Positions 1-64,000 of a stretch of DNA of 64,000 nucleotides are shown one piece after another. Positions within the stretch are counted from its first letter, which is position 1. Every line of letters starts with the position of its first letter. This DNA comes from a virus (lineage: Duplodnaviria > Caudoviricetes), in the IMG/VR virus record IMGVR_UViG_3300028886_000045. The stretch is one strand, 5' to 3'. Under the pieces are notes generated by a model, which searched no databases, had not been told where the DNA came from, and saw only the letters and a program-made list of their open reading frames with translations. The translations under genes were made by a program, and so were the position numbers.

Positions 1-119
1 ACAGCGATAAGTTTACGTTGTATCGTTGTGCCATCGTATTGTTCAATCGACACCATGACACCATACGGCAATCGGCTACTTAGTTCCTTTGCCAACATTT
101 CCCTATCTTCTGTCACCAT
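1..119 (-). CDS. Partial paralog of phage family A (RLPYGV...), runs off the window start
   Basis: Manual translation MVTEDREMLAKELSSRLPYGVMVS..., same N-terminal motif as 910..1320. Confidence 0.75.
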   Translation of the reverse strand, partial: MVTEDREMLAKELSSRLPYGVMVSIEQYDGTTIQRKLIA

Positions 120-398
120 AGCCTTACAAGATTTTTCTTATTGTCTTTGAAGCCTTGCGGATTTCTTCTACATGACTATCCAAGTAACCATAAAAGTCCT
201 TAATGTCACCGCCAAAGATTTCACCTATGCGCTTGCTTACGCTTTCAGAAAACGCCCAATTATCACCCTTTAGGTCTTCGTTATAGATAACAACCATATT
301 AACGCTTTGGCGTTGCGTCAATATAATGGTAGCGTAAGCCGTTAGTTTGCTTTCGGCTTCAACCTCCCACTTATTACTCATTATGCCGTATTCTACAA

Positions 399-902
399 TC
401 ATACAATTTCTGTTTTGTCAAACTTATACAAATCTTTCGGAGCGACATAAGCCAACCCCTTTTCAATCAAACCGCGATAATCAAACATCCTTGCATTAAG
501 CCAATCCCACATTTCTCCACTCAGACACATATTTGCATCAATCATAATGTCAAACTCCTCGTCATGCCCCTTCGCGTTTTTATATGCTAAGATTACCCTA
601 ATGCTGTTTTCCTTCAAGGAACGTACAACCCTACTGACTATCACACCATACCCTCCTTGCACACAGCAAAACTCGCTTATTTCCCTATCCGTCATACTTG
701 ACAAAGGGCGCAAATAAGCCTTGTGCATTTGTAACGTGTGTTGAGCGAATCCCCCCTTATCACTTTCTGAAATGATAGAATCCCCCAATACGCCTATTGC
801 AACCTCCGCTTTCTCGTTAGGCTTAAAACTGAATTTCAAGCCGTAGGGTATTCGCGCGGAGTAATCCACGTTAATTAAATGAATTTCTTCTTTCGTAAGC
901 AT
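399..902 (-). CDS. Phage hypothetical protein, family A
   Basis: ARIPYG...YLRPLSSMT...DWLNARMFDYRGLIEKGLA; start moved to the ATG at 902 to remove the overlap. Confidence 0.8.
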   Translation of the reverse strand: MLTKEEIHLINVDYSARIPYGLKFSFKPNEKAEVAIGVLGDSIISESDKGGFAQHTLQMHKAYLRPLSSMTDREISEFCCVQGGYGVIVSRVVRSLKENSIRVILAYKNAKGHDEEFDIMIDANMCLSGEMWDWLNARMFDYRGLIEKGLAYVAPKDLYKFDKTEIV

Positions 903-909
903 ATTATCT

Positions 910-1320
910 TTACTTTTCGATTTTATACATATCTTTTGGCGCAACGAAAGCCAAACCCTTTCCAATCAGTCCGCGCCAATCAAAATGATGCGCGTTAAAC
1001 CATTCTGTTACCACACTAAGGGTTTCGTATGGCACAAACATACTATAAAAGCAAATCTCATCCTTATCAAACCACTCAAGACTTTCGCAGTTGTTCAACG
1101 AAAGCAATTCGCCTTTTTCGGCTTCTGTCGCATCCGATAAGGGACGCAGATATGGCTTGCAGTATGCCCAATCCATTGCCATTTTATAGTACATCCGAAT
1201 CAAGTCATCATTGCCTATCGTCAATTCACACGTTCTACCAATATCATCACACACCTTAACCCCATAAGGCAAACGTGCGCAAAGGTCTGTCACCAAAAGT
1301 TTTCTTTCTTCTTCTGTCAT
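910..1320 (-). CDS. Phage hypothetical protein, family A
   Basis: DLCARLPYGVK...KPYLRPLS...HHFDWRGLIGKGLA. Confidence 0.85.
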   Translation of the reverse strand: MTEEERKLLVTDLCARLPYGVKVCDDIGRTCELTIGNDDLIRMYYKMAMDWAYCKPYLRPLSDATEAEKGELLSLNNCESLEWFDKDEICFYSMFVPYETLSVVTEWFNAHHFDWRGLIGKGLAFVAPKDMYKIEK

Positions 1321-1328
1321 TCTTTCAG

Positions 1329-1691
1329 TTATTCAAAGTTATACATCCCCTTTGGTGCTTTCAAGGCTTCACCCTTTGCAATCAAACCGCGAAAATCGAA
1401 ATGGTGCTTATAGTACCAATCGGTTTCATACCCCTCGACTTCCAAAACAAGTTTTGATAACTCGCACTCTTCTTTGTCCGTCATATCCGACATAGGACGC
1501 AAATATGGCTTGATTTCCTTGATATTGTAGGTATCAGCCTTCTTTGTGACTTCTGTCTTTTGGTAGTCGAATTGCAGAAAGAACTCGTCACCAATTACAC
1601 CCTTCAGTATTGCAGTATGTTCTTTGTTACCACACGCGCAAACCTTCACACCATAAGGCAAACGTGCGCAAAGGTCTAACATCTTTTCCAT
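1329..1691 (-). CDS. Phage hypothetical protein, family A
   Basis: DLCARLPYGVK...KPYLRPMSDMT...HHFDFRGLIAKG. Confidence 0.85.
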   Translation of the reverse strand: MEKMLDLCARLPYGVKVCACGNKEHTAILKGVIGDEFFLQFDYQKTEVTKKADTYNIKEIKPYLRPMSDMTDKEECELSKLVLEVEGYETDWYYKHHFDFRGLIAKGEALKAPKGMYNFE

Positions 1692-1996
1692 ATCCTTACC
1701 CTTTGTTAGCGATGTTTATAAAGTTGTTATCCACAGCCACCCACATACGACACCATTTGAAAATCGAAAGATTACCCTTTGAATCCAAAGCCAAACGCAA
1801 ACTTTCATTTCTTACGTTTGTGTGTACCCAAATGTGGCATAACTTACCATCTGTCATTTTAGACACTATATCCGCTTTCACAGAAAAGTCTATCCCCTTT
1901 TCCTTTTTGCAGACTTCTATCATTCTTTCCACAGCCTCATCAAAATTTGGCGCGATTACATAGTCTATCTTTTTCATATCCTTTCGCTTTTAAGGG

Positions 1997-2302
1997 TTAA
2001 ACAAGGTCAAAGCGACCAACCTTAACTTTGTAGTGGTCTATAACAGCCGTAACCGACATCATAGCATCATGCGTTCTCCAAGCCAAATCATTGAAAGAAT
2101 TTGTCAAAGCCCTATACTTGTCTTCCAAGTCGTGATAAAACTCTACAACTTCGTTGCGAACTCTGCAAAGGTTCTCACCATTCTTGCCTTCCAAGCCTAA
2201 GTACCTTGCTATCATAGCAATTTCTTCGTCACTTGTAAAACGCTCGTTCATTGGTTCGTAACCCTTTAGGAAAATTTTCTGTTCTCTTGAAAGTCCTACC
2301 AT
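1997..2302 (-). CDS. Hypothetical protein with promoter and pseudoknot leader
   Basis: ORF track; leader element at 2312-2337, promoter at 2372-2403. Confidence 0.8.
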   Translation of the reverse strand: MVGLSREQKIFLKGYEPMNERFTSDEEIAMIARYLGLEGKNGENLCRVRNEVVEFYHDLEDKYRALTNSFNDLAWRTHDAMMSVTAVIDHYKVKVGRFDLV

Positions 2303-2311
2303 AATTATTGT

Positions 2312-2337
2312 GGTCTTGTTATCCCCTTGACCTTGGG
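2312..2337 (-). ncRNA. Conserved 5'-leader H-type pseudoknot, copy 1 of 14 (others start at 3075, 7704, 8653, 9028, 9345, 10975, 11565, 12337, 15491, 18318, 18635, 22265, 45151)
   Basis: 26-nt core with two crossing stems that both covary, 8-10 nt upstream of AUG. Confidence 0.8.
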
Positions 2338-2371
2338 TTTTAATATTTAACTTTGTTTCTTAATTACATTG

Positions 2372-2420
2372 CAAAGGTAGTAATAAATTTTGAATTATGC
2401 AAATTTTTTACCAACTTTTT
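2372..2420 (-). promoter_or_regulatory. Bacteroidetes primary-sigma promoter, representative of 28 minus-strand copies
   Basis: TTTG-N20-TACCTTTG with an upstream AAAAAGTTGGTAAAA extension; -7 boxes at 2372, 3132, 4609, 5256, 7758, 8168, 9403, 11035, 12396, 13770, 15551, 18699, 22324, 22558, 22795, 23267, 23434, 26918, 33881, 37545, 39771, 45211, 48355, 53639, 56231, 58926, 62828, 63571. Confidence 0.9.
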
Positions 2421-2445
2421 TTGTATATAGTGCATCTTTTTTTAC

Positions 2446-2469
2446 TTTTGTCATGTAGGGATGGCAAAA
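2446..2469. promoter_or_regulatory. Repeated 24-bp palindromic site TTTTGYNAT-N6-ATNRCAAAA (10 copies)
   Basis: Copies at 2446, 5362, 8252, 11109, 12502, 15625, 18773, 22398, 23508, 33955, each just upstream of a promoter. Confidence 0.7.
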
Positions 2470-2837
2470 CGCTATAATCCCCCTACGTTCCTATGTGCCG
2501 ACACAAAAACGCACAAACGAAAACAACCCACCACGAAACGTAGTAGGTTGCATTCTATCTTATGGCATTTATACTAACTTATCTTTGCCCACACATCACC
2601 GCTACCAATCAGATAACGCTTGATGTTCTGTAACTGCTGAACGCTGAATATCAAAGGTTCTTTGCCCTCATCCACGCGCTTGTAGTCGTTTTCCATTTCC
2701 CATAGTGGTGACAGACTACCAAAAAGCCTTCTTGCTTTCACAATAGGTATTGCAACACACAATTTCAGTTTAAGATACTTGCTTGTTAAAAGTATCATCG
2801 TAAGTTCATTCTCCATATCCTTGCAGTCTTAAAGGTA

Positions 2838-3065
2838 TTACTTAGCCATATACACGCTTTTGGGTATTGGCTTCCAAGCGAATGCGCTATGAAAACCGCA
2901 ATCGTTAAGTTTCTTACCCTCATGGTTCTCGATATTCTTAACATACCTTCTCCAAGTGTTTTCTACGAACTTGTACATCTGTGGATGGCGTTGCCAAGAA
3001 TTTGAGTTGATAAGCCACTCTTGTATTCTGTTTCTTTGTTCTGTAAGTCTCTTGATGCACTTCAT
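2838..3065 (-). CDS. Hypothetical protein with promoter and pseudoknot leader
   Basis: ORF track; leader at 3075-3100. Confidence 0.75.
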   Translation of the reverse strand: MKCIKRLTEQRNRIQEWLINSNSWQRHPQMYKFVENTWRRYVKNIENHEGKKLNDCGFHSAFAWKPIPKSVYMAK

Positions 3066-3392
3066 AAAAATTGTGGTCTTGTTATGCCCTCGACCGTGGG
3101 TAAAAATTAAACTTGTTTCTTAATTACAATGCAAAGGTACTAATAATTTTTGAAACCGCCAAATTTTTCACCAACTTTTTTTGTATAAAGCCGAAATTTT
3201 AACACTCTGCAAAGAAAAGTAGGTACGGATAATCCGTTTCCCTTATAAGAAAGGTAGGCAAACACGACAAAAACTTTATACTTTGTGATATTGCAAGAAA
3301 ATAACTTTATGAAATTCTAAAAAGACGCGATTTTATAAAGTTTTTGGGTCTGTTTCTCTGAAATACCGCAAAAGAATAAAGTTTCCCAATAT

Positions 3393-3512
3393 CGTAAAAC
3401 GTAGGATTTCGCGTCAAACCTACGCCCCACCGTAGGATGCAAGCGCACCACGCGCAACCAAACATAAGCGTTTTCGTAAAACGTAGGATTTCACTCCGCA
3501 AAACGTAGGATA
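3393..3512. repeat. AAAACGTAGGAT repeats next to the putative origin
   Basis: cgtaaaacgtaggatttc at about 3393 and 3476, caaaacgtaggat at about 3500, partial copy at about 3431. Confidence 0.7.
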
Positions 3513-3574
3513 TATTCTCCTAATCAAAGAAACTTTGTATGGCTTCTTTATTGCGTCAATTTTCAAATTGACTT

Positions 3575-3750
3575 AACATATACATTAATACATAAATTAA
3601 TATTCTTATTATTATTATATATAATATATATGTGGAGTACCAATTTTTAAGTTTTTAAGTACCAATTTTTAAGTTTTTAAGTACCATTTTTTTAGTCTTT
3701 AAGTACCAATTTTTAAGTTTTTAAGTACCAATTTTTAAGTACCTAATTTT
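3575..3750. repeat. Putative replication origin: AT-rich tract plus 22-bp iterons (AGTACCAATTTTTAAGTTTTTA x4 and partial copies)
   Basis: Units start at 3636, 3658, 3680, 3702 and 3724, directly downstream of the Rep-like ORF. Confidence 0.75.
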
Positions 3751-4426
3751 AAGCATTTGCACATTTTAGTTTCGTATGCCCATTTTTCACAAACTGCGAG
3801 TATTCTCTATCTGCCTTTGTTTCTATATACTGAAAATCCCCTTCCATCCAAAAAGTCGTATTTTCAAGCCTTGTGACATACTTCTTTCCTTCACGTTCTC
3901 TTACGACAAACTTGTTTTTTGTAAGTTCGTTAATATATCGTTTGACATTTCGCTTATCTATACCACTATAAAAAGCCAACTGCTCAACGGTTGAATAGTC
4001 TGCATTGTTATGATTCAAGCAATAAGGCACATACCAAGACAGAAAGATTAATTTACCCCCATGCAGTCCGCTTTTAATTTGCAAAGGAACGAACCCCCCT
4101 TTATAAAAATCTTCTGTCACATAAATCTTATCACCCTTGATATATCCATTTCTTTCCAAGGACTTTTTGGCTTCTATAAGACTGGGTTCTGTTATATTTA
4201 GGCTTTCCATCACCTTTGCATTTGTGATACGCATCATTTCCCTATTAGGGTTAGTACCCAAATCATCATTCTTCAAAATCTGTAAACCATTGTTATTACA
4301 ACGAGAATCAAAACCAACCTCGTTATAATACACCTTTGAAGCAAAGAAACAATACACCAACTTTGCTACTTCTGTTAAGCAATTAAACTCCTTGCTTAAA
4401 ATCTTTCTGTATAAAACCGCTTGCAT
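3749..4426 (-). CDS. Putative replication initiator / tandem winged-HTH protein
   Basis: Two HTH-like segments (NAKVMESLNITEPSLIEAKKSLERNGYI; VEQLAFYSGIDKRNVKRYINELTKNKFV), next to the iterons. Confidence 0.6.
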   Translation of the reverse strand: MQAVLYRKILSKEFNCLTEVAKLVYCFFASKVYYNEVGFDSRCNNNGLQILKNDDLGTNPNREMMRITNAKVMESLNITEPSLIEAKKSLERNGYIKGDKIYVTEDFYKGGFVPLQIKSGLHGGKLIFLSWYVPYCLNHNNADYSTVEQLAFYSGIDKRNVKRYINELTKNKFVVREREGKKYVTRLENTTFWMEGDFQYIETKADREYSQFVKNGHTKLKCANA

Positions 4427-4744
4427 ATTCTATATATAAATCTATTTTTCTATTCTATTTTTTCAGAGAGGAGAAACGTGCGCCCCTTTCTGTGTTTTGC
4501 AACAAACATCTACGAATAGAATGTTTTACACATCAAGAAAGCACACGTCTATAAATAGATTTTATATAGAAAATGCCTTTTTATTATCCGTAAATGTTTG
4601 TTGCGGTGCAAAGATACAAAACATTTCGGATATATGCAAATGTTTTACCAACTTTTTTGTGAAGAGAAAGGACGCGCACACCATAGGCATACGCGCCCCT
4701 ATCATCACAACTTTGCTAAGAATCAAAAGAATATGAAAACATTG

Positions 4745-4816
4745 TGACTACGCTCAGAATCGAACTGAGATTTACTCTTTAGGAGAGAGTCGTTCTATCC
4801 ATTGAACTACACAGCC
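4745..4816 (-). tRNA. tRNA-Arg(CCU)
   Basis: Cloverleaf GGCTGTG/CGTAGTC, D arm GTTC/GAAC, anticodon arm ACTCT-CTCCTAA-AGAGT, T arm CTCAG-TTCGATT-CTGAG; CCA not encoded. Confidence 0.92.
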
Positions 4817-5395
4817 GTTTGTAAGGTGCTTTGGTCAAACCTACAACTCGGATTTATTTACCTACTGACCGCCACACCTTACTATTTGAACACAAAATAG
4901 AATGTTACAAGAAATCCATGTGAATACTGTGGTGTTCGTAAACCTTTCGGTAGATTTCCACCAATGCGTCATAGTAAGACTTGTGCTCCGACTGATAATC
5001 GCCAAGCGTTGATTTAATCTTTACTTTGATACCATCCTTGAATGGCTTACCGCCCTCTGAAAAGTACACCTTGTAAGCAAGGTCTCCCTCGGCTTTGTTG
5101 GGGTAATCCTTATCCACTTCAATGACGATATACGCACTTTCCTTTTTGTCAATACATTGCAAGAACAACTCCAAAAGGTTCTTCTTTGCTTCTGTATCAA
5201 GGATGTTTATTTTCTTTCCATCCATACATCTTAATCGTTATTTGATTTGTTAGTGCAAAGGTACGCATTTTTCTTGAACTATGCAAATTTTCTACCAACT
5301 TTTTACCATTGTTTTATTGCTTTTCTTTTGCTTTTGTTTGCTTGTTATGTTCCTTTGCCGATTTTGCTAACCCTACTTTGCAATCTGATACATAA

Positions 5396-5433
5396 AAAAG
5401 GTGACACACGCCCATCACGGGTTATGCCACCTT
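5396..5433 (-). terminator. Intrinsic terminator with GUGA-containing loop
   Basis: aaggtggcataacccgtgatgggcgtgtgtcaccttttt on the minus strand. Confidence 0.65.
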
Positions 5434-5476
5434 AACCAAAATATGAATATAGTTACTAAAACATGATATAAGAGAG

Positions 5477-6289
5477 TCACTTTTCTACAAAGTCACAGAT
5501 ACCTTGCACATACCCCTCAGTCATTTCTACAAAGTTCACGCCCTTGCACTTGCTTAACTTGTATATGAGTATAGGGTTATGTATTACCGCGATTATCTGC
5601 AACCCTTTCTTGTGCTTACGCAAAATGTTATAGATTGACTGAATGTTTTCAAAGTCAAGGTTACGGTCGGGTTCATCCAATAGTGCCGTAAACTCGAAAT
5701 CCGCATCAGTCACTTCTATACGATTTTCCTTATAGTACCCCAAAAGGTTCTTAATCCTTTCTTTCCACGTTGTGTTAGCATCATTTCTCATTTCTGCCAA
5801 CTTTTCAATAGGGAACTTATGGCTTTTCTTCTCGTTAAACAACTCACCAAGCATGAAATCCACGGCATTAATCATTTTCTCGCCCGTTGACGAAGCCGAT
5901 AAATCCATACTTAGCACAACATTCTCTATATTGTCAGATACGTTGCTGTCCTTCAGTTCGCTTTCGCACATCAAACGATACACCTTACCCAAATAATCAG
6001 CCTTAACCTTAACGCCATCAAGTAGGGTGTTGTTTTCTGTTAGCGATATAGGGAAAAAGTGAATCATGTCTAAAGCCTTTCTCGGTGCTTTCGAGCCTAT
6101 GCTATCACGGCAAAGACAAAAGTCATAAATACTTTTCAGTAGCGTTGTCTTTCCGCATCCATTCTTTCCGACTATCACGTTTACGCCCTTTTTGAACGTG
6201 TAAACCTTACCATTTGCCAATGCTTCCAAGTTTCGCATATAGCCGTAAGGTGTTTGCGTGTTGTCCTTTATTTCTACACTTGTAATCAT
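5477..6289 (-). CDS. ABC/AAA-family ATPase (AAA_15/AAA_21-like)
   Basis: Walker A GKNGCGKTT, signature-like SSTGE, Walker B ALLDEPD, H-loop VIHNP. Confidence 0.85.
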   Translation of the reverse strand: MITSVEIKDNTQTPYGYMRNLEALANGKVYTFKKGVNVIVGKNGCGKTTLLKSIYDFCLCRDSIGSKAPRKALDMIHFFPISLTENNTLLDGVKVKADYLGKVYRLMCESELKDSNVSDNIENVVLSMDLSASSTGEKMINAVDFMLGELFNEKKSHKFPIEKLAEMRNDANTTWKERIKNLLGYYKENRIEVTDADFEFTALLDEPDRNLDFENIQSIYNILRKHKKGLQIIAVIHNPILIYKLSKCKGVNFVEMTEGYVQGICDFVEK

Positions 6290-6629
6290 TTGCCCTTAAA
6301 GTTAAATCCTTTCTGAAAAGCATCACAGAAAACCCCTACAACAGACTGAAAATCCAAGTCTTCACCCTCATTCAGTCCGTACATTTCGCGCAAATAGGTT
6401 ACTGCCTTTTCTTTCAATTTGTCTTGTGGTATTTTCCGATATGTGGAAACCACCTCCCAATCCATGTCCCCATCCTTTGGCTCACCCATGCAGTTATAGG
6501 GAAATGGTATAATATCGTATGGTCGCAATATTTCGTATTCGCCATTTGAGCCTTCCACGAATACACCCATCTGACCATTCTTGAAAAGCAACTTATCACC
6601 CATTTGGGCGTTTATCAATACGTTTCTAT

Positions 6630-7388
6630 TCATTTGAGCCTATCATACATTTTTTCAAGCAACTTTAAGAAACTCTCGTTTACCTTATTGTTATAAAGGT
6701 TTCCATTAAGCGTTTCAACGTGGTTTTGGCTTAGGCTACACTTATTGCACTTTGCCTTTGACTCCTTACCCTTTGGGGTAATTGCAACACCAACATAATC
6801 CCATCCAAAATCCCCCAAAATTGTGCCAAAGGTTTCACCAAACGCGCCATCTGTTAAATGATAGTGCCTTTTCTTTGTTACCTTTATCGTTCTTTTCGTA
6901 CCCAATTCGTAGCCACTAATGATGTCACCCACTTGTATGTCATCAATAGAATCAAGGTACTTTTCGCATATTTCCCTTATCTTTAGCCTACCCATAAATC
7001 TCATCGCATACAACTCCGATACGGATTCTTGCAAGTCAAAGGGAACTTCTCCTATATTCGGTTCTACTTCACTCGACAACATACGCCCATGCTCTAATAT
7101 TTCAACGGTGGGATTTGAAATGCACAGCGATTCTGTTGTATTGCCGACACAAACGTAATAGCCGACAACCTTTTGACTGCCAACAGCCATATAACAGCCT
7201 TCTATCTGCTTGACTTCATTGTACCACCTAAACACACACAGATAATCCTTCTTTTCGTCTGCAATCGCCTTAATCAAGTTTCGCGCGACTGATTCACGCA
7301 ATTCTTTAGCGCGTAACTCTAACTTGGTCTTTACGCCCTTTTCAAAAGTCACCTCCGCTATTGCATATTTTCTTTTTTCTACTTCCAT
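6630..7388 (-). CDS. Hypothetical protein
   Basis: 252-aa ORF in an operon. Confidence 0.75.
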   Translation of the reverse strand: MEVEKRKYAIAEVTFEKGVKTKLELRAKELRESVARNLIKAIADEKKDYLCVFRWYNEVKQIEGCYMAVGSQKVVGYYVCVGNTTESLCISNPTVEILEHGRMLSSEVEPNIGEVPFDLQESVSELYAMRFMGRLKIREICEKYLDSIDDIQVGDIISGYELGTKRTIKVTKKRHYHLTDGAFGETFGTILGDFGWDYVGVAITPKGKESKAKCNKCSLSQNHVETLNGNLYNNKVNESFLKLLEKMYDRLK

Positions 7389-7440
7389 ATTTTGATTTGC
7401 TTGTTATTAGTTTGTTTATGTGCCACTTGGTTTTATCGAC

Positions 7441-7695
7441 CTACATATTGAATTTGACCTCCAAGGTAACAAGTTTTTCTATGCCGTTACGCTTACAAGT
7501 CTTTTCTAAAGCCTTTGTCATAGACACAACCTCATCCCATGTCCTTATATGCAATTCAACGCGAAACATATCTTTCTCGCTACTGATAGGCGCAATCTTA
7601 CCTTTATACTCAGTACGATTGTTGATATACTTGCATATCACTTCGATAGCGTTATCTCTATCCTTTGCCTTTGTGTAGTACGTTATGTATAACAT
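7441..7695 (-). CDS. Hypothetical protein with promoter and pseudoknot leader
   Basis: Leader at 7704-7729. Confidence 0.75.
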   Translation of the reverse strand: MLYITYYTKAKDRDNAIEVICKYINNRTEYKGKIAPISSEKDMFRVELHIRTWDEVVSMTKALEKTCKRNGIEKLVTLEVKFNM

Positions 7696-8340
7696 ATTGC
7701 CGTGGCTTTGTTATCCTCTCAGCCGTGAGTTCTAATGTTTGTTTCTTAATTACGATGCAAAGGTACAAAAAAAATCTGATATATGCAAATTTTTTACCAA
7801 CTTTTTTTCAAATTTTATCGTAGTACCTCCCCACCACTTCACCGCTCAGACTAAAGAACTGTCCTTCTTTATATCCCTCAAATCTTAAATCTTTCATACT
7901 TAAAGGGATATAGATAAAACCCCTTTTCTCAACCTTGAATTTCTTAAAATCGGGATAATCGCCTAAGTGTGCCTTTCCAAAGTCATTTGCCTCTTCGATA
8001 GTTGCAAATGTCTTTAATGACATATCACAAACGCGATTATATGCGTTATAGAATGCTACATAATACGGATAGATGGGGGTGTTTGCCATTTTGACAACCG
8101 CTTCACTCCATTCTTTTGCAAAGTCTTTCATTATTACTCCTTTCTTTCTACTTTCTTAATTACAATACAAAGATACTATAAAATTCTGATATATGCAAAC
8201 TTTTTACTAACTTTTTTCAACCCCACTTATAGGAACGTACATATTTCCCCTTTCTGCCATCCATAGATAGCAAAAAGGTGCTTATCATACCGACAAACAC
8301 CTTTTCTAAATAAACCTAAACAATTAATTTAATGAGTATG

Positions 8341-8643
8341 TTAAATCTTTCCGACTGCATGACCGAAAGCAAGTGCAAAGGTAGGATAGAAACCGTTGTC
8401 ATATCCATTTTCAACCTTGAAAGTTGCGAAAAACTTCAAGTTGTTGCTTGGATAGGTAGAAACCGAACCCATGCAAACATCATTCTTATCAAAGAAGATG
8501 TAGCGGTTTTCTTCTTTCTTGATTTTCAAACCCATTTTTTGCGCTTCTGCTACTGCATAACGCTTGTTAATAGCGCATACTGACCCTTCCTTTGAGAAAT
8601 CAGCGTTAAAGCAATTTTCGTGTACTGAATAAGCCTTTACCAT
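8341..8643 (-). CDS. Hypothetical protein (start revised to the ATG at 8643)
   Basis: The track's GTG start lies inside pseudoknot 8653-8679; the ATG is 9 nt downstream of it. Confidence 0.75.
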   Translation of the reverse strand: MVKAYSVHENCFNADFSKEGSVCAINKRYAVAEAQKMGLKIKKEENRYIFFDKNDVCMGSVSTYPSNNLKFFATFKVENGYDNGFYPTFALAFGHAVGKI

Positions 8644-8685
8644 ATCTTTTGTGACCTTGTTATCCACTTGGTCGTGTGGTCTAAA

Positions 8686-9018
8686 TTAAAGTTTTTTTGA
8701 ACATTCGAGGGCGTGTTCAATCATTTTCTCTACCCTTCTGCTTACACCGAAAGATTTCTCCTTCAGATAAACACCGATGATGTTGTCCCTTTCGGTTTCT
8801 GACCAAAAGCCTTGACAAAACCAACCACCAAGGAGTTTCTCATCATGGACTTCGCCACCCCCACGATGACCATTAAAACGCCTTATCTGCTTATGCTGAC
8901 AATCAATCTCAGCAATAGCCTCATCTAATGTCAAACCTTCTGCGATTACATAGTCTTTAAGCATTTCACCATTCTCGCAAAGAAATTCTACTACTGAATA
9001 ATTATTGCCGATATTCAT
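8686..9018 (-). CDS. Hypothetical protein with pseudoknot leader
   Basis: Leader at 9028-9053. Confidence 0.75.
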   Translation of the reverse strand: MNIGNNYSVVEFLCENGEMLKDYVIAEGLTLDEAIAEIDCQHKQIRRFNGHRGGGEVHDEKLLGGWFCQGFWSETERDNIIGVYLKEKSFGVSRRVEKMIEHALECSKKL

Positions 9019-9059
9019 ATCTTTTATGGTCTTTTTATCCCCTTGACCGTGGGTTCTAA

Positions 9060-9335
9060 TTAGATTTCTTCATCGCTGAAAGCCTCAGTCATACAAGTTA
9101 ATTTGTATTCAAAGCCATTACCCTTGATAATCACCTCATGGCAACCGCTCATGTCGTACTTATCAGTATCAACGATTTCTACCTCTTCGTCTAAAAGTGA
9201 AACTAACTTTTCAACAGAGATACCCCAAAAATCCCAAAAACCACTCATTTGTGTTTCTTCGATTATCTCGTTTTCTTCACTTACACCACACAACCAAGAA
9301 AGGTAGTTTCTGAAAGTGCTCTTGATTGATTTCAT
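9060..9335 (-). CDS. Acidic hypothetical protein, near-identical paralog of 18350..18625
   Basis: MKSIKST.RNYLSW.CGV...GFWDFWGISVEKLVSLL. Confidence 0.85.
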   Translation of the reverse strand: MKSIKSTFRNYLSWLCGVSEENEIIEETQMSGFWDFWGISVEKLVSLLDEEVEIVDTDKYDMSGCHEVIIKGNGFEYKLTCMTEAFSDEEI

Positions 9336-9534
9336 ATTCTTTGTGACCTTGTTATTCTCTCGGTCGTGAGTTCTAAATTAACTTTGTTTCTTAATTACAA
9401 TGCAAAGGTACTGCTTTTTCTTGAAATATGCAAATTTTTCACCAACTTTTTTCTGCTTTTGTTGAAATTTTAACATTTCACCCCCATAAATAGCAAAAAA
9501 GATGCCCACAAACCTTGTGAGCACCTTATATATA

Positions 9535-9990
9535 TTACAGACTTCTTTTTATGTTGTCGTAATAGTCTTTAAGTCCTATGTTTTGGTTTTCTACCTTTGC
9601 CATTTTCTTATAAGGTAGGTTAGCGGTCTGTAAACATATCCCTACTGCCCCAAAATCGAAAGTGACTTTCACTTGCTTTTTCGTGAAGCCAACGACACAG
9701 CCGATTCTTAGCAACTGCTCGTAATACACCGCTACTTTGTCACCGACTTTCAGTTTTGCGTTTGAAAGGTCTGTGCCTTCTATCGGTTCTGTGATTGATT
9801 GGTTTTCCGTCTTTGCCATACGCCACGGATAAAGCAATGCGGAATCCGTGCCGAAATCCACTATTACCATTTTCTTGGTAAAGGATTTCACCCTACCCAT
9901 TTTTAACGCAAAGCGATTTTTTGTCACGACTACATCACCAACCTTTAACTCCGTGCTTGCAAGGTCTGTGAACTTAACTGAATTTTCCAT
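9535..9990 (-). CDS. Protein with two tandem SH3/KOW-like repeats
   Basis: TDL...LKVGD.V...G.V..FTKK.V.V.F...MAK.ENQ occurs twice. Confidence 0.7.
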   Translation of the reverse strand: MENSVKFTDLASTELKVGDVVVTKNRFALKMGRVKSFTKKMVIVDFGTDSALLYPWRMAKTENQSITEPIEGTDLSNAKLKVGDKVAVYYEQLLRIGCVVGFTKKQVKVTFDFGAVGICLQTANLPYKKMAKVENQNIGLKDYYDNIKRSL

Positions 9991-10713
9991 ATTTTACATT
10001 TTTTGTTAATACTGAAACTTTACAACCGACTGCCCATCCTCTTTGCAAATTATATAGGAATGTCCTTCGATATTGCAGTTACTATGATTGATAAGGTTCG
10101 TTATCACGCTCTTTAACACCCCCAACTCGTATCTACCCCCAAACCTTATATTTAGGTAACGTACACTCTCCGCTAACGTAGGCAATGCGTTTTCCTTTAG
10201 GGAACGCCCCACGATTTCGGCTATGTGTGAAAAGAATGTTGGCGAGTTCGGATTAATCAAATACATTTCGTTTTCCTTTATCGGCAATCCGCTCACCTTG
10301 TGAATGATTTTCAAATCATTATAGCCACCGCTTAAATGTGTGTTTACCAATATCCGACAATCAGCACGGTAAACATTACGGCAATCCGTGACAAATACCA
10401 CCTCTTTGTCTTTTAGCCAATCAACACTAACGATTTCCCAATTTCCCATACCTTTCCCTTTTCTTTAGATTAAAGCCTTGATGTGCTTTTTCCTTATACC
10501 TTTACTCTTTGCATAGTTGTAAATGTCTGCCAAACTTCCACTCGCGTATTCGTGACCGCCCAATGGCGTTTCTAAATGATATACAAGTTTCGGCTTATTC
10601 CCATTATACCCACCAAGGTAATGCTTTGTAATGTAATTTGTATTATCTTTCATTCTGTAACTACTAAAAGAAAGCGATGCCGTAAAGCACCGCCCCCCCA
10701 AACCTAATCAGAT

Positions 10714-10965
10714 TTAATTGTATCTTAAAATGGCTTCTCCTTCTGCCTTGCGAGGACGAACATACAACTTCTGAACAGCAACTTTTGCCATACCTAAATT
10801 ATACTCATAATTCATATCCTTTAAGTGTTCTAACCATTGGATGCCGTACTTCTTCTTATCGCTTTCCCTACGCTTTTCAAACCAAGCGTTAGCCTCTGCC
10901 TCAGACTTGAAAGACTTGTAACTGCTTGACATTCTGTAAGTGTTGAAAATAACGATTTTATACAT
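10714..10965 (-). CDS. Hypothetical protein (start revised to MYKIVIF)
   Basis: The track's N-terminal extension overlaps the promoter and pseudoknot 10975-11000. Confidence 0.75.
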   Translation of the reverse strand: MYKIVIFNTYRMSSSYKSFKSEAEANAWFEKRRESDKKKYGIQWLEHLKDMNYEYNLGMAKVAVQKLYVRPRKAEGEAILRYN

Positions 10966-11238
10966 AATCTTTGTGACCTTGTTATCCTCTCGGTCGTGAG
11001 TTCTAATTTTTATTATTTCTTTCTTTTTACAATGCAAAGGTACGACTTTTTCTTGAATTATGCAAATTTTTTACCAACTTTTTTCAGCCAAATACCAACT
11101 TTTTTCACTTTTGTAATGTAGGGATGACAAAACACAACACCCCCACTACGTTCCTATACCCCACAGACGCAAAAAGGACGGTCTGCACCGCCCTCCTTGG
11201 TTCTGAAATCAATCTTAATGCCTAAAAGAAAAAGTACC

Positions 11239-11556
11239 TTATATTTCCAATTTTTCCATAGTGGTGACAATCTTTTTTTCTGCATCGTAGATAACGACAT
11301 TCATTTTGGCATAGTTTACCAAAGTATCAAAGTTGTCATTCCACATAACTCCTACCCTTCCGATTTTGTGTCCCTCGTGGCGTGTTTCGCAATCAATAAG
11401 GTAACACATCCATTTCTTGAATACTTCCAAATCTTCGTCACAAACCCTATACGAATCTGCAAGCGATATAATGACTAAGTGGTTAGGGTATTTCTGCTTT
11501 AGGGTCTTGTAAACCTTTATTGTGCCCTCCTTGAAAGTCTTATTTAGATGTACCAT
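11239..11556 (-). CDS. Hypothetical protein, weakly MutS-domain-I-like
   Basis: YKTLKQKYPNHLVIISLADSY; pseudoknot leader at 11565-11590. Confidence 0.55.
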   Translation of the reverse strand: MVHLNKTFKEGTIKVYKTLKQKYPNHLVIISLADSYRVCDEDLEVFKKWMCYLIDCETRHEGHKIGRVGVMWNDNFDTLVNYAKMNVVIYDAEKKIVTTMEKLEI

Positions 11557-12012
11557 AATATTGCAACCTTTTTTTGCCCTTGGTCGTGGGTTCTATCTGT
11601 TTAACTTCGTTTTCTGAAAAGTGGGATGGGTGTTACCCCACCCCTTGTTTCCCCTTTCGTAATCAAAAAAACTTATGAAATAAAACATGATACTCACTTG
11701 TAAAAATACACGTTGGCGATTTTCTTTACTAACTTGTACCTATACCCACAGCCTAAAGTGAGTTCGTACACGTTACGCGCCACGGCTTCATCCATATTGT
11801 CAATATCTGTCATGTCATAGACAATAAGATGTTTGGTCATATCTGCTTTCGGCTTCTTTCCGTCTTGCAAGATTATCACCACCGCCACATTTTCGCTTTC
11901 TGAACTTGTGACATCTTCGATATTCGCAAACTGACAATATATAACGCTACCTTGCATAAGAAAATGACTTTACCGTGGTGTCGAGGGCTTAAAGTGAATG
12001 ATTAAGTGACTA

Positions 12013-12327
12013 TTACAAACCCTTCTTGTAAGGCTCGTTTCTAACGTAGATGTCACGCTCTACTGAAAGTCCGAATGAGCCTTTGATAGACTGCAACTCT
12101 GATAGGGTGAAATAACCCATTTCGCTACCCATCTCGTTCTCAACCATACCGAAGAAAGTCCAATCACCGTTCTCCATTTTCTCAGCCTCGAAAACGTACC
12201 AAGTCCAACTTGACCAAGGGGTGAAGAACTTAACAATCACCTTCTTGTCCTTCTGTCCGTCTGTTGAATAAAGAGGTGCTTTCAACAAATCCTTCTCAAC
12301 CTGCTTTGTAACTAACTTCTGCTTCAT
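12013..12327 (-). CDS. DUF2958-family protein
   Basis: LYSTD...VKFFTPWSSWTWYVFE...FFGMV...EMGYFTLSEL...VERD. Confidence 0.8.
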   Translation of the reverse strand: MKQKLVTKQVEKDLLKAPLYSTDGQKDKKVIVKFFTPWSSWTWYVFEAEKMENGDWTFFGMVENEMGSEMGYFTLSELQSIKGSFGLSVERDIYVRNEPYKKGL

Positions 12328-12903
12328 ATTCTTTGTGACCTTGTTATTCTCTTGGTCGTGAGTTCTAAATTGTTTGTTTCTTAATTATTACACTGCAAAG
12401 GTACTACTTTTTTCTGATATTTGCAAGTTTTTTGCCAACTTTTTTCAATATTTTTTTGTATTTTCTTGGTTTTTTCTTGGTATAGTTGGTAAACATACCA
12501 ATTTTGCCATCCCCACATGGCAAAAACGGCACTTTTGGGGTGTTTTTCTGTCTGCCTTATTTGTATATATATAAGGTGTAAAATCGGCACAAAAAAGAAA
12601 CACGCCCCCATTAAAGAAGGCGTGCGGTCTTGTTTATTAGGTGCTCTGTTTCTTTCGTTGCTTCTGCAATACATTTGCAAGCAATATCCGCAAGGTCTTT
12701 TATCATTTGTTCCTTGCTTTCTTCTGACTCTTTAGAATACTTTTCAAATTCGGTCATTATCTGACCTTGTGCAACCCCATCCAAGAAAACCACATATTCC
12801 TTTGCGTTATCCTTTCGTGGCTGTCGCACCCAATCCTTGAACGCCTTTATGTAGTCTTTGGGCGTTTTTATCTCAATCGTGAATTTTATCATTGCTTTTC
12901 GGT

Positions 12904-13329
12904 TTAATATGCTATCGCGTAATGGTCTTTCGGTTTACGCTTGATTTCCAAGCCGTGCAACTGCATAATTCGCTTTCGTGCGCTTTGTATGCTATTAAGG
13001 CTTATATCAAAATGCTTTGCGATTTCTTCCATAGACGCGCCACCGCTATACATAGCCTTGAATATCTGCGCGTTTGCAAGATTCCATTTGCAACCTTGAC
13101 CCGATTTCTTCTTCAACGAATACTTTTTTACATAGTATATAACCGTTGAGATATGACAACCTAACTTTCGCGCAATTTCCGCTTGTGTCATATCCTCAAT
13201 GTGCGCCTTGATAAACTCTTTATTCTTATCTGTCAATCGCACGTTATCCTTTTTCTTATTCTTCATCTTCATAATATTTTCTATTTCCTTTCTATTTGAA
13301 TTTCCCAATCCAAAGTTTTCCCCCAACAT
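12904..13329 (-). CDS. HTH DNA-binding protein with two HTH motifs
   Basis: MTQAEIARKLGCHISTV; ASMEEIAKHFDISLNSI. Confidence 0.7.
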   Translation of the reverse strand: MLGENFGLGNSNRKEIENIMKMKNKKKDNVRLTDKNKEFIKAHIEDMTQAEIARKLGCHISTVIYYVKKYSLKKKSGQGCKWNLANAQIFKAMYSGGASMEEIAKHFDISLNSIQSARKRIMQLHGLEIKRKPKDHYAIAY

Positions 13330-13816
13330 CCCATTTTAGGAACGTCTTCTTTTCTTTTTCTTGCCCATTGTCTTCATGCCGTAGTTCTTGGGCGTGCTAT
13401 CTACAAACAAATATGGATGAACCCTAACCAAATCCCACGGCACACGATGTAATTCAAACGTAATAGGTTCGCGGTTTCCAAGCATAGCCATACCTTACCC
13501 CTTTCTTTTCTTACGCTTCACATAGTCATTGCAAGCAATATCGTTTGGTCGTATGTGGCGATTTGCCTTGCAACCATCGAATTTCTTACAAGACTTGCAC
13601 TTACGCTTTTCTTCGCGACTTTGTTGTGGTTTTGGTTTTTCCACAAAAGAGGGTACAACCGAAGGCTCGCTAACACTTAGTGAAGCGAATAAACTCCCTG
13701 CCGCCCTTATGACATCCTTTAATCCTAACTTTCCCATTTCCTTAAACTTTTATTTGCCCTTATTTTTTGCAAATATACGAAATATTTCCGTAATATGCAA
13801 ACTTATTACCAACTTT

Positions 13817-14386
13817 TTAGATATTATCGAGGTCAAACCTAAATCTGTCCGCGCTAAATCCCCATCCGCATTGCCTTAGTGCATTCTGCAACTCATGGAC
13901 ATAACAGACATTAAACAATACATAGTTATTATCGTTGTGGTCTGTGAACACCTCGACATGAAAGGTATCTTCGTAACTGTCCTCGCTTATATGAAACAAT
14001 ACGTCCCTACCATCGAAAACGGGCGCAAAGAAATAACCACATACCGCAGTTGCACATTGCTCAAACTGATTTATTCTTAGCATTTCAGTTTTCAGCGCAA
14101 TAGGCTTCAAGTCACCCAAATGCACCTTATAGGAACATTTTTGTATTGGGTTATATACTTGCGCATATCTATCGTTATCGTCATCCGTCTTTGTAGGATA
14201 ACCATATTTCTTGTTACTTCTGTTGTAATCGCTTGTGCCCACGCTTTCGATTTTGACATAACTACCCTCGCGTGCGTCCATTACCCAATTACCAACAGAC
14301 AACTCTCTCGCCTTTACATAACTAATCTTTTCCACGTTCTTTCCGTTTAATATTCTACTTTTCCGAAAACTTCTTACATTGCGCAA
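13817..14386 (-). CDS. Phage hypothetical protein, family B
   Basis: PIAL...YVHELQNALRQCG. Confidence 0.75.
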   Translation of the reverse strand: MRNVRSFRKSRILNGKNVEKISYVKARELSVGNWVMDAREGSYVKIESVGTSDYNRSNKKYGYPTKTDDDNDRYAQVYNPIQKCSYKVHLGDLKPIALKTEMLRINQFEQCATAVCGYFFAPVFDGRDVLFHISEDSYEDTFHVEVFTDHNDNNYVLFNVCYVHELQNALRQCGWGFSADRFRFDLDNI

Positions 14387-15154
14387 ACGTGTTTATATCC
14401 AACACCGTTGCACCGACAAACACGTTACGCCTACAACCATAGACACCCTTAATCTGTGATTCTTGCAAGTGCCTACAATCAAAGCAACGGCTTTCCCCTT
14501 TGCCTTTTTCCATACGCTAATTTTTCTTGATTTTCTTCTTTAGCGTACCGATTTCATTTTGCAGTTTCTTTAACTGCATTTCCTTTTCCGCTAACTCCCT
14601 TTCGTCTTGATGATAACGCCTTACTTCTTCGCCTATCAAACGATATAGACGCAAAGCCTTTTGTGGAGTATCTTCCATCACCTCCCTTTCTGTGCACAAA
14701 CCATTCGAGTTATTATAACAAATGGTCAAATCCTTTGGCAAAGTTGAAAGATACTTGATTGCATCGGCTACTGACACCCCTACAATCTCATCCATATCCA
14801 AGTCTTTGCTTACCGTTACTTTCCGTGTCAAAAAAGGATAAGCATCATTTTCAAGTGAGCGGTCAAATATCTCTTCAAAATTAGGCTCATCCGAAAAATA
14901 TTGCTCTTTCAGATACTTCCTAACTGCTTCTATGCCTTCTATTTCTACTTTCTTTGCCATATCCTAATCGAATTTGTCTAAACATTTCTTGCAGTCGATT
15001 TTGTGCTCGAAAGGCTTGTTTCCGTAAAACACATATTCGTGTCCGTCATACACCTCGGTATGGAAACCGCGCAAACCATCGTATGCAACGTAAGCGATAC
15101 CAAGCATTAACACACTTAGCACGACTGCCAACAATATCTTTTCTTGCTTCATAT

Positions 15155-15481
15155 TCATTTCAAGTCCCTACAATATACCATTAACTCGTCCAACCCAAAA
15201 AACGCAAACAATCTAACCAAATCATTCTTGTTTTCTATTGGGCATTTTACCGACCGATACTCATCCATCCTATAAGATGAGCCAACGTGCGACTCTACAA
15301 AGACTTTATCCATATACTGAATAAAGTAAAAGTAATGCCCACAATAAGGCTTTCCAAGCATTGTCTTTTCCCCCTTGCGTGACCTTTCAATATACCAAAA
15401 GTCGTATAATCTGCATAAAGACTTTACCTTTTCTATCCAAAGGTGTTGCTCTGCCTCTTGTTTTATTCTTTCATTATCCAT
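15155..15481 (-). CDS. Hypothetical protein with promoter and pseudoknot leader
   Basis: Leader at 15491-15516. Confidence 0.75.
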   Translation of the reverse strand: MDNERIKQEAEQHLWIEKVKSLCRLYDFWYIERSRKGEKTMLGKPYCGHYFYFIQYMDKVFVESHVGSSYRMDEYRSVKCPIENKNDLVRLFAFFGLDELMVYCRDLK

Positions 15482-16992
15482 AATGGATATGACTTTTTTA
15501 TCCTCTTAGTCGTGAGTTCTGATTATTATTTGTCATTTCTTTTTACAATGCAAAGGTACAAATAAATTTTGTATTTTGCAAGTTTTTTGCCAACTTTATT
15601 TGTAATTTGTTGGTATTTCTTTAATTTTATAATGTGTAGATAGCAAAACAGCACTCTTGGGATAACAAAAAACCACGCCCCACATAAAGGCATGGTCTTT
15701 GTTCCGCTTACCCCCTACAATTCGCCAATACTTGCCTCTTCTTCATGATAAAGCATTTTGGCATAATCAAGGAAACGCTTTTTGTTTTCCTCATTCTCCG
15801 CTTCTTTCGCCCAATCAGAAATTATATGCCAATCAGTATAAGGCACTTCCGACATTGCCTTCAAGCGTTCTTTGTCCGTTTTTAGATTCTTGTAGTTCAT
15901 AACTGATTTTACGTTTATTGTTATAGTGTGGATGGTTGTTTTACAATACCCTTTTCCTTTAGCCTTTCTTCCATCACAAAAGGGTCTGTCTCGCTTGCTT
16001 GTGCGCATAGCATGGTAAACAACAAATCCGCTTGACCGCTACTTAATACTAACTTTTTCATTTTATCCCCCTTTCTTAATCGAAAATCGTTTTGAAAACC
16101 TTTATCCCTTTCATATACCCATTTTCACAGACATTCTCTTGTTTCTGCTTCAAAACTACTTCCATAGCGTGTTTATACCCTGCTAAATACGCGCGTTCAA
16201 TCCATTCCAACGATATAAAGTCGTTTTCATTCAGTCCAAACGCACGCTTTCCGTAGTTACGCCCACGCTTCTTTATTTCTTTTGCATTGCTTTTGAGCAT
16301 ATCTCATCCCCCCTCCATAGGTTACAAAATTCATCTGTGTCCGTGCGTATGATTTTACAATCATGGCGCAAAGCACACGTTTTGCATCTGTATGCCACGT
16401 TAGGCGTTGTGTCCATGTATTTCTTCTTAAACCAATCAGAAACGTGTGTTGTAACCTTATCACCATTTGCATAATCGGTTATTGTCACAACCCTACAAAC
16501 AAGGTCTGTACCAAGTGTGAACTCGGTCGTACAACCCTCCTTTGCAACCCCACTTGAAGGTCTTATATCCAACCTATGATAATATACGGCTCTCATAAAG
16601 TCGTTCTTTTTTACTTCTGTCATATTTCTAAAGTATTACAAGTTAAAAACTAAGGTTTCTTAAACTTCGTGGCAAATCCCTTTTGCGTATATCCAAGCCT
16701 AAAATTTCAGCGAATTTTGACTTTCCGACATCCTTTAGGTTCTTTCTGCCTACCTTATCATGCACATTGATAATACGCAAATAACCACTACCGTTCTTGT
16801 AGGTCTTTTTATTGCCAAAGACACCAACCCAACAATAACCCTTTTGACGAAAAGCGAATTTCAAACACAAATCGTTATAACGACTGCTATCATTTTGAAC
16901 ACCTTCATGTCCCTTTGACATTATCGCACAACACAAATCCCAACCCTCTTGAATTGTGTGTACCCTCGTCCTATATCCCCTAAGTCCTTTTA

Positions 16993-17202
16993 TCATTTTT
17001 CCAACACCTTGATGTCCATTTCTATTGCAATAGGCTTTTTATCATCCCATTGCGGATTTATCCCCTTTGGCAGAAACTCCCCTTGCAGTTCTGTAAAGTC
17101 GTTTTCTACCGAAAACCAACCAATCGCCATCTTTTTAGGGCGTTTGTGGTAAAGATAGACACCGCCACCTTTGTCCCTTGCTATGTATGCTTTTACCTTC
17201 AT
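16993..17202 (-). CDS. Phage hypothetical protein, family C
   Basis: KAYIARDKGG...LPKGINPQWDD; paralogs at 26147, 35027, 43066. Confidence 0.75.
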   Translation of the reverse strand: MKVKAYIARDKGGGVYLYHKRPKKMAIGWFSVENDFTELQGEFLPKGINPQWDDKKPIAIEMDIKVLEK

Positions 17203-17624
17203 ACTTCTTTTATTTTTAGGTTGTTTAATAACTTGTTGAATCCCAAAAGCCTTATTGCATTCTGAAACTCATGCACATAACTCATTTGCATTACCAAAGA
17301 CTTGCTTTCCGCTATGATAGACAACGTAAACAAGTAATGGTCGTTGTTCTTATCCTTTCCGTATCTGACCGTTATCGCAGACTGATTACTGTCTTCATAG
17401 TACACATATATGTTTTCACATACTGCAATAAAGCCGTTATCCAAAAGGTGTTTCGGCTTCAAAGGTATTGGCATAGCCAAATACAAAGGTATGCGTGAAC
17501 ACATCAAATGCACATCCTTATGGTTCGCGTAAAGTACCTCGTAAGGCTTTACTTTGCCCCTTTCTTCATACCCTACCATGTTTCCATAAGCAAGTTCTGT
17601 GTGCTTTAACTTTCTTATATTCAT
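17199..17624 (-). CDS. Phage hypothetical protein, family B
   Basis: PIPL...NGF...YVHEFQNAIRL. Confidence 0.75.
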   Translation of the reverse strand: MNIRKLKHTELAYGNMVGYEERGKVKPYEVLYANHKDVHLMCSRIPLYLAMPIPLKPKHLLDNGFIAVCENIYVYYEDSNQSAITVRYGKDKNNDHYLFTLSIIAESKSLVMQMSYVHEFQNAIRLLGFNKLLNNLKIKEV

Positions 17625-18131
17625 GCTTTACCCTCCTTTATGATTTTGTAAAACTTTTTACGATTGCAACCGCGCCTAACGGCTTCATCCAAAAGTCTTA
17701 ACGCGATTTCTTCACTTTCGACTTCGATAAACTTCAAAGTTTCAGTATTGACATGATACTTCAACTCCCCTTCTTGACATAGTGGGACACATTTAGGATG
17801 TTGGAAATTTTCGCGTCCTATCCCCCACACAGAATAGCCGTGAGGCACTTCTTTTACTTCTTTGTAAGTGCGCGTATTATAACGACTTGTATTTATGATA
17901 GTTCTCATTCTTTCCATAACGCCTACTTTTCATTACAAGAAACATACTTATCATAACGCTTTTGCATAAGTTGATTTGAACTATTGCAAAGCACACTTGC
18001 ATCATCGCAGACTTTTTCTTTTATCAGTCTTTCCGCGATTTGGTACGCTTGCAGTTCGGTTTTATTCACAGCGTATATGACTTTCTTCTTTTTGCTAAGA
18101 ACTGCATATATTCTTGATTTGTCCGTTTTAC

Positions 18132-18308
18132 TCATTTGTTTAGTTTATTTTCTTCATCTTCTATCATCTTTGCAACCTCTTCACAAAGACTATCTATCTT
18201 TTTACGCAATTCTGCCAAATCGCTATGTGCCACCGTTTTGGCACTTGCTACACAAAGACTTGTATAAATCTTTCCAAGCATCATTGCCTTGTGTTCTTGT
18301 CTTGTCAT
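18132..18308 (-). CDS. 58-aa protein absent from the ORF track (MTRQEHKAMMLGKIY...)
   Basis: ATG 9 nt after pseudoknot 18318-18343; stop overlaps the next start (ATGA). Confidence 0.75.
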   Translation of the reverse strand: MTRQEHKAMMLGKIYTSLCVASAKTVAHSDLAELRKKIDSLCEEVAKMIEDEENKLNK

Positions 18309-18349
18309 AACTTCTGTGGTCTTTATATCCCCTTGACCGTGGGTTCTAA

Positions 18350-18625
18350 TTAGATTTCTTCATTACTGAAAGCCTCAACCATTTCTGATAAAACGAACTC
18401 GAAGCCGTTACCCTTGATGATAACCTCATGGCTACCGTCCATATCGTAATTATCAGTAATAACGATTTCAACCTCTTCATTCAAAAGTGAAACCAACTTT
18501 TCTACTGAGATACCCCAAAAATCCCAAAAACCGTACATTTGGATTTCTTCAACTATCTCGTTGTCGCTTTCTACGCCACAATACCAAGAAAGGTAGTTTC
18601 TTAAAGTGCTCTTGATTGATTTCAT
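18350..18625 (-). CDS. Acidic hypothetical protein, paralog of 9060..9335
   Basis: High identity that extends into the flanking leaders. Confidence 0.85.
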   Translation of the reverse strand: MKSIKSTLRNYLSWYCGVESDNEIVEEIQMYGFWDFWGISVEKLVSLLNEEVEIVITDNYDMDGSHEVIIKGNGFEFVLSEMVEAFSNEEI

Positions 18626-20179
18626 ATTCTTTGTGACCTTGTTATTCTCTCGGTCGTGAGTTTTATTTGTTTAATACCTTTGTTTCTTAATCACAATGCA
18701 AAGGTACGAATATTTTTTGAACTTTGCAAATTTTTTGCCAACTTTTTTCATAAAAATACCAACTTTTACCAATTTTGTAATGTGTAGATAGCAAAATAAA
18801 GGGATAATGCAAAAGCACCACCCCTTTTAATGTTTTTCTTCTCCCATCAACACTATCCTCTTATTAAAGTTATCCAACCAATAGTTTACAACAGAATACC
18901 CACCCATACACCCATTCCTATTAAACAAGCGCACCTCTAATGGATATTGCGGATGGCTTTCACACAACTCCTTCAGCCGTTTTGTGTAGAAATCGCTTTC
19001 GTTCCTTTCTTTCGGCTTTATGTATTCTGCAATAGAAGCGTAAACGAATATCACGTCTTCATATATTTTGAATCTGTCACACCTACCGAATGCCAACCAA
19101 CTTATATAAAGGGTCAAAGGGCGCGTTACCACCCCCATAAAGGAACATACGCACATTAAGGGAAACCCCACAATGTAGTACAATGACAACAGAAATCTTC
19201 TTAATACGTTCATGCCTACTTTATTCTGAAACTTGATTTTGAAAAGCCTACGGAATCACGCATATCATAATACGCACTAACCTCCCTTTTGCGATTTGCA
19301 AAAAGTCTATTATCCCTAAACCAAGGGTCTTGCCACGTTTTAGAACTATGGCTAAAATCGCACAGACAATACAAACCGCTACGCCTTGACCCTTTGTTAG
19401 CGTATGGCTTTCTGTGTTCTTTTCCGCTTTCTATCGCCTTGAATAACATTTTGAATCCCCCCAAAGTCTAATGCACAACTATCCCCTATTATCCGCACAT
19501 CTTTCCGCTTCCAATTTTTCATATCGTCTTTGTGCGTCCTTCATCGCGGAATCATACCCACACCTATATCCTATAAGTATGCCTACGAGAACGGCAATCA
19601 TACCGCTCATAACACCCAAAATTAAATATGCTACTGCCATTTTACCAACCTCCTAATTGTTTTATGAATTTATCTACCTTTTCGCACAATGCAACCTCGC
19701 ATTGACTGAATGGACATACTACCTTACAGAAAGCCTCTTGCGCTTTCCATTTATCTATCTTTTCTTGGTCTTGCGCACCTTTCTTGTAGGCTTCCAACAC
19801 AGACGAAACCCCATAGTCTTGTGAACTGTCTGCAAGTGCCACGTTGTACTTTTCGCTTTCTGCCCTATCCTTGATAGGAACATTCATATCCTTTCTTGTT
19901 ATCTTATCCATATCAACGCCTCTAATTTTTCCTTGAACGCCCTATAACTTGCGCACGTCCCCCTTTCCGCACATTCGGCAATTCTATCAATTATTGGGCA
20001 TTCAGCCAAACAATGCGCTTTAAGTGCCTTTTCCATTGCGTCCTTTGCACACTTTTCGTACCCTTGCACATAGGCTTCACGTTTCTTTATCTGCAAATCC
20101 ATCAAAGTGGTGTTTATATCCACTTCTGCATCTGCACCGATAATAGGGTATTTTTCCCTCGCATTCTGTTTTGCTAACT

Positions 20180-20608
20180 TTAGCATACACTATCGTATTT
20201 CGTACCTATCACTTCCAACGAATCGGTACAATGTTGGTATTCTGAAATATTAAACGCACCGCCTTTGAACTGAACCTCCAAATCTTCGTAATTTTCCTCC
20301 CATTCCGTTCCACACAAAGGTTTTTTCTGACCCATTGAAATCCTTACAATATCCCCTTCAAAGATTTTTCTTTTGTTCTTATCGCACAACCCTGTGAACT
20401 GCCCCACCGTGTCTGAATCTACGAGGTGTATCAAGTCAAACCCCTCGCCATTGGCTGTATATCCGCTAACGTGTATCATATCACCGCCCATCTTATTCTT
20501 AACAAGGCTACCATACACGAAAGTACCGCTCGGAACATCATAGCCACCATCCCATCGCTTTAGACTATCAAATATCGTCTTTCCGCGAAATTCTATCGTT
20601 CTATTCAT
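20180..20608 (-). CDS. YopX-family protein
   Basis: MNRTIEFRGK...YGSL...TVGQFTGLCDKNKRKIFEGDIV...EVIG; start revised. Confidence 0.85.
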   Translation of the reverse strand: MNRTIEFRGKTIFDSLKRWDGGYDVPSGTFVYGSLVKNKMGGDMIHVSGYTANGEGFDLIHLVDSDTVGQFTGLCDKNKRKIFEGDIVRISMGQKKPLCGTEWEENYEDLEVQFKGGAFNISEYQHCTDSLEVIGTKYDSVC

Positions 20609-21981
20609 TTTCTTCTTCTTCTGCATCTTCAAACCAATCCAACAAAGTACCCGCGTCTTCGTTTCCGTCTTCGCGGTGCATTTGCTTGATAGTTTCAACA
20701 TCTACTTCGTCAAATTCAATCGAGGGCATATATTTGAATGAAGGTATGTATATCTTACCACAATCATATTCACCCACCGACATCCCATCTGTTGCACTTG
20801 CTATTGCTTCTAATAGCCTTTCACAAAGCAAACGGATATTTTTCTGTTTGTCTGACTGCTTTTCCATATCTACATTAAATAACTAAGGCGTTCTATCGTT
20901 TCCGAATCCACCCAATCATTAAATTTCCTACAACTTGTTTGGTGTAACCCCGTAGCCAAACGACCACAACAGCAAAACATACCACATTCATTAGAAAGTT
21001 CGTCAAACACATCTTTGCGTGTCTTGACAAACTCACCCAAATGTTCGCGCTTTAGGACTTCCAACTTTTCCGCTTTCTTCATGTCCATTCTGTGTCAATT
21101 TCAAACTCGGCTACACTATCTATGTAGTCATTTTCACTTCTCGTATAGCCCAAAAATTCACCATTTGCGAAATCCGCGTTTGTGAATGTAGGGGTCTTTC
21201 CGAAATTGTGATATTCGGCAAAACCTTCATCTTCGTGTAATATTTCCAATATCACATCACTTGTTTTTCTGTGTCTGTAATAATTGTAGTTATATACGGA
21301 TTTTGAAGGTATATGCTCGAAATCACGACTTACTATCTTATAGTGTGCCATACACTAACGCTGATGTGACGCGCACCACTCGTTTGCTTGTGTTACAGAC
21401 TTGAAACGCTTATCAATCACCTTTCCGTCTGCTTCCACGCGGAAATCACCCTTTCCCATCTTTACAATAGTAAGGTTATCGTACACCTCACCCTTTGGCT
21501 TGAAAACCGTTGGTGTTACAACTGCCTTTGGCTTCTCTATTGTAGGCAATACAACCGCCTTTGTAGCATTCTTTACATTTGTAGCAACTGACTTGCAGAA
21601 ATCCAAAGCCTCAGCGAGTGCCTTGTCTGCCTTACGCATTTTCTTGTTATTCATATTCTTATCTTTTGTTTTGTTTATTAAATATTGCTTCTATCTTATC
21701 GGCAACCTCTTGCGCTTCTTCTTTTGTACGAAAGTAATTACCTTTTTCATATCGTTTCGTATCAGAAATTCTGTATATGTCAAAATCGTAGTTTATGAAT
21801 ACATAATCATATACCCATACGAACCAATACAAACCGCCCTTTACGGCTCTCCATCTTTTTTCCATATACTTTTGTTTTTGTAAAGAAATCGCAAAGCGTG
21901 GCTCAAAGGTGCTTGGTTTTCACCCCAAACCGCTATGTAGGACTTCAAACCTCGTTTCCCCTTGCGATTTCTGTATTTTCT

Positions 21982-22254
21982 TTAATCGTTGAATACCAAT
22001 GTTGGCTTTAGTTCTTTGTATGTAAGATGTACCTTACGGCTTGAATACTTTCGGATAACCTTACCAACCACCTCGCCATTCAGCAAAATCTTGGTGTCCT
22101 TAATCCTATATCCTAACTTTAGAACATCGTAAACCTCACAAGGCATTACATTCTTGCTTGCATAGTTGGATTCAAAGCCGTTGAATCTGTTTACCTTATC
22201 TATGCCTTCGCATACATATTGCATTAACGCTTGCTTTACCTTGTTATCTACCAT
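21982..22254 (-). CDS. Hypothetical protein with promoter and pseudoknot leader
   Basis: Leader at 22265-22290. Confidence 0.75.
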   Translation of the reverse strand: MVDNKVKQALMQYVCEGIDKVNRFNGFESNYASKNVMPCEVYDVLKLGYRIKDTKILLNGEVVGKVIRKYSSRKVHLTYKELKPTLVFND

Positions 22255-22424
22255 ATTTATATATGACCTTGTTATTCTCTCGGTCGTGAGTTCTAAAATT
22301 TGTCTTTGTTTTTAATTACAATGCAAAGATACTACATTTTTCTGATATTTGCAAATTTTTTGCCAACTTTTTTCGATAAATTACCAACTTTTACCAATTT
22401 TGTAATCCCAACATGGCAATTACG

Positions 22425-23612
22425 CATAAAAAAACGATGTAATCTTCACAGACTACACCGCTTTCCTTTAATTATATACCACGCTTTTCTCCGCTGAGAA
22501 AAGTAAATTAAAGAACCTATGATTAATTACTATTATATAACTACCTTTTCTTGGTTGCAAAGGTACTGCTTTTTTCTGACACATACAAACTTTCTGCCAA
22601 CTTTTTTTTGATAAAAAAAATTAGGCACTATCCTCTCGGATAATACCTAATCAATTCGACTCCAAATTACGTCTGAAAAAAGAAATATCTTATATTAACT
22701 AAAAACAGTATCTTTCAAAAAGTAAGGGGTATTTATCACAAATACCCCAAACCGCCTAAAATCCTAAATCATGAGTAAAATTCAAATCCCATTGCAAAGA
22801 TACAAACATTTTTTGTATTATGCAAATTTTCTGACAACTTTTTTTCAAAGCGTTTCCAACCGCTTGCAAAAAAAACGATAATCTCTACACGCCCCTTCCG
22901 CGCATACCCTCCCTACCTTTTTTCCGCAACGTGTCAAACAGAATGCATCCTTTGCCCTAAATATCATTTCCTCTATACAATCGCTGAATGTAGGTATGCG
23001 GTTGTTCCTTTCGGTAAACTTTGTGACATACGAGATTTCCCTTTCGGCTTGCTCATCCGTCAAGGCATCACACGCTTTCAGTCGGTTGGCTTCCATTTCT
23101 TCACCACGGAACTTATAGCCATCCTCGTACCCCTTGCGATAAATCTTTTCCTCGCTGTCCTTTCTTTTCAATTCTTCCATATTCTTTCAGATTAAAAATA
23201 TGCGCAACCGCAAAGTGTCACGCATACTAAAATAACATAAAATGACAAAATAGAATAACTTTGGTACAAAGGTACGTTTTTTTTCTGATTTATGCAAATT
23301 TTCTACCAACTTTTTGACACAAAAAAAAAGATGTACATTCTCACGAATATACATCCCTATCGCCTAAATTAATTTTTTAGTGTCATCAAAAAAATTCTAA
23401 AACCTAAATATAAAATTATCTCTATGTCACTTGCAAAGGTACGCTTTTTTATCCTACTATGCAAATTTTTTACCAACTTTCTTTTGTCTGCTACCAACTT
23501 TTACGGATTTTGCTATCTACACATTACAAAAAAAGGTATCTACGCTCACGCGCAAATACCTCCCATTCAATAATTAATGTAACTGTGTAAATCAAAAAAT
23601 CAAAACAAAAGT
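22425..23612 (-). ncRNA. Cluster of putative small RNAs (promoter, U-rich body, GUGA/GAGA-loop hairpin)
   Basis: Four promoters (22558, 22795, 23267, 23434) and five terminator-like hairpins with only one ORF in 1.2 kb. Confidence 0.55.
22845..23180 (-). CDS. Hypothetical protein, paralog of 32711..33169
   Basis: Shared NRL..C...RE......F.E..N..PTFSD.IE. Confidence 0.75.
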   Translation of the reverse strand: MEELKRKDSEEKIYRKGYEDGYKFRGEEMEANRLKACDALTDEQAEREISYVTKFTERNNRIPTFSDCIEEMIFRAKDAFCLTRCGKKVGRVCAEGACRDYRFFCKRLETL

Positions 23613-24558
23613 ATTATTCGGTATCATATATCCGCTCCCCTAACTTGGTTATTGCCATTTTAGCCACGGAATTATATTTGTCAAACAAACTTAGCGAATC
23701 CACACTACCATTTACAACCCATTCGCCTACGGAGATTAACAACGCCACGCACGCCACAATCACCTTAACCTCTAAATATACCATATATGCGATACAATAG
23801 TAAAGCACAAACAATATTCTTCTTATTATGCCGTTTATTCTTTTCATTCTTCTTATCCTTTCTGTACATCGCAACTATCCCTATCCTTGTAATAGCCACA
23901 CGCCTTATCTGTCACCTTTATAGTCTTAAATCCGCTATTGCTTCTTTTGCTTGGTAGCAACTCGCAACATTGCACGACCTTTGGACTGAACTCATTCAAT
24001 GCGAACCTTGCACGATACAAGCAAGTGCGACAATATTTCTGCTCCCCATTCTTCTGCTGTGGAACATCATCGAACAAAGACAACTCCTTACACATACACT
24101 ACACCCCCTTTTCTTCTTTTAAGGCTTTTGCGACTTCACCACCACGGAAACGCGATTTGTTCTCGCTTATCCATTCGCAGAACTTTTCACTCATATCTGA
24201 CGCGCCCTTTTCGTAAGCCTCCTTTATCATACTATAAATAGTGTCGGAACGATATGGTAACGCCTTCATCATATCGTCTGCATACTTTGTTGCCATTTCA
24301 CTTATTCGTGCCATACTTCTTTGCCCTTTTTATCCCTTTTCGCTTACGTTCTTTTCCATAACCGCTAAAATTCAACCGTAACTTTCACTTTCTTTATTTC
24401 TACCTTTTCCCCCTCGCTTACCATTCTGGCTATACGCATAGCCAAACTTCTAAACTTAAAGAACTTTGCGTATTCCAAATCTTCTGAGAATGCAAAATGT
24501 GGTGTATAAAACATTCCATCAGAACGCTCTATAATCCACCGCGTCAATTCCTTTTTTG

Positions 24559-25017
24559 TCATTTTCCTAACTCTGATAAAGTTTTTGTTACATTGCTTTC
24601 CGTTGAAATCGCGAGACCCTTATCAATCAATCGCATAAAGTCAAAATGCTTTCGCAAAAGCCAATCCAATCCACCCATTATATGCGATATGTCACCGATT
24701 GCATCCCACGGCTCATTATCTTCAAGCACATCAATTCGCCACCCTAACGCTTCAAACTCTCTTCTTTCCGCAAGGGTCATAGAAGACATAGGTCTTAAAA
24801 ATGGTCTGATATGTTCAACACCTACTTGATGGCAAAAGCCGAAAGAAAAAGAATTTGCCCTACCACTTCCGCATTCACCATTTATAAAGAAACGAGTAAG
24901 TTTTGCAGTAGTACCACGACCGACCATGACAGTAAGGTCATACGTTGAAGCCATTGTAAGGAAACGCAAAAGCAAATTCTTTTCTTCTTCTGTTATGTTC
25001 AATCTCTTTATTTTCAT
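24559..25017 (-). CDS. Phage hypothetical protein, family A
   Basis: RPFLRPMSSMT...DWLLRKHFDFMRLIDKGLA. Confidence 0.8.
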   Translation of the reverse strand: MKIKRLNITEEEKNLLLRFLTMASTYDLTVMVGRGTTAKLTRFFINGECGSGRANSFSFGFCHQVGVEHIRPFLRPMSSMTLAERREFEALGWRIDVLEDNEPWDAIGDISHIMGGLDWLLRKHFDFMRLIDKGLAISTESNVTKTLSELGK

Positions 25018-25448
25018 TCTACCTTGAAATTATCTGCCACTTCATCCTCACCGCACAACCTCAAAGCGTGTTGCAGTTCGTGAACGTAGGTTATTTCTAC
25101 ACCGCCCAACACCAAGAAAGGCGCACAGAATCCAAATATCTTTAGTTTATGGTTACATTCCCTAAACCAATCATACGTTGTCCCATCGAACAAATATCCG
25201 TTTGCGACCAATATTTCAAATGTAAGCCTTATCGGAATACAAGTATTAAAAGGTCTTGACGCAATCCCCTTTGTTCGTGGTAACGTAACCTCCACCGTAA
25301 TATCGTTAGGATTCTCGTAAGGGTCAAACACGCTTATTGATGTTACCCTCGCTGGGTACAAATCCTTTTCTTTTGGGTTGTCATTTGGGAATGAATACAC
25401 ATTTACCCAATCCCCCAACATTAACGACTTTATTTCTTGCATTTCCAT
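25014..25448 (-). CDS. Phage hypothetical protein, family B
   Basis: PIRLT..IL..NG...YVHELQHALRLCG. Confidence 0.8.
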   Translation of the reverse strand: MEMQEIKSLMLGDWVNVYSFPNDNPKEKDLYPARVTSISVFDPYENPNDITVEVTLPRTKGIASRPFNTCIPIRLTFEILVANGYLFDGTTYDWFRECNHKLKIFGFCAPFLVLGGVEITYVHELQHALRLCGEDEVADNFKVE

Positions 25449-25700
25449 TTCCGCTATCTGTTATAGTTCGTATGCTTATGCAACCCCATAGACTTTACCT
25501 TGCTTTGAATACGTTTCTGCAAATGGCTTTCACCCTCTATCGTAAGTGACCCACCTAATTGCTTTTCCACGAAACCCATTATCTCCCTATTTGTAAACCC
25601 CCTTGCATTGGGATTACATCTTACAAAGTTCATGGTTTCCACTACAACCTTTTCAAATTCATCTCTTGACATATTGTTTCTGTATTATTTTAGGTATCTG

Positions 25701-25946
25701 TTATTCTTTTATTTCGGACATTGAAAAATTTAACGACCACAACTTGCAATTAGGGTCAAAGTAGCCATGCTTATAGCATACTATTTCACCGATTTGTCTA
25801 TGCACCGCGAAAAAGTAATCATTGTCATAGACATAACCGCTAAGAGTGCGTACCGCTAAAAGCCTACGAATGTTTTCCTTCTTGTTTTCCAAGAAAGTTT
25901 TCAAGTCGTGTGGGTACTTGTATTTCTTACTTTCTGAAACTTTCAT
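25701..25946 (-). CDS. Hypothetical protein, intact paralog of the TnpB-interrupted gene
   Basis: FLENKKENIRRLL...DNDY. Confidence 0.65.
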   Translation of the reverse strand: MKVSESKKYKYPHDLKTFLENKKENIRRLLAVRTLSGYVYDNDYFFAVHRQIGEIVCYKHGYFDPNCKLWSLNFSMSEIKE

Positions 25947-26967
25947 ACATTCTTTTTCTTTGTCTTTCAAACATTTCTTTATGATACTTTTCTGCCATTT
26001 CCGCGCGATGTTCAACCGACCAACTGAGCGCATAATCAAATCCCGCCAAATACGCGCGTTCTATCTGCTCCATGACTGCATCATCGTCTTTCAGTTTGAA
26101 CACGCGCTTTCCGTATATACGCCCACGCTTCTTTATTTCCTTTCGATTATACGTTTTCATTTTCATTCTTTAGGGAAATTCTAATATCCAAATTCTTATA
26201 CAAAAGTTCTTCGTTTATAAGGTTGTAAGCGACCTTTTGCCTTATTTCACTTTGCATAATCTTTTGCAGACTACTTGAATATGTGCCGTGAATGATTTCA
26301 CCCACTTGTCTCTTGACCTCCTCGGCAATCATATCCCTTATCATTTCCTTGGAAACTCCCACATCATTAATGATAAAGTTCTTAACCGCCTTAAAGTTGG
26401 TCTTTCCGTCAATCAGCAACACAACCTCAATCGGTTCTTCATTATCCCACTTTGGGGTAATGTTAGGTGACAAATGGAACTGCTCGACATTATCAAGCCT
26501 TATCATGCACCTATTGGCATCATCATAAGTCCAAATGCCGTTTTCCTTATCCTTGTATGGTTTGTTTAGTGACAACCAAACCGAACCATCCTTATCTTCG
26601 CAAAGCCATGCTTTCATAATTTAACCTCCTTTAATTAATTTATCTTTCTACTATTGCCCTTCTCTTGACTTCATTGTTTGGGTTCTTTAAGTATGTTTAT
26701 GAATTTTCTGAGACGAGGGCAGATATTACCCTTGCAACGATATTTCCGCTTTTGGCAATCCAAAGCAAAGCACTCATATACTTCTTTTGTGCCATCATGC
26801 TTTTTCAGCACAGAATTATTCGGACACGACCACCGATAAGCCTCAATAGCCCTTTCTATATCCTCTTTTGTCATAGCACATACTTTTGTTTTTATTGTTA
26901 CATTCTTAATTACGTTGCAAAAGTACAAAAATTATTTGAATTATGCAAATTTTTTACCAACTTTTTT

Positions 26968-27228
26968 CTATTTGTCGGTAATTTTTAACAAAGGAGGGTC
27001 ATTTGGTCTTTTGTTCCAATTATAGATAGCAATACCCTCCAACCATTCAAGCGTATAACCATGCTTGTTTATTATGGCATCCGTCCTTTGCACCCTACAC
27101 CTCGGACACTTCACGACTATCTTCTGCGACTTGGTGTATTCGTTCCCTATCCTATGCCATTGGGGAGTCGCACCACAGAAAGGACACGGCTTTAACCTTT
27201 CGTCTGTTGAATCATAATTTTGTACCAT
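26968..27228 (-). CDS. Lar-like restriction-alleviation zinc-ribbon protein
   Basis: LKPCPFCG...CPRC...AIYNWNKR. Confidence 0.75.
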   Translation of the reverse strand: MVQNYDSTDERLKPCPFCGATPQWHRIGNEYTKSQKIVVKCPRCRVQRTDAIINKHGYTLEWLEGIAIYNWNKRPNDPPLLKITDK

Positions 27229-27277
27229 ATCTTTTAATCTTGTAAATCGCGTAATGTGTAACTAATGCGCCACAGTA

Positions 27278-28609
27278 TATTAAAATTTGAACAAACTTAT
27301 CTGTTCGTTATTAACTTCTTGCTTCAACCTACCACTACTTTTTAGGTGGTAAAACCACGTTCATCCATAGTCGGATAGTCCGCAAGCGTAAATTTGGGTG
27401 TACTGCACCCTATTATTCTTAAACCCTCGTCAAGTATATTCAATGCTGCATTGTAGTCCCTTTCAACCACTTCACCACATTGGGAACAAACCCATCGTCT
27501 GTCATTTAATGTGAGGCTTTTGTTGATGTAGCCACAATTATGACACGTTTTACTTGATGGGTAAAACCTATCAACAAACACTATCTTTCGGTTATACCAC
27601 CGTGCCTTGTATTCAAGCATCCTACGAAACTCGCCAAAATTCATTTCACAGATACTTTCAGCAAGGTTGTGGTTTTTAACCATTCCTTTCACGTTCAAGT
27701 CTTCCATACATATGACTTGGTTTTCGTCAATGAGTGAATTACTTACTGCGTGGAGATAGTATTGCTTCCTATCGTTTATCTTCTTATATGTTTTTGCAAG
27801 CCTTATCCTTGCCTTGTTTCTGTTGTTACTTCCTTTTCGTTTCCTTGCCAACTGACATTGTAGCCTCTTAATCTTCTTTGTCTCAGGCTTCTTAAAATGA
27901 AGATTTTTGAATACTTCTCCGTCACTTGTTATCACAAAGTCCTTAATACCTAAATCTATGCCAACGGCAGACTTTGTTTCTTTTACCTTATGCGTCAAAT
28001 CACCGTCAACCAATATTGACAAATAATATTCGCCACATGGTAGTCTTGTTAATGTTGCTTGCTTTATATTGTCGTGATGTTTCTGCAAATACTGAGCATA
28101 TTTCTCATTACATCTGAACTTGACATTTCTTATATTAGCAAGTGAAAGATGATATGTTGTATAGTCGTTACGTTTGGATATTGCACCAAGTTCAAATCTG
28201 CAACTTTGCTTGTTGTCGTGCTTTGACTTGAATTTAGGAAATCCATTATGCTTTTCAAAGAAATTATTGTATGCTGACAACATATCTTTCACGGCTTGTT
28301 TGAGAACCTTTGTATTCTGTTCTCTAAGCCAAATGAAATTATCATCCTTCAATAGTTCGTGATGTACAAACAGCCCAAGCGTAGAAAGGTTTTCCGATTT
28401 ACCGTCATTCTTGTATGATTCAATCTTTCTGTTAAGGCATTGGTTATAGACAACACGGTAGCAACCAAGCAACTTGCTTATCATTGTTGCTTGCTCCTTG
28501 TTTGGATATAATCGTATCTTTACCGCCCTTAACATTGCTTTTGACTTTTATTTCCCTTATTTTACTAAAATGTTCAATTTTGTTCAAATATTTATTTTGC
28601 TATTAAGTA
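27278..28609 (-). mobile_element. Non-autonomous tnpB-only IS element (IS200/IS605 or IS607 group), about 1.33 kb
   Basis: AGTA at both junctions (27274-27277, 28606-28609); TTTGAACAAA inverted near both ends; removal restores a 75-aa ORF. Confidence 0.8.
27342..28535 (-). CDS. tnpB: RNA-guided endonuclease TnpB
   Basis: N-terminal KIRLYPN; RuvC motifs GIDLG, MEDL, RDYNAA; zinc finger CHNC/CSQC. Confidence 0.95.
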   Translation of the reverse strand: MLRAVKIRLYPNKEQATMISKLLGCYRVVYNQCLNRKIESYKNDGKSENLSTLGLFVHHELLKDDNFIWLREQNTKVLKQAVKDMLSAYNNFFEKHNGFPKFKSKHDNKQSCRFELGAISKRNDYTTYHLSLANIRNVKFRCNEKYAQYLQKHHDNIKQATLTRLPCGEYYLSILVDGDLTHKVKETKSAVGIDLGIKDFVITSDGEVFKNLHFKKPETKKIKRLQCQLARKRKGSNNRNKARIRLAKTYKKINDRKQYYLHAVSNSLIDENQVICMEDLNVKGMVKNHNLAESICEMNFGEFRRMLEYKARWYNRKIVFVDRFYPSSKTCHNCGYINKSLTLNDRRWVCSQCGEVVERDYNAALNILDEGLRIIGCSTPKFTLADYPTMDERGFTT

Positions 28610-28771
28610 CACCCTTATTTGCCGATTCACTTTGTCTATTACCCACATATAATCATTATCAAACAGAAAGAATCTCCGTAAATAATACTTATCCTCTTTC
28701 AGTAATTTTAGAATGTTCTCTTTTTTATTCTTTAGGAATAATTCTTTATTCGGTTCAAATCTGTATTCCAT
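28610..28771 (-). pseudogene. 5' half of a small gene interrupted by the tnpB element (3' half at 27212-27277)
   Basis: MEYRFEPNKELFLKNKKENILKLL...RQIRVY joins in frame to CGALVTHYAIYKIKRYGTKL*; GGAGG upstream. Confidence 0.75.
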
Positions 28772-28805
28772 ATAAACCTCCCTACAAAACTTTGCAACAC
28801 AAAAA

Positions 28806-29246
28806 TCAAATCTTTGCTTTTTTTGGGGGTAATGGTGGTAACATTCTCCAATGTGTCACTTCGTATTTTTCCTCAACGGAAAAGCCTGCTATATTCCACT
28901 CTCCCCTTGCAAAATCATAAAACGCCCTTTGTTGGTTGCAACCATTTGTAACCAACACATGAACGCTGAAATCTTTACATTTGGGGTCTTCATCCCTCGG
29001 TGGCAATCCGTCCGAAATCTCATGCCACCCATTTTCATCCATTATGGCAATACTTTCCTTTAATGCACGGATATACGCATCTTTGTACCCTTTTTCGTAT
29101 TCAAGTTCACATACGCGCTTTATTATTTCCTTACATTCTTGCACGTTTTTCTTGATTACGTCTTCCACCTGTTTCTTAAACTCCGTTGGTATCATATCTA
29201 TTTCTGTTTTATCCGATACTTGTATGTGGTGTTTTCCCAATCCCAA
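28806..29246 (-). CDS. DUF551-domain protein
   Basis: WHEISDGLP...VLV...VTHWRMLPPLP. Confidence 0.75.
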   Translation of the reverse strand: MGLGKHHIQVSDKTEIDMIPTEFKKQVEDVIKKNVQECKEIIKRVCELEYEKGYKDAYIRALKESIAIMDENGWHEISDGLPPRDEDPKCKDFSVHVLVTNGCNQQRAFYDFARGEWNIAGFSVEEKYEVTHWRMLPPLPPKKAKI

Positions 29247-29501
29247 TTTGGCTCATCCACACCCACATACCTCATCGTACTAAAATTTACAAGTTCTTCT
29301 ATTTCCGCGCCATTGACATACGCTTGCATTACCTCAATGACTTTCCGCGTTTCGTTCTTTGTCATTTCTTGCTTTCCTCATACCATTACAAACGCCAAGG
29401 ATTACAGCCAAAGCGAACATAAGAGCACCGCCCCAACCAAAGACAAATAACAATATCCCCAAAACCAAGGCGAAACACACACTTAACTTTAACATAGCAC
29501 A

Positions 29502-29885
29502 CTAATTTATTTTTACGATTTCCCTTCGTGTCTTTTCGCGTTCAAACTTCCAACAAACCATTTCGTAAAGCGCATCAAAAAGGCATTCCGTTGAAGACGT
29601 TACTTTCTTTTTTCCATCCCAACAATTCATATAAGATACCTCATGATAGTCACAATGACTTTCCACGGAAACATAGTCCTCATCGCGTTTGTCTGTTGTC
29701 GGTAGCAACGCCATTAATGCAGATTCACTCCAACAAGGGATTGCGCCTTTTTCCAAAACCTTTCCATCCCACACCCAAGGAATGTTATTGTCAAAGACGG
29801 TGTATCGCATATCTGCCGTACTGACATCTACCCCTAATCTGATAAGGTTTTCACTTTGTTGTTCTGTTGTGTATCTTCTTTTCAT
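29502..29885 (-). CDS. Phage hypothetical protein, family D (paralog of 36041..36403)
   Basis: YTT..QS..L...ADM...WS.SAL...DA.YEM. Confidence 0.75.
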   Translation of the reverse strand: MKRRYTTEQQSENLIRLGVDVSTADMRYTVFDNNIPWVWDGKVLEKGAIPCWSESALMALLPTTDKRDEDYVSVESHCDYHEVSYMNCWDGKKKVTSSTECLFDALYEMVCWKFEREKTRREIVKIN

Positions 29886-29887
29886 AA

Positions 29888-30346
29888 CTATTCCGTTTTG
29901 AAATTATCTGCCAATTCATCCCATCCGTTCAAACGCAAAGCGTGTTTCAGTTCGTAAACACTTTCTATATCGCAGTTGTGCATATAGTTGCAACCGTCCC
30001 TATGCTTACACCTTTTTTCAATATCTGTTACTATCCTTGACCCTTTGCCTACAAAGAAAGTCAAACGTACACACCCATCACGCCTTCCGTCTTTGTCACA
30101 GAAATAGCACTCATACTGTTCGCATATTTCCGTAGTCACCGAAACCTTGAAACCATTTAACAAAAGGATTTTTGGGGAAATCGGTATTGTCTTTTCCGCG
30201 CAACTTTGCTCCTTTGCGCCACGGATATACATTTGTACTGCAATATCCATTACATAAGGGGGTATATGGTCATTCGGAATGCCCACCGCGCTACATTCAT
30301 TCACCACACTTGTATATTCTGCTATCGCCTTTTTCTCAATGTTCAT
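29888..30346 (-). CDS. Phage hypothetical protein, family B
   Basis: IPISPKILLLNGF...VYELKHALRLNG...ADNFK. Confidence 0.75.
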   Translation of the reverse strand: MNIEKKAIAEYTSVVNECSAVGIPNDHIPPYVMDIAVQMYIRGAKEQSCAEKTIPISPKILLLNGFKVSVTTEICEQYECYFCDKDGRRDGCVRLTFFVGKGSRIVTDIEKRCKHRDGCNYMHNCDIESVYELKHALRLNGWDELADNFKTE

Positions 30347-31918
30347 ACTTTCTAACCTTTTAATTGTTTTACAAAATCATCAAGCCTTAAACTTCCATTG
30401 CCTTTGTTTCCTTTAGGGGGATTTCCGTGTGTGAAACTGCTTATCCCATCCGTATCTATCTTTATACGCCTCCTCATATTGCAATAACTGAATATGCCTA
30501 TCCTTTGGAATTGTCACGCTTTCTTCATCACGAACAAAATAATCCACTCGGTTCTTCTCCCCTATCAATTTACAAAGAAAGTTGTTACCGCACTCTTTAT
30601 ACAAAGAACAATTTCCGCAAGTGCCACTCTGCTTATTGTCCCTTATCAGCCTATGCCGTACCCCATCTATTTCTATTACTACATTTTGCATAATGAAAGT
30701 TCTTCTTTAATTAATGCCCACCTTATTTGCGCCCTCCAACTCATATCTATGTCCTTTGTGCTCAGAATCCTATCCCTTAACGGCTTTAGCAAATCTATTT
30801 CCGTTATTAGAAATCCGTTTGCAAACATATCAATCGTTTGGCTATCCCAAACCTCGGCTTTCGCGAACACTTCAACCGCTTCTTTGTATTTCCCATTATT
30901 GAGAAACTTACACATTTCAACCTTACTTTCCCATTCCATAGTTTTGTGTGTTTACATTGTTCTCGTTAATATACTTTTCCGCGTTCTTTTCCGCGATTTT
31001 CCTTGCTTTCTCACATTCTGCCTTTGTACCATAGAAGGGAGGTATGAATGGAAGAGTAGGAATCCAAACCATCCAACGATTCACTTGCAAAGGATGTGGC
31101 TTGATAATAGTGTACTTATAAAACCTACCCATTCCAATGTGTCGTTATGTAATTCTTTCTCCTTTCCATTTCGTTAAAATGGACTTCACATCTGTTTGTC
31201 CTTTCGTATTCTTCTAAAAGTTCAAACACCCTATCTAACGCCTTGTTTGAGGGTAGGTCATGGTGGTTATTCTGCTTTTGAAACTCAATCATTGCTTCGT
31301 TTCTGCCCTTTAACAAACCCATTCTATACCCTTCAATATACAAATCCCTTTTTGCCATACTACTATTTCAAAAATCCCACAAACACGCCATACCACATAG
31401 CACGGTCTTCTGATTCATCCAACGTGATACGACCGCTTTCATGCAAATAGTCAATAAACTCGTCAAAGGCATTTTTTGCCTTTTCCATGTCAATCTGCTT
31501 TTGGTCTATCGCGCCTTGGTAATATCCCTCGGCAAATCTTTCGCATTCAGTAGCACTAACGCCTTTCTGTCCGTACTCCTTCCGCTTTTCCGTTGTCCTT
31601 AACTTGATACTTTCCATACGCTATTTCTTTTCTGTTTTATGCTTACATTTCAGAACGCCCATTTTTGCCATGCATCTTAGGCATATTGAAATTTCCATTT
31701 GTGGGTCTAACATCTGCCCATAGTAACGGCAATAGTTCATTTCTTTTCGTTGGATAATGTCATTCTTGTCGCACTCCAATCAATTCCGTCATAACCGATT
31801 GTACCGCCACACAACTCCATCGTATCGTTATCCGTTGTTATCACAACCGCTTTTCTGACATACTTACGGTTACAGCCACACAACAGACTTGCACACAATA
31901 ATAAAAATACTACCTTTT

Positions 31919-32347
31919 TCATTTGCTTTCAAATTTATTTCCTACAATTTCGATTTCCACCCTTTGCCCATCTATGGTTGCATTCATAAAATCCCCTATA
32001 CTTAGGCAATCTACATTCTGCAAATCTTTCTTTCCGAAAGACTCGTCAATACAGAAATACCCATTAGGATGCCACCTTACCTCGCCAAACGCCTTTTCGT
32101 GAAACTGCGTCTTTACAATATCACCCCCATAGATTTCTTTGCCGTTCTTATCGCGCAACCCTACATACATACCGACCGTTTCCCATTCCACCCACAAAGG
32201 AAAATCACTCGTCTGTCTTATATGGTGTCCGTCCCTTTCCATATCGGACTCGCTTACGATATAGTAGCCATCATCCAAATGCACCAACGCCCCATAAAGC
32301 CATTGGCTCAAAGTTTTGCTATATCCCCTAAACTTGTACTCTTTCAT
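31919..32347 (-). CDS. YopX-family protein
   Basis: YKFRG...WLYGAL...TVGMYVGLRDKNGKEIYGGDIV...EIVGNKFE. Confidence 0.85.
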   Translation of the reverse strand: MKEYKFRGYSKTLSQWLYGALVHLDDGYYIVSESDMERDGHHIRQTSDFPLWVEWETVGMYVGLRDKNGKEIYGGDIVKTQFHEKAFGEVRWHPNGYFCIDESFGKKDLQNVDCLSIGDFMNATIDGQRVEIEIVGNKFESK

Positions 32348-34217
32348 TCTGTTTCCGTTTCATTGCTTCCATAAAGGAATCTATTATCTGTTTCCGTATC
32401 TCCTTATCCAATTCCACCTCGTTAGGGTAGGTTAGATAATCCTTCCACCAAGCGCAAGCATCGTTTATTGCGTCTGTGTACCCTTTTTTATACGCCTTCA
32501 TGCTTTTGCGTTTTTGAAAGTTCTACCACCAAAGCATCTGCATACGTTACCGCCATTTTAGCAACTGCTTGCATTACGGTGGTTTCAGCCTCTATCTTTC
32601 CACCTCGTATTAATGCTTCTTTAACTACTTCTAAGCATTTAGGCAACATTATAATAGATGCCCTTTTTCTTATTTCACTATCTGTCATAATAATATTTCT
32701 ATTTATTTTTTTAATCGGTTTCCATTTCCCTTCGTATCAGTTGCAACTCGTTACACTCGTTGTACTTGAAATCATTCTTGATTTGCCCCTTATGGTCATG
32801 TTTATGGTAACACATACCACACATACCCCTTTCACACATCAAGTCGCAATAAGTCTTGCAAGCCTTCTCTATCATCTGCATTCGCGTGGTTTCAATAGCA
32901 TCTGAAAAAGTCGGTTGGCAGTTATGCTCCTCAATGAAATCATACACAAAGTGCATTTCTCGCGCCAATTCTTCACCACTTGCCTTTTCACACCTTGCAA
33001 GTCTGTTGTTTTCCAACTCTTCTACCATGCGTTCACAGCCTTTCAAAAAGAACTTTTCCGCACATTTTACAAGTGCCCAACCTTGCTCATCCAAGTCCTT
33101 TTCCCTATATTGCAGAATGCCCTTGACTATATCGACTATATTGTTTTTTATATTTTCTAATTTTGCCATATTGCCAAACCTTTAAGAATTACTAATCCAA
33201 CTTTTTTACGATATTAAAGCGTGGGGCTTTCTGCCAACAGCAAGTACCATCATCCATATAAGGCACTTCAATACAAGAAATCCCTTGTTCTACCAAAAGT
33301 TTATGTATGAACGGTATTCTATTTTCTACATAAACCGCCAATTTCCCACCCTTGGTTTTGTATCTATCGCCAAACTTTGCGTCCTTGAACATTTTCTCCA
33401 TACTACTTTTCTGTTTCAAAGTGTTTATTCTCGTCTGAAAATATGATTGAACAAAGTGCATCCGATGTTTGATAGCATACGACTTTCAACGAACACGGTT
33501 TGCATCCTTCCTTTTTCTTCGTGTCTGCTACCAAAACGTGCTTTACACCTTTTATTGTTATAGAATTTTCCATATTCTGTTTCGTTTTTAAGCATCATGC
33601 AAATCCAAAAACAAAGAATTTAATGTAGTATCGAGTGAAACACGATAATCCCTACATGGTGTTTCCTTACCGAAAATGCGTGCAGTAAAATAAATATTGT
33701 AATTACAAAAATACAATTCAAAAGAACCACGCTCACCATTCGCGGTAACAAAACCCGAACGATAAGAACTTTTGCGTGACAATCTGCCATTCTTTACCAA
33801 GTCCTTAATCTGTACGTTATATCTTTCTTTTGCCATTTTGTTTGTTGTTTTGATTTTACTTTTGTTACTTAATTACGTTGCAAAGATACAAAGAAATATT
33901 GACTTTTGCAAATTTTTTACCAATTATTTTATGTCTGATACAAACTTTTACCAATTTTGCAATCCCTACTTAGCAAACGCACATACTAAAAACCCTCCAC
34001 CCTTTCGGATGGAGGGAAAAAACAATTATAAAACAAAAAAAAGTACACCACTTTCTTATCTTATCCTTTCTTCATATCAAAACGCGCCTCTGCATATCCC
34101 CTACAATAAGCGGATTCAATAAGATTCTTTGTCTTTTCATCAACGCTATTGTATTGCGCTACTGTTTTGGCATATTCCCTTGCCTTTTCTTCTGTTGATT
34201 TCATGATTCTTTAATAT

Positions 34218-34460
34218 TTAATATTTTGTTATCGCTTCGTACATTTGCCGTGCCTCTCTTGGTGTTATAGTTACGCCATTTGACGCACATTTCAAGCGGT
34301 CTGCTATATCCGCGATATTTCCTATAATAAAACCACTACCCTTACAGTTGCTACATTTTAAGCGTGTAGGAATATCATGCTCCCACGCCCAAACAGACGA
34401 GCGACTATAATACCTTGGGTTGGAAACGTAACCGCTACCATTACATTTTGGACACTTCAT
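34218..34460 (-). CDS. DnaJ-type CxxCxGxG zinc-finger protein
   Basis: CPKCNGSG and CSNCKGSG. Confidence 0.7.
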   Translation of the reverse strand: MKCPKCNGSGYVSNPRYYSRSSVWAWEHDIPTRLKCSNCKGSGFIIGNIADIADRLKCASNGVTITPREARQMYEAITKY

Positions 34461-36040
34461 CGCTTGTAGTTTCTTCTGTAACTTTCCCTATTCAGTTTCC
34501 AATATACTTGTCTGACCTTTCGGTAAAACATTTCCTCTGTCATTCCGAAACGCCACACTTGATATGGCTTGTAATCTGCGACACCATAGCCAACGCTAAC
34601 CCCTACAACACGCTCTTTCCCATTCCATAGCCTTTCAGTCGTTACGCTGTTTATGTGCGCACAGAAACGCGCCCTCGCTATTACCTTTCTTAGCAACTTT
34701 ACCTTCATGCCTTTACGATAAAATGGAAATACAAATTATTTCTTCTGAAATTGAAATACCACTCATCGGCATTCAGCATTTTCTTCATTCCGCGAATAAA
34801 ATCCTCATCATAATCAAAAGCCGAACTCATAGTTAAATTCACCATATATCCGTTATAGGAAATGGTGTTGTTATATACCCTTGGTGATATATCCCAATGC
34901 TTGATAGTGTCCTCATCGCACTTTTCCTTCAGCCTTTGGATTTTTCCAAATATTTCCGCTATCGTTGTGCTAACTTGTCCACTTACAGCATCACACGCTT
35001 CTTTTGTTGCTATCATTTCGCAAACATCAATCCCTTTTTCCATTATCTTTCCCTTTTGTTATCCACGACTTTACCAATTCTTCAACTTGACACACTTGTT
35101 TCGTAGATAAGTAAGCCAAATGCACCTTGAAAAAACCCTCGCCCTCGCTAAAGTCTTCCATTGTGATACACGCCTTTGGGTGCGCGTCATTTTTCCTACC
35201 ACCACAATCTATATCGGATAGGCACTTATTGACATCTGCCAATTCTGAGGTTGTTCGCTCCCACGGCATAGGAATATCTACCTCCAATGGGCTGTTTTCA
35301 ATCGTAACAAAATCGCCTACTTCTTTAGGTGACAATGGCAAATAGAAACCGCCCCCATATTCCCCAAAAGTCCAACGATACCTCCCCAAAAAAGAGTCAT
35401 ATATCCTTTTAGGCTTTTGGAAGAACATAAAGATAGTGTCCTCTGTACTTGTTTTTTCCCTTGTAAGCCAAACTTTCATATTTGCTTTCTTTATTTTACA
35501 TCCGATATTTCCATACGCACACGCTACAATCCTTTGCAGAACACCAACGGCACTCACTATTGATATTTGCCACGATTTCCTCAAGACTGCGGTCGTGTGG
35601 GGCTTGATTTATAGGTCTCATCGCTCTTTCTATTTAGAATAATAGCAAGTAAAAGGCTTAAAACAGACAATTCCGTAAAACGGATTTGTGATACCATTTC
35701 TGAAATTTGAAAATGTTTCAGAAATTGCTTCCATTATAAACCCATCATCTGTGTCACCATCCAAATCGGGCATTTCTTCGTGCTTTTGTTTCGATAAAAA
35801 TTGAATTATTATCTTTGACACTATATCTATATCAAAATCAAATTGGAATTTCTGCCAACCCAAAAAAGGTTCACCCTTACCATCCCACCAACCTAAACAA
35901 TACTTTCCGTCTTCGGTTGTTTGGAAACAGAGTTTATTTGGGTCTGTACCATCGTACTTTAACGCAAATTCCAACGCTGATTTTAATTGATTATAATCGC
36001 CCGATATTACTAATTTCTGATTGCTACTAAACATATCGCC

Positions 36041-36403
36041 TTAATTTAATAAGCCTCTTTCTTTAAGTTTGCGTATCATTTCGTAGCAAGCATCAATAGG
36101 ATTCAAATAGGAATCAGTCATAAATCCATTTGCTTCAAAATAATATCCACCTTCATACATCTGTAACTCGTATCTACCACTTTTACGAATTACTTCCAAA
36201 AGTGCTGACGCGCTCCAAGCATGATAGAATTTCACTCCCCCATCACCATCCTTTACACAATCCCAATCATTAATAGGGAGAATCCTTGTTGTGTCATCAA
36301 CAAAAACATTCCATCCCATATCTGCACTATCAAGTGGCAGTATCTCAGCAAGTATCTTGCTTTGTGACAAATCTGTATATGCTTTCATAACAAATCCCCT
36401 CAA
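36041..36403 (-). CDS. Phage hypothetical protein, family D
   Basis: AYTDLSQSKILAEILPLDSADM...WSASALL. Confidence 0.75.
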   Translation of the reverse strand: MRGFVMKAYTDLSQSKILAEILPLDSADMGWNVFVDDTTRILPINDWDCVKDGDGGVKFYHAWSASALLEVIRKSGRYELQMYEGGYYFEANGFMTDSYLNPIDACYEMIRKLKERGLLN

Positions 36404-37035
36404 TTTGAAATTCTTAATATTTTATATCTATAACTTCTTTTGGTCAAAGTCACTCGCTTTTTCCAAATTTCCATTTTGTTTTTTTTACGAATGTTCTTCC
36501 AACTGTTCCAATCGGAGCAGTTTCTTCATATCTAACTATTCGCCTTATTGGAATACTTTTTGCGCTAATGTGTAACCAACAATGGTTTTCGGAATCTTGC
36601 TCATGTGGAGCACAACATTCAAAGTCACAGCAACACTCATCGCGCCAAGGATTATGAATTGCAATTCCAAACCATTGAAATAGGCTTTGTATTCTTGCAG
36701 AAAATGCTATATTTTTACTAAAAGCGGTTCTAAGATAATAATTGTAAAATATTTTTTTCATATATCTATCATTTCGTAAGTTTTAAGTACAATTCGTATA
36801 ACTCTTCCTCGGAATACTTATACCAAAGATGATAGTTAGGGTATTGCCAATCAAACTTATCTACAAATCCCCCAATATAGTGACCAAGCCCCATATCCTC
36901 TACTATACCCATTTTGTCATAACTTGGTTCAACACCCCTAAGTAGATTTATGATGTCTTTTTTGGTTAATTCTACATTCATAGATATTGTTATTTAAGTT
37001 CTACTATTTATGTTTTAGCGTTTACCCCCAACAGC

Positions 37036-37500
37036 CTAAATACAAGCCTTTGGGGGATAAACATAACCATCGCTCGTTCTGTGTTCTGCAAGAAACTCGA
37101 ATTGCTCGACAATGGACACCCTACCATTTTCCTTTTTTTCGTCACAACCCCTAATTGTGAAATGTGCTATTCCGACATTACACCCATTTGTACCCCCATC
37201 AAAGAGGCAGTAGCGATAATAGCAACTCATATCCATTTCATAAGAGCCGTTTTCTTCGTTCTTACGCAACCGACCTTCACATTCTACACGCACCTCGCGA
37301 AACATTACAGGCATGGTATTAAAAGGTGTGCTAATCGCCTTGATAAGCAAAGAGCCATCGTAAATTATCTTTTCGCTTATCTCAAAATCCACATTTACGC
37401 CCATGCGTAAGAAAGTGGTTTTCAGACTATCGCACATATCTTTGATACTGCCCTCGTTCAAAAGCGAGAATATGCTTACTCTGTTGTTCTTCTTTTCCAT
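37036..37500 (-). CDS. Hypothetical protein, distant paralog of 54650..55036
   Basis: Shared NT....FR...V......Y..F...G..VG pattern. Confidence 0.6.
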   Translation of the reverse strand: MEKKNNRVSIFSLLNEGSIKDMCDSLKTTFLRMGVNVDFEISEKIIYDGSLLIKAISTPFNTMPVMFREVRVECEGRLRKNEENGSYEMDMSCYYRYCLFDGGTNGCNVGIAHFTIRGCDEKKENGRVSIVEQFEFLAEHRTSDGYVYPPKACI

Positions 37501-37838
37501 ACTACTTTTTTTGTTTTATTATACTTGTTTTCTTAATTACAATGCAAAGGTACGAATAAATTTTGAATTATGCAAATTTTTTACCAATAATTTTCTTCTT
37601 TTATCGCATTTTTAACATTTCACCACGACAATATAGGCTTCTGTGACTTCATTCACACCTATCATCCAAAATTTCGTCAATCCACACCTTTGTTTCCTTT
37701 AGGGAATATCCGTGCACAAAACCGCGCCTATCCTTATCTTTTGCCTCCCAACATATACGATGTTTGGGGTGATAATACCCTACGCATATCACCTCAAGAC
37801 CACGATACAGATAATGCCCCCTACTTATCCGTTTTGCC

Positions 37839-39743
37839 TTATATCCCATTTCGTACAAAATATTTGTCAATAAACGATTTTGAGAATAAAGTCCGTTCCA
37901 CCAAAGTATATGTTTCCTTTTCCTTTGCCGTAATTGGGCGTTTCCACTTCAAACGATTCTTCACGGTTTCTATCGCCACCCTTACGACTTCTTCCAACCC
38001 ATAACCACCTTTTGCCTTCAGTTCACGCGCCATAATCTGACCCACAAACATCTTTATATACTCATTTTCTGCGACCCTTTCCTTTAGGTATAAATCCTTT
38101 ACCTTTTTCAGCAATCGCACAAAACGGAAATACTGCGACCTATGCAAACGCGAATTAAGATAGTATTCTATATCATCCATATTCACATCGTCATAGTTTA
38201 ATACACCATATATTGTATCATTATATTGCGACTTCACTTGCACACGAATTGAAACGCGGTTTTTCCGCGAATGATACCAATAGTAATCATCCTTTGGCTT
38301 ATACTTAATCGCATAGTCGTATGTCTTATAATATCCTTTTTTCTGTTCTTCGCCTATCGCCTCTAATGTGTATATGCCTTCCGTTGGAATAGATGGTGTA
38401 GAGAACTTATTGCTATAATACTTAATAAAATCGTAGTCTTTATCAAACTCATAGCCGTATTCCAATCCGAATTGTTTAGGTATAAGCACTATGCGCTTTC
38501 CCTCGCACAACGTACTATTCACCTTTCTTAGCCAATCCTTTATCGGCAATCTACCATCACCAAGCGCGTGCGATAAGTCAAGTTCATATCGCAAACAAAT
38601 CTGACCGTCCTCTATCCCCTCCAAGTTAAGGAAACTACCCTTTACGTTATGTGGCGAAAAGACATCTGAGCGGTCTATCAGTCCTTGCATAAGAAATGCC
38701 ACTTGCGTATATCGCTTTCGGAACGTCTCACTTTCCGTCTGATTGTGTCTGATTACGTTTCCCTTTTCCGCACTTTCTGCTTTAAGTATGTTTTCGTATT
38801 CGTCTTTGTTCGGAAACATTCTATCTGTAAGGATTATATGCTCGGATTCAATCTTATACAGATTTTCACCATTACGAACAAGAAAGACAGTTTGGTGATT
38901 ATTTTCATTCATCATCCAATTATACAAACGGTCGCTTGCAGTATTTCCGTCTGTATATAATTTATCCGTCCTACGCGGTTTCAAGGCTACCATTGATTTC
39001 TCATCGGGCATCAAATCCTTATAGTGGTTATCTTCCAACAGCCACTTATCAAACCTATCCGATTTTTGCCAATCGAAATCATCATCTATTAGTGCCATTT
39101 CTTCATCCATGAAAATAACCGCCTGTCGGAATACAATAGGTGTCGTTTCACTTGAAGGCTCACCCTTTTGCAATCGTATCAAGTCCTCTTTGATACCCAT
39201 ATAGGTCTCTATCGTCTGAATTACATAATCCAAGCGTTTGACCTCGTTTTTCATTTTCTTCACCATATCTTGTATCGGTTGCATACGCGCCTTCAAATCC
39301 TTTATTTGCTGTTGCATTATCAACTCTGCGTATTTCCGCGTCTTTTCTGCTACCGCACAAGCCTTACTAATATCATCCTTTAACGCCAAAAGTGTTTCCT
39401 TGTTGTTAAGGGACATCAAAGCCGTATCGTCACTTTCCGTAAACTCCTCTATGGTCTCGCCATTTAACACACGTTCTGCCAACGCCTTTATTTCTTCGGC
39501 ATCAGCACCAAGCACCTTATAATATTCTTCAAGACTGCTTTTTGAAATATGATAGCCTTTGTAATAGCCATCCTTGGTTACTTCCAAAGTTATGGGATTT
39601 ATCTCATCCACGATAACACCCCCATCTTCTTTAATGGCTGAAATCTGATACAACCTTTCGCGGTCATACAGATAACCACCAACCATTAACTTCTCGCTAA
39701 CGGCTAAAGTCAAATCGGATTTCTTTATGATACTTGTTTTCAT
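37839..39743 (-). CDS. Large conserved hypothetical phage protein with a coiled coil (634 aa)
   Basis: Long ORF with its own promoter (39771); no motif recognised. Confidence 0.85.
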   Translation of the reverse strand: MKTSIIKKSDLTLAVSEKLMVGGYLYDRERLYQISAIKEDGGVIVDEINPITLEVTKDGYYKGYHISKSSLEEYYKVLGADAEEIKALAERVLNGETIEEFTESDDTALMSLNNKETLLALKDDISKACAVAEKTRKYAELIMQQQIKDLKARMQPIQDMVKKMKNEVKRLDYVIQTIETYMGIKEDLIRLQKGEPSSETTPIVFRQAVIFMDEEMALIDDDFDWQKSDRFDKWLLEDNHYKDLMPDEKSMVALKPRRTDKLYTDGNTASDRLYNWMMNENNHQTVFLVRNGENLYKIESEHIILTDRMFPNKDEYENILKAESAEKGNVIRHNQTESETFRKRYTQVAFLMQGLIDRSDVFSPHNVKGSFLNLEGIEDGQICLRYELDLSHALGDGRLPIKDWLRKVNSTLCEGKRIVLIPKQFGLEYGYEFDKDYDFIKYYSNKFSTPSIPTEGIYTLEAIGEEQKKGYYKTYDYAIKYKPKDDYYWYHSRKNRVSIRVQVKSQYNDTIYGVLNYDDVNMDDIEYYLNSRLHRSQYFRFVRLLKKVKDLYLKERVAENEYIKMFVGQIMARELKAKGGYGLEEVVRVAIETVKNRLKWKRPITAKEKETYTLVERTLFSKSFIDKYFVRNGI

Positions 39744-40197
39744 ACCTTTGTTTTGCTCTTAATTACAATGCAAAGATACTAATAAAGTTTGTAATATGCA
39801 AATTTTTTGCCAACTTTTTCACTATCTTACCGATTTTTAACACTTTTCGGCTTTCTGTGTTTTATTGTTTTTCGCCCATTCTTCAAGCAAGTTATGTTCC
39901 TTGTCAGTATATTTAGGCGTTACCAAATGTGCGTCACACGCTATTAGATGTTCAGCAAGTACACCCAAAGCATCCAAATCCACCTCTTTTACTTCAAGGG
40001 TGTTGATAGTCTCTTTTACCACATTCAAGGCTTGTAATTCGGCTGCGGTCATACACTCTTGCACATTGCCAAATGGATTTGGCTTGCAAGCGTTTTTCAA
40101 TGCTTTTTCAATTTTTTCTATCTCTTCCACTACTGCGTTTAATTCAATGTATCGTGCCATAACTTTTCCTCATTTTTATTATTCTGTTACTTCAATA

Positions 40198-40623
40198 TTA
40201 ATATATATTTAAGCCTATACAATCTATTGCCAACCCACGCCCTATAAGGTTACGATAATCAAAGTGATTAGCATTAAGCCAATCAATAGATTCTGTTCCA
40301 ACGATTATAGGGAATAACAACTGTTGCAAATGGTCACTTCTATCCATAAGACTAAGTGCCATATCGCTATATCTTTTCCTAATTTGATAATATTCATACT
40401 CTTCTTCTGTGGTCATGCTTGACATTGGACGGAGGTAGGGTTTTACTTCTGCACAATCAAATACTATGTCTGCGTGTTTAGTTCTAATAGAAATCTTATT
40501 TTCAATAGATATTCCCGATATTACGCCTAATTCCACAGAAGGGTTTGTTGTGGTTACTTTCACCCCATAACGTAGCCTTGCGCAAAGGTCTTTAAGTAAA
40601 AGTTCTTTATCCTCTTGTTTCAT
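40198..40623 (-). CDS. Phage hypothetical protein, family A
   Basis: LLLKDLCARLRYGVK...KPYLRPMSSMT...DWLNANHFDYR. Confidence 0.85.
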   Translation of the reverse strand: MKQEDKELLLKDLCARLRYGVKVTTTNPSVELGVISGISIENKISIRTKHADIVFDCAEVKPYLRPMSSMTTEEEYEYYQIRKRYSDMALSLMDRSDHLQQLLFPIIVGTESIDWLNANHFDYRNLIGRGLAIDCIGLNIY

Positions 40624-40625
40624 GA

Positions 40626-41063
40626 CTAAACCTCCGTTTTAGTATAAGGGTCATTTTCTTTGGTTACTTTGATTGCAAGGTTTCTTGGGATTAATTCCAT
40701 AAAGTCAAAATAATTTTCAAGTAGCCATTGAATTTGATTATAATTGGCTATATGTATCTTGCATTCTGATTCTCGGAGATAATCCTTGAAATGCTGAAAC
40801 TCCCCTATCTCTTTCAATGTCATACTTGACATAGGACGGAGATATGGTTTGTAATCTAAAACGCTTAAAGGTTCTATAATACTGTGTTCGTCTTTTTTAC
40901 CCCCTTTCAAGGTGTATATAAACCTATCATCAATCCCTATCAATGTTTCAACGGAACTAAAATCACAATCTCTGTCATAGTCCCAATCATTATGTAGAAT
41001 TTTCACATTATAAGGTATTGCCATAGACAAATACCTTAATAGCAAATCTTTATCTTGTTTCAT
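40626..41063 (-). CDS. Phage hypothetical protein, family A
   Basis: IPYNVK...KPYLRPMSSMT...WLLENYFDF. Confidence 0.8.
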   Translation of the reverse strand: MKQDKDLLLRYLSMAIPYNVKILHNDWDYDRDCDFSSVETLIGIDDRFIYTLKGGKKDEHSIIEPLSVLDYKPYLRPMSSMTLKEIGEFQHFKDYLRESECKIHIANYNQIQWLLENYFDFMELIPRNLAIKVTKENDPYTKTEV

Positions 41064-42433
41064 AACTTATCGTTTTTAAGTTTCACTTTACCTCTATTAA
41101 AAGTTGTCTTCAACAAAACTTCTTATTTTTACGCATACTTTATATGCTTCGGCTTGTTCTTTACTTATTCTATCATCAATAGCGGTTGCTTTTATTGCAT
41201 CTTGCAATCTTTCTATCTCCGCTATTAAAGTATCTTTTTCTTCATTTGTCATTGTTTATTCCCCCATTGTTTTATTTTTGCTACCGATACCATACCCTAA
41301 ACAGAAAGGGTTTTTTGGATATTGTTTTTATATTGATTATACTAACTTCAAAATGTATTGATAACCAAGCATTAAAACTTGTGCGACTTGCAAAATCTTT
41401 ATATTCTATCATGCTTTCATACAGATATTACTTTGGTTTTTATGCCTCAACTATTTCCCCAGTTTCAATCACATAGCCTTGTTTGCCACACCTCGGACAT
41501 TCAAGGTCTTTAAGCAAGGTTTTAGTTGGTCTTACCGCCAACCATCTGTACTTGCAATCAATACAAATAACCTCGCTTACTTTGTGTGGTTGATTTTCGT
41601 TTATATCTTTAATCATATTTATTCAATCATTGCTTTTTTAAGGTCATCGACTACTAAATCAGTATCAACCCAAGTTCCTTCATTATCGCGGAATAGATAT
41701 GCTTCATCATAGAGATGTTGCTTTATCCATTCGCAAACCTTATCAATCATTGTTTTATCTGCCCATTCTGCACCCTCTTTGAAACGATGATAGCATTCGT
41801 TCCATTCAACGGGATGTGAATATTGGTCAGCACGATTCTTTGAAGCCTTTTCTCTTTCTTCTTTTCTTTTCATATTTTATCCCCCATCAACTTCTTATTA
41901 TACCAATCTACCCACTTTTGGCGGTCTTGTTTGTAGGTTTCCAATGCAACGACCAAATTTTGATTAAACTCATCCCTTATGGCATATACAATTTCCTTCC
42001 AATCTGCCGTTGTTCTTGTGCGCATAAGGTAATGTTCCCTCCAATAATCGAAGGACTCAACGCATTTGCGATATTCTTCTTGTATTTCTTCTTTTGTCAT
42101 ATCTGCGTATCTTCTTCCATGATTGTGTTCTAAGCGTATGCCCAAAATTTTCCATTATATAGAGCCACCATCCTTTGTCGTAATAAGGCTTTTGCTTCAA
42201 CGCGACATTGGCGCGGTGATACAAACCATAATTCAAGGGAACTTGCGACCATAAGCCATTACGGTTGCAATACCATACCATGCGATTAAGTATTTTATTT
42301 GCTTTTCTTCTTCTCATTTCTATCTTTATAGTTCTTTAATATGATTCTGAAACTATCCATAGCAAATATCTGTTCTTTAATATCGCATTTATTGAATGGT
42401 TTCCCATTTATCTTGCACGACACTAAAGCACCA

Positions 42434-42808
42434 TTATAATCTATTTCTATTTTCACAATATTGCTTTTCTAACACACTTTTCGTTTCATCATAATCGGGC
42501 TTTGGAAATTGGTTTTTCCTTATAATGACACCTTTTATATGTGTCTTTCCGTCAAGGTAGGCATGAACCAATCTGTGAGCACCGTCAACTAACTTGTATT
42601 CTTCATCAAGAATTATAGGATAAGAGTAGTCTGCTTTTAGAACTGACTGCATTTCCCTTGCAAGTTCCTTGAAACTTCCTATATTCCAATAGTTATCTTG
42701 ATTAAGAAAGGTTTCTATGTTGATGTCTTTTTGCGGATTGTCTTTGGTTGCATTCCAAAGTTTAACAACATCCCACGACTTGCCTCCTTTGTAATAATAT
42801 CCGTGCAT
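42434..42808 (-). CDS. ParB/Srx-like N-terminal domain protein
   Basis: YPIILDEEYKLVDGAHRLVHA. Confidence 0.75.
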   Translation of the reverse strand: MHGYYYKGGKSWDVVKLWNATKDNPQKDINIETFLNQDNYWNIGSFKELAREMQSVLKADYSYPIILDEEYKLVDGAHRLVHAYLDGKTHIKGVIIRKNQFPKPDYDETKSVLEKQYCENRNRL

Positions 42809-44808
42809 ACATTATATCTTCATTGCTTTTTTGAGGTCACTTATTAACGAATTACTATCAAACCAAGTACCTTCTTGATTTCTGATTAGATATGCTTCAC
42901 TATGTTGGTATATCCAATTACAAACCTCATCGATTATCAGATTTCTCCCTTCGTCTTTACCTACAAGGAAGCCCCCAGTTATAGCATGGGTTATTGCATC
43001 AACTAAAGGTTTATTTAATATAGCAGCACATTGTCTGCTTGTTTCCGCTATTCTTTCTTCTGGTTTCATATCTTTTCTATTTTAAGTCTAACTTCTTGTG
43101 GCTCTTCATCTTCCCAACTTGGATTAACACCTTTAGGTAGGTCTTTTTCTTCGATTGGCAGAAAACAAACACCCCATTGATATACCCATATACCCATTGT
43201 TTTTATAGGTTTTTGGTCATACAAAAATATTTTACCATTTTTGTCCCTTGCTAACCATGCTTTCATTTCCATAGCAACAGCACATATTTATTTGGGTTTT
43301 TATTCATATCTTTCAAAACGCACTCTGCCTCCTCCTTTGTTTGGAAACGTGTACTTCCATTCCAACTAAAGTAAACTTCAACACTTTCCATTCTCAAAAT
43401 CTTCCAACCCAAATCTTTTACACAATTTGGATAACCGATAATCACAACAGTACCAAGCCTTCTACCTAACCAATTAACCCTATCTATCGTATAGGTTTTA
43501 ACTATCTTTGTTGGCTTTCCGAAAACATTCCATTTGAGAATTTCCGTATGTTCTTTTATCTTTAACCGCATAGTTCTTTTCCGATTAATCCGTATTATCA
43601 AGCATTTCTATAAACAATGCCCCCACGGAAATCCCTTTAGGGAATTTCCTTGAAAGTCACTTGTTACTTCTTTTCTACTACCCCATCCGCATTCACGACA
43701 TACTGACCTATCTTTCCGTTCTCGTCTTGCTTGACGATTTTCAGCCACCAATAATCACCGTAGTGGTCATTTCCGTTTTCCTCACACTTACGCTTGTATT
43801 TCAAAGCGGAATCCACAGCCTCCTTGTAATCCGTGTGCATAGACTTCACCAACGAACTTACACCATCAGTAAAGACAACCACATACATTTCCACGCGACC
43901 CCCCACCGCCTTGATTTTGATAGGCTCACCGCTTTCTGCGCAACGCAAGGTTTCATGCTGACTATACACATTGTTAATGCCTTTTTCCAAAGCAAGAAAA
44001 TGCCTAATATCCCTATAAATAGGATATGACTGCGCAATAAACCTACGTTGGTAATCATTCTCGCATCCATGTCCACTCCAATCGTAGGAATCATAACCGC
44101 CTAAGTTGGGAACAACCAAGTCCTTTGCCCCTTTCAGAAACTTACGCACCTTTCCGAACTTATCAAGCAAAGCCGTGGTGTTGCCCATTATCGTATCGCC
44201 ACTTGCAAAGCGGTGACAGTCTTCCACGCAATCCGCGATTATGCGTAATGCACTTTCGGTTACTTCCAATGTGTATTTCTTTTCCATATTATTTCCTTTC
44301 CGCTAAACTGCTGACCTTTTGTAAAAAACGCCTTGTTACGCCCCATGCTTCGCTTGCAGATTGGGGAACAAACCAACTACTTAGTACCCATGCAATACCA
44401 TTGTACGCAATCAGTAACAAAGCCAACAAAGCCAATACGACCAAGGCGATGATGTTTCTTAATTCTTTCATGCAACTATTCCGTTTCGTCTGCCCAATCT
44501 GCTTTTTCTGCGAGATAATCAGCAAACCAAAGAATGAAACTTACCAAAACCATTTTGTGTGACTGCCTTTTCTTTTTGCAGTATATCACCTTACCGAATA
44601 ATAGCATACCCACCATATCAATAAAGTTACTGACTACCGTGAATATCATACACGCGATAAAAGCCACAACAAATGAAACCGCATAAACAACCAACCATAG
44701 GATGTTTAGCATTAAACGCTTTAACTGACCTAACATTTCTTTTCTTTTCTAAATAGGGGATGCAATGCCACCAACGACACCCCATCCCCTTACATTATGT
44801 ATAGCACT

Positions 44809-45141
44809 TTAGAATCTATCCAAGTACATTGTGTAGTACATCTTACACTTTTTACAGATGATTTCCAAGGCTTCTTCAACCGACTTGCAATCGTGCCAAT
44901 ATCCACGACTTGAAGAAACGACTGCCTTTGTATCGTTGTCAAACATCTCACCGTCTGCTGAGAAATCCACCATATAGTAAAAGTAATCCCCACCGTTTCT
45001 TATTACGCTGAGTTCTTTTGGGTTCTCTATTTCGATAACCAAGCGACACTCGAAACGCTTTGCCCAACACTTATCAAAAAGTGCCTGTAACTTCTGTTTG
45101 TTACTTTCGTTCATGCGGTGGTATGGATGATTATTTGCCAT
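44809..45141 (-). CDS. Hypothetical protein (start revised to MANNHPY)
   Basis: The track's GTG start lies inside pseudoknot 45151-45177. Confidence 0.75.
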   Translation of the reverse strand: MANNHPYHRMNESNKQKLQALFDKCWAKRFECRLVIEIENPKELSVIRNGGDYFYYMVDFSADGEMFDNDTKAVVSSSRGYWHDCKSVEEALEIICKKCKMYYTMYLDRF

Positions 45142-45469
45142 ATTTCTTGTGACCTTTTTATCCACTTAGTCATGTGGTCTTATTTTTACCTTTATCTCTT
45201 AATTACAATGCAAAGGTAGTCATTTTTTTTGAAATATGCAAATTTTTTACCAACTTTTTTCGCCTTTTACCAAAATTTTAACACTTTCGGTTAAAGATAT
45301 GCGTCTTTATGCCAAAGACATTCAGCAAGTGAAGCCAATCCATACCTTGCGCCACCCAATAAGGTTACATCTTTCCACTTATTCCAAAAATGCTTTCGGT
45401 ACTGCATATAATAGGTGGCATCATTCCTTAACACACGGAAATGTAAACTTCTGTAAACAATCTTTTCCA

Positions 45470-46051
45470 TTATCCTACCAATTTGAAATCCAACACATAC
45501 ACGGGGGTATCTTCTGATTTGTCATAATCCTTGAAAACTTTGTCTATCAGCGCACAATAGGCTTCGCGTGGGGTCTTGAACTTATAGGAACGTCCCTCTC
45601 CCTCAAATCCATATCCTTGCACATCCCACGCTTCAAAAACCTCTACGCCATTTCTTATGCAATCCGCGTCCGATATGTCATAAAGGCTACCAACCCTTAC
45701 GTTGGTAACTTCTATCCTATGTGGCATTAACACGCCCATTACCTTGTTTCTGTCCGTAACACCTTCATCCCCACTTTGAACTAATGCAATAATCGCATCC
45801 TCTATTTCTTTAGGTAGGTATTCCGTTTCCATCAGTTCTTTATAGGTCTGTGCGACTGCGATTTCTTCACCCTTTACAAAAGGGTTACGCAAAACCATAA
45901 AGTCCCTTAATGACATACTTTTATATTCTTCTGTAAGGCTGTTGAACTCGTCCATCATACACTTAGGGCACATAATACGCGCTTGCGTCTTCGTTCCCCT
46001 TATTACGGCTTTTATCATGCCGTATTCGCTATTTAGACTTATTACTTTCAT
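45470..46051 (-). CDS. ASCH/PUA-like phage protein
   Basis: MIKAVIRGTKTQARI...MPHRIEVTNVRV..L.DISDADC..G. Confidence 0.65.
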   Translation of the reverse strand: MKVISLNSEYGMIKAVIRGTKTQARIMCPKCMMDEFNSLTEEYKSMSLRDFMVLRNPFVKGEEIAVAQTYKELMETEYLPKEIEDAIIALVQSGDEGVTDRNKVMGVLMPHRIEVTNVRVGSLYDISDADCIRNGVEVFEAWDVQGYGFEGEGRSYKFKTPREAYCALIDKVFKDYDKSEDTPVYVLDFKLVG

Positions 46052-47421
46052 TTCTTTTTGCCTATTACTTGTTTATTGCAACTTAGCGAATCCCAATAGA
46101 ACTGACTGCCATTTAGGTAAACGTGCAATACATAGATACCATCGTTCAACAATATGGTATCAAGGAACAATGTAGCCTCCGAAGGCACTCTATCCCCCGT
46201 GCAAACCAAGAAAACCTTTATCTTCTTAGTCTCCTTTATATCATCACGCACTTCTGCATATAGCACAATGCTATTTCTTTGATTCTTCACAGAAAGAACG
46301 CGCGAATGTAACGGCAATTCAATCTCTTGCTCTGTTTGTATCTTCAACTGATACTTGAAAACCCTTTTTATCATATATCGTTACGGCTTAAATATTAAGA
46401 CTTTTCCCTTGCGCCTTTCTCATTTCTTCAAAAACGCCTTTCCCCATATTTCATTTTCCCTAAACCTTGTGGCTACCCTTTGCCCCAAAGTTTTATCATC
46501 ATTCAACACCACGACCTTGTACCATACCTCGGTTTCAGTCTTTGGCTTTACCTTTACCTCTGATATTGGTAGGGAACTATTTGGCTTTACGTTTATACTG
46601 CAAGTCTGTGCTATATCACGTTGGATAATCATACCGCACACACCAACATTGTTAAAGCAGAAATTCACAATATCGCCTACTTCGTATTTTCCGATTTTTT
46701 CCATATCACTTATCTTTATCGGGGTTCAAACAAGTCCAAACCCACGTTATTCTCTGTATAAACGCATCTTGATAGTCGTAAACCTTATAGTCATTTTCCA
46801 TCATTTCCTTTTTGCCATAGATAAGCCATTGAGCATAAGACAAACCATGATACACAACGCTTATTGCCAACACGCCAAACATAATGACGAAAATCCCCAC
46901 GACCACGCTTACTATCAGTAAAATTCTCCTAATCGGTTTCATTACTTTATTTTGCTTTTGCGTTCTGAATTATCCAACTTTCAAGCCTTTTCTTATCTTG
47001 TCGGCTTGCTTGCATATAGTCACCTATGTTACCATACCATTCCGCAAACGGCTCTTGCGCCTTTTTCGCGCCTTTGTTGAATAATAGGCAAAAGTAGAAA
47101 ACCTCCCCATTATCCCCAATATGGTGTACCTTTGCAATAGTACCATCATTGTGTACTATCACATCCGCGTAATGTGCATCTTCTTTCTTCATCAGTCCTT
47201 TTTGTTTTTATCTGTTGGCTTGCGGTCAAAATCACATTGTCTTACAACTTTTCAAAATAATAATCTGCCTTGCCCTTTGTCAAAGCCATGCACGGCAAAT
47301 CGTGTTTCCCCACATTGCACCTCATTTTCAATGAACACTTCAAACAAGTTTCATTGTACGTTTCCGACCTTTTTAGTTGGTGGCGAACACCATCTATTTC
47401 GACTATAATTTTTTGTGCCAT

Positions 47422-47994
47422 TTAGTCACGACTTTTGAATATTTGATTTATCCTATTCGCACATTCTTGCGCTTCTGTTTCCGACTTGAAATAGTTACCC
47501 CTATTATAGCGTATGTTATCAACGGCATCCCTCATATCCTTTGTCTTTACGACATAAGCGCATGAGTACGATTCATTCACATACCAATAGTCACCATCGC
47601 GCTCGGTTTCCTCTTTTTCCGCGCTTACGTTCTTTAATGGTTGTACTTCTGTGTAGAACTTTTCAACCATCCTATACAATGGTGTTGAACTATTTGATAC
47701 AATGGTGATACAATTTCCAATAGGGGAAATGAAATACAGCGCATCCGTATTCTTGAACGAAAGCGGAAATTCATAGTTTCCACCATGCTTTAACAACACT
47801 TCTTTCACGCCTACACCGCTTTCCGTGCCACGACAAAAGACCTCTTTGTTGTCGCGTGCTTTATCACCGCGCTTGCAAAAATCATACCCTACACGGATGG
47901 CATCGTAGCACATCCGCATTTCGGTATCTGAGGAGTCATACTCGCACCCAAACATATCCCCTATCTTTTCTTTTGCAAATTCTTCTATGTTCAT
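47422..47994 (-). CDS. Bacteroidota phage hypothetical protein; C-terminus shared with 21659..21865
   Basis: RY..GNYF.(T/S)..EAQE.A..I..IF in both; start revised. Confidence 0.7.
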   Translation of the reverse strand: MNIEEFAKEKIGDMFGCEYDSSDTEMRMCYDAIRVGYDFCKRGDKARDNKEVFCRGTESGVGVKEVLLKHGGNYEFPLSFKNTDALYFISPIGNCITIVSNSSTPLYRMVEKFYTEVQPLKNVSAEKEETERDGDYWYVNESYSCAYVVKTKDMRDAVDNIRYNRGNYFKSETEAQECANRINQIFKSRD

Positions 47995-48701
47995 AGCAAA
48001 GCCCTTTCTTCTTAAAGTGACGCAATCAGTTCTTTCTTTGTGGCGAACACATCCTTTTCCTTCAAGGATGTTACGGCATTGGTACACAAATCATCCTCAA
48101 TCAGACACACATGGTACAAAGTATCTACCTTAGTATCTACCGCATAGTGGCGCAAATCCCTTATGTTCTGACCTACCACCTTTGCGAATGACTGATAGTT
48201 AAAGCCAACGCTATATATTACGCCCTGTCTTACCTTGTTCTCAAACAAGAACCAAACGACATCTAAAATGTCAAACTTTACGTTGATTTCCTTTTTCTTC
48301 ATATTTACTTAACTTGGTTGTGAATGTTTATACTTTTGTTTCTTAATTACGTTGCAAAGTTAGTAAAAAGTTTGCAATATACCAAATTTTTTAACACAAT
48401 TTTTCATATTTTTTATACAAAAAAAGGGACGCGCCCATTTCACAATGTTGCGAGTCCCCAAAATTCAACAATAAAGAAAACTATTCTTGCTTTTCACCTT
48501 CCTTTTTCGGTTCGCATTCTGCCTCCAATATCGGCTTTAAGTCTGCAAACTCGTTTTCCGTGATTTCGTACTTCTTTCCGTTCTGCAAATTTATCGTCCA
48601 TTTGCCGTTTATGAAGAACACCGTGGAAATCTGCATTACGTTAATGTAAGTGCGAACCCTTTGAATGTAATAAAACCTTTTCATCTGACCTACTTTTTAT
48701 G

Positions 48702-49010
48702 TTATACAATCTTACGACCTAACTTTATAGCAAACGTGGTATGATGCGAATACACCTTTATATCCAACACTTCCACCACCATTTGCCTATCGTTACAGAA
48801 AAACGTAATGGTATCTACCTTTCTCGGATAGAACTTACCGCCTTTCCTCAGAATTTCGGCAATATCATCCGCGCTTTTACCATTGTACTTTTCCATATCC
48901 ACAAACTTCTCTATATAATACGGTGTCATATCCCTATATTCCACCGTCTTCACGCCCCTACTTATCGCGTTAAAGTAAGGATGAAGGATTGAAAGATTTT
49001 CGTTTACCAT
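48702..49010 (-). CDS. ASCH-domain (DUF3850-like) protein
   Basis: LSILHPYFNAISRGVKTVEYR. Confidence 0.75.
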   Translation of the reverse strand: MVNENLSILHPYFNAISRGVKTVEYRDMTPYYIEKFVDMEKYNGKSADDIAEILRKGGKFYPRKVDTITFFCNDRQMVVEVLDIKVYSHHTTFAIKLGRKIV

Positions 49011-49012
49011 AC

Positions 49013-50467
49013 CTATCCCTCCGCCTTTTGCATTTCTGCCATCCTATCCTTTTGTTCCTGTGATTCCACTTGTGCCAAGTTAGCCTCGTATGCCTTTTCC
49101 ATTTCTTCCGCATACAGCCTATCAATCTCAGCCTCTTCATCTTCAACCAACCCCAATTTCCTTACAGCCGTTTCCAATGACATCAACCCTGCGTCCCTTA
49201 ACTTGATAATCCTATCAATCTTTGTATCTTCACTATCCTCAAAAGGCTCACCGAACTTGAAAGCAATCTTCATTCTTTCCAACCCTTCCGACTTCGCGGA
49301 TTCCGTAACCTTCAGAATACCGACAATGACACTACGCAATCGGTCTATCATTTCCCCATAATGCTCCGTGAGGTTGTCGCGCTTGATATAACCAAGCATA
49401 AGGGCATTGCGCATCGCTGCACCCGAAAGCGTTCCCATACCCTTCAAGTTGTCATAACTGAAATCGGGCGTGAACGTATCAAATAGCGTGGATTTCTCCA
49501 AATCTTGCTTTTCCTCTACCCTTGATGCGCTATTCTGCGGTGGGTTTATGTAGTCAAAGCGTGAATTTGCGCCCGTGAGTTGTATCAGTCTGCCCGGTCT
49601 GTCCGTTGCTCCCAACCTATCTATAACATCAGCCGTAGCCATAGCCATAGGGTCGCTAAAGTAGTTGTTCGTGTCACCCCTCTTGCTATCCAACATTTCC
49701 ATTCTCTGCAACCTTGGAACTGCACCATCCCACGCTTTCAGTTGATGGAAATACACGGCATTGATTTTTCCCGTTGGGTTTGGAAATGTCTCTACCTCCC
49801 AACCCTTTTCACCATATTGGCATTCAAAGATAAAATCCTTTGTCAGTATATCCCAATGCCTTACCGTCTTTCCTTCCTTTCCCCTTAGTCTGTAACCATA
49901 CGCGAAACTTACCAAGTCACCGTATTGGTCAAACAAAGTCCTCATTCTGTAACCAAGGGAACGTGCCACCACAAAAGGCTTTACGTTCATCCTTTCACCA
50001 TTCTTACTCTTCGTAAGGTGGAATACAATAGCACTTTCCGTTTCACTTCCCGCCAATCTTTTAGCCTTTCTTATCAGCGAGTTCATTCGGTACTTATCCA
50101 TGAAACCCTCAAACAATTCAAAGGCTTCCTTTTCGTCATTCTTCAATTCCCATTCAATAGGCTTTCCCAATAGGAAGAACAACTCGATTTCGTTTATGTA
50201 CCTTTCCTTCGTGCGCGGTAACTTCTCCGTGATATAATCGGTGTCATTCTTGCGCTTTTTGTTTGGGCGCATCATAACGGGGTGGTTTTGTGGGTTGTAT
50301 TCGGAAAGCGCGTTATCCACCTCCCTATCGTTGTTATCCATCATATTGACAACTTTCCACACCTCCCCTTTGTCTATGTATTCGTACAACGTGCGCTCCG
50401 CGCCCCTTGCATTCAAAGACACATTCTTAAAATGCGTCTTGACATCGTTAATGTAGTTATTATCCAT
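49013..50467 (-). CDS. Phage portal protein (SPP1 gp6-like)
   Basis: 484 aa, downstream of TerL; FLLGKPI, TNNYFSDP, LSGAAMR, GLMSLETAV motifs. Confidence 0.88.
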   Translation of the reverse strand: MDNNYINDVKTHFKNVSLNARGAERTLYEYIDKGEVWKVVNMMDNNDREVDNALSEYNPQNHPVMMRPNKKRKNDTDYITEKLPRTKERYINEIELFFLLGKPIEWELKNDEKEAFELFEGFMDKYRMNSLIRKAKRLAGSETESAIVFHLTKSKNGERMNVKPFVVARSLGYRMRTLFDQYGDLVSFAYGYRLRGKEGKTVRHWDILTKDFIFECQYGEKGWEVETFPNPTGKINAVYFHQLKAWDGAVPRLQRMEMLDSKRGDTNNYFSDPMAMATADVIDRLGATDRPGRLIQLTGANSRFDYINPPQNSASRVEEKQDLEKSTLFDTFTPDFSYDNLKGMGTLSGAAMRNALMLGYIKRDNLTEHYGEMIDRLRSVIVGILKVTESAKSEGLERMKIAFKFGEPFEDSEDTKIDRIIKLRDAGLMSLETAVRKLGLVEDEEAEIDRLYAEEMEKAYEANLAQVESQEQKDRMAEMQKAEG

Positions 50468-50469
50468 TC

Positions 50470-50907
50470 CTAACCCTCCTTTTCATCTTCGTAAGAACCA
50501 ATCAGCACGCCATTCGCAAAGAAACATACACCGTCTTCCAATATCAAGTTATACATTTCCTCACTTGGTCTGTGTATGCCCCAAACCGCGCTAACGTGCG
50601 TGAAACTCTGTTTGCCGTTCAGCATAAGAACCATTACGGCATCCTTGTTCCCAACCCTACCCATTTCAACATCACCGCCTTGCGTCATAATCGCATTGTG
50701 TGGCGATGTCGTAAGGTGATAGTAACCCTTTGGGGATTTCAGCACATACTCGAAAACCCTTAACGGCTTGTTTACGCAAACCACCTCCTTGACTACCTTG
50801 TACCCATCATCGGTCAAAACGCTTTCGCCTACTTCAACCTCACTTATCGGCTTGACACCTTTAGGGTACACAATCAATGTCTTGCCACTTACTCCGTTAC
50901 TATTCAT
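50470..50907 (-). CDS. Stand-alone degenerate Hint (intein-like) domain protein
   Basis: G.KPISEVEVGESVLT..G...V and MYNL.LED...FFANGVL; lacks Cys1 and the terminal His-Asn. Confidence 0.75.
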   Translation of the reverse strand: MNSNGVSGKTLIVYPKGVKPISEVEVGESVLTDDGYKVVKEVVCVNKPLRVFEYVLKSPKGYYHLTTSPHNAIMTQGGDVEMGRVGNKDAVMVLMLNGKQSFTHVSAVWGIHRPSEEMYNLILEDGVCFFANGVLIGSYEDEKEG

Positions 50908-50919
50908 GTCCTATACTTT

Positions 50920-52209
50920 TTAGAAAATTCCCAAATCATCCTTGTTTACTGCCCTTGGGTGCATAACCTTACCGAATATCTTACCCATTACCGCATATCT
51001 GAATGCGTCCATGCAATGGTTGTATGCGTCTATCGGTTCGTTTATGTACTGACCGTCCTTATCCTTTGCCCATGTGTAGTTACGCAATTCCTCTTGTAGG
51101 TTGTACGACCTCCGCGTAACGTAGATATTATCAAAGTCCAATATCTTAGTGATACCTGCAACGATTGAACCTGCACCCTTCATCACGGGGTAGATTATCA
51201 CGCCACCCAATCCTACCTCGTCTATAAGTCGTGGGTCTGCACTATCGCAGTAAACAAACAAGTCACCATCCTCACTTTTTAGCCTACTGATAATGTCACT
51301 TGTCAAAAGTCCCTTTTCGTATATCTGCTCGTCCAAATACAAATCGTTCCCAACGACACCGATTTTGACGCAAGCCGTTTCATCGTTTGTATATCCCCAG
51401 TCGATACCCTTGCAAACGTGCTTCGCGTAACTTGGGAACTCATCAACAATGCCCCATTTCTTGTATATCGCGCCCTCTGCTACATCTGCCCATTGACCCA
51501 TCACGATATGCGCGTACTTCTGTGGGTTGTTCTGCTTCATAGCCTCAACCTCCGCCAAAAAGTTGCTTGCACAATGCGCCTTGTTATCCAAGTACGTTGT
51601 ATGTATGTGCAACACGTTTGGGTGGGTGCTTATCTGTATGGGAACACCATCATACTCTACGATTTTGTGCGTGTCCTTGATAAACCGCTTATACACGAAA
51701 TGGTTACTGTCCGTAGGATTCATGATTATTATTATCCTATTCTGCAACCCTTGCTGACGGATTGAAAACATTATCGTGTCAAATTCTTCTTCGCTCGTCC
51801 ATTCCTCTGCCTCGTCCACTACAAACGTAGTTATACCGTGAATGGATTTCAGTTTCGCGGTCTGATTTCCCGAACTCGTCTTTATTCCCCTAAACATTAC
51901 ATGACTGCCCGTTTTCTTGTTTATCACGTCCGTCTTCGTGCTTCGGAAAAACTTCGTTGTTCCATCCGCGTCCACTTTGTCAAGAAATTCGGGGATTACG
52001 GAGATATTTGCTGACACCATAGTATAACGTGTGTATAGTATCTGATGCGCGATGCGCTTTCCGTCTGCTTCACCCAATTCAAACGTAAGCCTTTCTATGA
52101 ATGTTCCCACCGAAAAGGATTTACCACTACCTCGACCGCCCGTTATCAGCAGTATGAACTTTTCCTTATCTTTGTACATCGGCATATACACAGAGTGCGA
52201 CCTAATCAT
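50920..52209 (-). CDS. terL: Terminase large subunit (PBSX family)
   Basis: GGRGSGKS, VVDEAEE, MNP, GIDWGY, DSADP, NHCMDAFRYA. Confidence 0.95.
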   Translation of the reverse strand: MIRSHSVYMPMYKDKEKFILLITGGRGSGKSFSVGTFIERLTFELGEADGKRIAHQILYTRYTMVSANISVIPEFLDKVDADGTTKFFRSTKTDVINKKTGSHVMFRGIKTSSGNQTAKLKSIHGITTFVVDEAEEWTSEEEFDTIMFSIRQQGLQNRIIIIMNPTDSNHFVYKRFIKDTHKIVEYDGVPIQISTHPNVLHIHTTYLDNKAHCASNFLAEVEAMKQNNPQKYAHIVMGQWADVAEGAIYKKWGIVDEFPSYAKHVCKGIDWGYTNDETACVKIGVVGNDLYLDEQIYEKGLLTSDIISRLKSEDGDLFVYCDSADPRLIDEVGLGGVIIYPVMKGAGSIVAGITKILDFDNIYVTRRSYNLQEELRNYTWAKDKDGQYINEPIDAYNHCMDAFRYAVMGKIFGKVMHPRAVNKDDLGIF

Positions 52210-52737
52210 ATCCGACCCTCCTTCTTTCCGTATGTGGCTTTCTTTACTTTCATTGAAAATTGTTCTATTTTTCCGTATTGCCGTGAAACATTCTTTCTGA
52301 CGAGATTTTTTTGTATCACCCTCGGAAAAAGTCTTACTTTTTGCACAGATTTACAACAAATCCACCTAATTGTTTCACGGATTATAACAATTTTTCCCAA
52401 GTTAATTGTTCGATTTTTCCACCTTTACGCTATCTCCTCTAACATATCCCTTATCCGCATAGCGTTCCTATACGCACATGGATAGTAGTTTACACCCAAT
52501 TCATAGCATACCAAATCTAATGTGTCTATCAACCGCTCCCTATATCGCCTATCTATTACCGACAATTCGCCTTTCAAGCCTTTGCCACTCGCGTAATCCA
52601 TATAACGGTCTTCCGTTCCTATTATCTTAGGCAATACTACCCTACGCCAAATATCATCCAATATCTTTTCTTCCCTATATATATGGGAATATGCGCGTAT
52701 TATATATGCGCGGTTGTTAGGTACAACAGATTCAAAT

Positions 52738-53310
52738 CTATGCTTCATCTTCCAATTCCTTTTCGTCCATTTCCTTGCTTATCCACTCGCTTATGTCAAT
52801 ACCACGCTTTGCAGGTTCGGTATCGTCACTATCCATTTCCTCACCGCGTTGTATCTTGCGCCATTCGGGGCTGTGGTGATACATCCACATACTTAACGCT
52901 TGCAGATTTGGCGGTGTTTCGTTCTCTACCTCCGTAGTCTGTATCAGTTGGTTGTCCGTAAGTTCCCCATCTATCTCCATCCTACGCTTTACCACCGTCT
53001 TAGACTTTACCTTGACACCGCCCAAACCTACTTTCAGAATACGCCCCAATACAAGTCTGTTGGTATTGTCACGCGCCTTTTCCAATGTGGCTTTCATACG
53101 CTTTGAACGCCTTTCGTTCTCCTCGGCTGTCCAATTTCCGTATTTTCCCGCCAACATCTGACTGAATGCGACCTTACCTATTGTTATTCCCAACTTATCC
53201 TCCAATGCTGACGCGATTTGTGAATCATACGCGCCATTAAAGGCTAATTGGTATAGTTCCAAGTAGAACTCATCGCAATCGTAGTCGTAGTATTTGGTAA
53301 TCTTTTCCAT
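52738..53310 (-). CDS. Probable terminase small subunit
   Basis: N-terminal HTH, PPNLQALSMWMYHHSPEWR, upstream of TerL. Confidence 0.7.
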   Translation of the reverse strand: MEKITKYYDYDCDEFYLELYQLAFNGAYDSQIASALEDKLGITIGKVAFSQMLAGKYGNWTAEENERRSKRMKATLEKARDNTNRLVLGRILKVGLGGVKVKSKTVVKRRMEIDGELTDNQLIQTTEVENETPPNLQALSMWMYHHSPEWRKIQRGEEMDSDDTEPAKRGIDISEWISKEMDEKELEDEA

Positions 53311-53959
53311 ATATATATAGATTATTCCGCGTCTGTTACCTCGGTAGCCTCAGCCTCTTGCATTTCCCTTGCCTTTGCTTCAATGAACTTATCTATTTCC
53401 GCATTCAGCGCGGTTTTCCCCTTGATATACGCTTGTGCATACTTAGGCGTTTTGGCTATTGTGCCAAATGGTAGATTCAGTTCCATCTCGCATTGCGGAA
53501 CTGTTGCGCCCACTTGTGCCATAAGTTTAATTAATTCCGTTTTGCTTTCCTTTTTGTTTCCTTTCATTGTGTTGAATTTTTATGAATTTGATATAAACTC
53601 GCCCCGATTTAATAAAATCGTATTTGGCTATTTCTTTGCAAAGATACTAAAAAACCGCATTCTATATATGTATATTGGGTGTTTTTCTATTCACTTTGCG
53701 GATAGTGAATGCGATATGTGGTATTTGTTTGGTCTGTTGCGATTAAGTGGAACGTGTAGGCGCACGGAAAGAAATGATATATGCGCACGGTTCGGTATAT
53801 TGCGTTTTGGGTAAAAACATTTAAGTGACTGATTTATAACACATTGCGCCAAGGTTGTAAAAATCGCCCCTATTTTGCATATATAAGATGATGTAAGTTA
53901 TGGTGCAACGTGCAGTTAGGGTGCTTATTCGTTAAACGATGTTAAATATTTTGTAAATA

Positions 53960-53991
53960 TTTGGTAGTGTCACAGAAAATGCGTACCTTTG
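53960..53991 (+). promoter_or_regulatory. Only plus-strand promoter, driving a 3-gene inverted cassette
   Basis: TTTG-N20-TACCTTTG followed by cagtgtaattaagaaa. Confidence 0.85.
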
Positions 53992-54043
53992 CAGTGTAAT
54001 TAAGAAATAAACCAAATGTCTAACTTTTAATTAGTATGTTACT

Positions 54044-54286
54044 ATGACTTTTGAAGAAAAGCAAAAAATCGAACGCGCATCACTTAAAGTATGCGAGGTA
54101 TCTAACCACTATGCGCAGGCTGTAAGATACAGCAAGATTGGTCGTTTCTTGGACGAGATAGATTGGAAGCGTGAGGACACCCCACAATGTCGTGAAGAAC
54201 TGCGCCAAATGTGTATGCAGTACAAAAAGGACTTTCTTTCTTCGCTTGAAGCATCTTTGGATGCGCTTGTAGATAGTATCTGTTAA
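54044..54286 (+). CDS. Hypothetical protein
   Basis: First ORF after the plus-strand promoter. Confidence 0.75.
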   Translation: MTFEEKQKIERASLKVCEVSNHYAQAVRYSKIGRFLDEIDWKREDTPQCREELRQMCMQYKKDFLSSLEASLDALVDSIC

Positions 54287-54341
54287 GCATTAGGGGCTTC
54301 GCGCCCCCCTTGCTTTTAACTTAACCAAATAGAATTACGCT

Positions 54342-54632
54342 ATGAAGAAAAGAGAATACCTCAAGGTTTCGGATGCGCTTAAAAAGTGCGACCACGAAAT
54401 ATGCAGTCTGCAATACCAATGCTTCAATGATATGCAGAATGCCGTTCTGCCCCTTGCTGACAAAGACGATTTTGATGCTTTGATTTTCTTTGGTGTGGAT
54501 TTCGTAGAAGACACCCCACAGAACCGTGAAAATATCGTCAAGGCGTTATATGCCCAAAAGATACATTTCCTTACAGAATGTGGAAAACTTTTCGATGTGG
54601 CTATTGCGTCTTTGAAATGTGACAATAAATAA
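54342..54632 (+). CDS. Hypothetical protein
   Basis: ORF with an A-rich leader. Confidence 0.7.
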   Translation: MKKREYLKVSDALKKCDHEICSLQYQCFNDMQNAVLPLADKDDFDALIFFGVDFVEDTPQNRENIVKALYAQKIHFLTECGKLFDVAIASLKCDNK

Positions 54633-54649
54633 AAATCCCCCATACGCTT

Positions 54650-55036
54650 ATGAGTAGTCTTTTTGAAAAATCCGTGTGTCCTAAACTTAGCGACAACGAT
54701 GTTAGCAGACTGAAAGAAAATGTTTGTAGGTTCGCAAACGCTAATCTGCATCTTTCACTTGCGCCAAACGATTTCATGTATGAACGACACGAAACCGAAT
54801 ACGGTGGCGAAACTTGCACGCTTGAATCTGTGGATGTCGATACCAACGTGGCTTGTTTCTTTAGACACCTAACCGTCCTTGCGCGTTGTCGTATTGAAAA
54901 CGGCTTGTTTAGGGCGCGTGTCGATTGGTACTATGACACTTTCGAGTCAAGTGGTCATTGCGTACAAGTCGGTATTATTGACATAGACCCCCACACGATG
55001 AAGGAGGTAAAATCGTGGGTTTTCAGTCATAAATAG
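54650..55036 (+). CDS. Hypothetical protein
   Basis: ORF followed by hairpin aggctttgct..agcagagcct and a T tract. Confidence 0.75.
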   Translation: MSSLFEKSVCPKLSDNDVSRLKENVCRFANANLHLSLAPNDFMYERHETEYGGETCTLESVDVDTNVACFFRHLTVLARCRIENGLFRARVDWYYDTFESSGHCVQVGIIDIDPHTMKEVKSWVFSHK

Positions 55037-55184
55037 GCTTTGCTTTCATAGCAGAGCCTTTTTCTTTGCCCCCTCGCTTTCATTTCGGCTTGGTTTTTGC
55101 CACGTTTGCGCCTATCTGTGCGCGTTTTACGCTTGTTTACAGACAACTATACCGCCCACTCGCTTTTATCGCCTTAGAACCACC

Positions 55185-55904
55185 TTAAAACAAGTCAAGT
55201 GTCGGTTGTCTTTTTTCTGCGTCTATCCGCTTTTTCGCGATATTGAAGTATTCGCACTTGATTTCATACCCTATGAAGTCGCGCTTTTCCCTTATGCAAG
55301 CGATGGCGGTTGAACCGCTACCCATGCAACTATCCAAAACCACGTCCCCCTCGTTTGTGTATGTCCTTATCAGATATTGCAGTAGTGCCGTTGGCTTCTG
55401 TGTCGGTACTAACGGCTTGGGAACGCTATCGAAAAACAATATGTCTGTCGGTTGTCGCTCACCCAATGACACCGTTTCCTTTCCCTCGGTATCTTCATAC
55501 ACGTTACTGCGACCCGAACGCGCCTTATACGGAGCACCTATGCCGTATTGTGGGTTATACGTTCCCCCATCCGTGCCACCCCTAAACACCAACACGTTCT
55601 CATGCTGTGTCAATGGTGCGTGTGCCGTATTCAGAAATCCCCCCAACCTTGATTTTATCCAAGTCCACTCATAGCGCAACATTCCTATGTTCGAGTAACC
55701 CAAAACCTTATCAAAGGGTGCTTTCGCAAATAACACTATCGCGCCATTCGGCTTTATCACCCTTTTGTACTGCCTCCAAAGGTTTCCCAAACTCAAAGCA
55801 CATTCGCGACCGCTATACGGCAAATCCGTAAGTATCATATCCACGCTGTCGCTTTCCAATGCCTTCATGCCTTCTAAGCAATCCGCGTTAAAAATCCGTT
55901 CCAT
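55185..55904 (-). CDS. DNA N6-adenine/N4-cytosine methyltransferase (beta class), orphan
   Basis: Motif IV TDLPY, PTQKP, motif I VLDSCMGSGST. Confidence 0.92.
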   Translation of the reverse strand: MERIFNADCLEGMKALESDSVDMILTDLPYSGRECALSLGNLWRQYKRVIKPNGAIVLFAKAPFDKVLGYSNIGMLRYEWTWIKSRLGGFLNTAHAPLTQHENVLVFRGGTDGGTYNPQYGIGAPYKARSGRSNVYEDTEGKETVSLGERQPTDILFFDSVPKPLVPTQKPTALLQYLIRTYTNEGDVVLDSCMGSGSTAIACIREKRDFIGYEIKCEYFNIAKKRIDAEKRQPTLDLF

Positions 55905-56356
55905 CGAATAAATCAGTCTTCAACCGCTTTGTTTCCGCTTTTCCGAAATACCCCACATCTGCCAAATGTGACAAAGCCTCCGCCAACGCGCTTTCCTTTT
56001 CTTCGTAGGATTCCGACACCCAACCTTGGATTTCCAAAGGCTTTCCGTCAAGGCTCATCCCCCAACTGCCTACATACCACCCTACTTGTGGAAACTCTGC
56101 CCATTGCGTCCGCATTTCCAAACCTTTTTCCTTGGAAAGCCACCCTATCACATCGCCTATTTCACTACTGTCTTCTTTGTAGCCGTAGGCACGCAAAACA
56201 CGCTCGGTTTCTTCTTTAAGTTTCATACTGCAAAGGTACAAAAAATATCTGATAATCAGAAAGATAAAGTGTTAAAATTTACTTACGCACAATAAAAAAA
56301 GCCAACGGCTTAATACCATTGACTTTCTTTCGTTTTCGTTCATCGGTGCTCTTCTG

Positions 56357-57694
56357 TTACTCGCTTTGTTGCGTAACTTTCTTAATCGGACGGATTGGAA
56401 GAGGTGTATAAAAATACCCCTCTGTTGAAAAAACTCCCCATTCGCCAAGTTCTTGTGATACCGAACCCCCAAAACTATCGTTTCCGTCCATCCTCTTTGT
56501 GTGGAATTGCGTGTATTCCGAATCCCATTGATAGTCGATATGTGTTATAGGGAACACTAATTGATTTCCGTTAATCTTTGATGTTACTACAATAACTTCC
56601 ATATCGCTACCTTTGTAGTTTCGTACTTTTTCAAAGGTGCAATTACTTGACAATTCTGCCCACTCGTTCTCGTTTGGTATATCCCATTCGGGATTTCCTA
56701 CTACTTTTGCAGCATTGTAAGCATCGGTTATCTCGTAATTTGCCCACTTATCCTCATACGCGCCCTTATCTTGTTGCCCCCATATTATGCGCGACCATGT
56801 TTCAAAAGGTGATACATGATTCTGTGCTTGTATTGCTTCCAACGATGCGCCTTGATAACCTTGTGTTTCACCGAAATAGTAATAATCCCCTTTCCCTATT
56901 TCTGTTTCAGCACCAAGGTTTTTGTTTGCCCACAAAGTGCCACTTGGTAAGCCCATATCTACAAACAGCATTTCGGTTGGGAATACATACTTTTTGATAG
57001 GACGGATAGGACACGGCAAACTCACGGGGGAGGAGGAGAATGCTGCATAATTAGAATCCCCATCTATCATTGTCGTTTCTATTATATCTTCACCGCCACC
57101 ACCACTCGACCTACAAGGAGACTGATAATATACTACGCCCGTATAATATATGTTACTAAACCAACATGGCATTATCAAAACATTTCCGTTAATTTTTGAT
57201 GTTAGTTTCAAACCCTTGTTGTTTACAATACCATTACGACCGTTGATTTCGATAATTTCCATATCAGAATTATCTACCAATTCAGAGAAATCACTATGCT
57301 TCGGAATATCAAAGCCGTTTCCCATAATGACCTTTACGGCATTATTCTTGTCTGTAATCTTGTTATTTTCATAGTTTCCTTCCTCACTACCCCACCATCC
57401 ACTCTCATACGATTGTGGCTTGTAGTCTTCGTTTATCTTAGCCTCTAATTCCGCGCCTTGATAACCTTGTGTTTCACCGAAATAGAACCTATCGCCCGTG
57501 TCGGCTTCATCTTCTGCACCAAGGTTTACTTTCGCCCATAGCGTTCCACTTGGTAAACCCATATCCACAAAAGTGTCCAACAATGGGTCTCCATCAAGGT
57601 AAACGATTTTGTTCTCCCCCTTGACGAATGCCACTACAACCGTACCTTGTTGTACGATGTTTGCCCTCGCTTTTACTTCTTGTATATACTTCAT
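56357..57694 (-). CDS. Protein with two tandem VDMGLPSGTLWA (Fib_succ_major/DUF1566 C-lectin-like) domains
   Basis: Motif occurs twice and each domain ends PIRPIKK; identical 30-bp DNA at about 56850 and 57457. Confidence 0.75.
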   Translation of the reverse strand: MKYIQEVKARANIVQQGTVVVAFVKGENKIVYLDGDPLLDTFVDMGLPSGTLWAKVNLGAEDEADTGDRFYFGETQGYQGAELEAKINEDYKPQSYESGWWGSEEGNYENNKITDKNNAVKVIMGNGFDIPKHSDFSELVDNSDMEIIEINGRNGIVNNKGLKLTSKINGNVLIMPCWFSNIYYTGVVYYQSPCRSSGGGGEDIIETTMIDGDSNYAAFSSSPVSLPCPIRPIKKYVFPTEMLFVDMGLPSGTLWANKNLGAETEIGKGDYYYFGETQGYQGASLEAIQAQNHVSPFETWSRIIWGQQDKGAYEDKWANYEITDAYNAAKVVGNPEWDIPNENEWAELSSNCTFEKVRNYKGSDMEVIVVTSKINGNQLVFPITHIDYQWDSEYTQFHTKRMDGNDSFGGSVSQELGEWGVFSTEGYFYTPLPIRPIKKVTQQSE

Positions 57695-57715
57695 AGTCTT
57701 GTTCCTTTTAACGAA

Positions 57716-58045
57716 TTAACCTTTTGAACCGCTTGCACGCCTTACACCGCCCATGTAGGTACTGCGTGAATATTGCTTTTCAAGCGTTCTTTCGTATAAA
57801 GCATCTTGCTCCCCTATTGGTTTTCCCTTTGCTTGTGCGAGCATGGCTTCATACGCCTTTTTATAAGAAGGGGAATTTTGAATGTTTTTGGCATACCTTT
57901 CAGTAATACCCATTACCCTTTGCGCCCTATTCCTAAACTCTTCACTACTTATCTTTTTGGCATCCGCTAACGCCTCATTACGTTCACGGATTCGGAACTC
58001 TTGGTTTGCCAAATCGCTAATACTTTTTGTCCTTCCCTTTGCCAT
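57716..58045 (-). CDS. Small basic protein with C-terminal QYSRSTYMGGVRRASGSKG
   Basis: ORF track; paralog of 58058 and 58553. Confidence 0.85.
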   Translation of the reverse strand: MAKGRTKSISDLANQEFRIRERNEALADAKKISSEEFRNRAQRVMGITERYAKNIQNSPSYKKAYEAMLAQAKGKPIGEQDALYERTLEKQYSRSTYMGGVRRASGSKG

Positions 58046-58057
58046 AACCTATTTTTT

Positions 58058-58402
58058 TTAACCTTTAGAACCACTTGCACGCCTAACGCCACCCATGTAT
58101 GTTGAGCGCGAATATTGGCGTGTTGAAGCCTTTTGTATGTCACGCGCCATAGCACGCAACCTTTCCCTATAATCACCGCTTGCATTATTGCGATTAAAGA
58201 AAGCGTTCTTCGTCTTTTGGTACGAAGGTGTGCTTTCTATATTCCGCAAATACCTATCACCCGTCCGCGCTATCCTTTCCGTGCGCGTCCTAAATGTTTC
58301 TTCGCTTATCTTTCCGCTATCCCTTAATGCAGTAGCCGTATTATAAGCACGTTGATATTGGTTGTATATCTGCTCTGCGGATTTCGTTCTTTGCTTTGCC
58401 AT
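58058..58402 (-). CDS. Small basic protein with C-terminal QYSRSTYMGGVRRASGSKG
   Basis: ORF track. Confidence 0.85.
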   Translation of the reverse strand: MAKQRTKSAEQIYNQYQRAYNTATALRDSGKISEETFRTRTERIARTGDRYLRNIESTPSYQKTKNAFFNRNNASGDYRERLRAMARDIQKASTRQYSRSTYMGGVRRASGSKG

Positions 58403-58405
58403 ATC

Positions 58406-58537
58406 TTAACCTTTTCCACCACTTGCGCGTCTGATTCCACCCATTGCGCCACCATTAAACGCCCTATCACCTAACGCCCTTCTTACATTTCCGCTATATG
58501 CCCTACGGAAATATGCCATTCTCATATCTGTACGCAT
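58406..58537 (-). CDS. 43-aa peptide ending MGGIRRASGGKG (absent from the ORF track)
   Basis: Manual translation MRTDMRMAYFRRAYSGNVRRALGDRAFNGGAMGGIRRASGGKG*. Confidence 0.75.
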   Translation of the reverse strand: MRTDMRMAYFRRAYSGNVRRALGDRAFNGGAMGGIRRASGGKG

Positions 58538-58552
58538 ACCCTAACCCTTTCT

Positions 58553-58894
58553 TTATCCTTTGCCACCACTTGCACGCCTTACACCGCCCATATAGGTGGA
58601 ACGTGAGTATTGACGAGCGTCATTTTTTTCTATATATGGTTTATCTGCTTCAATCAACGACATTCCTGTCAAATGTGCATTCGCCTTATCCATCCTTTTG
58701 ACGGTATTCTGATAGGAAGGGGTTTGGCTGATATTATGCGCATATTTCGCCTCTAACCTTGACGCAGTTTCCTTTCGCGTGTCATATTGCCGACTGTTAT
58801 ATCTTCCTTGTGCCAATCCTTCTTGTGCCAAACTCTGAATACGGATAAATTGATTGTATAAATCGTTAATGCTTTTTGTTTTTTGTTTTGCCAT
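58553..58894 (-). CDS. Small basic protein with C-terminal QYSRSTYMGGVRRASGGKG
   Basis: ORF track; promoter at 58926. Confidence 0.85.
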   Translation of the reverse strand: MAKQKTKSINDLYNQFIRIQSLAQEGLAQGRYNSRQYDTRKETASRLEAKYAHNISQTPSYQNTVKRMDKANAHLTGMSLIEADKPYIEKNDARQYSRSTYMGGVRRASGGKG

Positions 58895-59064
58895 ATTGGT
58901 ATATTTTTTTATTGATTATTTTTTGCAAAGATAATACATTTCCGTTTCTTTGCTTATTGTATTTTTGCTTTCTTAATCACTTGAAACACAATGAAGAAAT
59001 ACAAACAAAGAAAACCGCCTATCAAATGATAAACGGCTTTCGTAATAACAAACACATATATATA

Positions 59065-59949
59065 CTATTCACTTTCTTCTTCTGAAAATGCGTCATAGTC
59101 ACCATCAATGTCTATAATATCCACCCTTTCCAACATATACGATGCTTGAAGGGTCTTTTCCATTGGGTCGCGGTGCATTTGCTCCATAAACGCCATTTTC
59201 TCAGAGGGGGAGTTGAAACTAAGGATAACGTAACTAAGCATACCCCCATCATTTTCCAAATCGCTTTTGTTGTTTATCCTTTCCTTGATTTTTGCGACTT
59301 CGTTGTGTCTTGCAAGTTGGTTTTCTTCTGTATCTTCGTAGAAATCCACTTTGCGGTTTATCTTCGTGTTTTCTTCTGTTTCTTTGGTCTGCTTATCAAC
59401 CTCTGCAAGTTCCTTGTTTTCCTTTGTCACGTCTTCTTTGCGCCATTGCCTTTCTTCTTTCGGCTTTTCTTCTGCGTCCACTTTCGAGCGTGCCTCCTCT
59501 TCTGCCAAATCCACGACTTCCAAGCCAAGCATTTCCATATCGAAATCGTCAAAGCCCGCGCTCTTGTAGTCTATATCCGACAACATTTCCCTTAACATAT
59601 CATCGTCATATTCACCTTGCGCCTTTCTGTTGTTCATGAAAAGGTTTTGTTCCTTTTCCGTCTGCAAGTCCAACTCTACGACATCAACCCTTAACATATA
59701 GTCGGTTTCCAAGTCGTTCTCGTCATACTTGTTTACCTCGTCCAATATGCTTACTTTCTGATGCCCCGAAACAATATTTCCCGTGGTCTTGTTATAGACA
59801 ATTCCACCCATAACGCCAACCTTTTTCAAGTTAGCCTTCAGTAGTTTGCGCGATTCTTCGCTTATCTTTCGTGGGTTGTATTCCGCTAAGTGTATCTCAC
59901 TCCTCTTGATTTCAACACTTTGCGCTTGCTTTATCTTGCTTTGCTTCAT
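59065..59949 (-). CDS. ParB N-terminal domain protein
   Basis: LAEYNPRKIS...LKKVG.MGGIVYNKTTGNIVSGHQ. Confidence 0.85.
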   Translation of the reverse strand: MKQSKIKQAQSVEIKRSEIHLAEYNPRKISEESRKLLKANLKKVGVMGGIVYNKTTGNIVSGHQKVSILDEVNKYDENDLETDYMLRVDVVELDLQTEKEQNLFMNNRKAQGEYDDDMLREMLSDIDYKSAGFDDFDMEMLGLEVVDLAEEEARSKVDAEEKPKEERQWRKEDVTKENKELAEVDKQTKETEENTKINRKVDFYEDTEENQLARHNEVAKIKERINNKSDLENDGGMLSYVILSFNSPSEKMAFMEQMHRDPMEKTLQASYMLERVDIIDIDGDYDAFSEEESE

Positions 59950-60640
59950 AGTCTGCTATTATTTTGATGCTATACGGAAACTGCTTAATCATACGCGCGT
60001 AATCATTCGGAAACTTTTCGCGCATTACCAACATAGTATCTAAGTCTATACCAAAGCCTTGTGATACCATATTGGGATTATAGACAAACGGCTTTATAAG
60101 ATTTCGCGATTGTATATACTGCAACACTTCTTTGTTTGTCCACACCGCCAAAGGATAAACCATACCCTCCTTCCTTATGTACCCCGTCTTTGCGTACATC
60201 TTCAACCGCATACGCTTCATATAGCCATCAACACCCTTCATGCCACTAAACGCATAGTGCTGTCCGCTATCGTTCCTTACCCATTCCTCAACCTCGCCAA
60301 CACTTCTTTCCCTTTTGTGGTTTGGGTCTTTCTTTGGCAGTTTGTACCTATCGTCTTCATCCATGAAGAAACCGAACTTCTCAAACGCATCCGCTTGATA
60401 GTGCTTTATCTGCCTAACTTCGACATTGCCGTAACTTTCTGCCCACTTGATATAAGGCTGAACGTGGTCTAAATTGGGAACGAGGTACATATAATAGCAA
60501 ATAACCTTATTGAAACGTGTTGCCAACATATCCAATAAGGCTATGCCATCTTTGCCACCCGCAGAATAGAACAAAACGGCTGTGTCCGTTTCCTTGCGGA
60601 CGGTGTTTATTATCGCTATCGTATCAGCAAACTTTCCCAT
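59912..60640 (-). CDS. PAPS-reductase-like PP-loop (adenine nucleotide alpha hydrolase) protein
   Basis: VLFYSAGGKDG, GMKGVD...RM, YPLAVWTNKEV. Confidence 0.8.
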   Translation of the reverse strand: MGKFADTIAIINTVRKETDTAVLFYSAGGKDGIALLDMLATRFNKVICYYMYLVPNLDHVQPYIKWAESYGNVEVRQIKHYQADAFEKFGFFMDEDDRYKLPKKDPNHKRERSVGEVEEWVRNDSGQHYAFSGMKGVDGYMKRMRLKMYAKTGYIRKEGMVYPLAVWTNKEVLQYIQSRNLIKPFVYNPNMVSQGFGIDLDTMLVMREKFPNDYARMIKQFPYSIKIIADYEAKQDKASAKC

Positions 60641-60643
60641 ATC

Positions 60644-61312
60644 CTACAATTTTTTCAGATAATCGTAAACCTCATCTATCGCGGAAACGACCTTTTGGGT
60701 CTTTTCCTTATCCATTGCCATATCGTCACGCATATATATACGCTTGTTTAACTCAATCATAAAAGATAGATACTGCTTGCTACATTGTGGGGTTAGGGAG
60801 TTTCCGTAAGGCGTATTAACGCCCACCTTGAAACCATGCTTTCTGAAAATGTCACAAACTGAATCTATAATATTTTCATTCGGCTTGCTCCAATCGTCAT
60901 TATACCCAATACACACATCCACATCGCTCAACTCCTTTGGGAATGAATGGCAATCTACCAATATAGGGTTTTCGGCTTCTGTCAGCGATTTGCTAATCTT
61001 TGCCAAATAATCCTTTCGCGCGTCCAAAAGAAACTTTCGCGTGCTGTTGTTTAGTGGTTTTCTTGTGGCTCTCCCCATATATTCGTATAGGATGCCTTGA
61101 CCCATGCTTTCCATTATGTCATTTTCCAACCTTTCAACATCGCACACGAAACGCGACCAACCGCAAATGTGTGAAATGATGCCTACCCTATCAAAAATGA
61201 CATCGGTAAACCAATCAGTCCACACATTAACGTACTTTATTACTTCTTTACCCCAACCGAAAAGGAAAACGCCCTTATCGCTTGAATGTGGTATATTCAG
61301 TATAATATCCAT
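60644..61312 (-). CDS. N-formylglutamate amidohydrolase family protein
   Basis: IPHS, TDWFTD, SRFVCDVER, DCHSF, DVCIG, NTPY, MIELNKRIY. Confidence 0.85.
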   Translation of the reverse strand: MDIILNIPHSSDKGVFLFGWGKEVIKYVNVWTDWFTDVIFDRVGIISHICGWSRFVCDVERLENDIMESMGQGILYEYMGRATRKPLNNSTRKFLLDARKDYLAKISKSLTEAENPILVDCHSFPKELSDVDVCIGYNDDWSKPNENIIDSVCDIFRKHGFKVGVNTPYGNSLTPQCSKQYLSFMIELNKRIYMRDDMAMDKEKTQKVVSAIDEVYDYLKKL

Positions 61313-61320
61313 TTCTTTGT

Positions 61321-62034
61321 TTAGCCTTTGCTACCCATTGCCCTTCTCGCGCCATTCGCGACACCACCGCTCCGCTCGTTTCTTATTATTTCCGCTAACT
61401 TATCGTTTCGCGCGTTAATCAAGCGGTCATACGCGGGGTCTTCGTTCTTTTCGCCATAGGACTTATAGGTGTCCATTTTGAAATCCTCTTGCTTGGTGTT
61501 TCTTGCTTTTATCAAGGCACTTAAAGACTTTGGCAAAATCATCGCAACCACATTAGGCTCACCATCCCTTGCTTGGTTATACCCAGTGGGTTCAAAATGA
61601 TGATTAAATGGTATATATCCGAAAGCCTTTGCACCAAATTTCGCATACATACTTGGTAAGTTGCTTTTGCCCGTCCCCTCGAAACAATCCAAGGAACGAC
61701 CTCCATTTGCAACCGCGTGCGCCATGATAGTAGCCATGCCACCTTTTACCCCCGAAACATTGTAAACCGAAACCACGTCCCTTCCGTGCAACGCATATCC
61801 GATTTTTCCGTCTTTAGACATAAAGCACCGATATTCGCTTTTGTTCGCATATTCTTTTTGTTCGTGAACATCTACCATCCACCTATTCGCGCTTGGAATA
61901 CTTGCTTTTGCCTTAGATATTGCGTTAAAGAAACGATTTCCGTTTGTTGGTGACAATTCTATATTTGCGTGTTCAATCCCCGCCTTTGTTAAGGCTTTGA
62001 GCACCGCCTTTCCACTTACCGACTTCTTTCTAAC
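61321..62034 (-). CDS. GNAT-like protein with C-terminal GARRAMGSKG; proposed GTT start at 62034 (track start is the GTG at 62004)
   Basis: DVVSVYN...AVANGGRSLDCFE...LPSMYAKFG resembles acetyltransferase motifs; frame open to the GTT 8 nt after GGAGG. Confidence 0.6.
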   Translation of the reverse strand, partial: VRKKSVSGKAVLKALTKAGIEHANIELSPTNGNRFFNAISKAKASIPSANRWMVDVHEQKEYANKSEYRCFMSKDGKIGYALHGRDVVSVYNVSGVKGGMATIMAHAVANGGRSLDCFEGTGKSNLPSMYAKFGAKAFGYIPFNHHFEPTGYNQARDGEPNVVAMILPKSLSALIKARNTKQEDFKMDTYKSYGEKNEDPAYDRLINARNDKLAEIIRNERSGGVANGARRAMGSKG

Positions 62035-62046
62035 TCAGCAACCCTC

Positions 62047-62244
62047 CTATTGACTTATGAAATCAGCATAGTCTTTTGGTGACATCTTATCACCAATCGC
62101 AGTTCTGATTTCCCTATTGGAAACCGCCCCCATTTCATTCTCCAACTCCCTTTTGGTATAAACGGGCTTTCCGTTCTGTTGCATAGACTCCAACTCCTTT
62201 CTGAGTGCGTCCTTATACTTTTCAATCTGCTTTTCTGTTACCAT
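62047..62244 (-). CDS. Hypothetical protein
   Basis: ORF between the ASCH and GNAT-like genes. Confidence 0.7.
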   Translation of the reverse strand: MVTEKQIEKYKDALRKELESMQQNGKPVYTKRELENEMGAVSNREIRTAIGDKMSPKDYADFISQ

Positions 62245-62256
62245 AACTTACACTTT

Positions 62257-62643
62257 TTACTTGTTTATATTTTCGACATCAAGCACCGCGCCCAAATGAT
62301 ACCACACTTGACTTTCGTAGTATTCAATGCCGTTTTCTTCAAACGTAATATCGTTTCCGTTCTCGTCCACACAGATAACAAACTCCGCGCTTTCCACTTC
62401 CACCAACATACGCGGTGCGTTCTGTCTCCGTCCGTTTATCAGATACAACGCATCATATTCGCGTGGCTTGATTTCCGCGTCCTCATCTTCCATTTCCGCA
62501 ATATACTTGTTTGCATTGCTTGGATATATGTAGCGGTGCTCTACCTTTTGCCTACCTTGCATGATTTCAACGAAATTGTTTCTTGTAATCTGTAAGGTAA
62601 GCACTTTATGATTCTGTGCGTATTCTTTTACTTTTGCGTTCAT
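62257..62643 (-). CDS. ASCH/PUA-like domain protein
   Basis: LTLQITRNNFVEIMQGRQKVEHR...YDALYLING...VEV...YHLGAVL. Confidence 0.75.
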   Translation of the reverse strand: MNAKVKEYAQNHKVLTLQITRNNFVEIMQGRQKVEHRYIYPSNANKYIAEMEDEDAEIKPREYDALYLINGRRQNAPRMLVEVESAEFVICVDENGNDITFEENGIEYYESQVWYHLGAVLDVENINK

Positions 62644-62652
62644 ATTCTTTGT

Positions 62653-62732
62653 TTGTTACGACTTTTTAGGGGTTGTTACGACTTGTTACGAGGGTTGTTA
62701 CGACACAAAACCGTAACAAAAATCGTTACGAC
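62653..62732 (-). repeat. (AA)GTCGTAACAA repeats, 5 direct and 1 inverted, between the tRNA and the ASCH gene
   Basis: Copies at 62653, 62673, 62683, 62695 and 62725; inverted copy at 62712. Confidence 0.85.
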
Positions 62733-62744
62733 CCACCCCCTTTG

Positions 62745-62818
62745 TTGCGGATAAAGGACTCGAACCCTTGACCACTTGCAAGTTAAACAAGTATGCTAAC
62801 CAACTGCACCAATCCGCG
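62745..62818 (-). tRNA. Atypical tRNA with anticodon AAC (Val) and initiator-type acceptor stem (C1xA72)
   Basis: CGCGGAT/ATCCGCA-A, D arm GTGC/GCAT, anticodon arm CTTGT-TTAACTT-GCAAG, T arm AAGGG-TTCGAGT-CCTTT; own promoter at 62828-62859. Confidence 0.85.
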
Positions 62819-62874
62819 ATGTTGGTACAAAGGTACTAATTTTTTCGCGTCCTTACAAAGTTTTACCAACTTTT

Positions 62875-63309
62875 TTATTCACTTTGATATTCGTGCAAAG
62901 CATCCTCAACCATTTGCAAAGCCTTTCCGTGCTTCTTCTGCAAATCGGGGTACTTCACGCCACGCCTATAATTGTGAAGCAAATCATTGTGCTTTACTTT
63001 CAATGCAAGCATATTGTGCGAATCTATGATTTTCTGAACGTAGTCAAAATATCCGATTTCCTTTTTTCTGTGGGTTAGCAATTTTAGGGCTTCAATGCAA
63101 TCCTCAGATATGCCCAACACTCTTAAATCTTCACCGCACACGTTACAGTCTTCCATAACATCATGAAGAATGCCAACAACTTTCTCGTTGTAATTCTCAC
63201 CCATCATGCCAACTGCCAAAGGATGCAGTATATAGGGCTTGTTATCCCTATCATACTGCCCTTCGTGCATTTTGCTTGCATATTCTATGACTTTGAATAT
63301 TGATACCAT
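62875..63309 (-). CDS. HD-domain (p)ppGpp hydrolase-like protein (small alarmone hydrolase/Mesh1-like)
   Basis: HEGQYDR...PYILHPL.V, GILHDVMED, LLTH, VKHNDLLHN. Confidence 0.85.
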   Translation of the reverse strand: MVSIFKVIEYASKMHEGQYDRDNKPYILHPLAVGMMGENYNEKVVGILHDVMEDCNVCGEDLRVLGISEDCIEALKLLTHRKKEIGYFDYVQKIIDSHNMLALKVKHNDLLHNYRRGVKYPDLQKKHGKALQMVEDALHEYQSE

Positions 63310-63311
63310 TT

Positions 63312-63530
63312 CTAACCGATTTTTACATTCTCGTACTCGTCCTTTGAAATCTCAACACCGTAGTTGTAGCAATCGCTTGCAACCTTAGAATTTGTGATTT
63401 CGATTTCATTGCCACCGCTTACCTTGCGCACACACTTGATATATCCCTTTGTCGTGTGCCAATAGTGGCAGTAAACCATTACGTTGTCCTCGTACTTTTT
63501 GTAAATCTCGTAAATAACATTCTTTTTCAT
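63312..63530 (-). CDS. Hypothetical protein
   Basis: First gene after the internal promoter at 63571. Confidence 0.7.
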   Translation of the reverse strand: MKKNVIYEIYKKYEDNVMVYCHYWHTTKGYIKCVRKVSGGNEIEITNSKVASDCYNYGVEISKDEYENVKIG

Positions 63531-63616
63531 ATCTTTGTCGTTTTATAAGGTTTATCTCCTAATTACACTACAAAGGTACAATATTTATTTGAAATTACCA
63601 AATTTCTTAACACTTT

Positions 63617-64000
63617 TTAAGAAAAAACTGAATAATACCTTCTTGACGCTTGCCTTACACCTTGTTTATTTCTGCGTCCCTTGGTTGTGCCACCGCGTGA
63701 CTGCTCGTAGTACATATGACCCTCGCCCGCGTTATAACCCGTGGTTCGCTTTATATTAAGGTATTCGTCACGACCGAGTATCTTGGCAGCACGCGCAGGC
63801 GGTTCTTTGGCGTAAATCATCTTTGGCGTATTGACTTGTATCTCAGCCACGACCTTTCCAACCTTGACATTTACGATATTACCACTATACCCATCGAATT
63901 TGTCTGCCGTTTGCACCTTTGTCCTTATGTGCCTACTATCCGCGCCCAAATCCCTCAGTATCTTAGGAATATCCGCTTTGTTCGCAACAATCGTTGTCCT
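63617..64000 (-). CDS. RelA/SpoT-type small alarmone synthetase domain (5'-truncated by the window end)
   Basis: Frame open from 64000: RTTIV...GYSG.IVNV...AEIQVNT. Confidence 0.75.
   Translation of the reverse strand, partial: RTTIVANKADIPKILRDLGADSRHIRTKVQTADKFDGYSGNIVNVKVGKVVAEIQVNTPKMIYAKEPPARAAKILGRDEYLNIKRTTGYNAGEGHMYYEQSRGGTTKGRRNKQGVRQASRRYYSVFS

Follow-up and report, generated by a model that had tools for sequence, protein, structure and literature searches.

A 26-nt covarying pseudoknot before early-gene start codons of a Bacteroidota phage, with a probable role in translation

How Bacteroidota ribosomes select messages while their anti-Shine-Dalgarno (anti-SD) sequence is hidden, and how the phages infecting these bacteria, which abound in gut and rumen, capture the ribosome, are questions on which a short repeated RNA fold described here bears. 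In Bacteroidetes ribosomes the anti-SD is sequestered (PMC7797042), and initiation is tuned by structure and by upstream A residues (PMC6847099). The window that we analyzed, a stretch of 64,000 nt, belongs to a Bacteroidota phage genome of 178,667 bp in total, and a first-pass annotation had pointed to 14 copies of a compact H-type pseudoknot in it. All 14 were recovered at those places on the minus (coding) strand (Table 1), and the complete genome holds exactly 28. The knot is probably a new way of controlling or boosting translation in bacteria that largely ignore Shine-Dalgarno (SD) signals.

The crossing fold and its covariation

Every copy follows the layout S1(3)-AC-S2(4)-RA-S1'(3)-NAUAACAA-S2'(4)-8-10 nt-AUG, i.e., a 26-nt core with a 3-bp S1, the loop L1 (AC), a 4-bp S2, a loop L2 that is either GA or AA, and an 8-nt A-rich loop L3. 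The loop bases are nearly invariant; L3 AUAACAA with ACA is found in 19 of the 28 copies, and the spacer contributes a second ACA (ACAAAG) in many copies. A covariance model scored the 28 copies at 43-62 bits, whereas the next best match in the whole genome reached 10 bits; all 28 are on one strand and none on the opposite one. They are scattered across 150 kb, with a different gene behind each.

Table 1. Pseudoknot cores in the window and an example of the early promoter-leader cassette
Feature	Position	Strand	S1/S1'	S2/S2'	Spacer (nt)	Downstream ORF	Remarks
Knot core	2312..2337	(-)	CCC/GGG	GGUC/GACC	9	101 aa, 2000-2302	L1 = AA; 53 bits
Knot core	3075..3100	(-)	CCC/GGG	GGUC/GACC		75 aa, 2841-3065	
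Knot core	7704..7729	(-)	CUC/GAG	GGCU/AGCC	8	84 aa, 7444-7695	
Knot core	8653..8678	(-)	CAC/GUG	GACC/GGUC		100 aa, 8344-8643	Intercistronic, 7 nt past upstream stop
Knot core	9028..9053	(-)	CCC/GGG	GGUC/GACC		110 aa, 8689-9018	Intercistronic, 6 nt past upstream stop
Knot core	9345..9370	(-)	CUC/GAG	GACC/GGUC		91 aa, 9063-9335	Promoter cassette 5'
Knot core	10975..11000	(-)	CUC/GAG	GACC/GGUC		83 aa, 10717-10965	
Knot core	11565..11590	(-)	CCC/GGG	GACC/GGUU		105 aa, MutS_I-like, 11242-11556	Most divergent; L3 = CAAAAAAA; no promoter; terminator-like hairpin upstream
Knot core	12337..12362	(-)	CUC/GAG	GACC/GGUC		104 aa, DUF2958, 12016-12327	
Knot core	15491..15516	(-)	CUC/GAG	GACU/AGUC		108 aa, 15158-15481	L3 = GAUAAAAA
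Knot core	18318..18343	(-)	CCC/GGG	GGUC/GACC		58 aa, 18135-18308	Intercistronic; L3 = GAUAUAAA
Knot core	18635..18660	(-)	CUC/GAG	GACC/GGUC		91 aa, 18353-18625	ORF is a paralog of 9063-9335
Knot core	22265..22290	(-)	CUC/GAG	GACC/GGUC	10	90 aa, 21985-22254	
Knot core	45151..45176	(-)	CAC/GUG	GACU/GGUC, with U-G wobble		110 aa, 44812-45141	L1 = AU
Promoter-leader cassette (example)	9371..9450	(-)					A-rich GTTGG element, TTTGCA (-33), TACCTTTG (-7), A-rich leader ending UUAGAA

The tallies of S1 that had been claimed for the window were exact (CUC/GAG 7, CCC/GGG 5, CAC/GUG 2), and every S2 form claimed along with them, including the wobble forms, was found. It should be noted that 45177, given earlier as the end coordinate of the series, is one base 5' of S1.

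Pairing was evaluated in 108 instances, comprising this phage and its strain relatives. All seven pairs are kept in 107 of them, over 13 combinations of S1 and S2, and S1 is 3 bp in 108/108. In the comparison with controls, 99.6% of stem cells were paired, while shuffles gave 86% and slid controls 15-46%; cells with double changes number 45, a value that 0 of 500 shuffles reached (14 +/- 4.9 after shuffling). Double compensatory changes occur at four of the seven pairs, some of them between orthologous genes, and in an unbiased mutual-information scan of all 325 column pairs the top ranks were taken by 2-13, 8-24 and 7-25. Public data contain 92 chance occurrences of the loop pattern, and both stems pair in just 2 of these. 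Such a pattern far exceeds what chance would give; selection acts on the fold, and the fold acts on the sense RNA.

The stems of orthologous genes differ yet are compensated, as in the wobble series GACC/GGUC, GACU/GGUC, GGCU/GGUC, GGCU/AGCC. For example, orthologs of the knot at 10975 have the wobble intermediates GACU/GGUC and GGCU/GGUC, the ortholog of the knot at 8653 in other strains has CUC/GAG together with GGCU/AGCC, and a strain that encodes a protein identical to the one behind the knot at 9345 has CCC/GGG instead. In one strain the knot at 11565 contains a C-A mismatch in S1. The earlier claim of an H-type pseudoknot at the RNA level agrees with these data: G-U wobbles occur in the sense strand only, the covarying helices cross, and the loop lengths are sterically feasible. 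Each stem by itself is weak (-0.4 to -3.9 kcal/mol), which would suit a knot whose folding is finished on contact with a partner.

The repeat could conceivably serve as a protein-binding site in DNA, act on RNA polymerase (put-like antitermination), or be carried along neutrally by a mobile promoter cassette, given that 23 of the 28 copies reside in a highly repeated promoter-leader cassette and that copies show signs of gene conversion with one another, in the form of a 4-change patch inside ~330 nt that are near-identical elsewhere. However, interleaved complementary arms of 3 and 4 bp, with G-T confined to the sense strand, are ill-suited to duplex DNA, the promoter is missing at five copies, and about 20 promoter cassettes have no knot. 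Moreover, neutral drift would not have kept the observed pairing intact while compensatory changes of at least five independent kinds accumulated, and we regard this group of explanations as the least credible of those considered.

Coupling to start codons and early transcription units

The distance between the knot and the start codon hardly changes: of the 108 instances, 86 have an A-rich spacer of 9 nt, 14 one of 8 nt and 8 one of 10 nt, and the spacer sequence varies. Position -1 is U in 27/28 copies, and in all 28 the ATG that follows the knot is the first one in an ORF with coding potential, which is high for the 14 window copies. The first-pass annotation had placed a promoter ahead of ten window copies, and the TAnnTTTG cassette is present ahead of these ten, with none within 90 nt of the copies at 8653, 9028, 11565 and 18318. 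The distance from the knot to the promoter -7 box varies between 34 and 46 nt, and the five promoterless copies of the genome are intercistronic, beginning 2-7 nt past a stop codon. Because the promoter distance varies, the AUG distance stays within 8-10 nt and five copies are intercistronic, it is the AUG, and not the transcription start, to which the element is tied, as had been proposed. Part of this constancy in spacing may stem from whole cassettes having been copied, in view of the gene conversion noted above, a point against the docking reading given below.

This geometry also bears on a role in message stability or processing, in which the knot would block a 5'-3' exonuclease or an endonuclease, or mark a processing site, and so keep the downstream cistron intact. 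A compact knot does lie 5' of each cistron, internal cistrons included; however, it is the AUG distance that is fixed and the transcript-start distance that varies, and the stems are weak, unlike those of known exonuclease-resistant knots, so that such a role is improbable.

The knot travels with the start codon and is restricted to early transcription units. Knot-bearing genes constitute ~9% of the total, all within early units with host-type promoters, and they encode small ORFans of 58-203 aa, plus DUF2958 and MutS_I proteins. Late structural genes have strong AGGAGG sites in place of the knot; in this phage's own genes for terminase, portal and major capsid protein, AGGAGG lies 7-9 nt before the ATG. 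The knot was found at 0 of 17 strong-SD genes, and its position coincides with the SD position.

Possible action at translation initiation

The first-pass annotation had offered four functions for the knot, namely translation enhancement or ribosome entry, a regulon operator, ligand binding and nuclease blocking. Our preferred reading, to which we assign a probability of roughly 0.4, is that of a folded element on which the 30S subunit docks and is thereby recruited or put in register, rather than an operator for a phage repressor. The folded knot would act in cis during initiation: with the AUG in the P site, S2, the 3' helix, lies at about -10 to -13, where an SD/anti-SD helix sits on the 30S platform next to the mRNA exit, and the A/ACA-rich loop with its flanks is the kind of ligand that bS1 binds. 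Putative docking on bS1 or in the platform cleft would bring in the subunit and place the start codon in register, and early phage messages would be favoured on ribosomes with a sequestered anti-SD. The protein S1 has nanomolar affinity for H-type pseudoknots (PMC7708055); S1-selected pseudoknots have ACA in their loops and ACAA repeats drive SD-independent initiation (PMC3879156).

In a more specific version, which we put forward more tentatively, the knot would be a cis surrogate for the SD helix, i.e., a prokaryotic IRES-like docking module whose 4-bp helix and A-rich loop occupy the 30S platform/bS1 site at -10 and recruit or register SD-blind Bacteroidota ribosomes on early messages, late structural genes then using AGGAGG. 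If this is true, the phage would have two modes of ribosome entry according to the stage of infection, and the ribosome would perhaps be remodelled during infection. A ribosome-recruiting knot would also be an initiation signal of a new class, and Bacteroides engineering would gain a portable expression part. Small, compact and repeated 28-fold at the place of an SD helix, the fold lends itself to mutation in reporter, toeprinting and cryo-EM work.

Several observations weigh against docking. Approximately 270 genes have no knot, some of them behind an identical promoter and leader type; therefore, translation in this phage does not need it. The most highly expressed late genes are among those without it, and a temporal regulator fits this better than a general enhancer. 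A trick played on the conserved ribosome might be more widespread, yet the knot was not found in host-type genomes or other phages: there were no matches in Rfam, IMG/VR, GenBank phages, 185,579 species genomes and 151 Bacteroidales genomes, and the range of the element in these searches is one phage species cluster. A lineage-specific partner protein would explain the restricted distribution.

Such a partner is central to the alternative in which the knot serves as operator for a translational regulon of the phage, recognised on 28 early messages by a phage RNA-binding protein (or nuclease) that blocks 30S entry or cuts the leader, the genes being shut off (or switched on) jointly, cf. T4 RegA/RegB. 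Confinement to early host-type promoter units with small ORFan genes typical of take-over functions points in this direction, as do late genes that have AGGAGG and no knot, the occurrence in a single species cluster, and near-invariant loop bases, as expected of protein contact. Weak stems would need a stabilising partner, and the knot lies inside the 30S footprint. On the other hand, steric repression does not necessitate spacing held to +/- 1 nt, and there is no candidate protein: Pfam searches of the phage genome found no bS21, S1-domain or RegA homologue, although ORFans could hide one. We consider the operator an appreciable possibility but not a likely one; it would imply a large post-transcriptional early regulon and predict an RNA-binding protein.

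Known leader elements and gene starts

The Rfam comparison suggested by the first-pass annotation was run, and the knot matched no Rfam family: covariance models applied to 24 kb gave no match at the gathering score nor at E up to 10, and a 76-nt slice around one copy gave none at E up to 10. In preQ1-I riboswitches (RF00522), a minimal H-type knot of ~30 nt, L1 is 2 nt, P2 is 4 bp, L3 is A-rich and 8 nt long, and the 3' strand of P2 adjoins the RBS; P1 is 5 bp, and L2, of 4-6 nt, contains a conserved C that pairs with preQ1. The phage element (3-2-4-2-3-8-4) is close to this in topology and loop lengths, with the 3' strand of helix 2 just upstream of the start codon. A metabolite or phage-made molecule might gate translation of the early regulon, and the weakness of the fold hints at a ligand that would complete it. 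However, S1 is only 3 bp, L2 is only RA and the pocket C is absent, no preQ1-I covariance model matched, the downstream genes are unrelated ORFans, the QueC and TGT genes are absent from the phage genome, and 28 copies per genome are unlike known riboswitches. A riboswitch is even less probable than a stability element.

Luteovirus frameshift (e.g., BWYV) and read-through pseudoknots are similar in size (26-28 nt), in a 2-nt L1 and in an A/C-rich L3 suited to minor-groove triples, and the intercistronic copies are likewise near a preceding stop. A recoding knot sits within an ORF or directly behind it, 5-8 nt beyond a slippery site or stop, and the frame continues downstream. Recoding was rejected, since 23 of the 28 copies are in 5' leaders with no upstream ORF; at 9028 and 18318, the two sites checked, the stop-to-ATG offset of 44 nt is out of frame, which excludes it there. 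Dispersion over 150 kb is at odds with a type III antitoxin RNA (ToxI-like, tandem ~36-nt repeats beside a toxin endoribonuclease gene). An HK022 put-type antiterminator, with two hairpins at a fixed place after the promoter, was rejected given the variable -7 distance, the promoterless copies and the crossing helices. In gene 32 a single knot, tens of nucleotides upstream of the RBS, acts as a nucleation site, and the gene is autoregulated by the ssDNA-binding protein that it encodes, whereas RegA and RegB sites are unstructured sequence motifs. The element resembles the T4/RB69 gene 32 operator as a phage leader pseudoknot, there used for post-transcriptional control, and T4 RegA/RegB as an RBS-linked signal shared across many early messages (PMC3014915); a gene 32-type operator is at variance with 28 dispersed copies immediately before unrelated genes.

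S1-binding pseudoknots (SELEX with E. coli S1; tisB standby) are H-type leader knots with ACA-containing loops (PMC7708055, PMC3879156) and, by analogy, the phage knot may load the 30S subunit via bS1 independently of SD pairing. Unlike it, the tisB element is single-copy and ~100 nt from a sequestered RBS, whereas here 28 copies adjoin an open AUG. In genomic behaviour alone, the knot is similar to the SAS/ESAS repeats of Cluster K mycobacteriophages, which are short, occur in one orientation just before the starts of many unrelated non-structural genes with a preference for ATG, are absent from the host genome, are conserved among related phages, and are thought to concern translation initiation (PMC3203893). 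SAS is a 13-bp linear motif, GGGATAGGAGCCC, with the SD core AGGAG, 3-7 bp before the start, for which an RNA hairpin is unsupported (PMC3203893); the knot differs from it in sequence, in having no SD core, in its distance from the ATG and in its two crossing covarying helices, and is not a member.

The knot flags true start codons and small genes. Three start corrections had been proposed; the third was not identifiable, and two were verified, namely from GTG to the ATG at 8643 in the gene annotated at 8341-8667 and from TTG to the ATG at 10965 in that at 10714-11037. The 58-aa ORF said to have been missed at 18132-18308 is indeed present, and the gene calls of three strain contigs include it.

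Inventory and placement of the pseudoknots

A structural scan of the whole phage genome identified 28 copies of the knot, a 26-nt H-type RNA pseudoknot with two crossing helices (S1/S1' and S2/S2'), every one on the coding strand. All 14 copies that the first-pass annotation had listed for the window were recovered, with identical stem tallies. We used the copies to train a covariance model, which returned exactly these 28, at 43-62 bits, with the next best match at 10 bits. The knot is 26 nt long in each copy, with zero length variation, and its elements follow in the order S1 (C-N-C), L1 (AC, rarely AU or AA), S2 (G-R-Y-Y), L2 (RA), S1' (G-N-G), L3 (NAUAACAA, with variants) and S2'. In every copy, the ATG that lies 8-10 nt 3' of the knot is the earliest in an ORF of good coding potential; the spacer varies in sequence and keeps its length, being 9 nt long in 86 of the 108 instances that include strain relatives. 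Base -1 is U in 27 of the 28 copies. It should be noted that one further, decayed copy, in which S2 pairing is gone, scored 8.9 bits and was left out of the 28; it represents a natural broken control.

In the highly repeated early cassette, an A-rich GTTGG element is followed by TTTGCA, TACCTTTG and the leader GUAAUUAAGAAACAA...UUAGAA; this promoter-leader precedes 23 of the 28 knots. The remaining five are intergenic, located 2-7 nt past a stop codon or past a terminator-like hairpin. The knot lies at a variable 34 to 46 nt from the -7 box, whereas its distance to the ATG is constant, in agreement with the earlier proposal that the knot is tied to the AUG. Given this link, an element anchored to the promoter (put-like antitermination) is ruled out and a 5' stabiliser role is unlikely; a stability or processing element is considered improbable. 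Recoding (read-through or frameshifting) is ruled out by frame and location. The observation of a start-linked knot is solid.

The coding strand has about 300 genes, and 28 of them are knot-led. The products of these 28 are of 58-203 aa, nearly all without a PHROG or Pfam match, the annotated exceptions being one DUF2958 protein, two stand-alone MutS domain I proteins and three PHROGs of unknown function. Approximately 20 more early-type cassettes have no knot; they serve as promoters for tRNAs, short non-coding units or genes whose leaders are plain and A-rich. In a two-gene unit that is present twice, the order is promoter, knot, 91-aa gene, intercistronic knot and second gene; the first genes are 79% identical across both copies, and the second genes differ.

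Compensatory changes and the fold

The knot is a real structure. Using the 91-aa and DUF2958 proteins, both products of knot-led genes, we found strain relatives of the phage, both as fragments and as ENA and Logan contigs of 90-188 kb. All seven pairs are intact in 107 of the 108 instances from the phage and these relatives, with S1 and S2 types combined in 13 ways; the sole exception is a C-A mismatch in an already aberrant copy ahead of a MutS_I-like gene. The knots of orthologous genes differ, with compensation in the stems. The gene named MVKAYSV for its protein start carries CAC with GACC/GGUC here and CUC with GGCU/AGCC in five other contigs, and the MYKIVIF gene displays the stem path GACC/GGUC, GACU/GGUC, GGCU/GGUC (two wobbles). 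Ahead of the MKSIKST gene, which encodes an identical protein, one strain has CUC as S1 where another has CCC; this difference is a four-change patch in ~330 nt that are otherwise near-identical, indicating that gene conversion between knot copies also happens.

Pairing statistics were calculated for 36 sequences, 32 of them distinct. Standard pairs were found in 99.6% of stem cells, compared to 86% in shuffles and 15-46% in slid registers, and changes on both sides occur at four of the seven pairs. Double-change cells numbered 45, a value that none of 500 shuffles reached (14 +/- 4.9 in shuffles), with the reservation that, due to gene conversion, stem cells are not readable as independent events. 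Despite this conversion, the variety of knots is explained only by five or more kinds of compensatory change together with several wobble steps. A mutual-information scan of 325 column pairs, blind to the model, ranked 2-13, 8-24 and 7-25 at the top. As a null from public data (metagenomes and species genomes), we used chance matches to the loop-and-flank pattern, and only 2 of 92 pair in both stems. The G-U pairs are confined to the sense strand, so the fold is that of RNA; DNA-level or neutral explanations are very improbable. Overall, we assign a probability of about 0.85-0.9 to an element that acts at the RNA level and is linked to initiation.

The loop lengths sterically fit an H-type knot, with 2 nt over the deep groove of the 4-bp helix and 8 nt over the 3-bp helix. 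Single helices are weak alone (-0.4 to -3.9 kcal/mol), and folding is likely to require a partner or tertiary contacts. We rejected an RNA partner acting in trans, as UUGUUAU is absent from the neighbouring promoter-driven non-coding units. In the commonest variant, L3 and S2' together read UAACAAGGU, which resembles the universal segment of 16S to which primer 1492R binds; we attribute this likeness to chance because S2' covaries freely and the constant part is just a 6-mer.

Initiation regions and relation to known systems

The knot occupies the Shine-Dalgarno (SD) position. The late structural genes (terminase, portal and major capsid) have no knot and carry a strong AGGAGG(G) 7-9 nt before the ATG. 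Strong AGGAGG sites were found at 17 of ~300 genes, compared to 1.7% at random positions, and none of the 17 has a knot. The phage therefore has three kinds of initiation region: knot-led, plain A-rich and AGGAGG-led. In Bacteroidetes ribosomes, the anti-SD is hidden beneath bS21, bS18 and bS6 (PMC7797042), so that AGGAGG late sites are unexpected in a Bacteroidota phage; they suggest stage-specific initiation modes, or the use of ribosomes without bS21.

Initiation in Bacteroidetes depends on upstream A residues and open structure (PMC6847099), H-type pseudoknots are bound tightly by S1 (PMC7708055), and SD-independent initiation is favoured by ACA-rich loops and ACAA repeats (PMC3879156). 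With the AUG in the P site, the mRNA would exit the channel at about -9, so the knot would sit on the 30S platform at the place of the SD/anti-SD helix. The spacing is tight and the knot lies where an SD would; both points favour docking of this kind, which we adopt tentatively. Alternatively, the knot could be an operator through which a phage-encoded binder shuts off or times the early gene set, a possible but more doubtful model, close to the docking model. It is consistent with the limitation of the knot to early genes, its absence from the late genes with the highest expression, the invariance of the loops and its confinement to one phage lineage; T4 RegA and RegB provide a precedent for early-mRNA control (PMC3014915). 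Conversely, no gene for RegA, an S1 domain or bS21 was found in the phage genome (nor were QueC and TGT), yet most genes here are ORFans, and the RegA result is a weak negative, the RegA control having no match anywhere.

The known RNAs most similar in architecture are the preQ1-I aptamer and luteoviral frameshift knots. The knot departs from preQ1-I in its covariance-model score, in how P1 and L2 are built and in the genes it accompanies, and a riboswitch is highly unlikely; luteoviral membership fails on location and frame. In genomic behaviour, the closest system is the Start-Associated Sequences of Cluster K mycobacteriophages, which are linear SD-containing motifs with no RNA pairing (PMC3203893), and in proposed action, S1-dependent leader knots (tisB standby) or the T4 early-mRNA controls. 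Three Rfam searches, including one with a 76-nt slice, returned just two tRNAs, and the knot matches no family. A loose pattern produced only chance matches in IMG/VR; a stricter pattern produced none there, 53 in JGI metagenomes and 39 in 185,579 species genomes, all by chance. There was no match in leader BLAST against 50,697 GenBank phage records, in megablast of 6 kb of the window, or with the covariance model in 151 Bacteroidales genomes. Gut phages of 30-60 kb that are related by terminase (64% identity; 1.47 Mb of sequence) contain no such knot, and a promoter-cassette scan of IMG/VR gave one conserved locus only, which is unrelated. The knot is an uncatalogued RNA family, putatively of the type of leader pseudoknots controlling translation, and its distinctive properties are 28-fold use, the -10 position and a host largely without SD use.

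Genome, host and promoter classes

Within a 178,667-bp IMG/VR record, the window corresponds to bases 18343-82342, minus strand. The record is 96% complete (CheckV) and shares a repeat between both ends; nearly all genes are on a single strand, the minus strand of the window. The host belongs to the Bacteroidota: the closest named relatives of the portal are from Bacteroides, Riemerella, Cellulophaga and Porphyromonas phages, and the repeated promoter bears Bacteroidota-type TTTG (-33) and TAnnTTTG (-7) boxes.

Features of the phage genome (L-numbers denote other stretches of the same genome)
Feature	Location	Strand
Early cassette, example of class 1	window 9371-9450	-
Class 2 promoter, example	upstream of L258:11644	
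Duplicated two-gene unit, first copy	window 9063-9335 with 8689-9018	-
Duplicated two-gene unit, second copy	window 18353-18625 with 18135-18308	-
Decayed knot, CUC AA GCAA ... GAG UAUAAAAU AGUC, behind intact early cassette	L259:15095-15118 (genome ~154,090)	
Four early-type promoters in tandem	window ~22330-23440 (genome 58902-60012)	-
tRNA genes, each behind early-type promoter	window 4745-4816 and 62745-62818	-
Terminase	window 50920-52209	-
Portal	window 49013-50467	-
Major capsid	L257:12318-13403	
330-aa protein, HTH_17 and RNA polymerase alpha-subunit C-terminal domain (Pfam E 1.8e-15)	L257:312-1301	+
347-aa protein, several HTH / sigma-70 region 4-like domains	L255:10932-11972	+
Helicase (ResIII/Helicase_C) split by intein with Hint and LAGLIDADG homing-endonuclease domains	L255:5962-8181	+
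TnpB/Cas12f-like protein (HTH_OrfB_IS605, OrfB_IS605, Cas12f1-like TNB)	window 27342-28535	-

Two promoter classes are present genome-wide. The first comprises about 45 early cassettes with the A-rich GTTGG element, TTTGCA (-33) and TACCTTTG (-7), and the second comprises units with the -7 box only, some of them ahead of large tail or structural genes. The 330-aa protein, whose gene adjoins three knot-bearing promoters, may target the A-rich element upstream in early promoters; for promoters with the -7 box only, the 347-aa protein is a candidate transcription factor of the phage. At least two of the tandem promoters lead short ORF-less units that share a UUUAGGWUUUAG motif; these are candidate phage small RNAs, none of which matches Rfam, and one terminates with a GC hairpin and U run.

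Follow-up and report, generated by a model that had tools for sequence, protein, structure and literature searches.

The 64,000-nt stretch of rumen phage DNA analysed here (the window) encodes a tRNA that is quite probably a dedicated initiator, derived from tRNA-fMet and given a valine anticodon, which would start a GNAT-like gene of the same locus at GUU. The accepted picture for bacteria and their viruses is of a single initiator tRNA, charged with formyl-methionine, that starts translation at AUG, GUG or UUG. A private initiator had been proposed in the first-pass annotation of this DNA, and comparison of sequences across related phages supported that reading: anticodon and start codon covary, the tRNA family is conserved, and the N-terminal extension opened by the GTT is coding. 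The features of the locus are collected in Table 1.

Table 1. Features of the tRNA locus in the window
Feature	Position	Strand	Remarks
TACCTTTG box, putative Bacteroidota-type -7 promoter (TAnnTTTG)	62828..62835	(-)	about 9 nt before tRNA 5' end
Putative initiator-derived tRNA, anticodon AAC	62745..62818	(-)	loop UUAACUU, C1xA72, A73, CCA not encoded
Four exact TCGTAACA repeats, degenerate copies to about 62735	62654..62703	(-)	between tRNA and ASCH gene
ASCH-like gene, 128 aa	62257..62643	(-)	directly after tRNA; candidate tRNA partner
65-aa ORF	62047..62244	(-)	conserved in L002; TAG overlaps the target's Shine-Dalgarno
GGAGG Shine-Dalgarno	62043..62047	(-)	8 nt before GTT
GAGUUAG, start GUU 62034-62032 plus flanks	62030..62036	(-)	able to pair with tRNA loop positions 38-32
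Target gene, 237-aa GNAT-fold protein	61321..62034	(-)	starts VRKKSV..., ends with tag ...ARRAMGSKG

Anatomy of the tRNA

The gene was called as tRNA-Val(AAC) by ARAGORN at 62744-62818(-), and the Rfam tRNA model scored the tabulated interval at 49.5 bits. An fMet-like acceptor end had been claimed for it and can be read directly in the sequence: position 1:72 is C1xA72, with no Watson-Crick pair, followed by G2:C71, C3:G70, G4:C69, G5:C68, A6:U67 and U7:A66, with A73 as discriminator. The unpaired 1:72, G2:C71, C3:G70, G4:C69 and A73 are shared with E. coli metZWV/metY tRNA-fMet. Formyltransferase requires this set of features, with G2:C71, C3:G70, G4:C69 and A73 as its determinants, and the set disfavours use in elongation. 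The loop is UUAACUU, again as claimed, with anticodon AAC and pyrimidine U37 followed by U38; the CAU anticodon and methionine identity are absent. Valyl-tRNA synthetase (ValRS) recognizes A35, C36 and A73, all of which are present and fit an elongator tRNA-Val and a valine-charged initiator equally.

The rest of the molecule is less typical of an initiator. The anticodon stem consists of C-G, U-A, U-A, G-C and U.G, such that the G:C triplet at 29:41, 30:40 and 31:39 is replaced by U-A, G-C and U.G. The D stem has U11:A24 rather than initiator-type A11:U24, as does that of L002, a close relative of the window phage (83% protein identity). By blastn the best matches of the tRNA were weak and to tRNA-Asp, E. 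coli fMet not being the closest.

An ordinary elongator tRNA-Val, kept for codon supply or for escape from anticodon nucleases, would share the U11:A24 and the missing three G:C pairs, which are elongator-like; the target would then start at GTG 62004, as gene callers choose (P0001, P0002), and its match at GTT would be coincidental. One report describes phage tRNAs whose altered anticodon loops evade host tRNA-cleaving defences (PMC10264068). The window tRNA lacks the elongator features of tRNA-Val, a paired 1:72 and a purine at 37, having C1xA72 and U37 in their place. Given this and the findings on the family and the reading frame below, we consider an elongator extremely unlikely.

Related tRNAs in other phages

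Scans of phage contigs recovered at least 141 loci with at least 40 distinct tRNAs of the U37 U38 type. Our search patterns did not require a 1:72 mismatch, G2:C71, C3:G70, A73, G4:C69 or A11:U24. Among the 40 listed tRNAs, 1:72 was unpaired in every one, through five different mismatches (CxA 23, AxA 12, CxU 3, CxC 1, UxU 1); G2:C71, C3:G70 and A73 were likewise present in 40/40, and G4:C69 in 38/40. This uniform mismatch argues against an elongator, since the ordinary tRNA-Val(GAC) of phages, which a control scan recovered with a purine at position 37, has 1:72 paired and C11:G24. The caveat, raised at first, that A11:U24 is missing stands for this phage and L002 and falls for the family: 38 of the 40 listed relatives have it, and resemble E. 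coli tRNA-fMet further in having AGGUC as variable loop and almost the same D arm. A second caveat, on the three G:C stem pairs, proved to extend to the whole family. None of the 40 listed tRNAs has them consecutively; of the three positions, 30:40 alone carries G:C or C:G, and U.G predominates at 31:39.

Cloverleaf pairing was found in 99.5% of cells, with compensatory changes at 11 of 20 pairs, which indicates that the family members are real tRNAs. A covariance model, R1, built from 38 relatives with the window tRNA left out, scored the latter at 81.9 bits, the E. coli metZWV fMet genes at 73-74 and the phage's own tRNA-Met(CAU) at 67.6, and gave no match to the Arg, Leu and Gln tRNAs of this phage. 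A scan of 185,579 prokaryote genomes with the tRNA pattern gave no match and hence no copy in a host or prophage. There was also none for the region by blastn against a phage GenBank collection, nor in IMG/VR by protein-seeded locus searches and the exact tRNA pattern.

The target gene opens at GTT

The ORF listed from GTG as 61321-62004 stays open upstream as far as the GTT, and an in-frame TGA (62037-62035) lies immediately before it. The GUU opening after an in-frame UGA, 8 nt past a GGAGG, had been pointed out in the first-pass annotation together with the ability of GA-GUU-AG to pair with all seven loop bases; both were confirmed, the latter with 5 Watson-Crick and 2 G.U pairs. A usable ATG, GTG or TTG is absent from the GNAT-like ORF in the window; in L004, L007 and L049, as in the window, no such codon occurs in frame ahead of the conserved residues. 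The homologues show no conserved ATG or GTG start. Between GTT and GTG 62004 the sequence changes in the manner of a coding region, 6 of 6 substitutions being synonymous, and the extension VRKKSVS lines up with the N-termini of homologues that start at ATG (MVKTKVS..., MAKEKRYK). In an AF2 model (pLDDT 86) the confidently predicted helix 8-17 spans the annotated GTG. In L004, a distant homologue of the target (35% identity) which has tRNA(GAC) and opens at TGA-GTC, the called GTG falls within a conserved LNKAG motif, and lineage 3 includes a 53-aa ORF without any canonical start. A coding sequence upstream of the called GTG, alignable with homologue N-termini, and these two cases all speak against an elongator with a GTG start. 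Every GTY-start gene here was mis-annotated or missed by gene callers.

The target protein had no match in a Pfam search. All top matches of a Foldseek search of the PDB were GNAT acetyltransferases (probability 0.97-1.0, TM 0.36-0.56), and this GNAT-like domain is widespread, occurring also within giant multidomain proteins.

A full GGAGG precedes only 6 of 97 large ATG genes of this phage and none of the genes neighbouring the target. When the 178.7-kb phage was scanned for GAGTTA at the 5' ends of startless ORFs, the target was the only convincing case. Because this genome-wide scan finds only the target and the layout recurs in at least 66 dereplicated genes, the architecture in the window is beyond chance. 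The window has a second candidate, a GTC near 12728(-), which we set aside because a better ORF with an ATG overlaps it in a different frame and the GTC product does not look like a real protein.

The upstream 65-aa ORF ends 12 nt before the GTT, and its TAG (62049-62047) is in frame with the target and part of a conserved uAGGAGG-N8-GTY layout. Read-through of this TAG and the TGA was considered, as the frames coincide in the window and L004, and was discarded: ribosomes would need to get past two stops, and the gene upstream in lineage 3 lies in a different frame. The proximity of the 65-aa ORF also makes translational coupling possible. In a further reading, the GTT would be served by host tRNA-fMet, as a near-cognate start or by reinitiation, with the help of the strong Shine-Dalgarno sequence, and the phage tRNA would decode internal GUU only. 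In E. coli, a GUU reporter gives a little Met-initiated protein when the engineered tRNA is left out (10.1101/2021.05.25.445580). We nevertheless judge this reading highly improbable on the evidence of the family sites.

Start codons and anticodons covary

At least 66 dereplicated genes open at GA-GTY-R, and G(-2), A(-1) and R(+4) form the dominant context at the 5' ends of startless ORFs across the family. Covariation between the anticodon and the post-Shine-Dalgarno codon, proposed earlier as a check, was found when it was run: among dereplicated sites, which are not phylogenetically independent, A34 tRNAs went with GTT in 10 cases and GTC in 0, and G34 tRNAs with GTC in 42 and GTT in 14 (Fisher 9e-6). 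That A34 tRNAs go with GTT exclusively would point to an unmodified A34 rather than inosine. Such a pattern argues against a coincidental match to an elongator. It is also left unexplained by host tRNA-fMet, under which A34 phages need not avoid GTC nor G34 phages prefer it. Nor does host tRNA-fMet account for the initiator-type acceptor end, or for a C37 variant (L176, a single lineage) that goes with G instead of A at -1. Homologues that start at ATG amid the same neighbouring genes lack the tRNA in the 4.8-20 kb examined, and this absence, too, would be unexplained. L048 (P0009), a 2.3-kb contig, shows an ordinary ATG without the tRNA. The lineage 3 sites lack a Shine-Dalgarno sequence and have a different upstream reading frame, both of which also count against host tRNA-fMet. 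Where family sites have a Shine-Dalgarno sequence, its spacing is 8 nt in 26 of 29.

The claim that the tRNA serves one gene stands for this phage, which has one GTT-start gene, and has to be given up for the family, with two to four GTY genes per locus. Pairing of the conserved G-5 C-4 with tRNA positions 40-41 was tried; it fits some tRNAs, not that of the window, and was dropped.

The same sites bear on a +1 frameshift, in which fMet would start at an NTG of the overlapping frame (TTG 62041-62039 or CTG 62038-62036) and the phage tRNA would shift ribosomes into the gene frame. AGUU might be read as a four-base codon by A34 A35 C36 U37, or GUU might be bound out of frame; in either variant the product would be Met-Leu-Val-Arg-Lys.... 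In yeast Ty3, the +1 site GCG-AGU-U has AGUU read as A + GUU by tRNA-Val(AAC), the same anticodon on the same AGU-U. Several observations would suit a shift: in the window, L002, L004 and L049 that frame has a TTG, ATG or CTG placed one or two codons ahead of AGTY, U37 opposite A would make a 4-bp anticodon, and MLVRKK resembles the homologues' MVKTK. An NTG at -4 is, however, an automatic by-product of the conserved TGA, and 15 of 66 sites have no ATG, GTG, TTG or CTG at -4 or -7. Two more have TAG at -4, such that the overlapping frame has no start or is closed by a stop in 17/66 family sites (the window has TTG and CTG), and 21 have only a poor CTG. Ty3 shifts inside a long ORF with an ordinary elongator, whereas many sites here have no upstream start in the other frame. 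The 8-nt Shine-Dalgarno spacing suits GTY and not a codon 4-7 nt farther upstream, and an initiator-type acceptor end and a phage fmt would have no role in an A-site frameshifter. We therefore hold a frameshift to be very improbable and favour initiation at the GTY codon itself.

Neighbouring elements

The gene order at the locus is tRNA, ASCH, 65-aa ORF, target. The box ahead of the tRNA, which we take to be a promoter from its likeness to the published Bacteroides consensus, is found at the same place in L002 (TATCTTTG) and L007 (TACCTTTG). No sigma-70 promoter or terminator was found on the same strand in the interval from tRNA to target. The TCGTAACA repeats look operator-like; L002 has about six TTCGTAACA copies at that position. 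Two bovine-gut RNA-library runs contain 81-99% of sampled words of the stretch as assembled contigs, a presence that shows no transcription, ends or strand.

An ASCH-like gene adjoins the tRNA in 132 of 132 listed loci with enough sequence. The AF2 model of the ASCH-like protein has pLDDT 94; in the PDB its ten best matches are all to ASCH proteins, at weak E-values of 0.04-0.16. The Pfam ASCH family matched the L007 homologue at 20 bits, slightly below the cut-off.

Proposed mechanism

From these comparisons we infer charging, formylation, P-site use, a role of the ASCH protein and a purpose of the system, which may be that of a switch or a bypass of host defences, as suggested in the first-pass annotation. 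The tRNA would descend from a bacterial tRNA-fMet, having kept the acceptor end (unpaired 1:72, G2:C71, C3:G70, G4:C69, A73) and acquired a valine anticodon (A35, C36) within a new anticodon arm with U37 and U38. A promoter of its own, heading the gene string, would drive its transcription, and host ValRS would charge it with valine. Fmt would then formylate it. Homologues of fmt (TIGR00460, 189 and 218 bits) were found in 3 of 5 relatives tested, which may use their own enzyme; because this phage has no fmt, the host's would have to act here. The lack of fmt and the single GTT-start gene make the cost-benefit balance in this phage odd.

GGAGG would position the 30S subunit over the GUU, with the phage tRNA placed in the P site. 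Acceptance there requires, in E. coli, three consecutive G:C pairs in the anticodon stem, and their absence throughout the family is the main mechanistic problem. When these pairs are mutated in an E. coli initiator, it is formylated and yet fails to start translation in wild-type cells (PMC6393288). In tRNA-fMet, position 37 forms a pair with position -1 of the mRNA (10.1101/2022.05.02.490318). In the phage, pairing probably extends past the codon, U37 with A-1, U38 with G-2 and U33 with A+4, and may compensate for the lost stem pairs; nature seems to have traded the three G:C pairs for extended loop-mRNA pairing. By these steps the 237-aa protein would begin (f)Val-Arg-Lys-Lys-... and be made only when the phage tRNA is present.

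Relation to known systems

Unlike tRNA-fMet, which has CAU, the three G:C pairs and AA at 37-38, the phage tRNAs have AAC or GAC, no such pairs and UU, are phage-encoded and would serve few genes. The Schulman laboratory reportedly obtained GUC starts with an engineered tRNA-fMet(GAC) in 1990. An engineered E. coli initiator tRNA(AAC) starts at GUU with Val and formyl-Val (Hutvagner et al., 10.1101/2021.05.25.445580). The anticodon and start-codon pair is the same here, and (f)Val is the expected N-terminus. The engineered initiators keep the whole fMet body, with the three G:C pairs and A37, whereas in the phage tRNAs the anticodon arm is remodelled, and they come with a linked ASCH gene and in some cases fmt. 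In an engineered biocontainment phage (10.1101/2024.07.29.605542), an amber-suppressor initiator tRNA supplied by the host strain reads a UAG start; translation of phage genes depends on a special initiator there, as proposed here, where the phage itself carries the tRNA. A literature search for a natural case of such initiation found none. The locus looks like a natural, virus-owned initiation system of a kind previously known only from engineered bacteria.

If this is true, a second natural initiator, having a start codon and an amino acid to itself, would constitute a new layer of gene control, and GTY genes would be unreadable by the host alone and invisible to gene callers. It would tell us what a class of odd phage tRNAs does, and possibly what ASCH proteins do, and would offer synthetic biology, which arrived at the AAC/GUU pair by design, an orthogonal initiation system that is ready to use. 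The family also bears on the old question of how far P-site selection depends on the three G:C pairs and on position 37.

Variation across the family

Sister tRNAs (L216-L221) have anticodons CCU, GCU or ACU with UU at 37-38, as in the tRNA-Val family. We tentatively suggest, as a possibility short of even, a self-contained module for orthogonal initiation, present in phages that are many and apparently belong to several host groups. Its parts would be a tRNA-Val derived from an initiator, an ASCH-fold protein as obligatory partner and, in some cases, a long Fmt. The module would use GUC or GUU to start private genes, most of them for small, basic proteins of virion type that carry a C-terminal G-x-S-x-G tag, by 6-7 bp of loop-mRNA pairing that replaces the three-G:C checkpoint, and the sister tRNAs would define further private starts at AGG and AGY.

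Across the family, contexts occur with and without a Shine-Dalgarno sequence, and some tRNA bodies are E. coli-like. Another locus, L166, has an initiator-like tRNA with the loop UUGACGA, too near the end of the examined part for targets to appear.

A phage family of initiator-type tRNAs

The source phage (IMG/VR record of 178,667 bp, 40% G+C), to which near-identical sequence occurs in bovine-gut samples, encodes a tRNA with the anticodon AAC. Direct reading of its sequence gave an acceptor stem of C1xA72, G2:C71, C3:G70, G4:C69, G5:C68, A6:U67 and U7:A66 with discriminator A73, and an anticodon loop UUAACUU, so that position 37 is a pyrimidine. Every element of this tRNA and of the GTT site described in the first-pass annotation, which had proposed a private valine initiator for one gene, was present in the sequence.

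IMG/VR and JGI metagenomes were scanned with patterns that constrained only parts of the D arm, anticodon loop and T arm and left the acceptor end free, which yielded at least 141 loci with at least 40 distinct tRNAs. Among the matches listed, 1:72 was unpaired in 40/40 distinct tRNAs, where five kinds of mismatch occur. G2:C71, C3:G70 and A73 were each found in 40/40, and G4:C69 in 38/40. Positions 37-38 are UU. Among the matches listed, 99.5% of cells in the cloverleaf were paired and 11 of 20 pairs showed compensatory changes, which indicates that the family members are working tRNAs. A typical member, compared with E. coli, best matched the metZWV initiator cluster. The contrast set, ordinary tRNA-Val(GAC) of phage origin with a purine at position 37, had 1:72 paired and C11:G24. 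A covariance model, R1, built without the window's tRNA, scored that tRNA at 81.9 bits, E. coli fMet genes at 73-74 bits and the phage's own tRNA-Met(CAU) at 67.6 bits, with no hit to the phage's Arg, Leu and Gln tRNAs. Judging from its sequence, the window's tRNA is a member of a large phage family derived from an initiator tRNA.

The annotation's caveat, that three anticodon-stem G:C pairs and A11:U24 are missing, holds for the window's tRNA, with its single anticodon-stem G:C pair and U11:A24. However, A11:U24 was present in 38/40 tRNAs among the matches listed, the exceptions being the window and its close relative, locus L002. The three-G:C run was absent from every family tRNA among the matches listed.

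The tRNA-Met(CAU), with C1xA72 and the anticodon-stem pairs A29:U41, G30:C40 and G31:C39, looks like the phage's own near-canonical initiator. Repeats between the tRNA and the adjacent ASCH gene, in the window and as about six TTCGTAACA copies in L002, look like operator or iteron sites.

Coordinates of the features (window positions unless a locus is named)
Feature	Position	Strand	Remarks
tRNA, anticodon AAC	62745-62818	minus	found by both ARAGORN and Rfam
Repeats, tRNA-ASCH interval	62654-62735	minus	four exact TCGTAACA, plus more degenerate or inverted copies
End of 65-aa ORF + AGGAGGG	62042-62071	minus	matched by short rumen contig
Assembly-graph fork	62042		two rumen samples
Conserved G and C (-5, -4)	62038-62039	minus
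GTT of target gene	62034-62032	minus
Called GTG of target gene	62004	minus
FGase-like, PAPS-reductase-like, ParB-like genes	59065-61312	minus	conserved string
Four tandem small basic proteins	57716-58894	minus	MAKGRTKS..., MAKQRTKS..., MAKQKTKS..., and a 43-aa one
tRNA-Met(CAU)	G000:C1:9007-9080		outside window; = L153:208-280
fmt homologues	L155:994-2307; L157:970-2292; also L156	minus (L155, L157)	TIGR00460, 189-218 bits
tRNA with C37	near L176:9325-9400
Tagged 44-aa ORF	~L176:9835

The target gene lacks an ordinary start codon

The ORF of the target gene (237-aa GNAT-fold protein), begun by gene callers at a GTG, is open upstream as far as a GTT about 700 nt downstream of the tRNA, with an in-frame TGA directly before it and GGAGG 8 nt upstream. 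Between the window and L002 (83% protein identity; CGA in place of the TGA), 3/3 differences between GTT and GTG are synonymous. Three near-identical copies (L004-L006) of a 35%-identical homologue show 3/3 synonymous differences upstream of their called GTG, which in L004 falls within an LNKAG motif aligned to LTKAG of the window protein. Homologues with a true ATG start have N-termini (MVKTKVSANERL..., MAKEKRYK... or MAYKKRSN...) that align to VRKKSVSGKAVL. In an AlphaFold model (pLDDT 86) residues 8-17 are helical, and a GTG start would cut this helix. No in-frame ATG, GTG or TTG was found between the upstream stop and the conserved residues in the window, L004, L007 or L049. We conclude that the N-terminal extension is coding, and that an ordinary start codon cannot serve it.

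The short rumen contig diverges at the graph fork, with an ATG about 6 nt on, which suggests strain variants with a different gene replacing the GTT-start gene. The gene string downstream of the target, whose FGase-like member is of the N-formylglutamate amidohydrolase family, recurs beside the tRNA or a target homologue in distant phages, in some just upstream of terminase.

GTY start sites recur across the family

Among GTN codons opening startless ORFs on the tRNA strand of the listed loci, GA-GTC-A (43), GA-GTT-A (35) and GA-GTC-G (22) stood out from noise, and at least 66 GTY sites were obtained after dereplication. Most products are small and very basic (VRRKS..., VRKKTYSQ..., VRVNRSTF...) with a C-terminal tag G-[LM]-S-x-G; among the others are, in L060, homologues of the 237-aa protein and, in L129, a ParB-like protein. 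The window's tandem tagged proteins carry the C-terminal sequence RRASGSKG or RRASGGKG and begin at ordinary ATG codons without a Shine-Dalgarno sequence. Related proteins of other phages (VRKRKTREQIYAQ...GLSNG) have GTC or GTT starts.

A Shine-Dalgarno sequence was present in 29 sites among the matches listed, spaced 8 nt from GTY in 26 of them, as in the window. Such sequences are rare in the window's phage (GGAGG before 6 of 97 large genes), and the genes adjoining the target have none. Upstream of GA-GTY, G occupies -5 in 60/66 and C occupies -4 in 52/66 sites among the matches listed. Read in frame, a stop codon is found at -3 (TGA, 43/66 listed sites) or at -15 (TAG of uAGGAGG). Read-through from the upstream ORF into the target gene has a low probability.

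The most serious rival reading is a normal start at an NTG in the overlapping frame, after which the phage tRNA would shift the ribosome by +1 or read AGUY as a four-base codon. TTG, ATG or CTG is available there in the window, L002, L004 and L049, and yeast Ty3 uses AGU-U with tRNA-Val. However, the NTG at -4 is an automatic result of the conserved TGA. No possible start exists at -4 or -7 in 15/66 listed sites; TAG stands at -4 in 2/66, and 21/66 have CTG only. Use of the tRNA in the P site at GTY accords with the Shine-Dalgarno spacing and with an acceptor end of initiator type.

Anticodon and start codon covary

The covariation of anticodon and start codon that the first-pass annotation proposed to look for was found. 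Among the matches listed, A34 tRNAs accompany GTT in 10 of 10 sites, whereas G34 tRNAs accompany GTC in 42 and GTT in 14 (Fisher p = 9e-6, or 2e-4 under harsher dereplication, from counts that are not phylogenetically independent). Pairing of position 34 with the third codon base would produce this pattern (A:U only; G:C or G:U wobble), and the exclusivity of A34 for GTT argues against conversion to inosine. That the tRNA is an elongator and the GTT match coincidental is improbable, as is initiation at GTT by host tRNA-fMet.

Among the matches listed, every family tRNA has U37, and mRNA position -1 is A. When tRNAs with another base at 37 were sought separately, one initiator-like tRNA came up, with loop CUAACCU (C37) and discriminator C, followed by the ASCH gene (L165, L176). 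In L176 the tagged ORF (...GFGLSTG) at the usual distance opens at ACCGG-GTT-TTA, with G, not A, at -1, the compensatory change predicted by direct 37:-1 pairing, in a single lineage. In E. coli tRNA-fMet, position 37 was shown to pair with mRNA -1 (10.1101/2022.05.02.490318).

Candidate partners and related tRNAs

Without the three G:C pairs, an E. coli initiator is still formylated but fails to start translation in wild-type cells (PMC6393288). In the phages, loop-mRNA pairing of 6-7 bp, or else a partner, would offset the missing pairs. The obvious candidate for such a partner is the ASCH gene: it adjoins the tRNA in 132/132 loci among the matches listed, and its product is predicted to fold like ASCH proteins.

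Of 5 longer tRNA-carrying relatives, 3 encode a homologue of methionyl-tRNA formyltransferase of about 420-440 aa. This protein contains both Fmt domains, is extended at its N-terminus by about 90 aa and begins at an ordinary ATG overlapping the upstream gene's stop; no homologue was found in the window's phage. Three ATG-start target homologues share the neighbourhood of FGase and PAPS-reductase-like genes, and no tRNA was found in the 4.8-20 kb fetched of their contigs. As guesses, a one-gene tRNA might serve timing, an N-terminus escaping methionine removal, or blocking of expression outside infection.

Full-text search of the journals covered turned up engineered counterparts but no account of a non-AUG anticodon on a naturally occurring phage initiator. 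Further IMG/VR contigs (L216-L221) carry phage tRNAs with an initiator-type body (1:72 unpaired, G2:C71, C3:G70, A11:U24, AGGUC variable loop), UU at 37-38 and anticodons CCU, GCU or ACU; a tblastn search of these loci for ASCH homologues was negative. In L218, tRNA(CCU) is followed at 44 nt by a 190-codon ORF that lacks an early start and opens at GCTAA-AGG-G. These tRNAs may define further private start codons.
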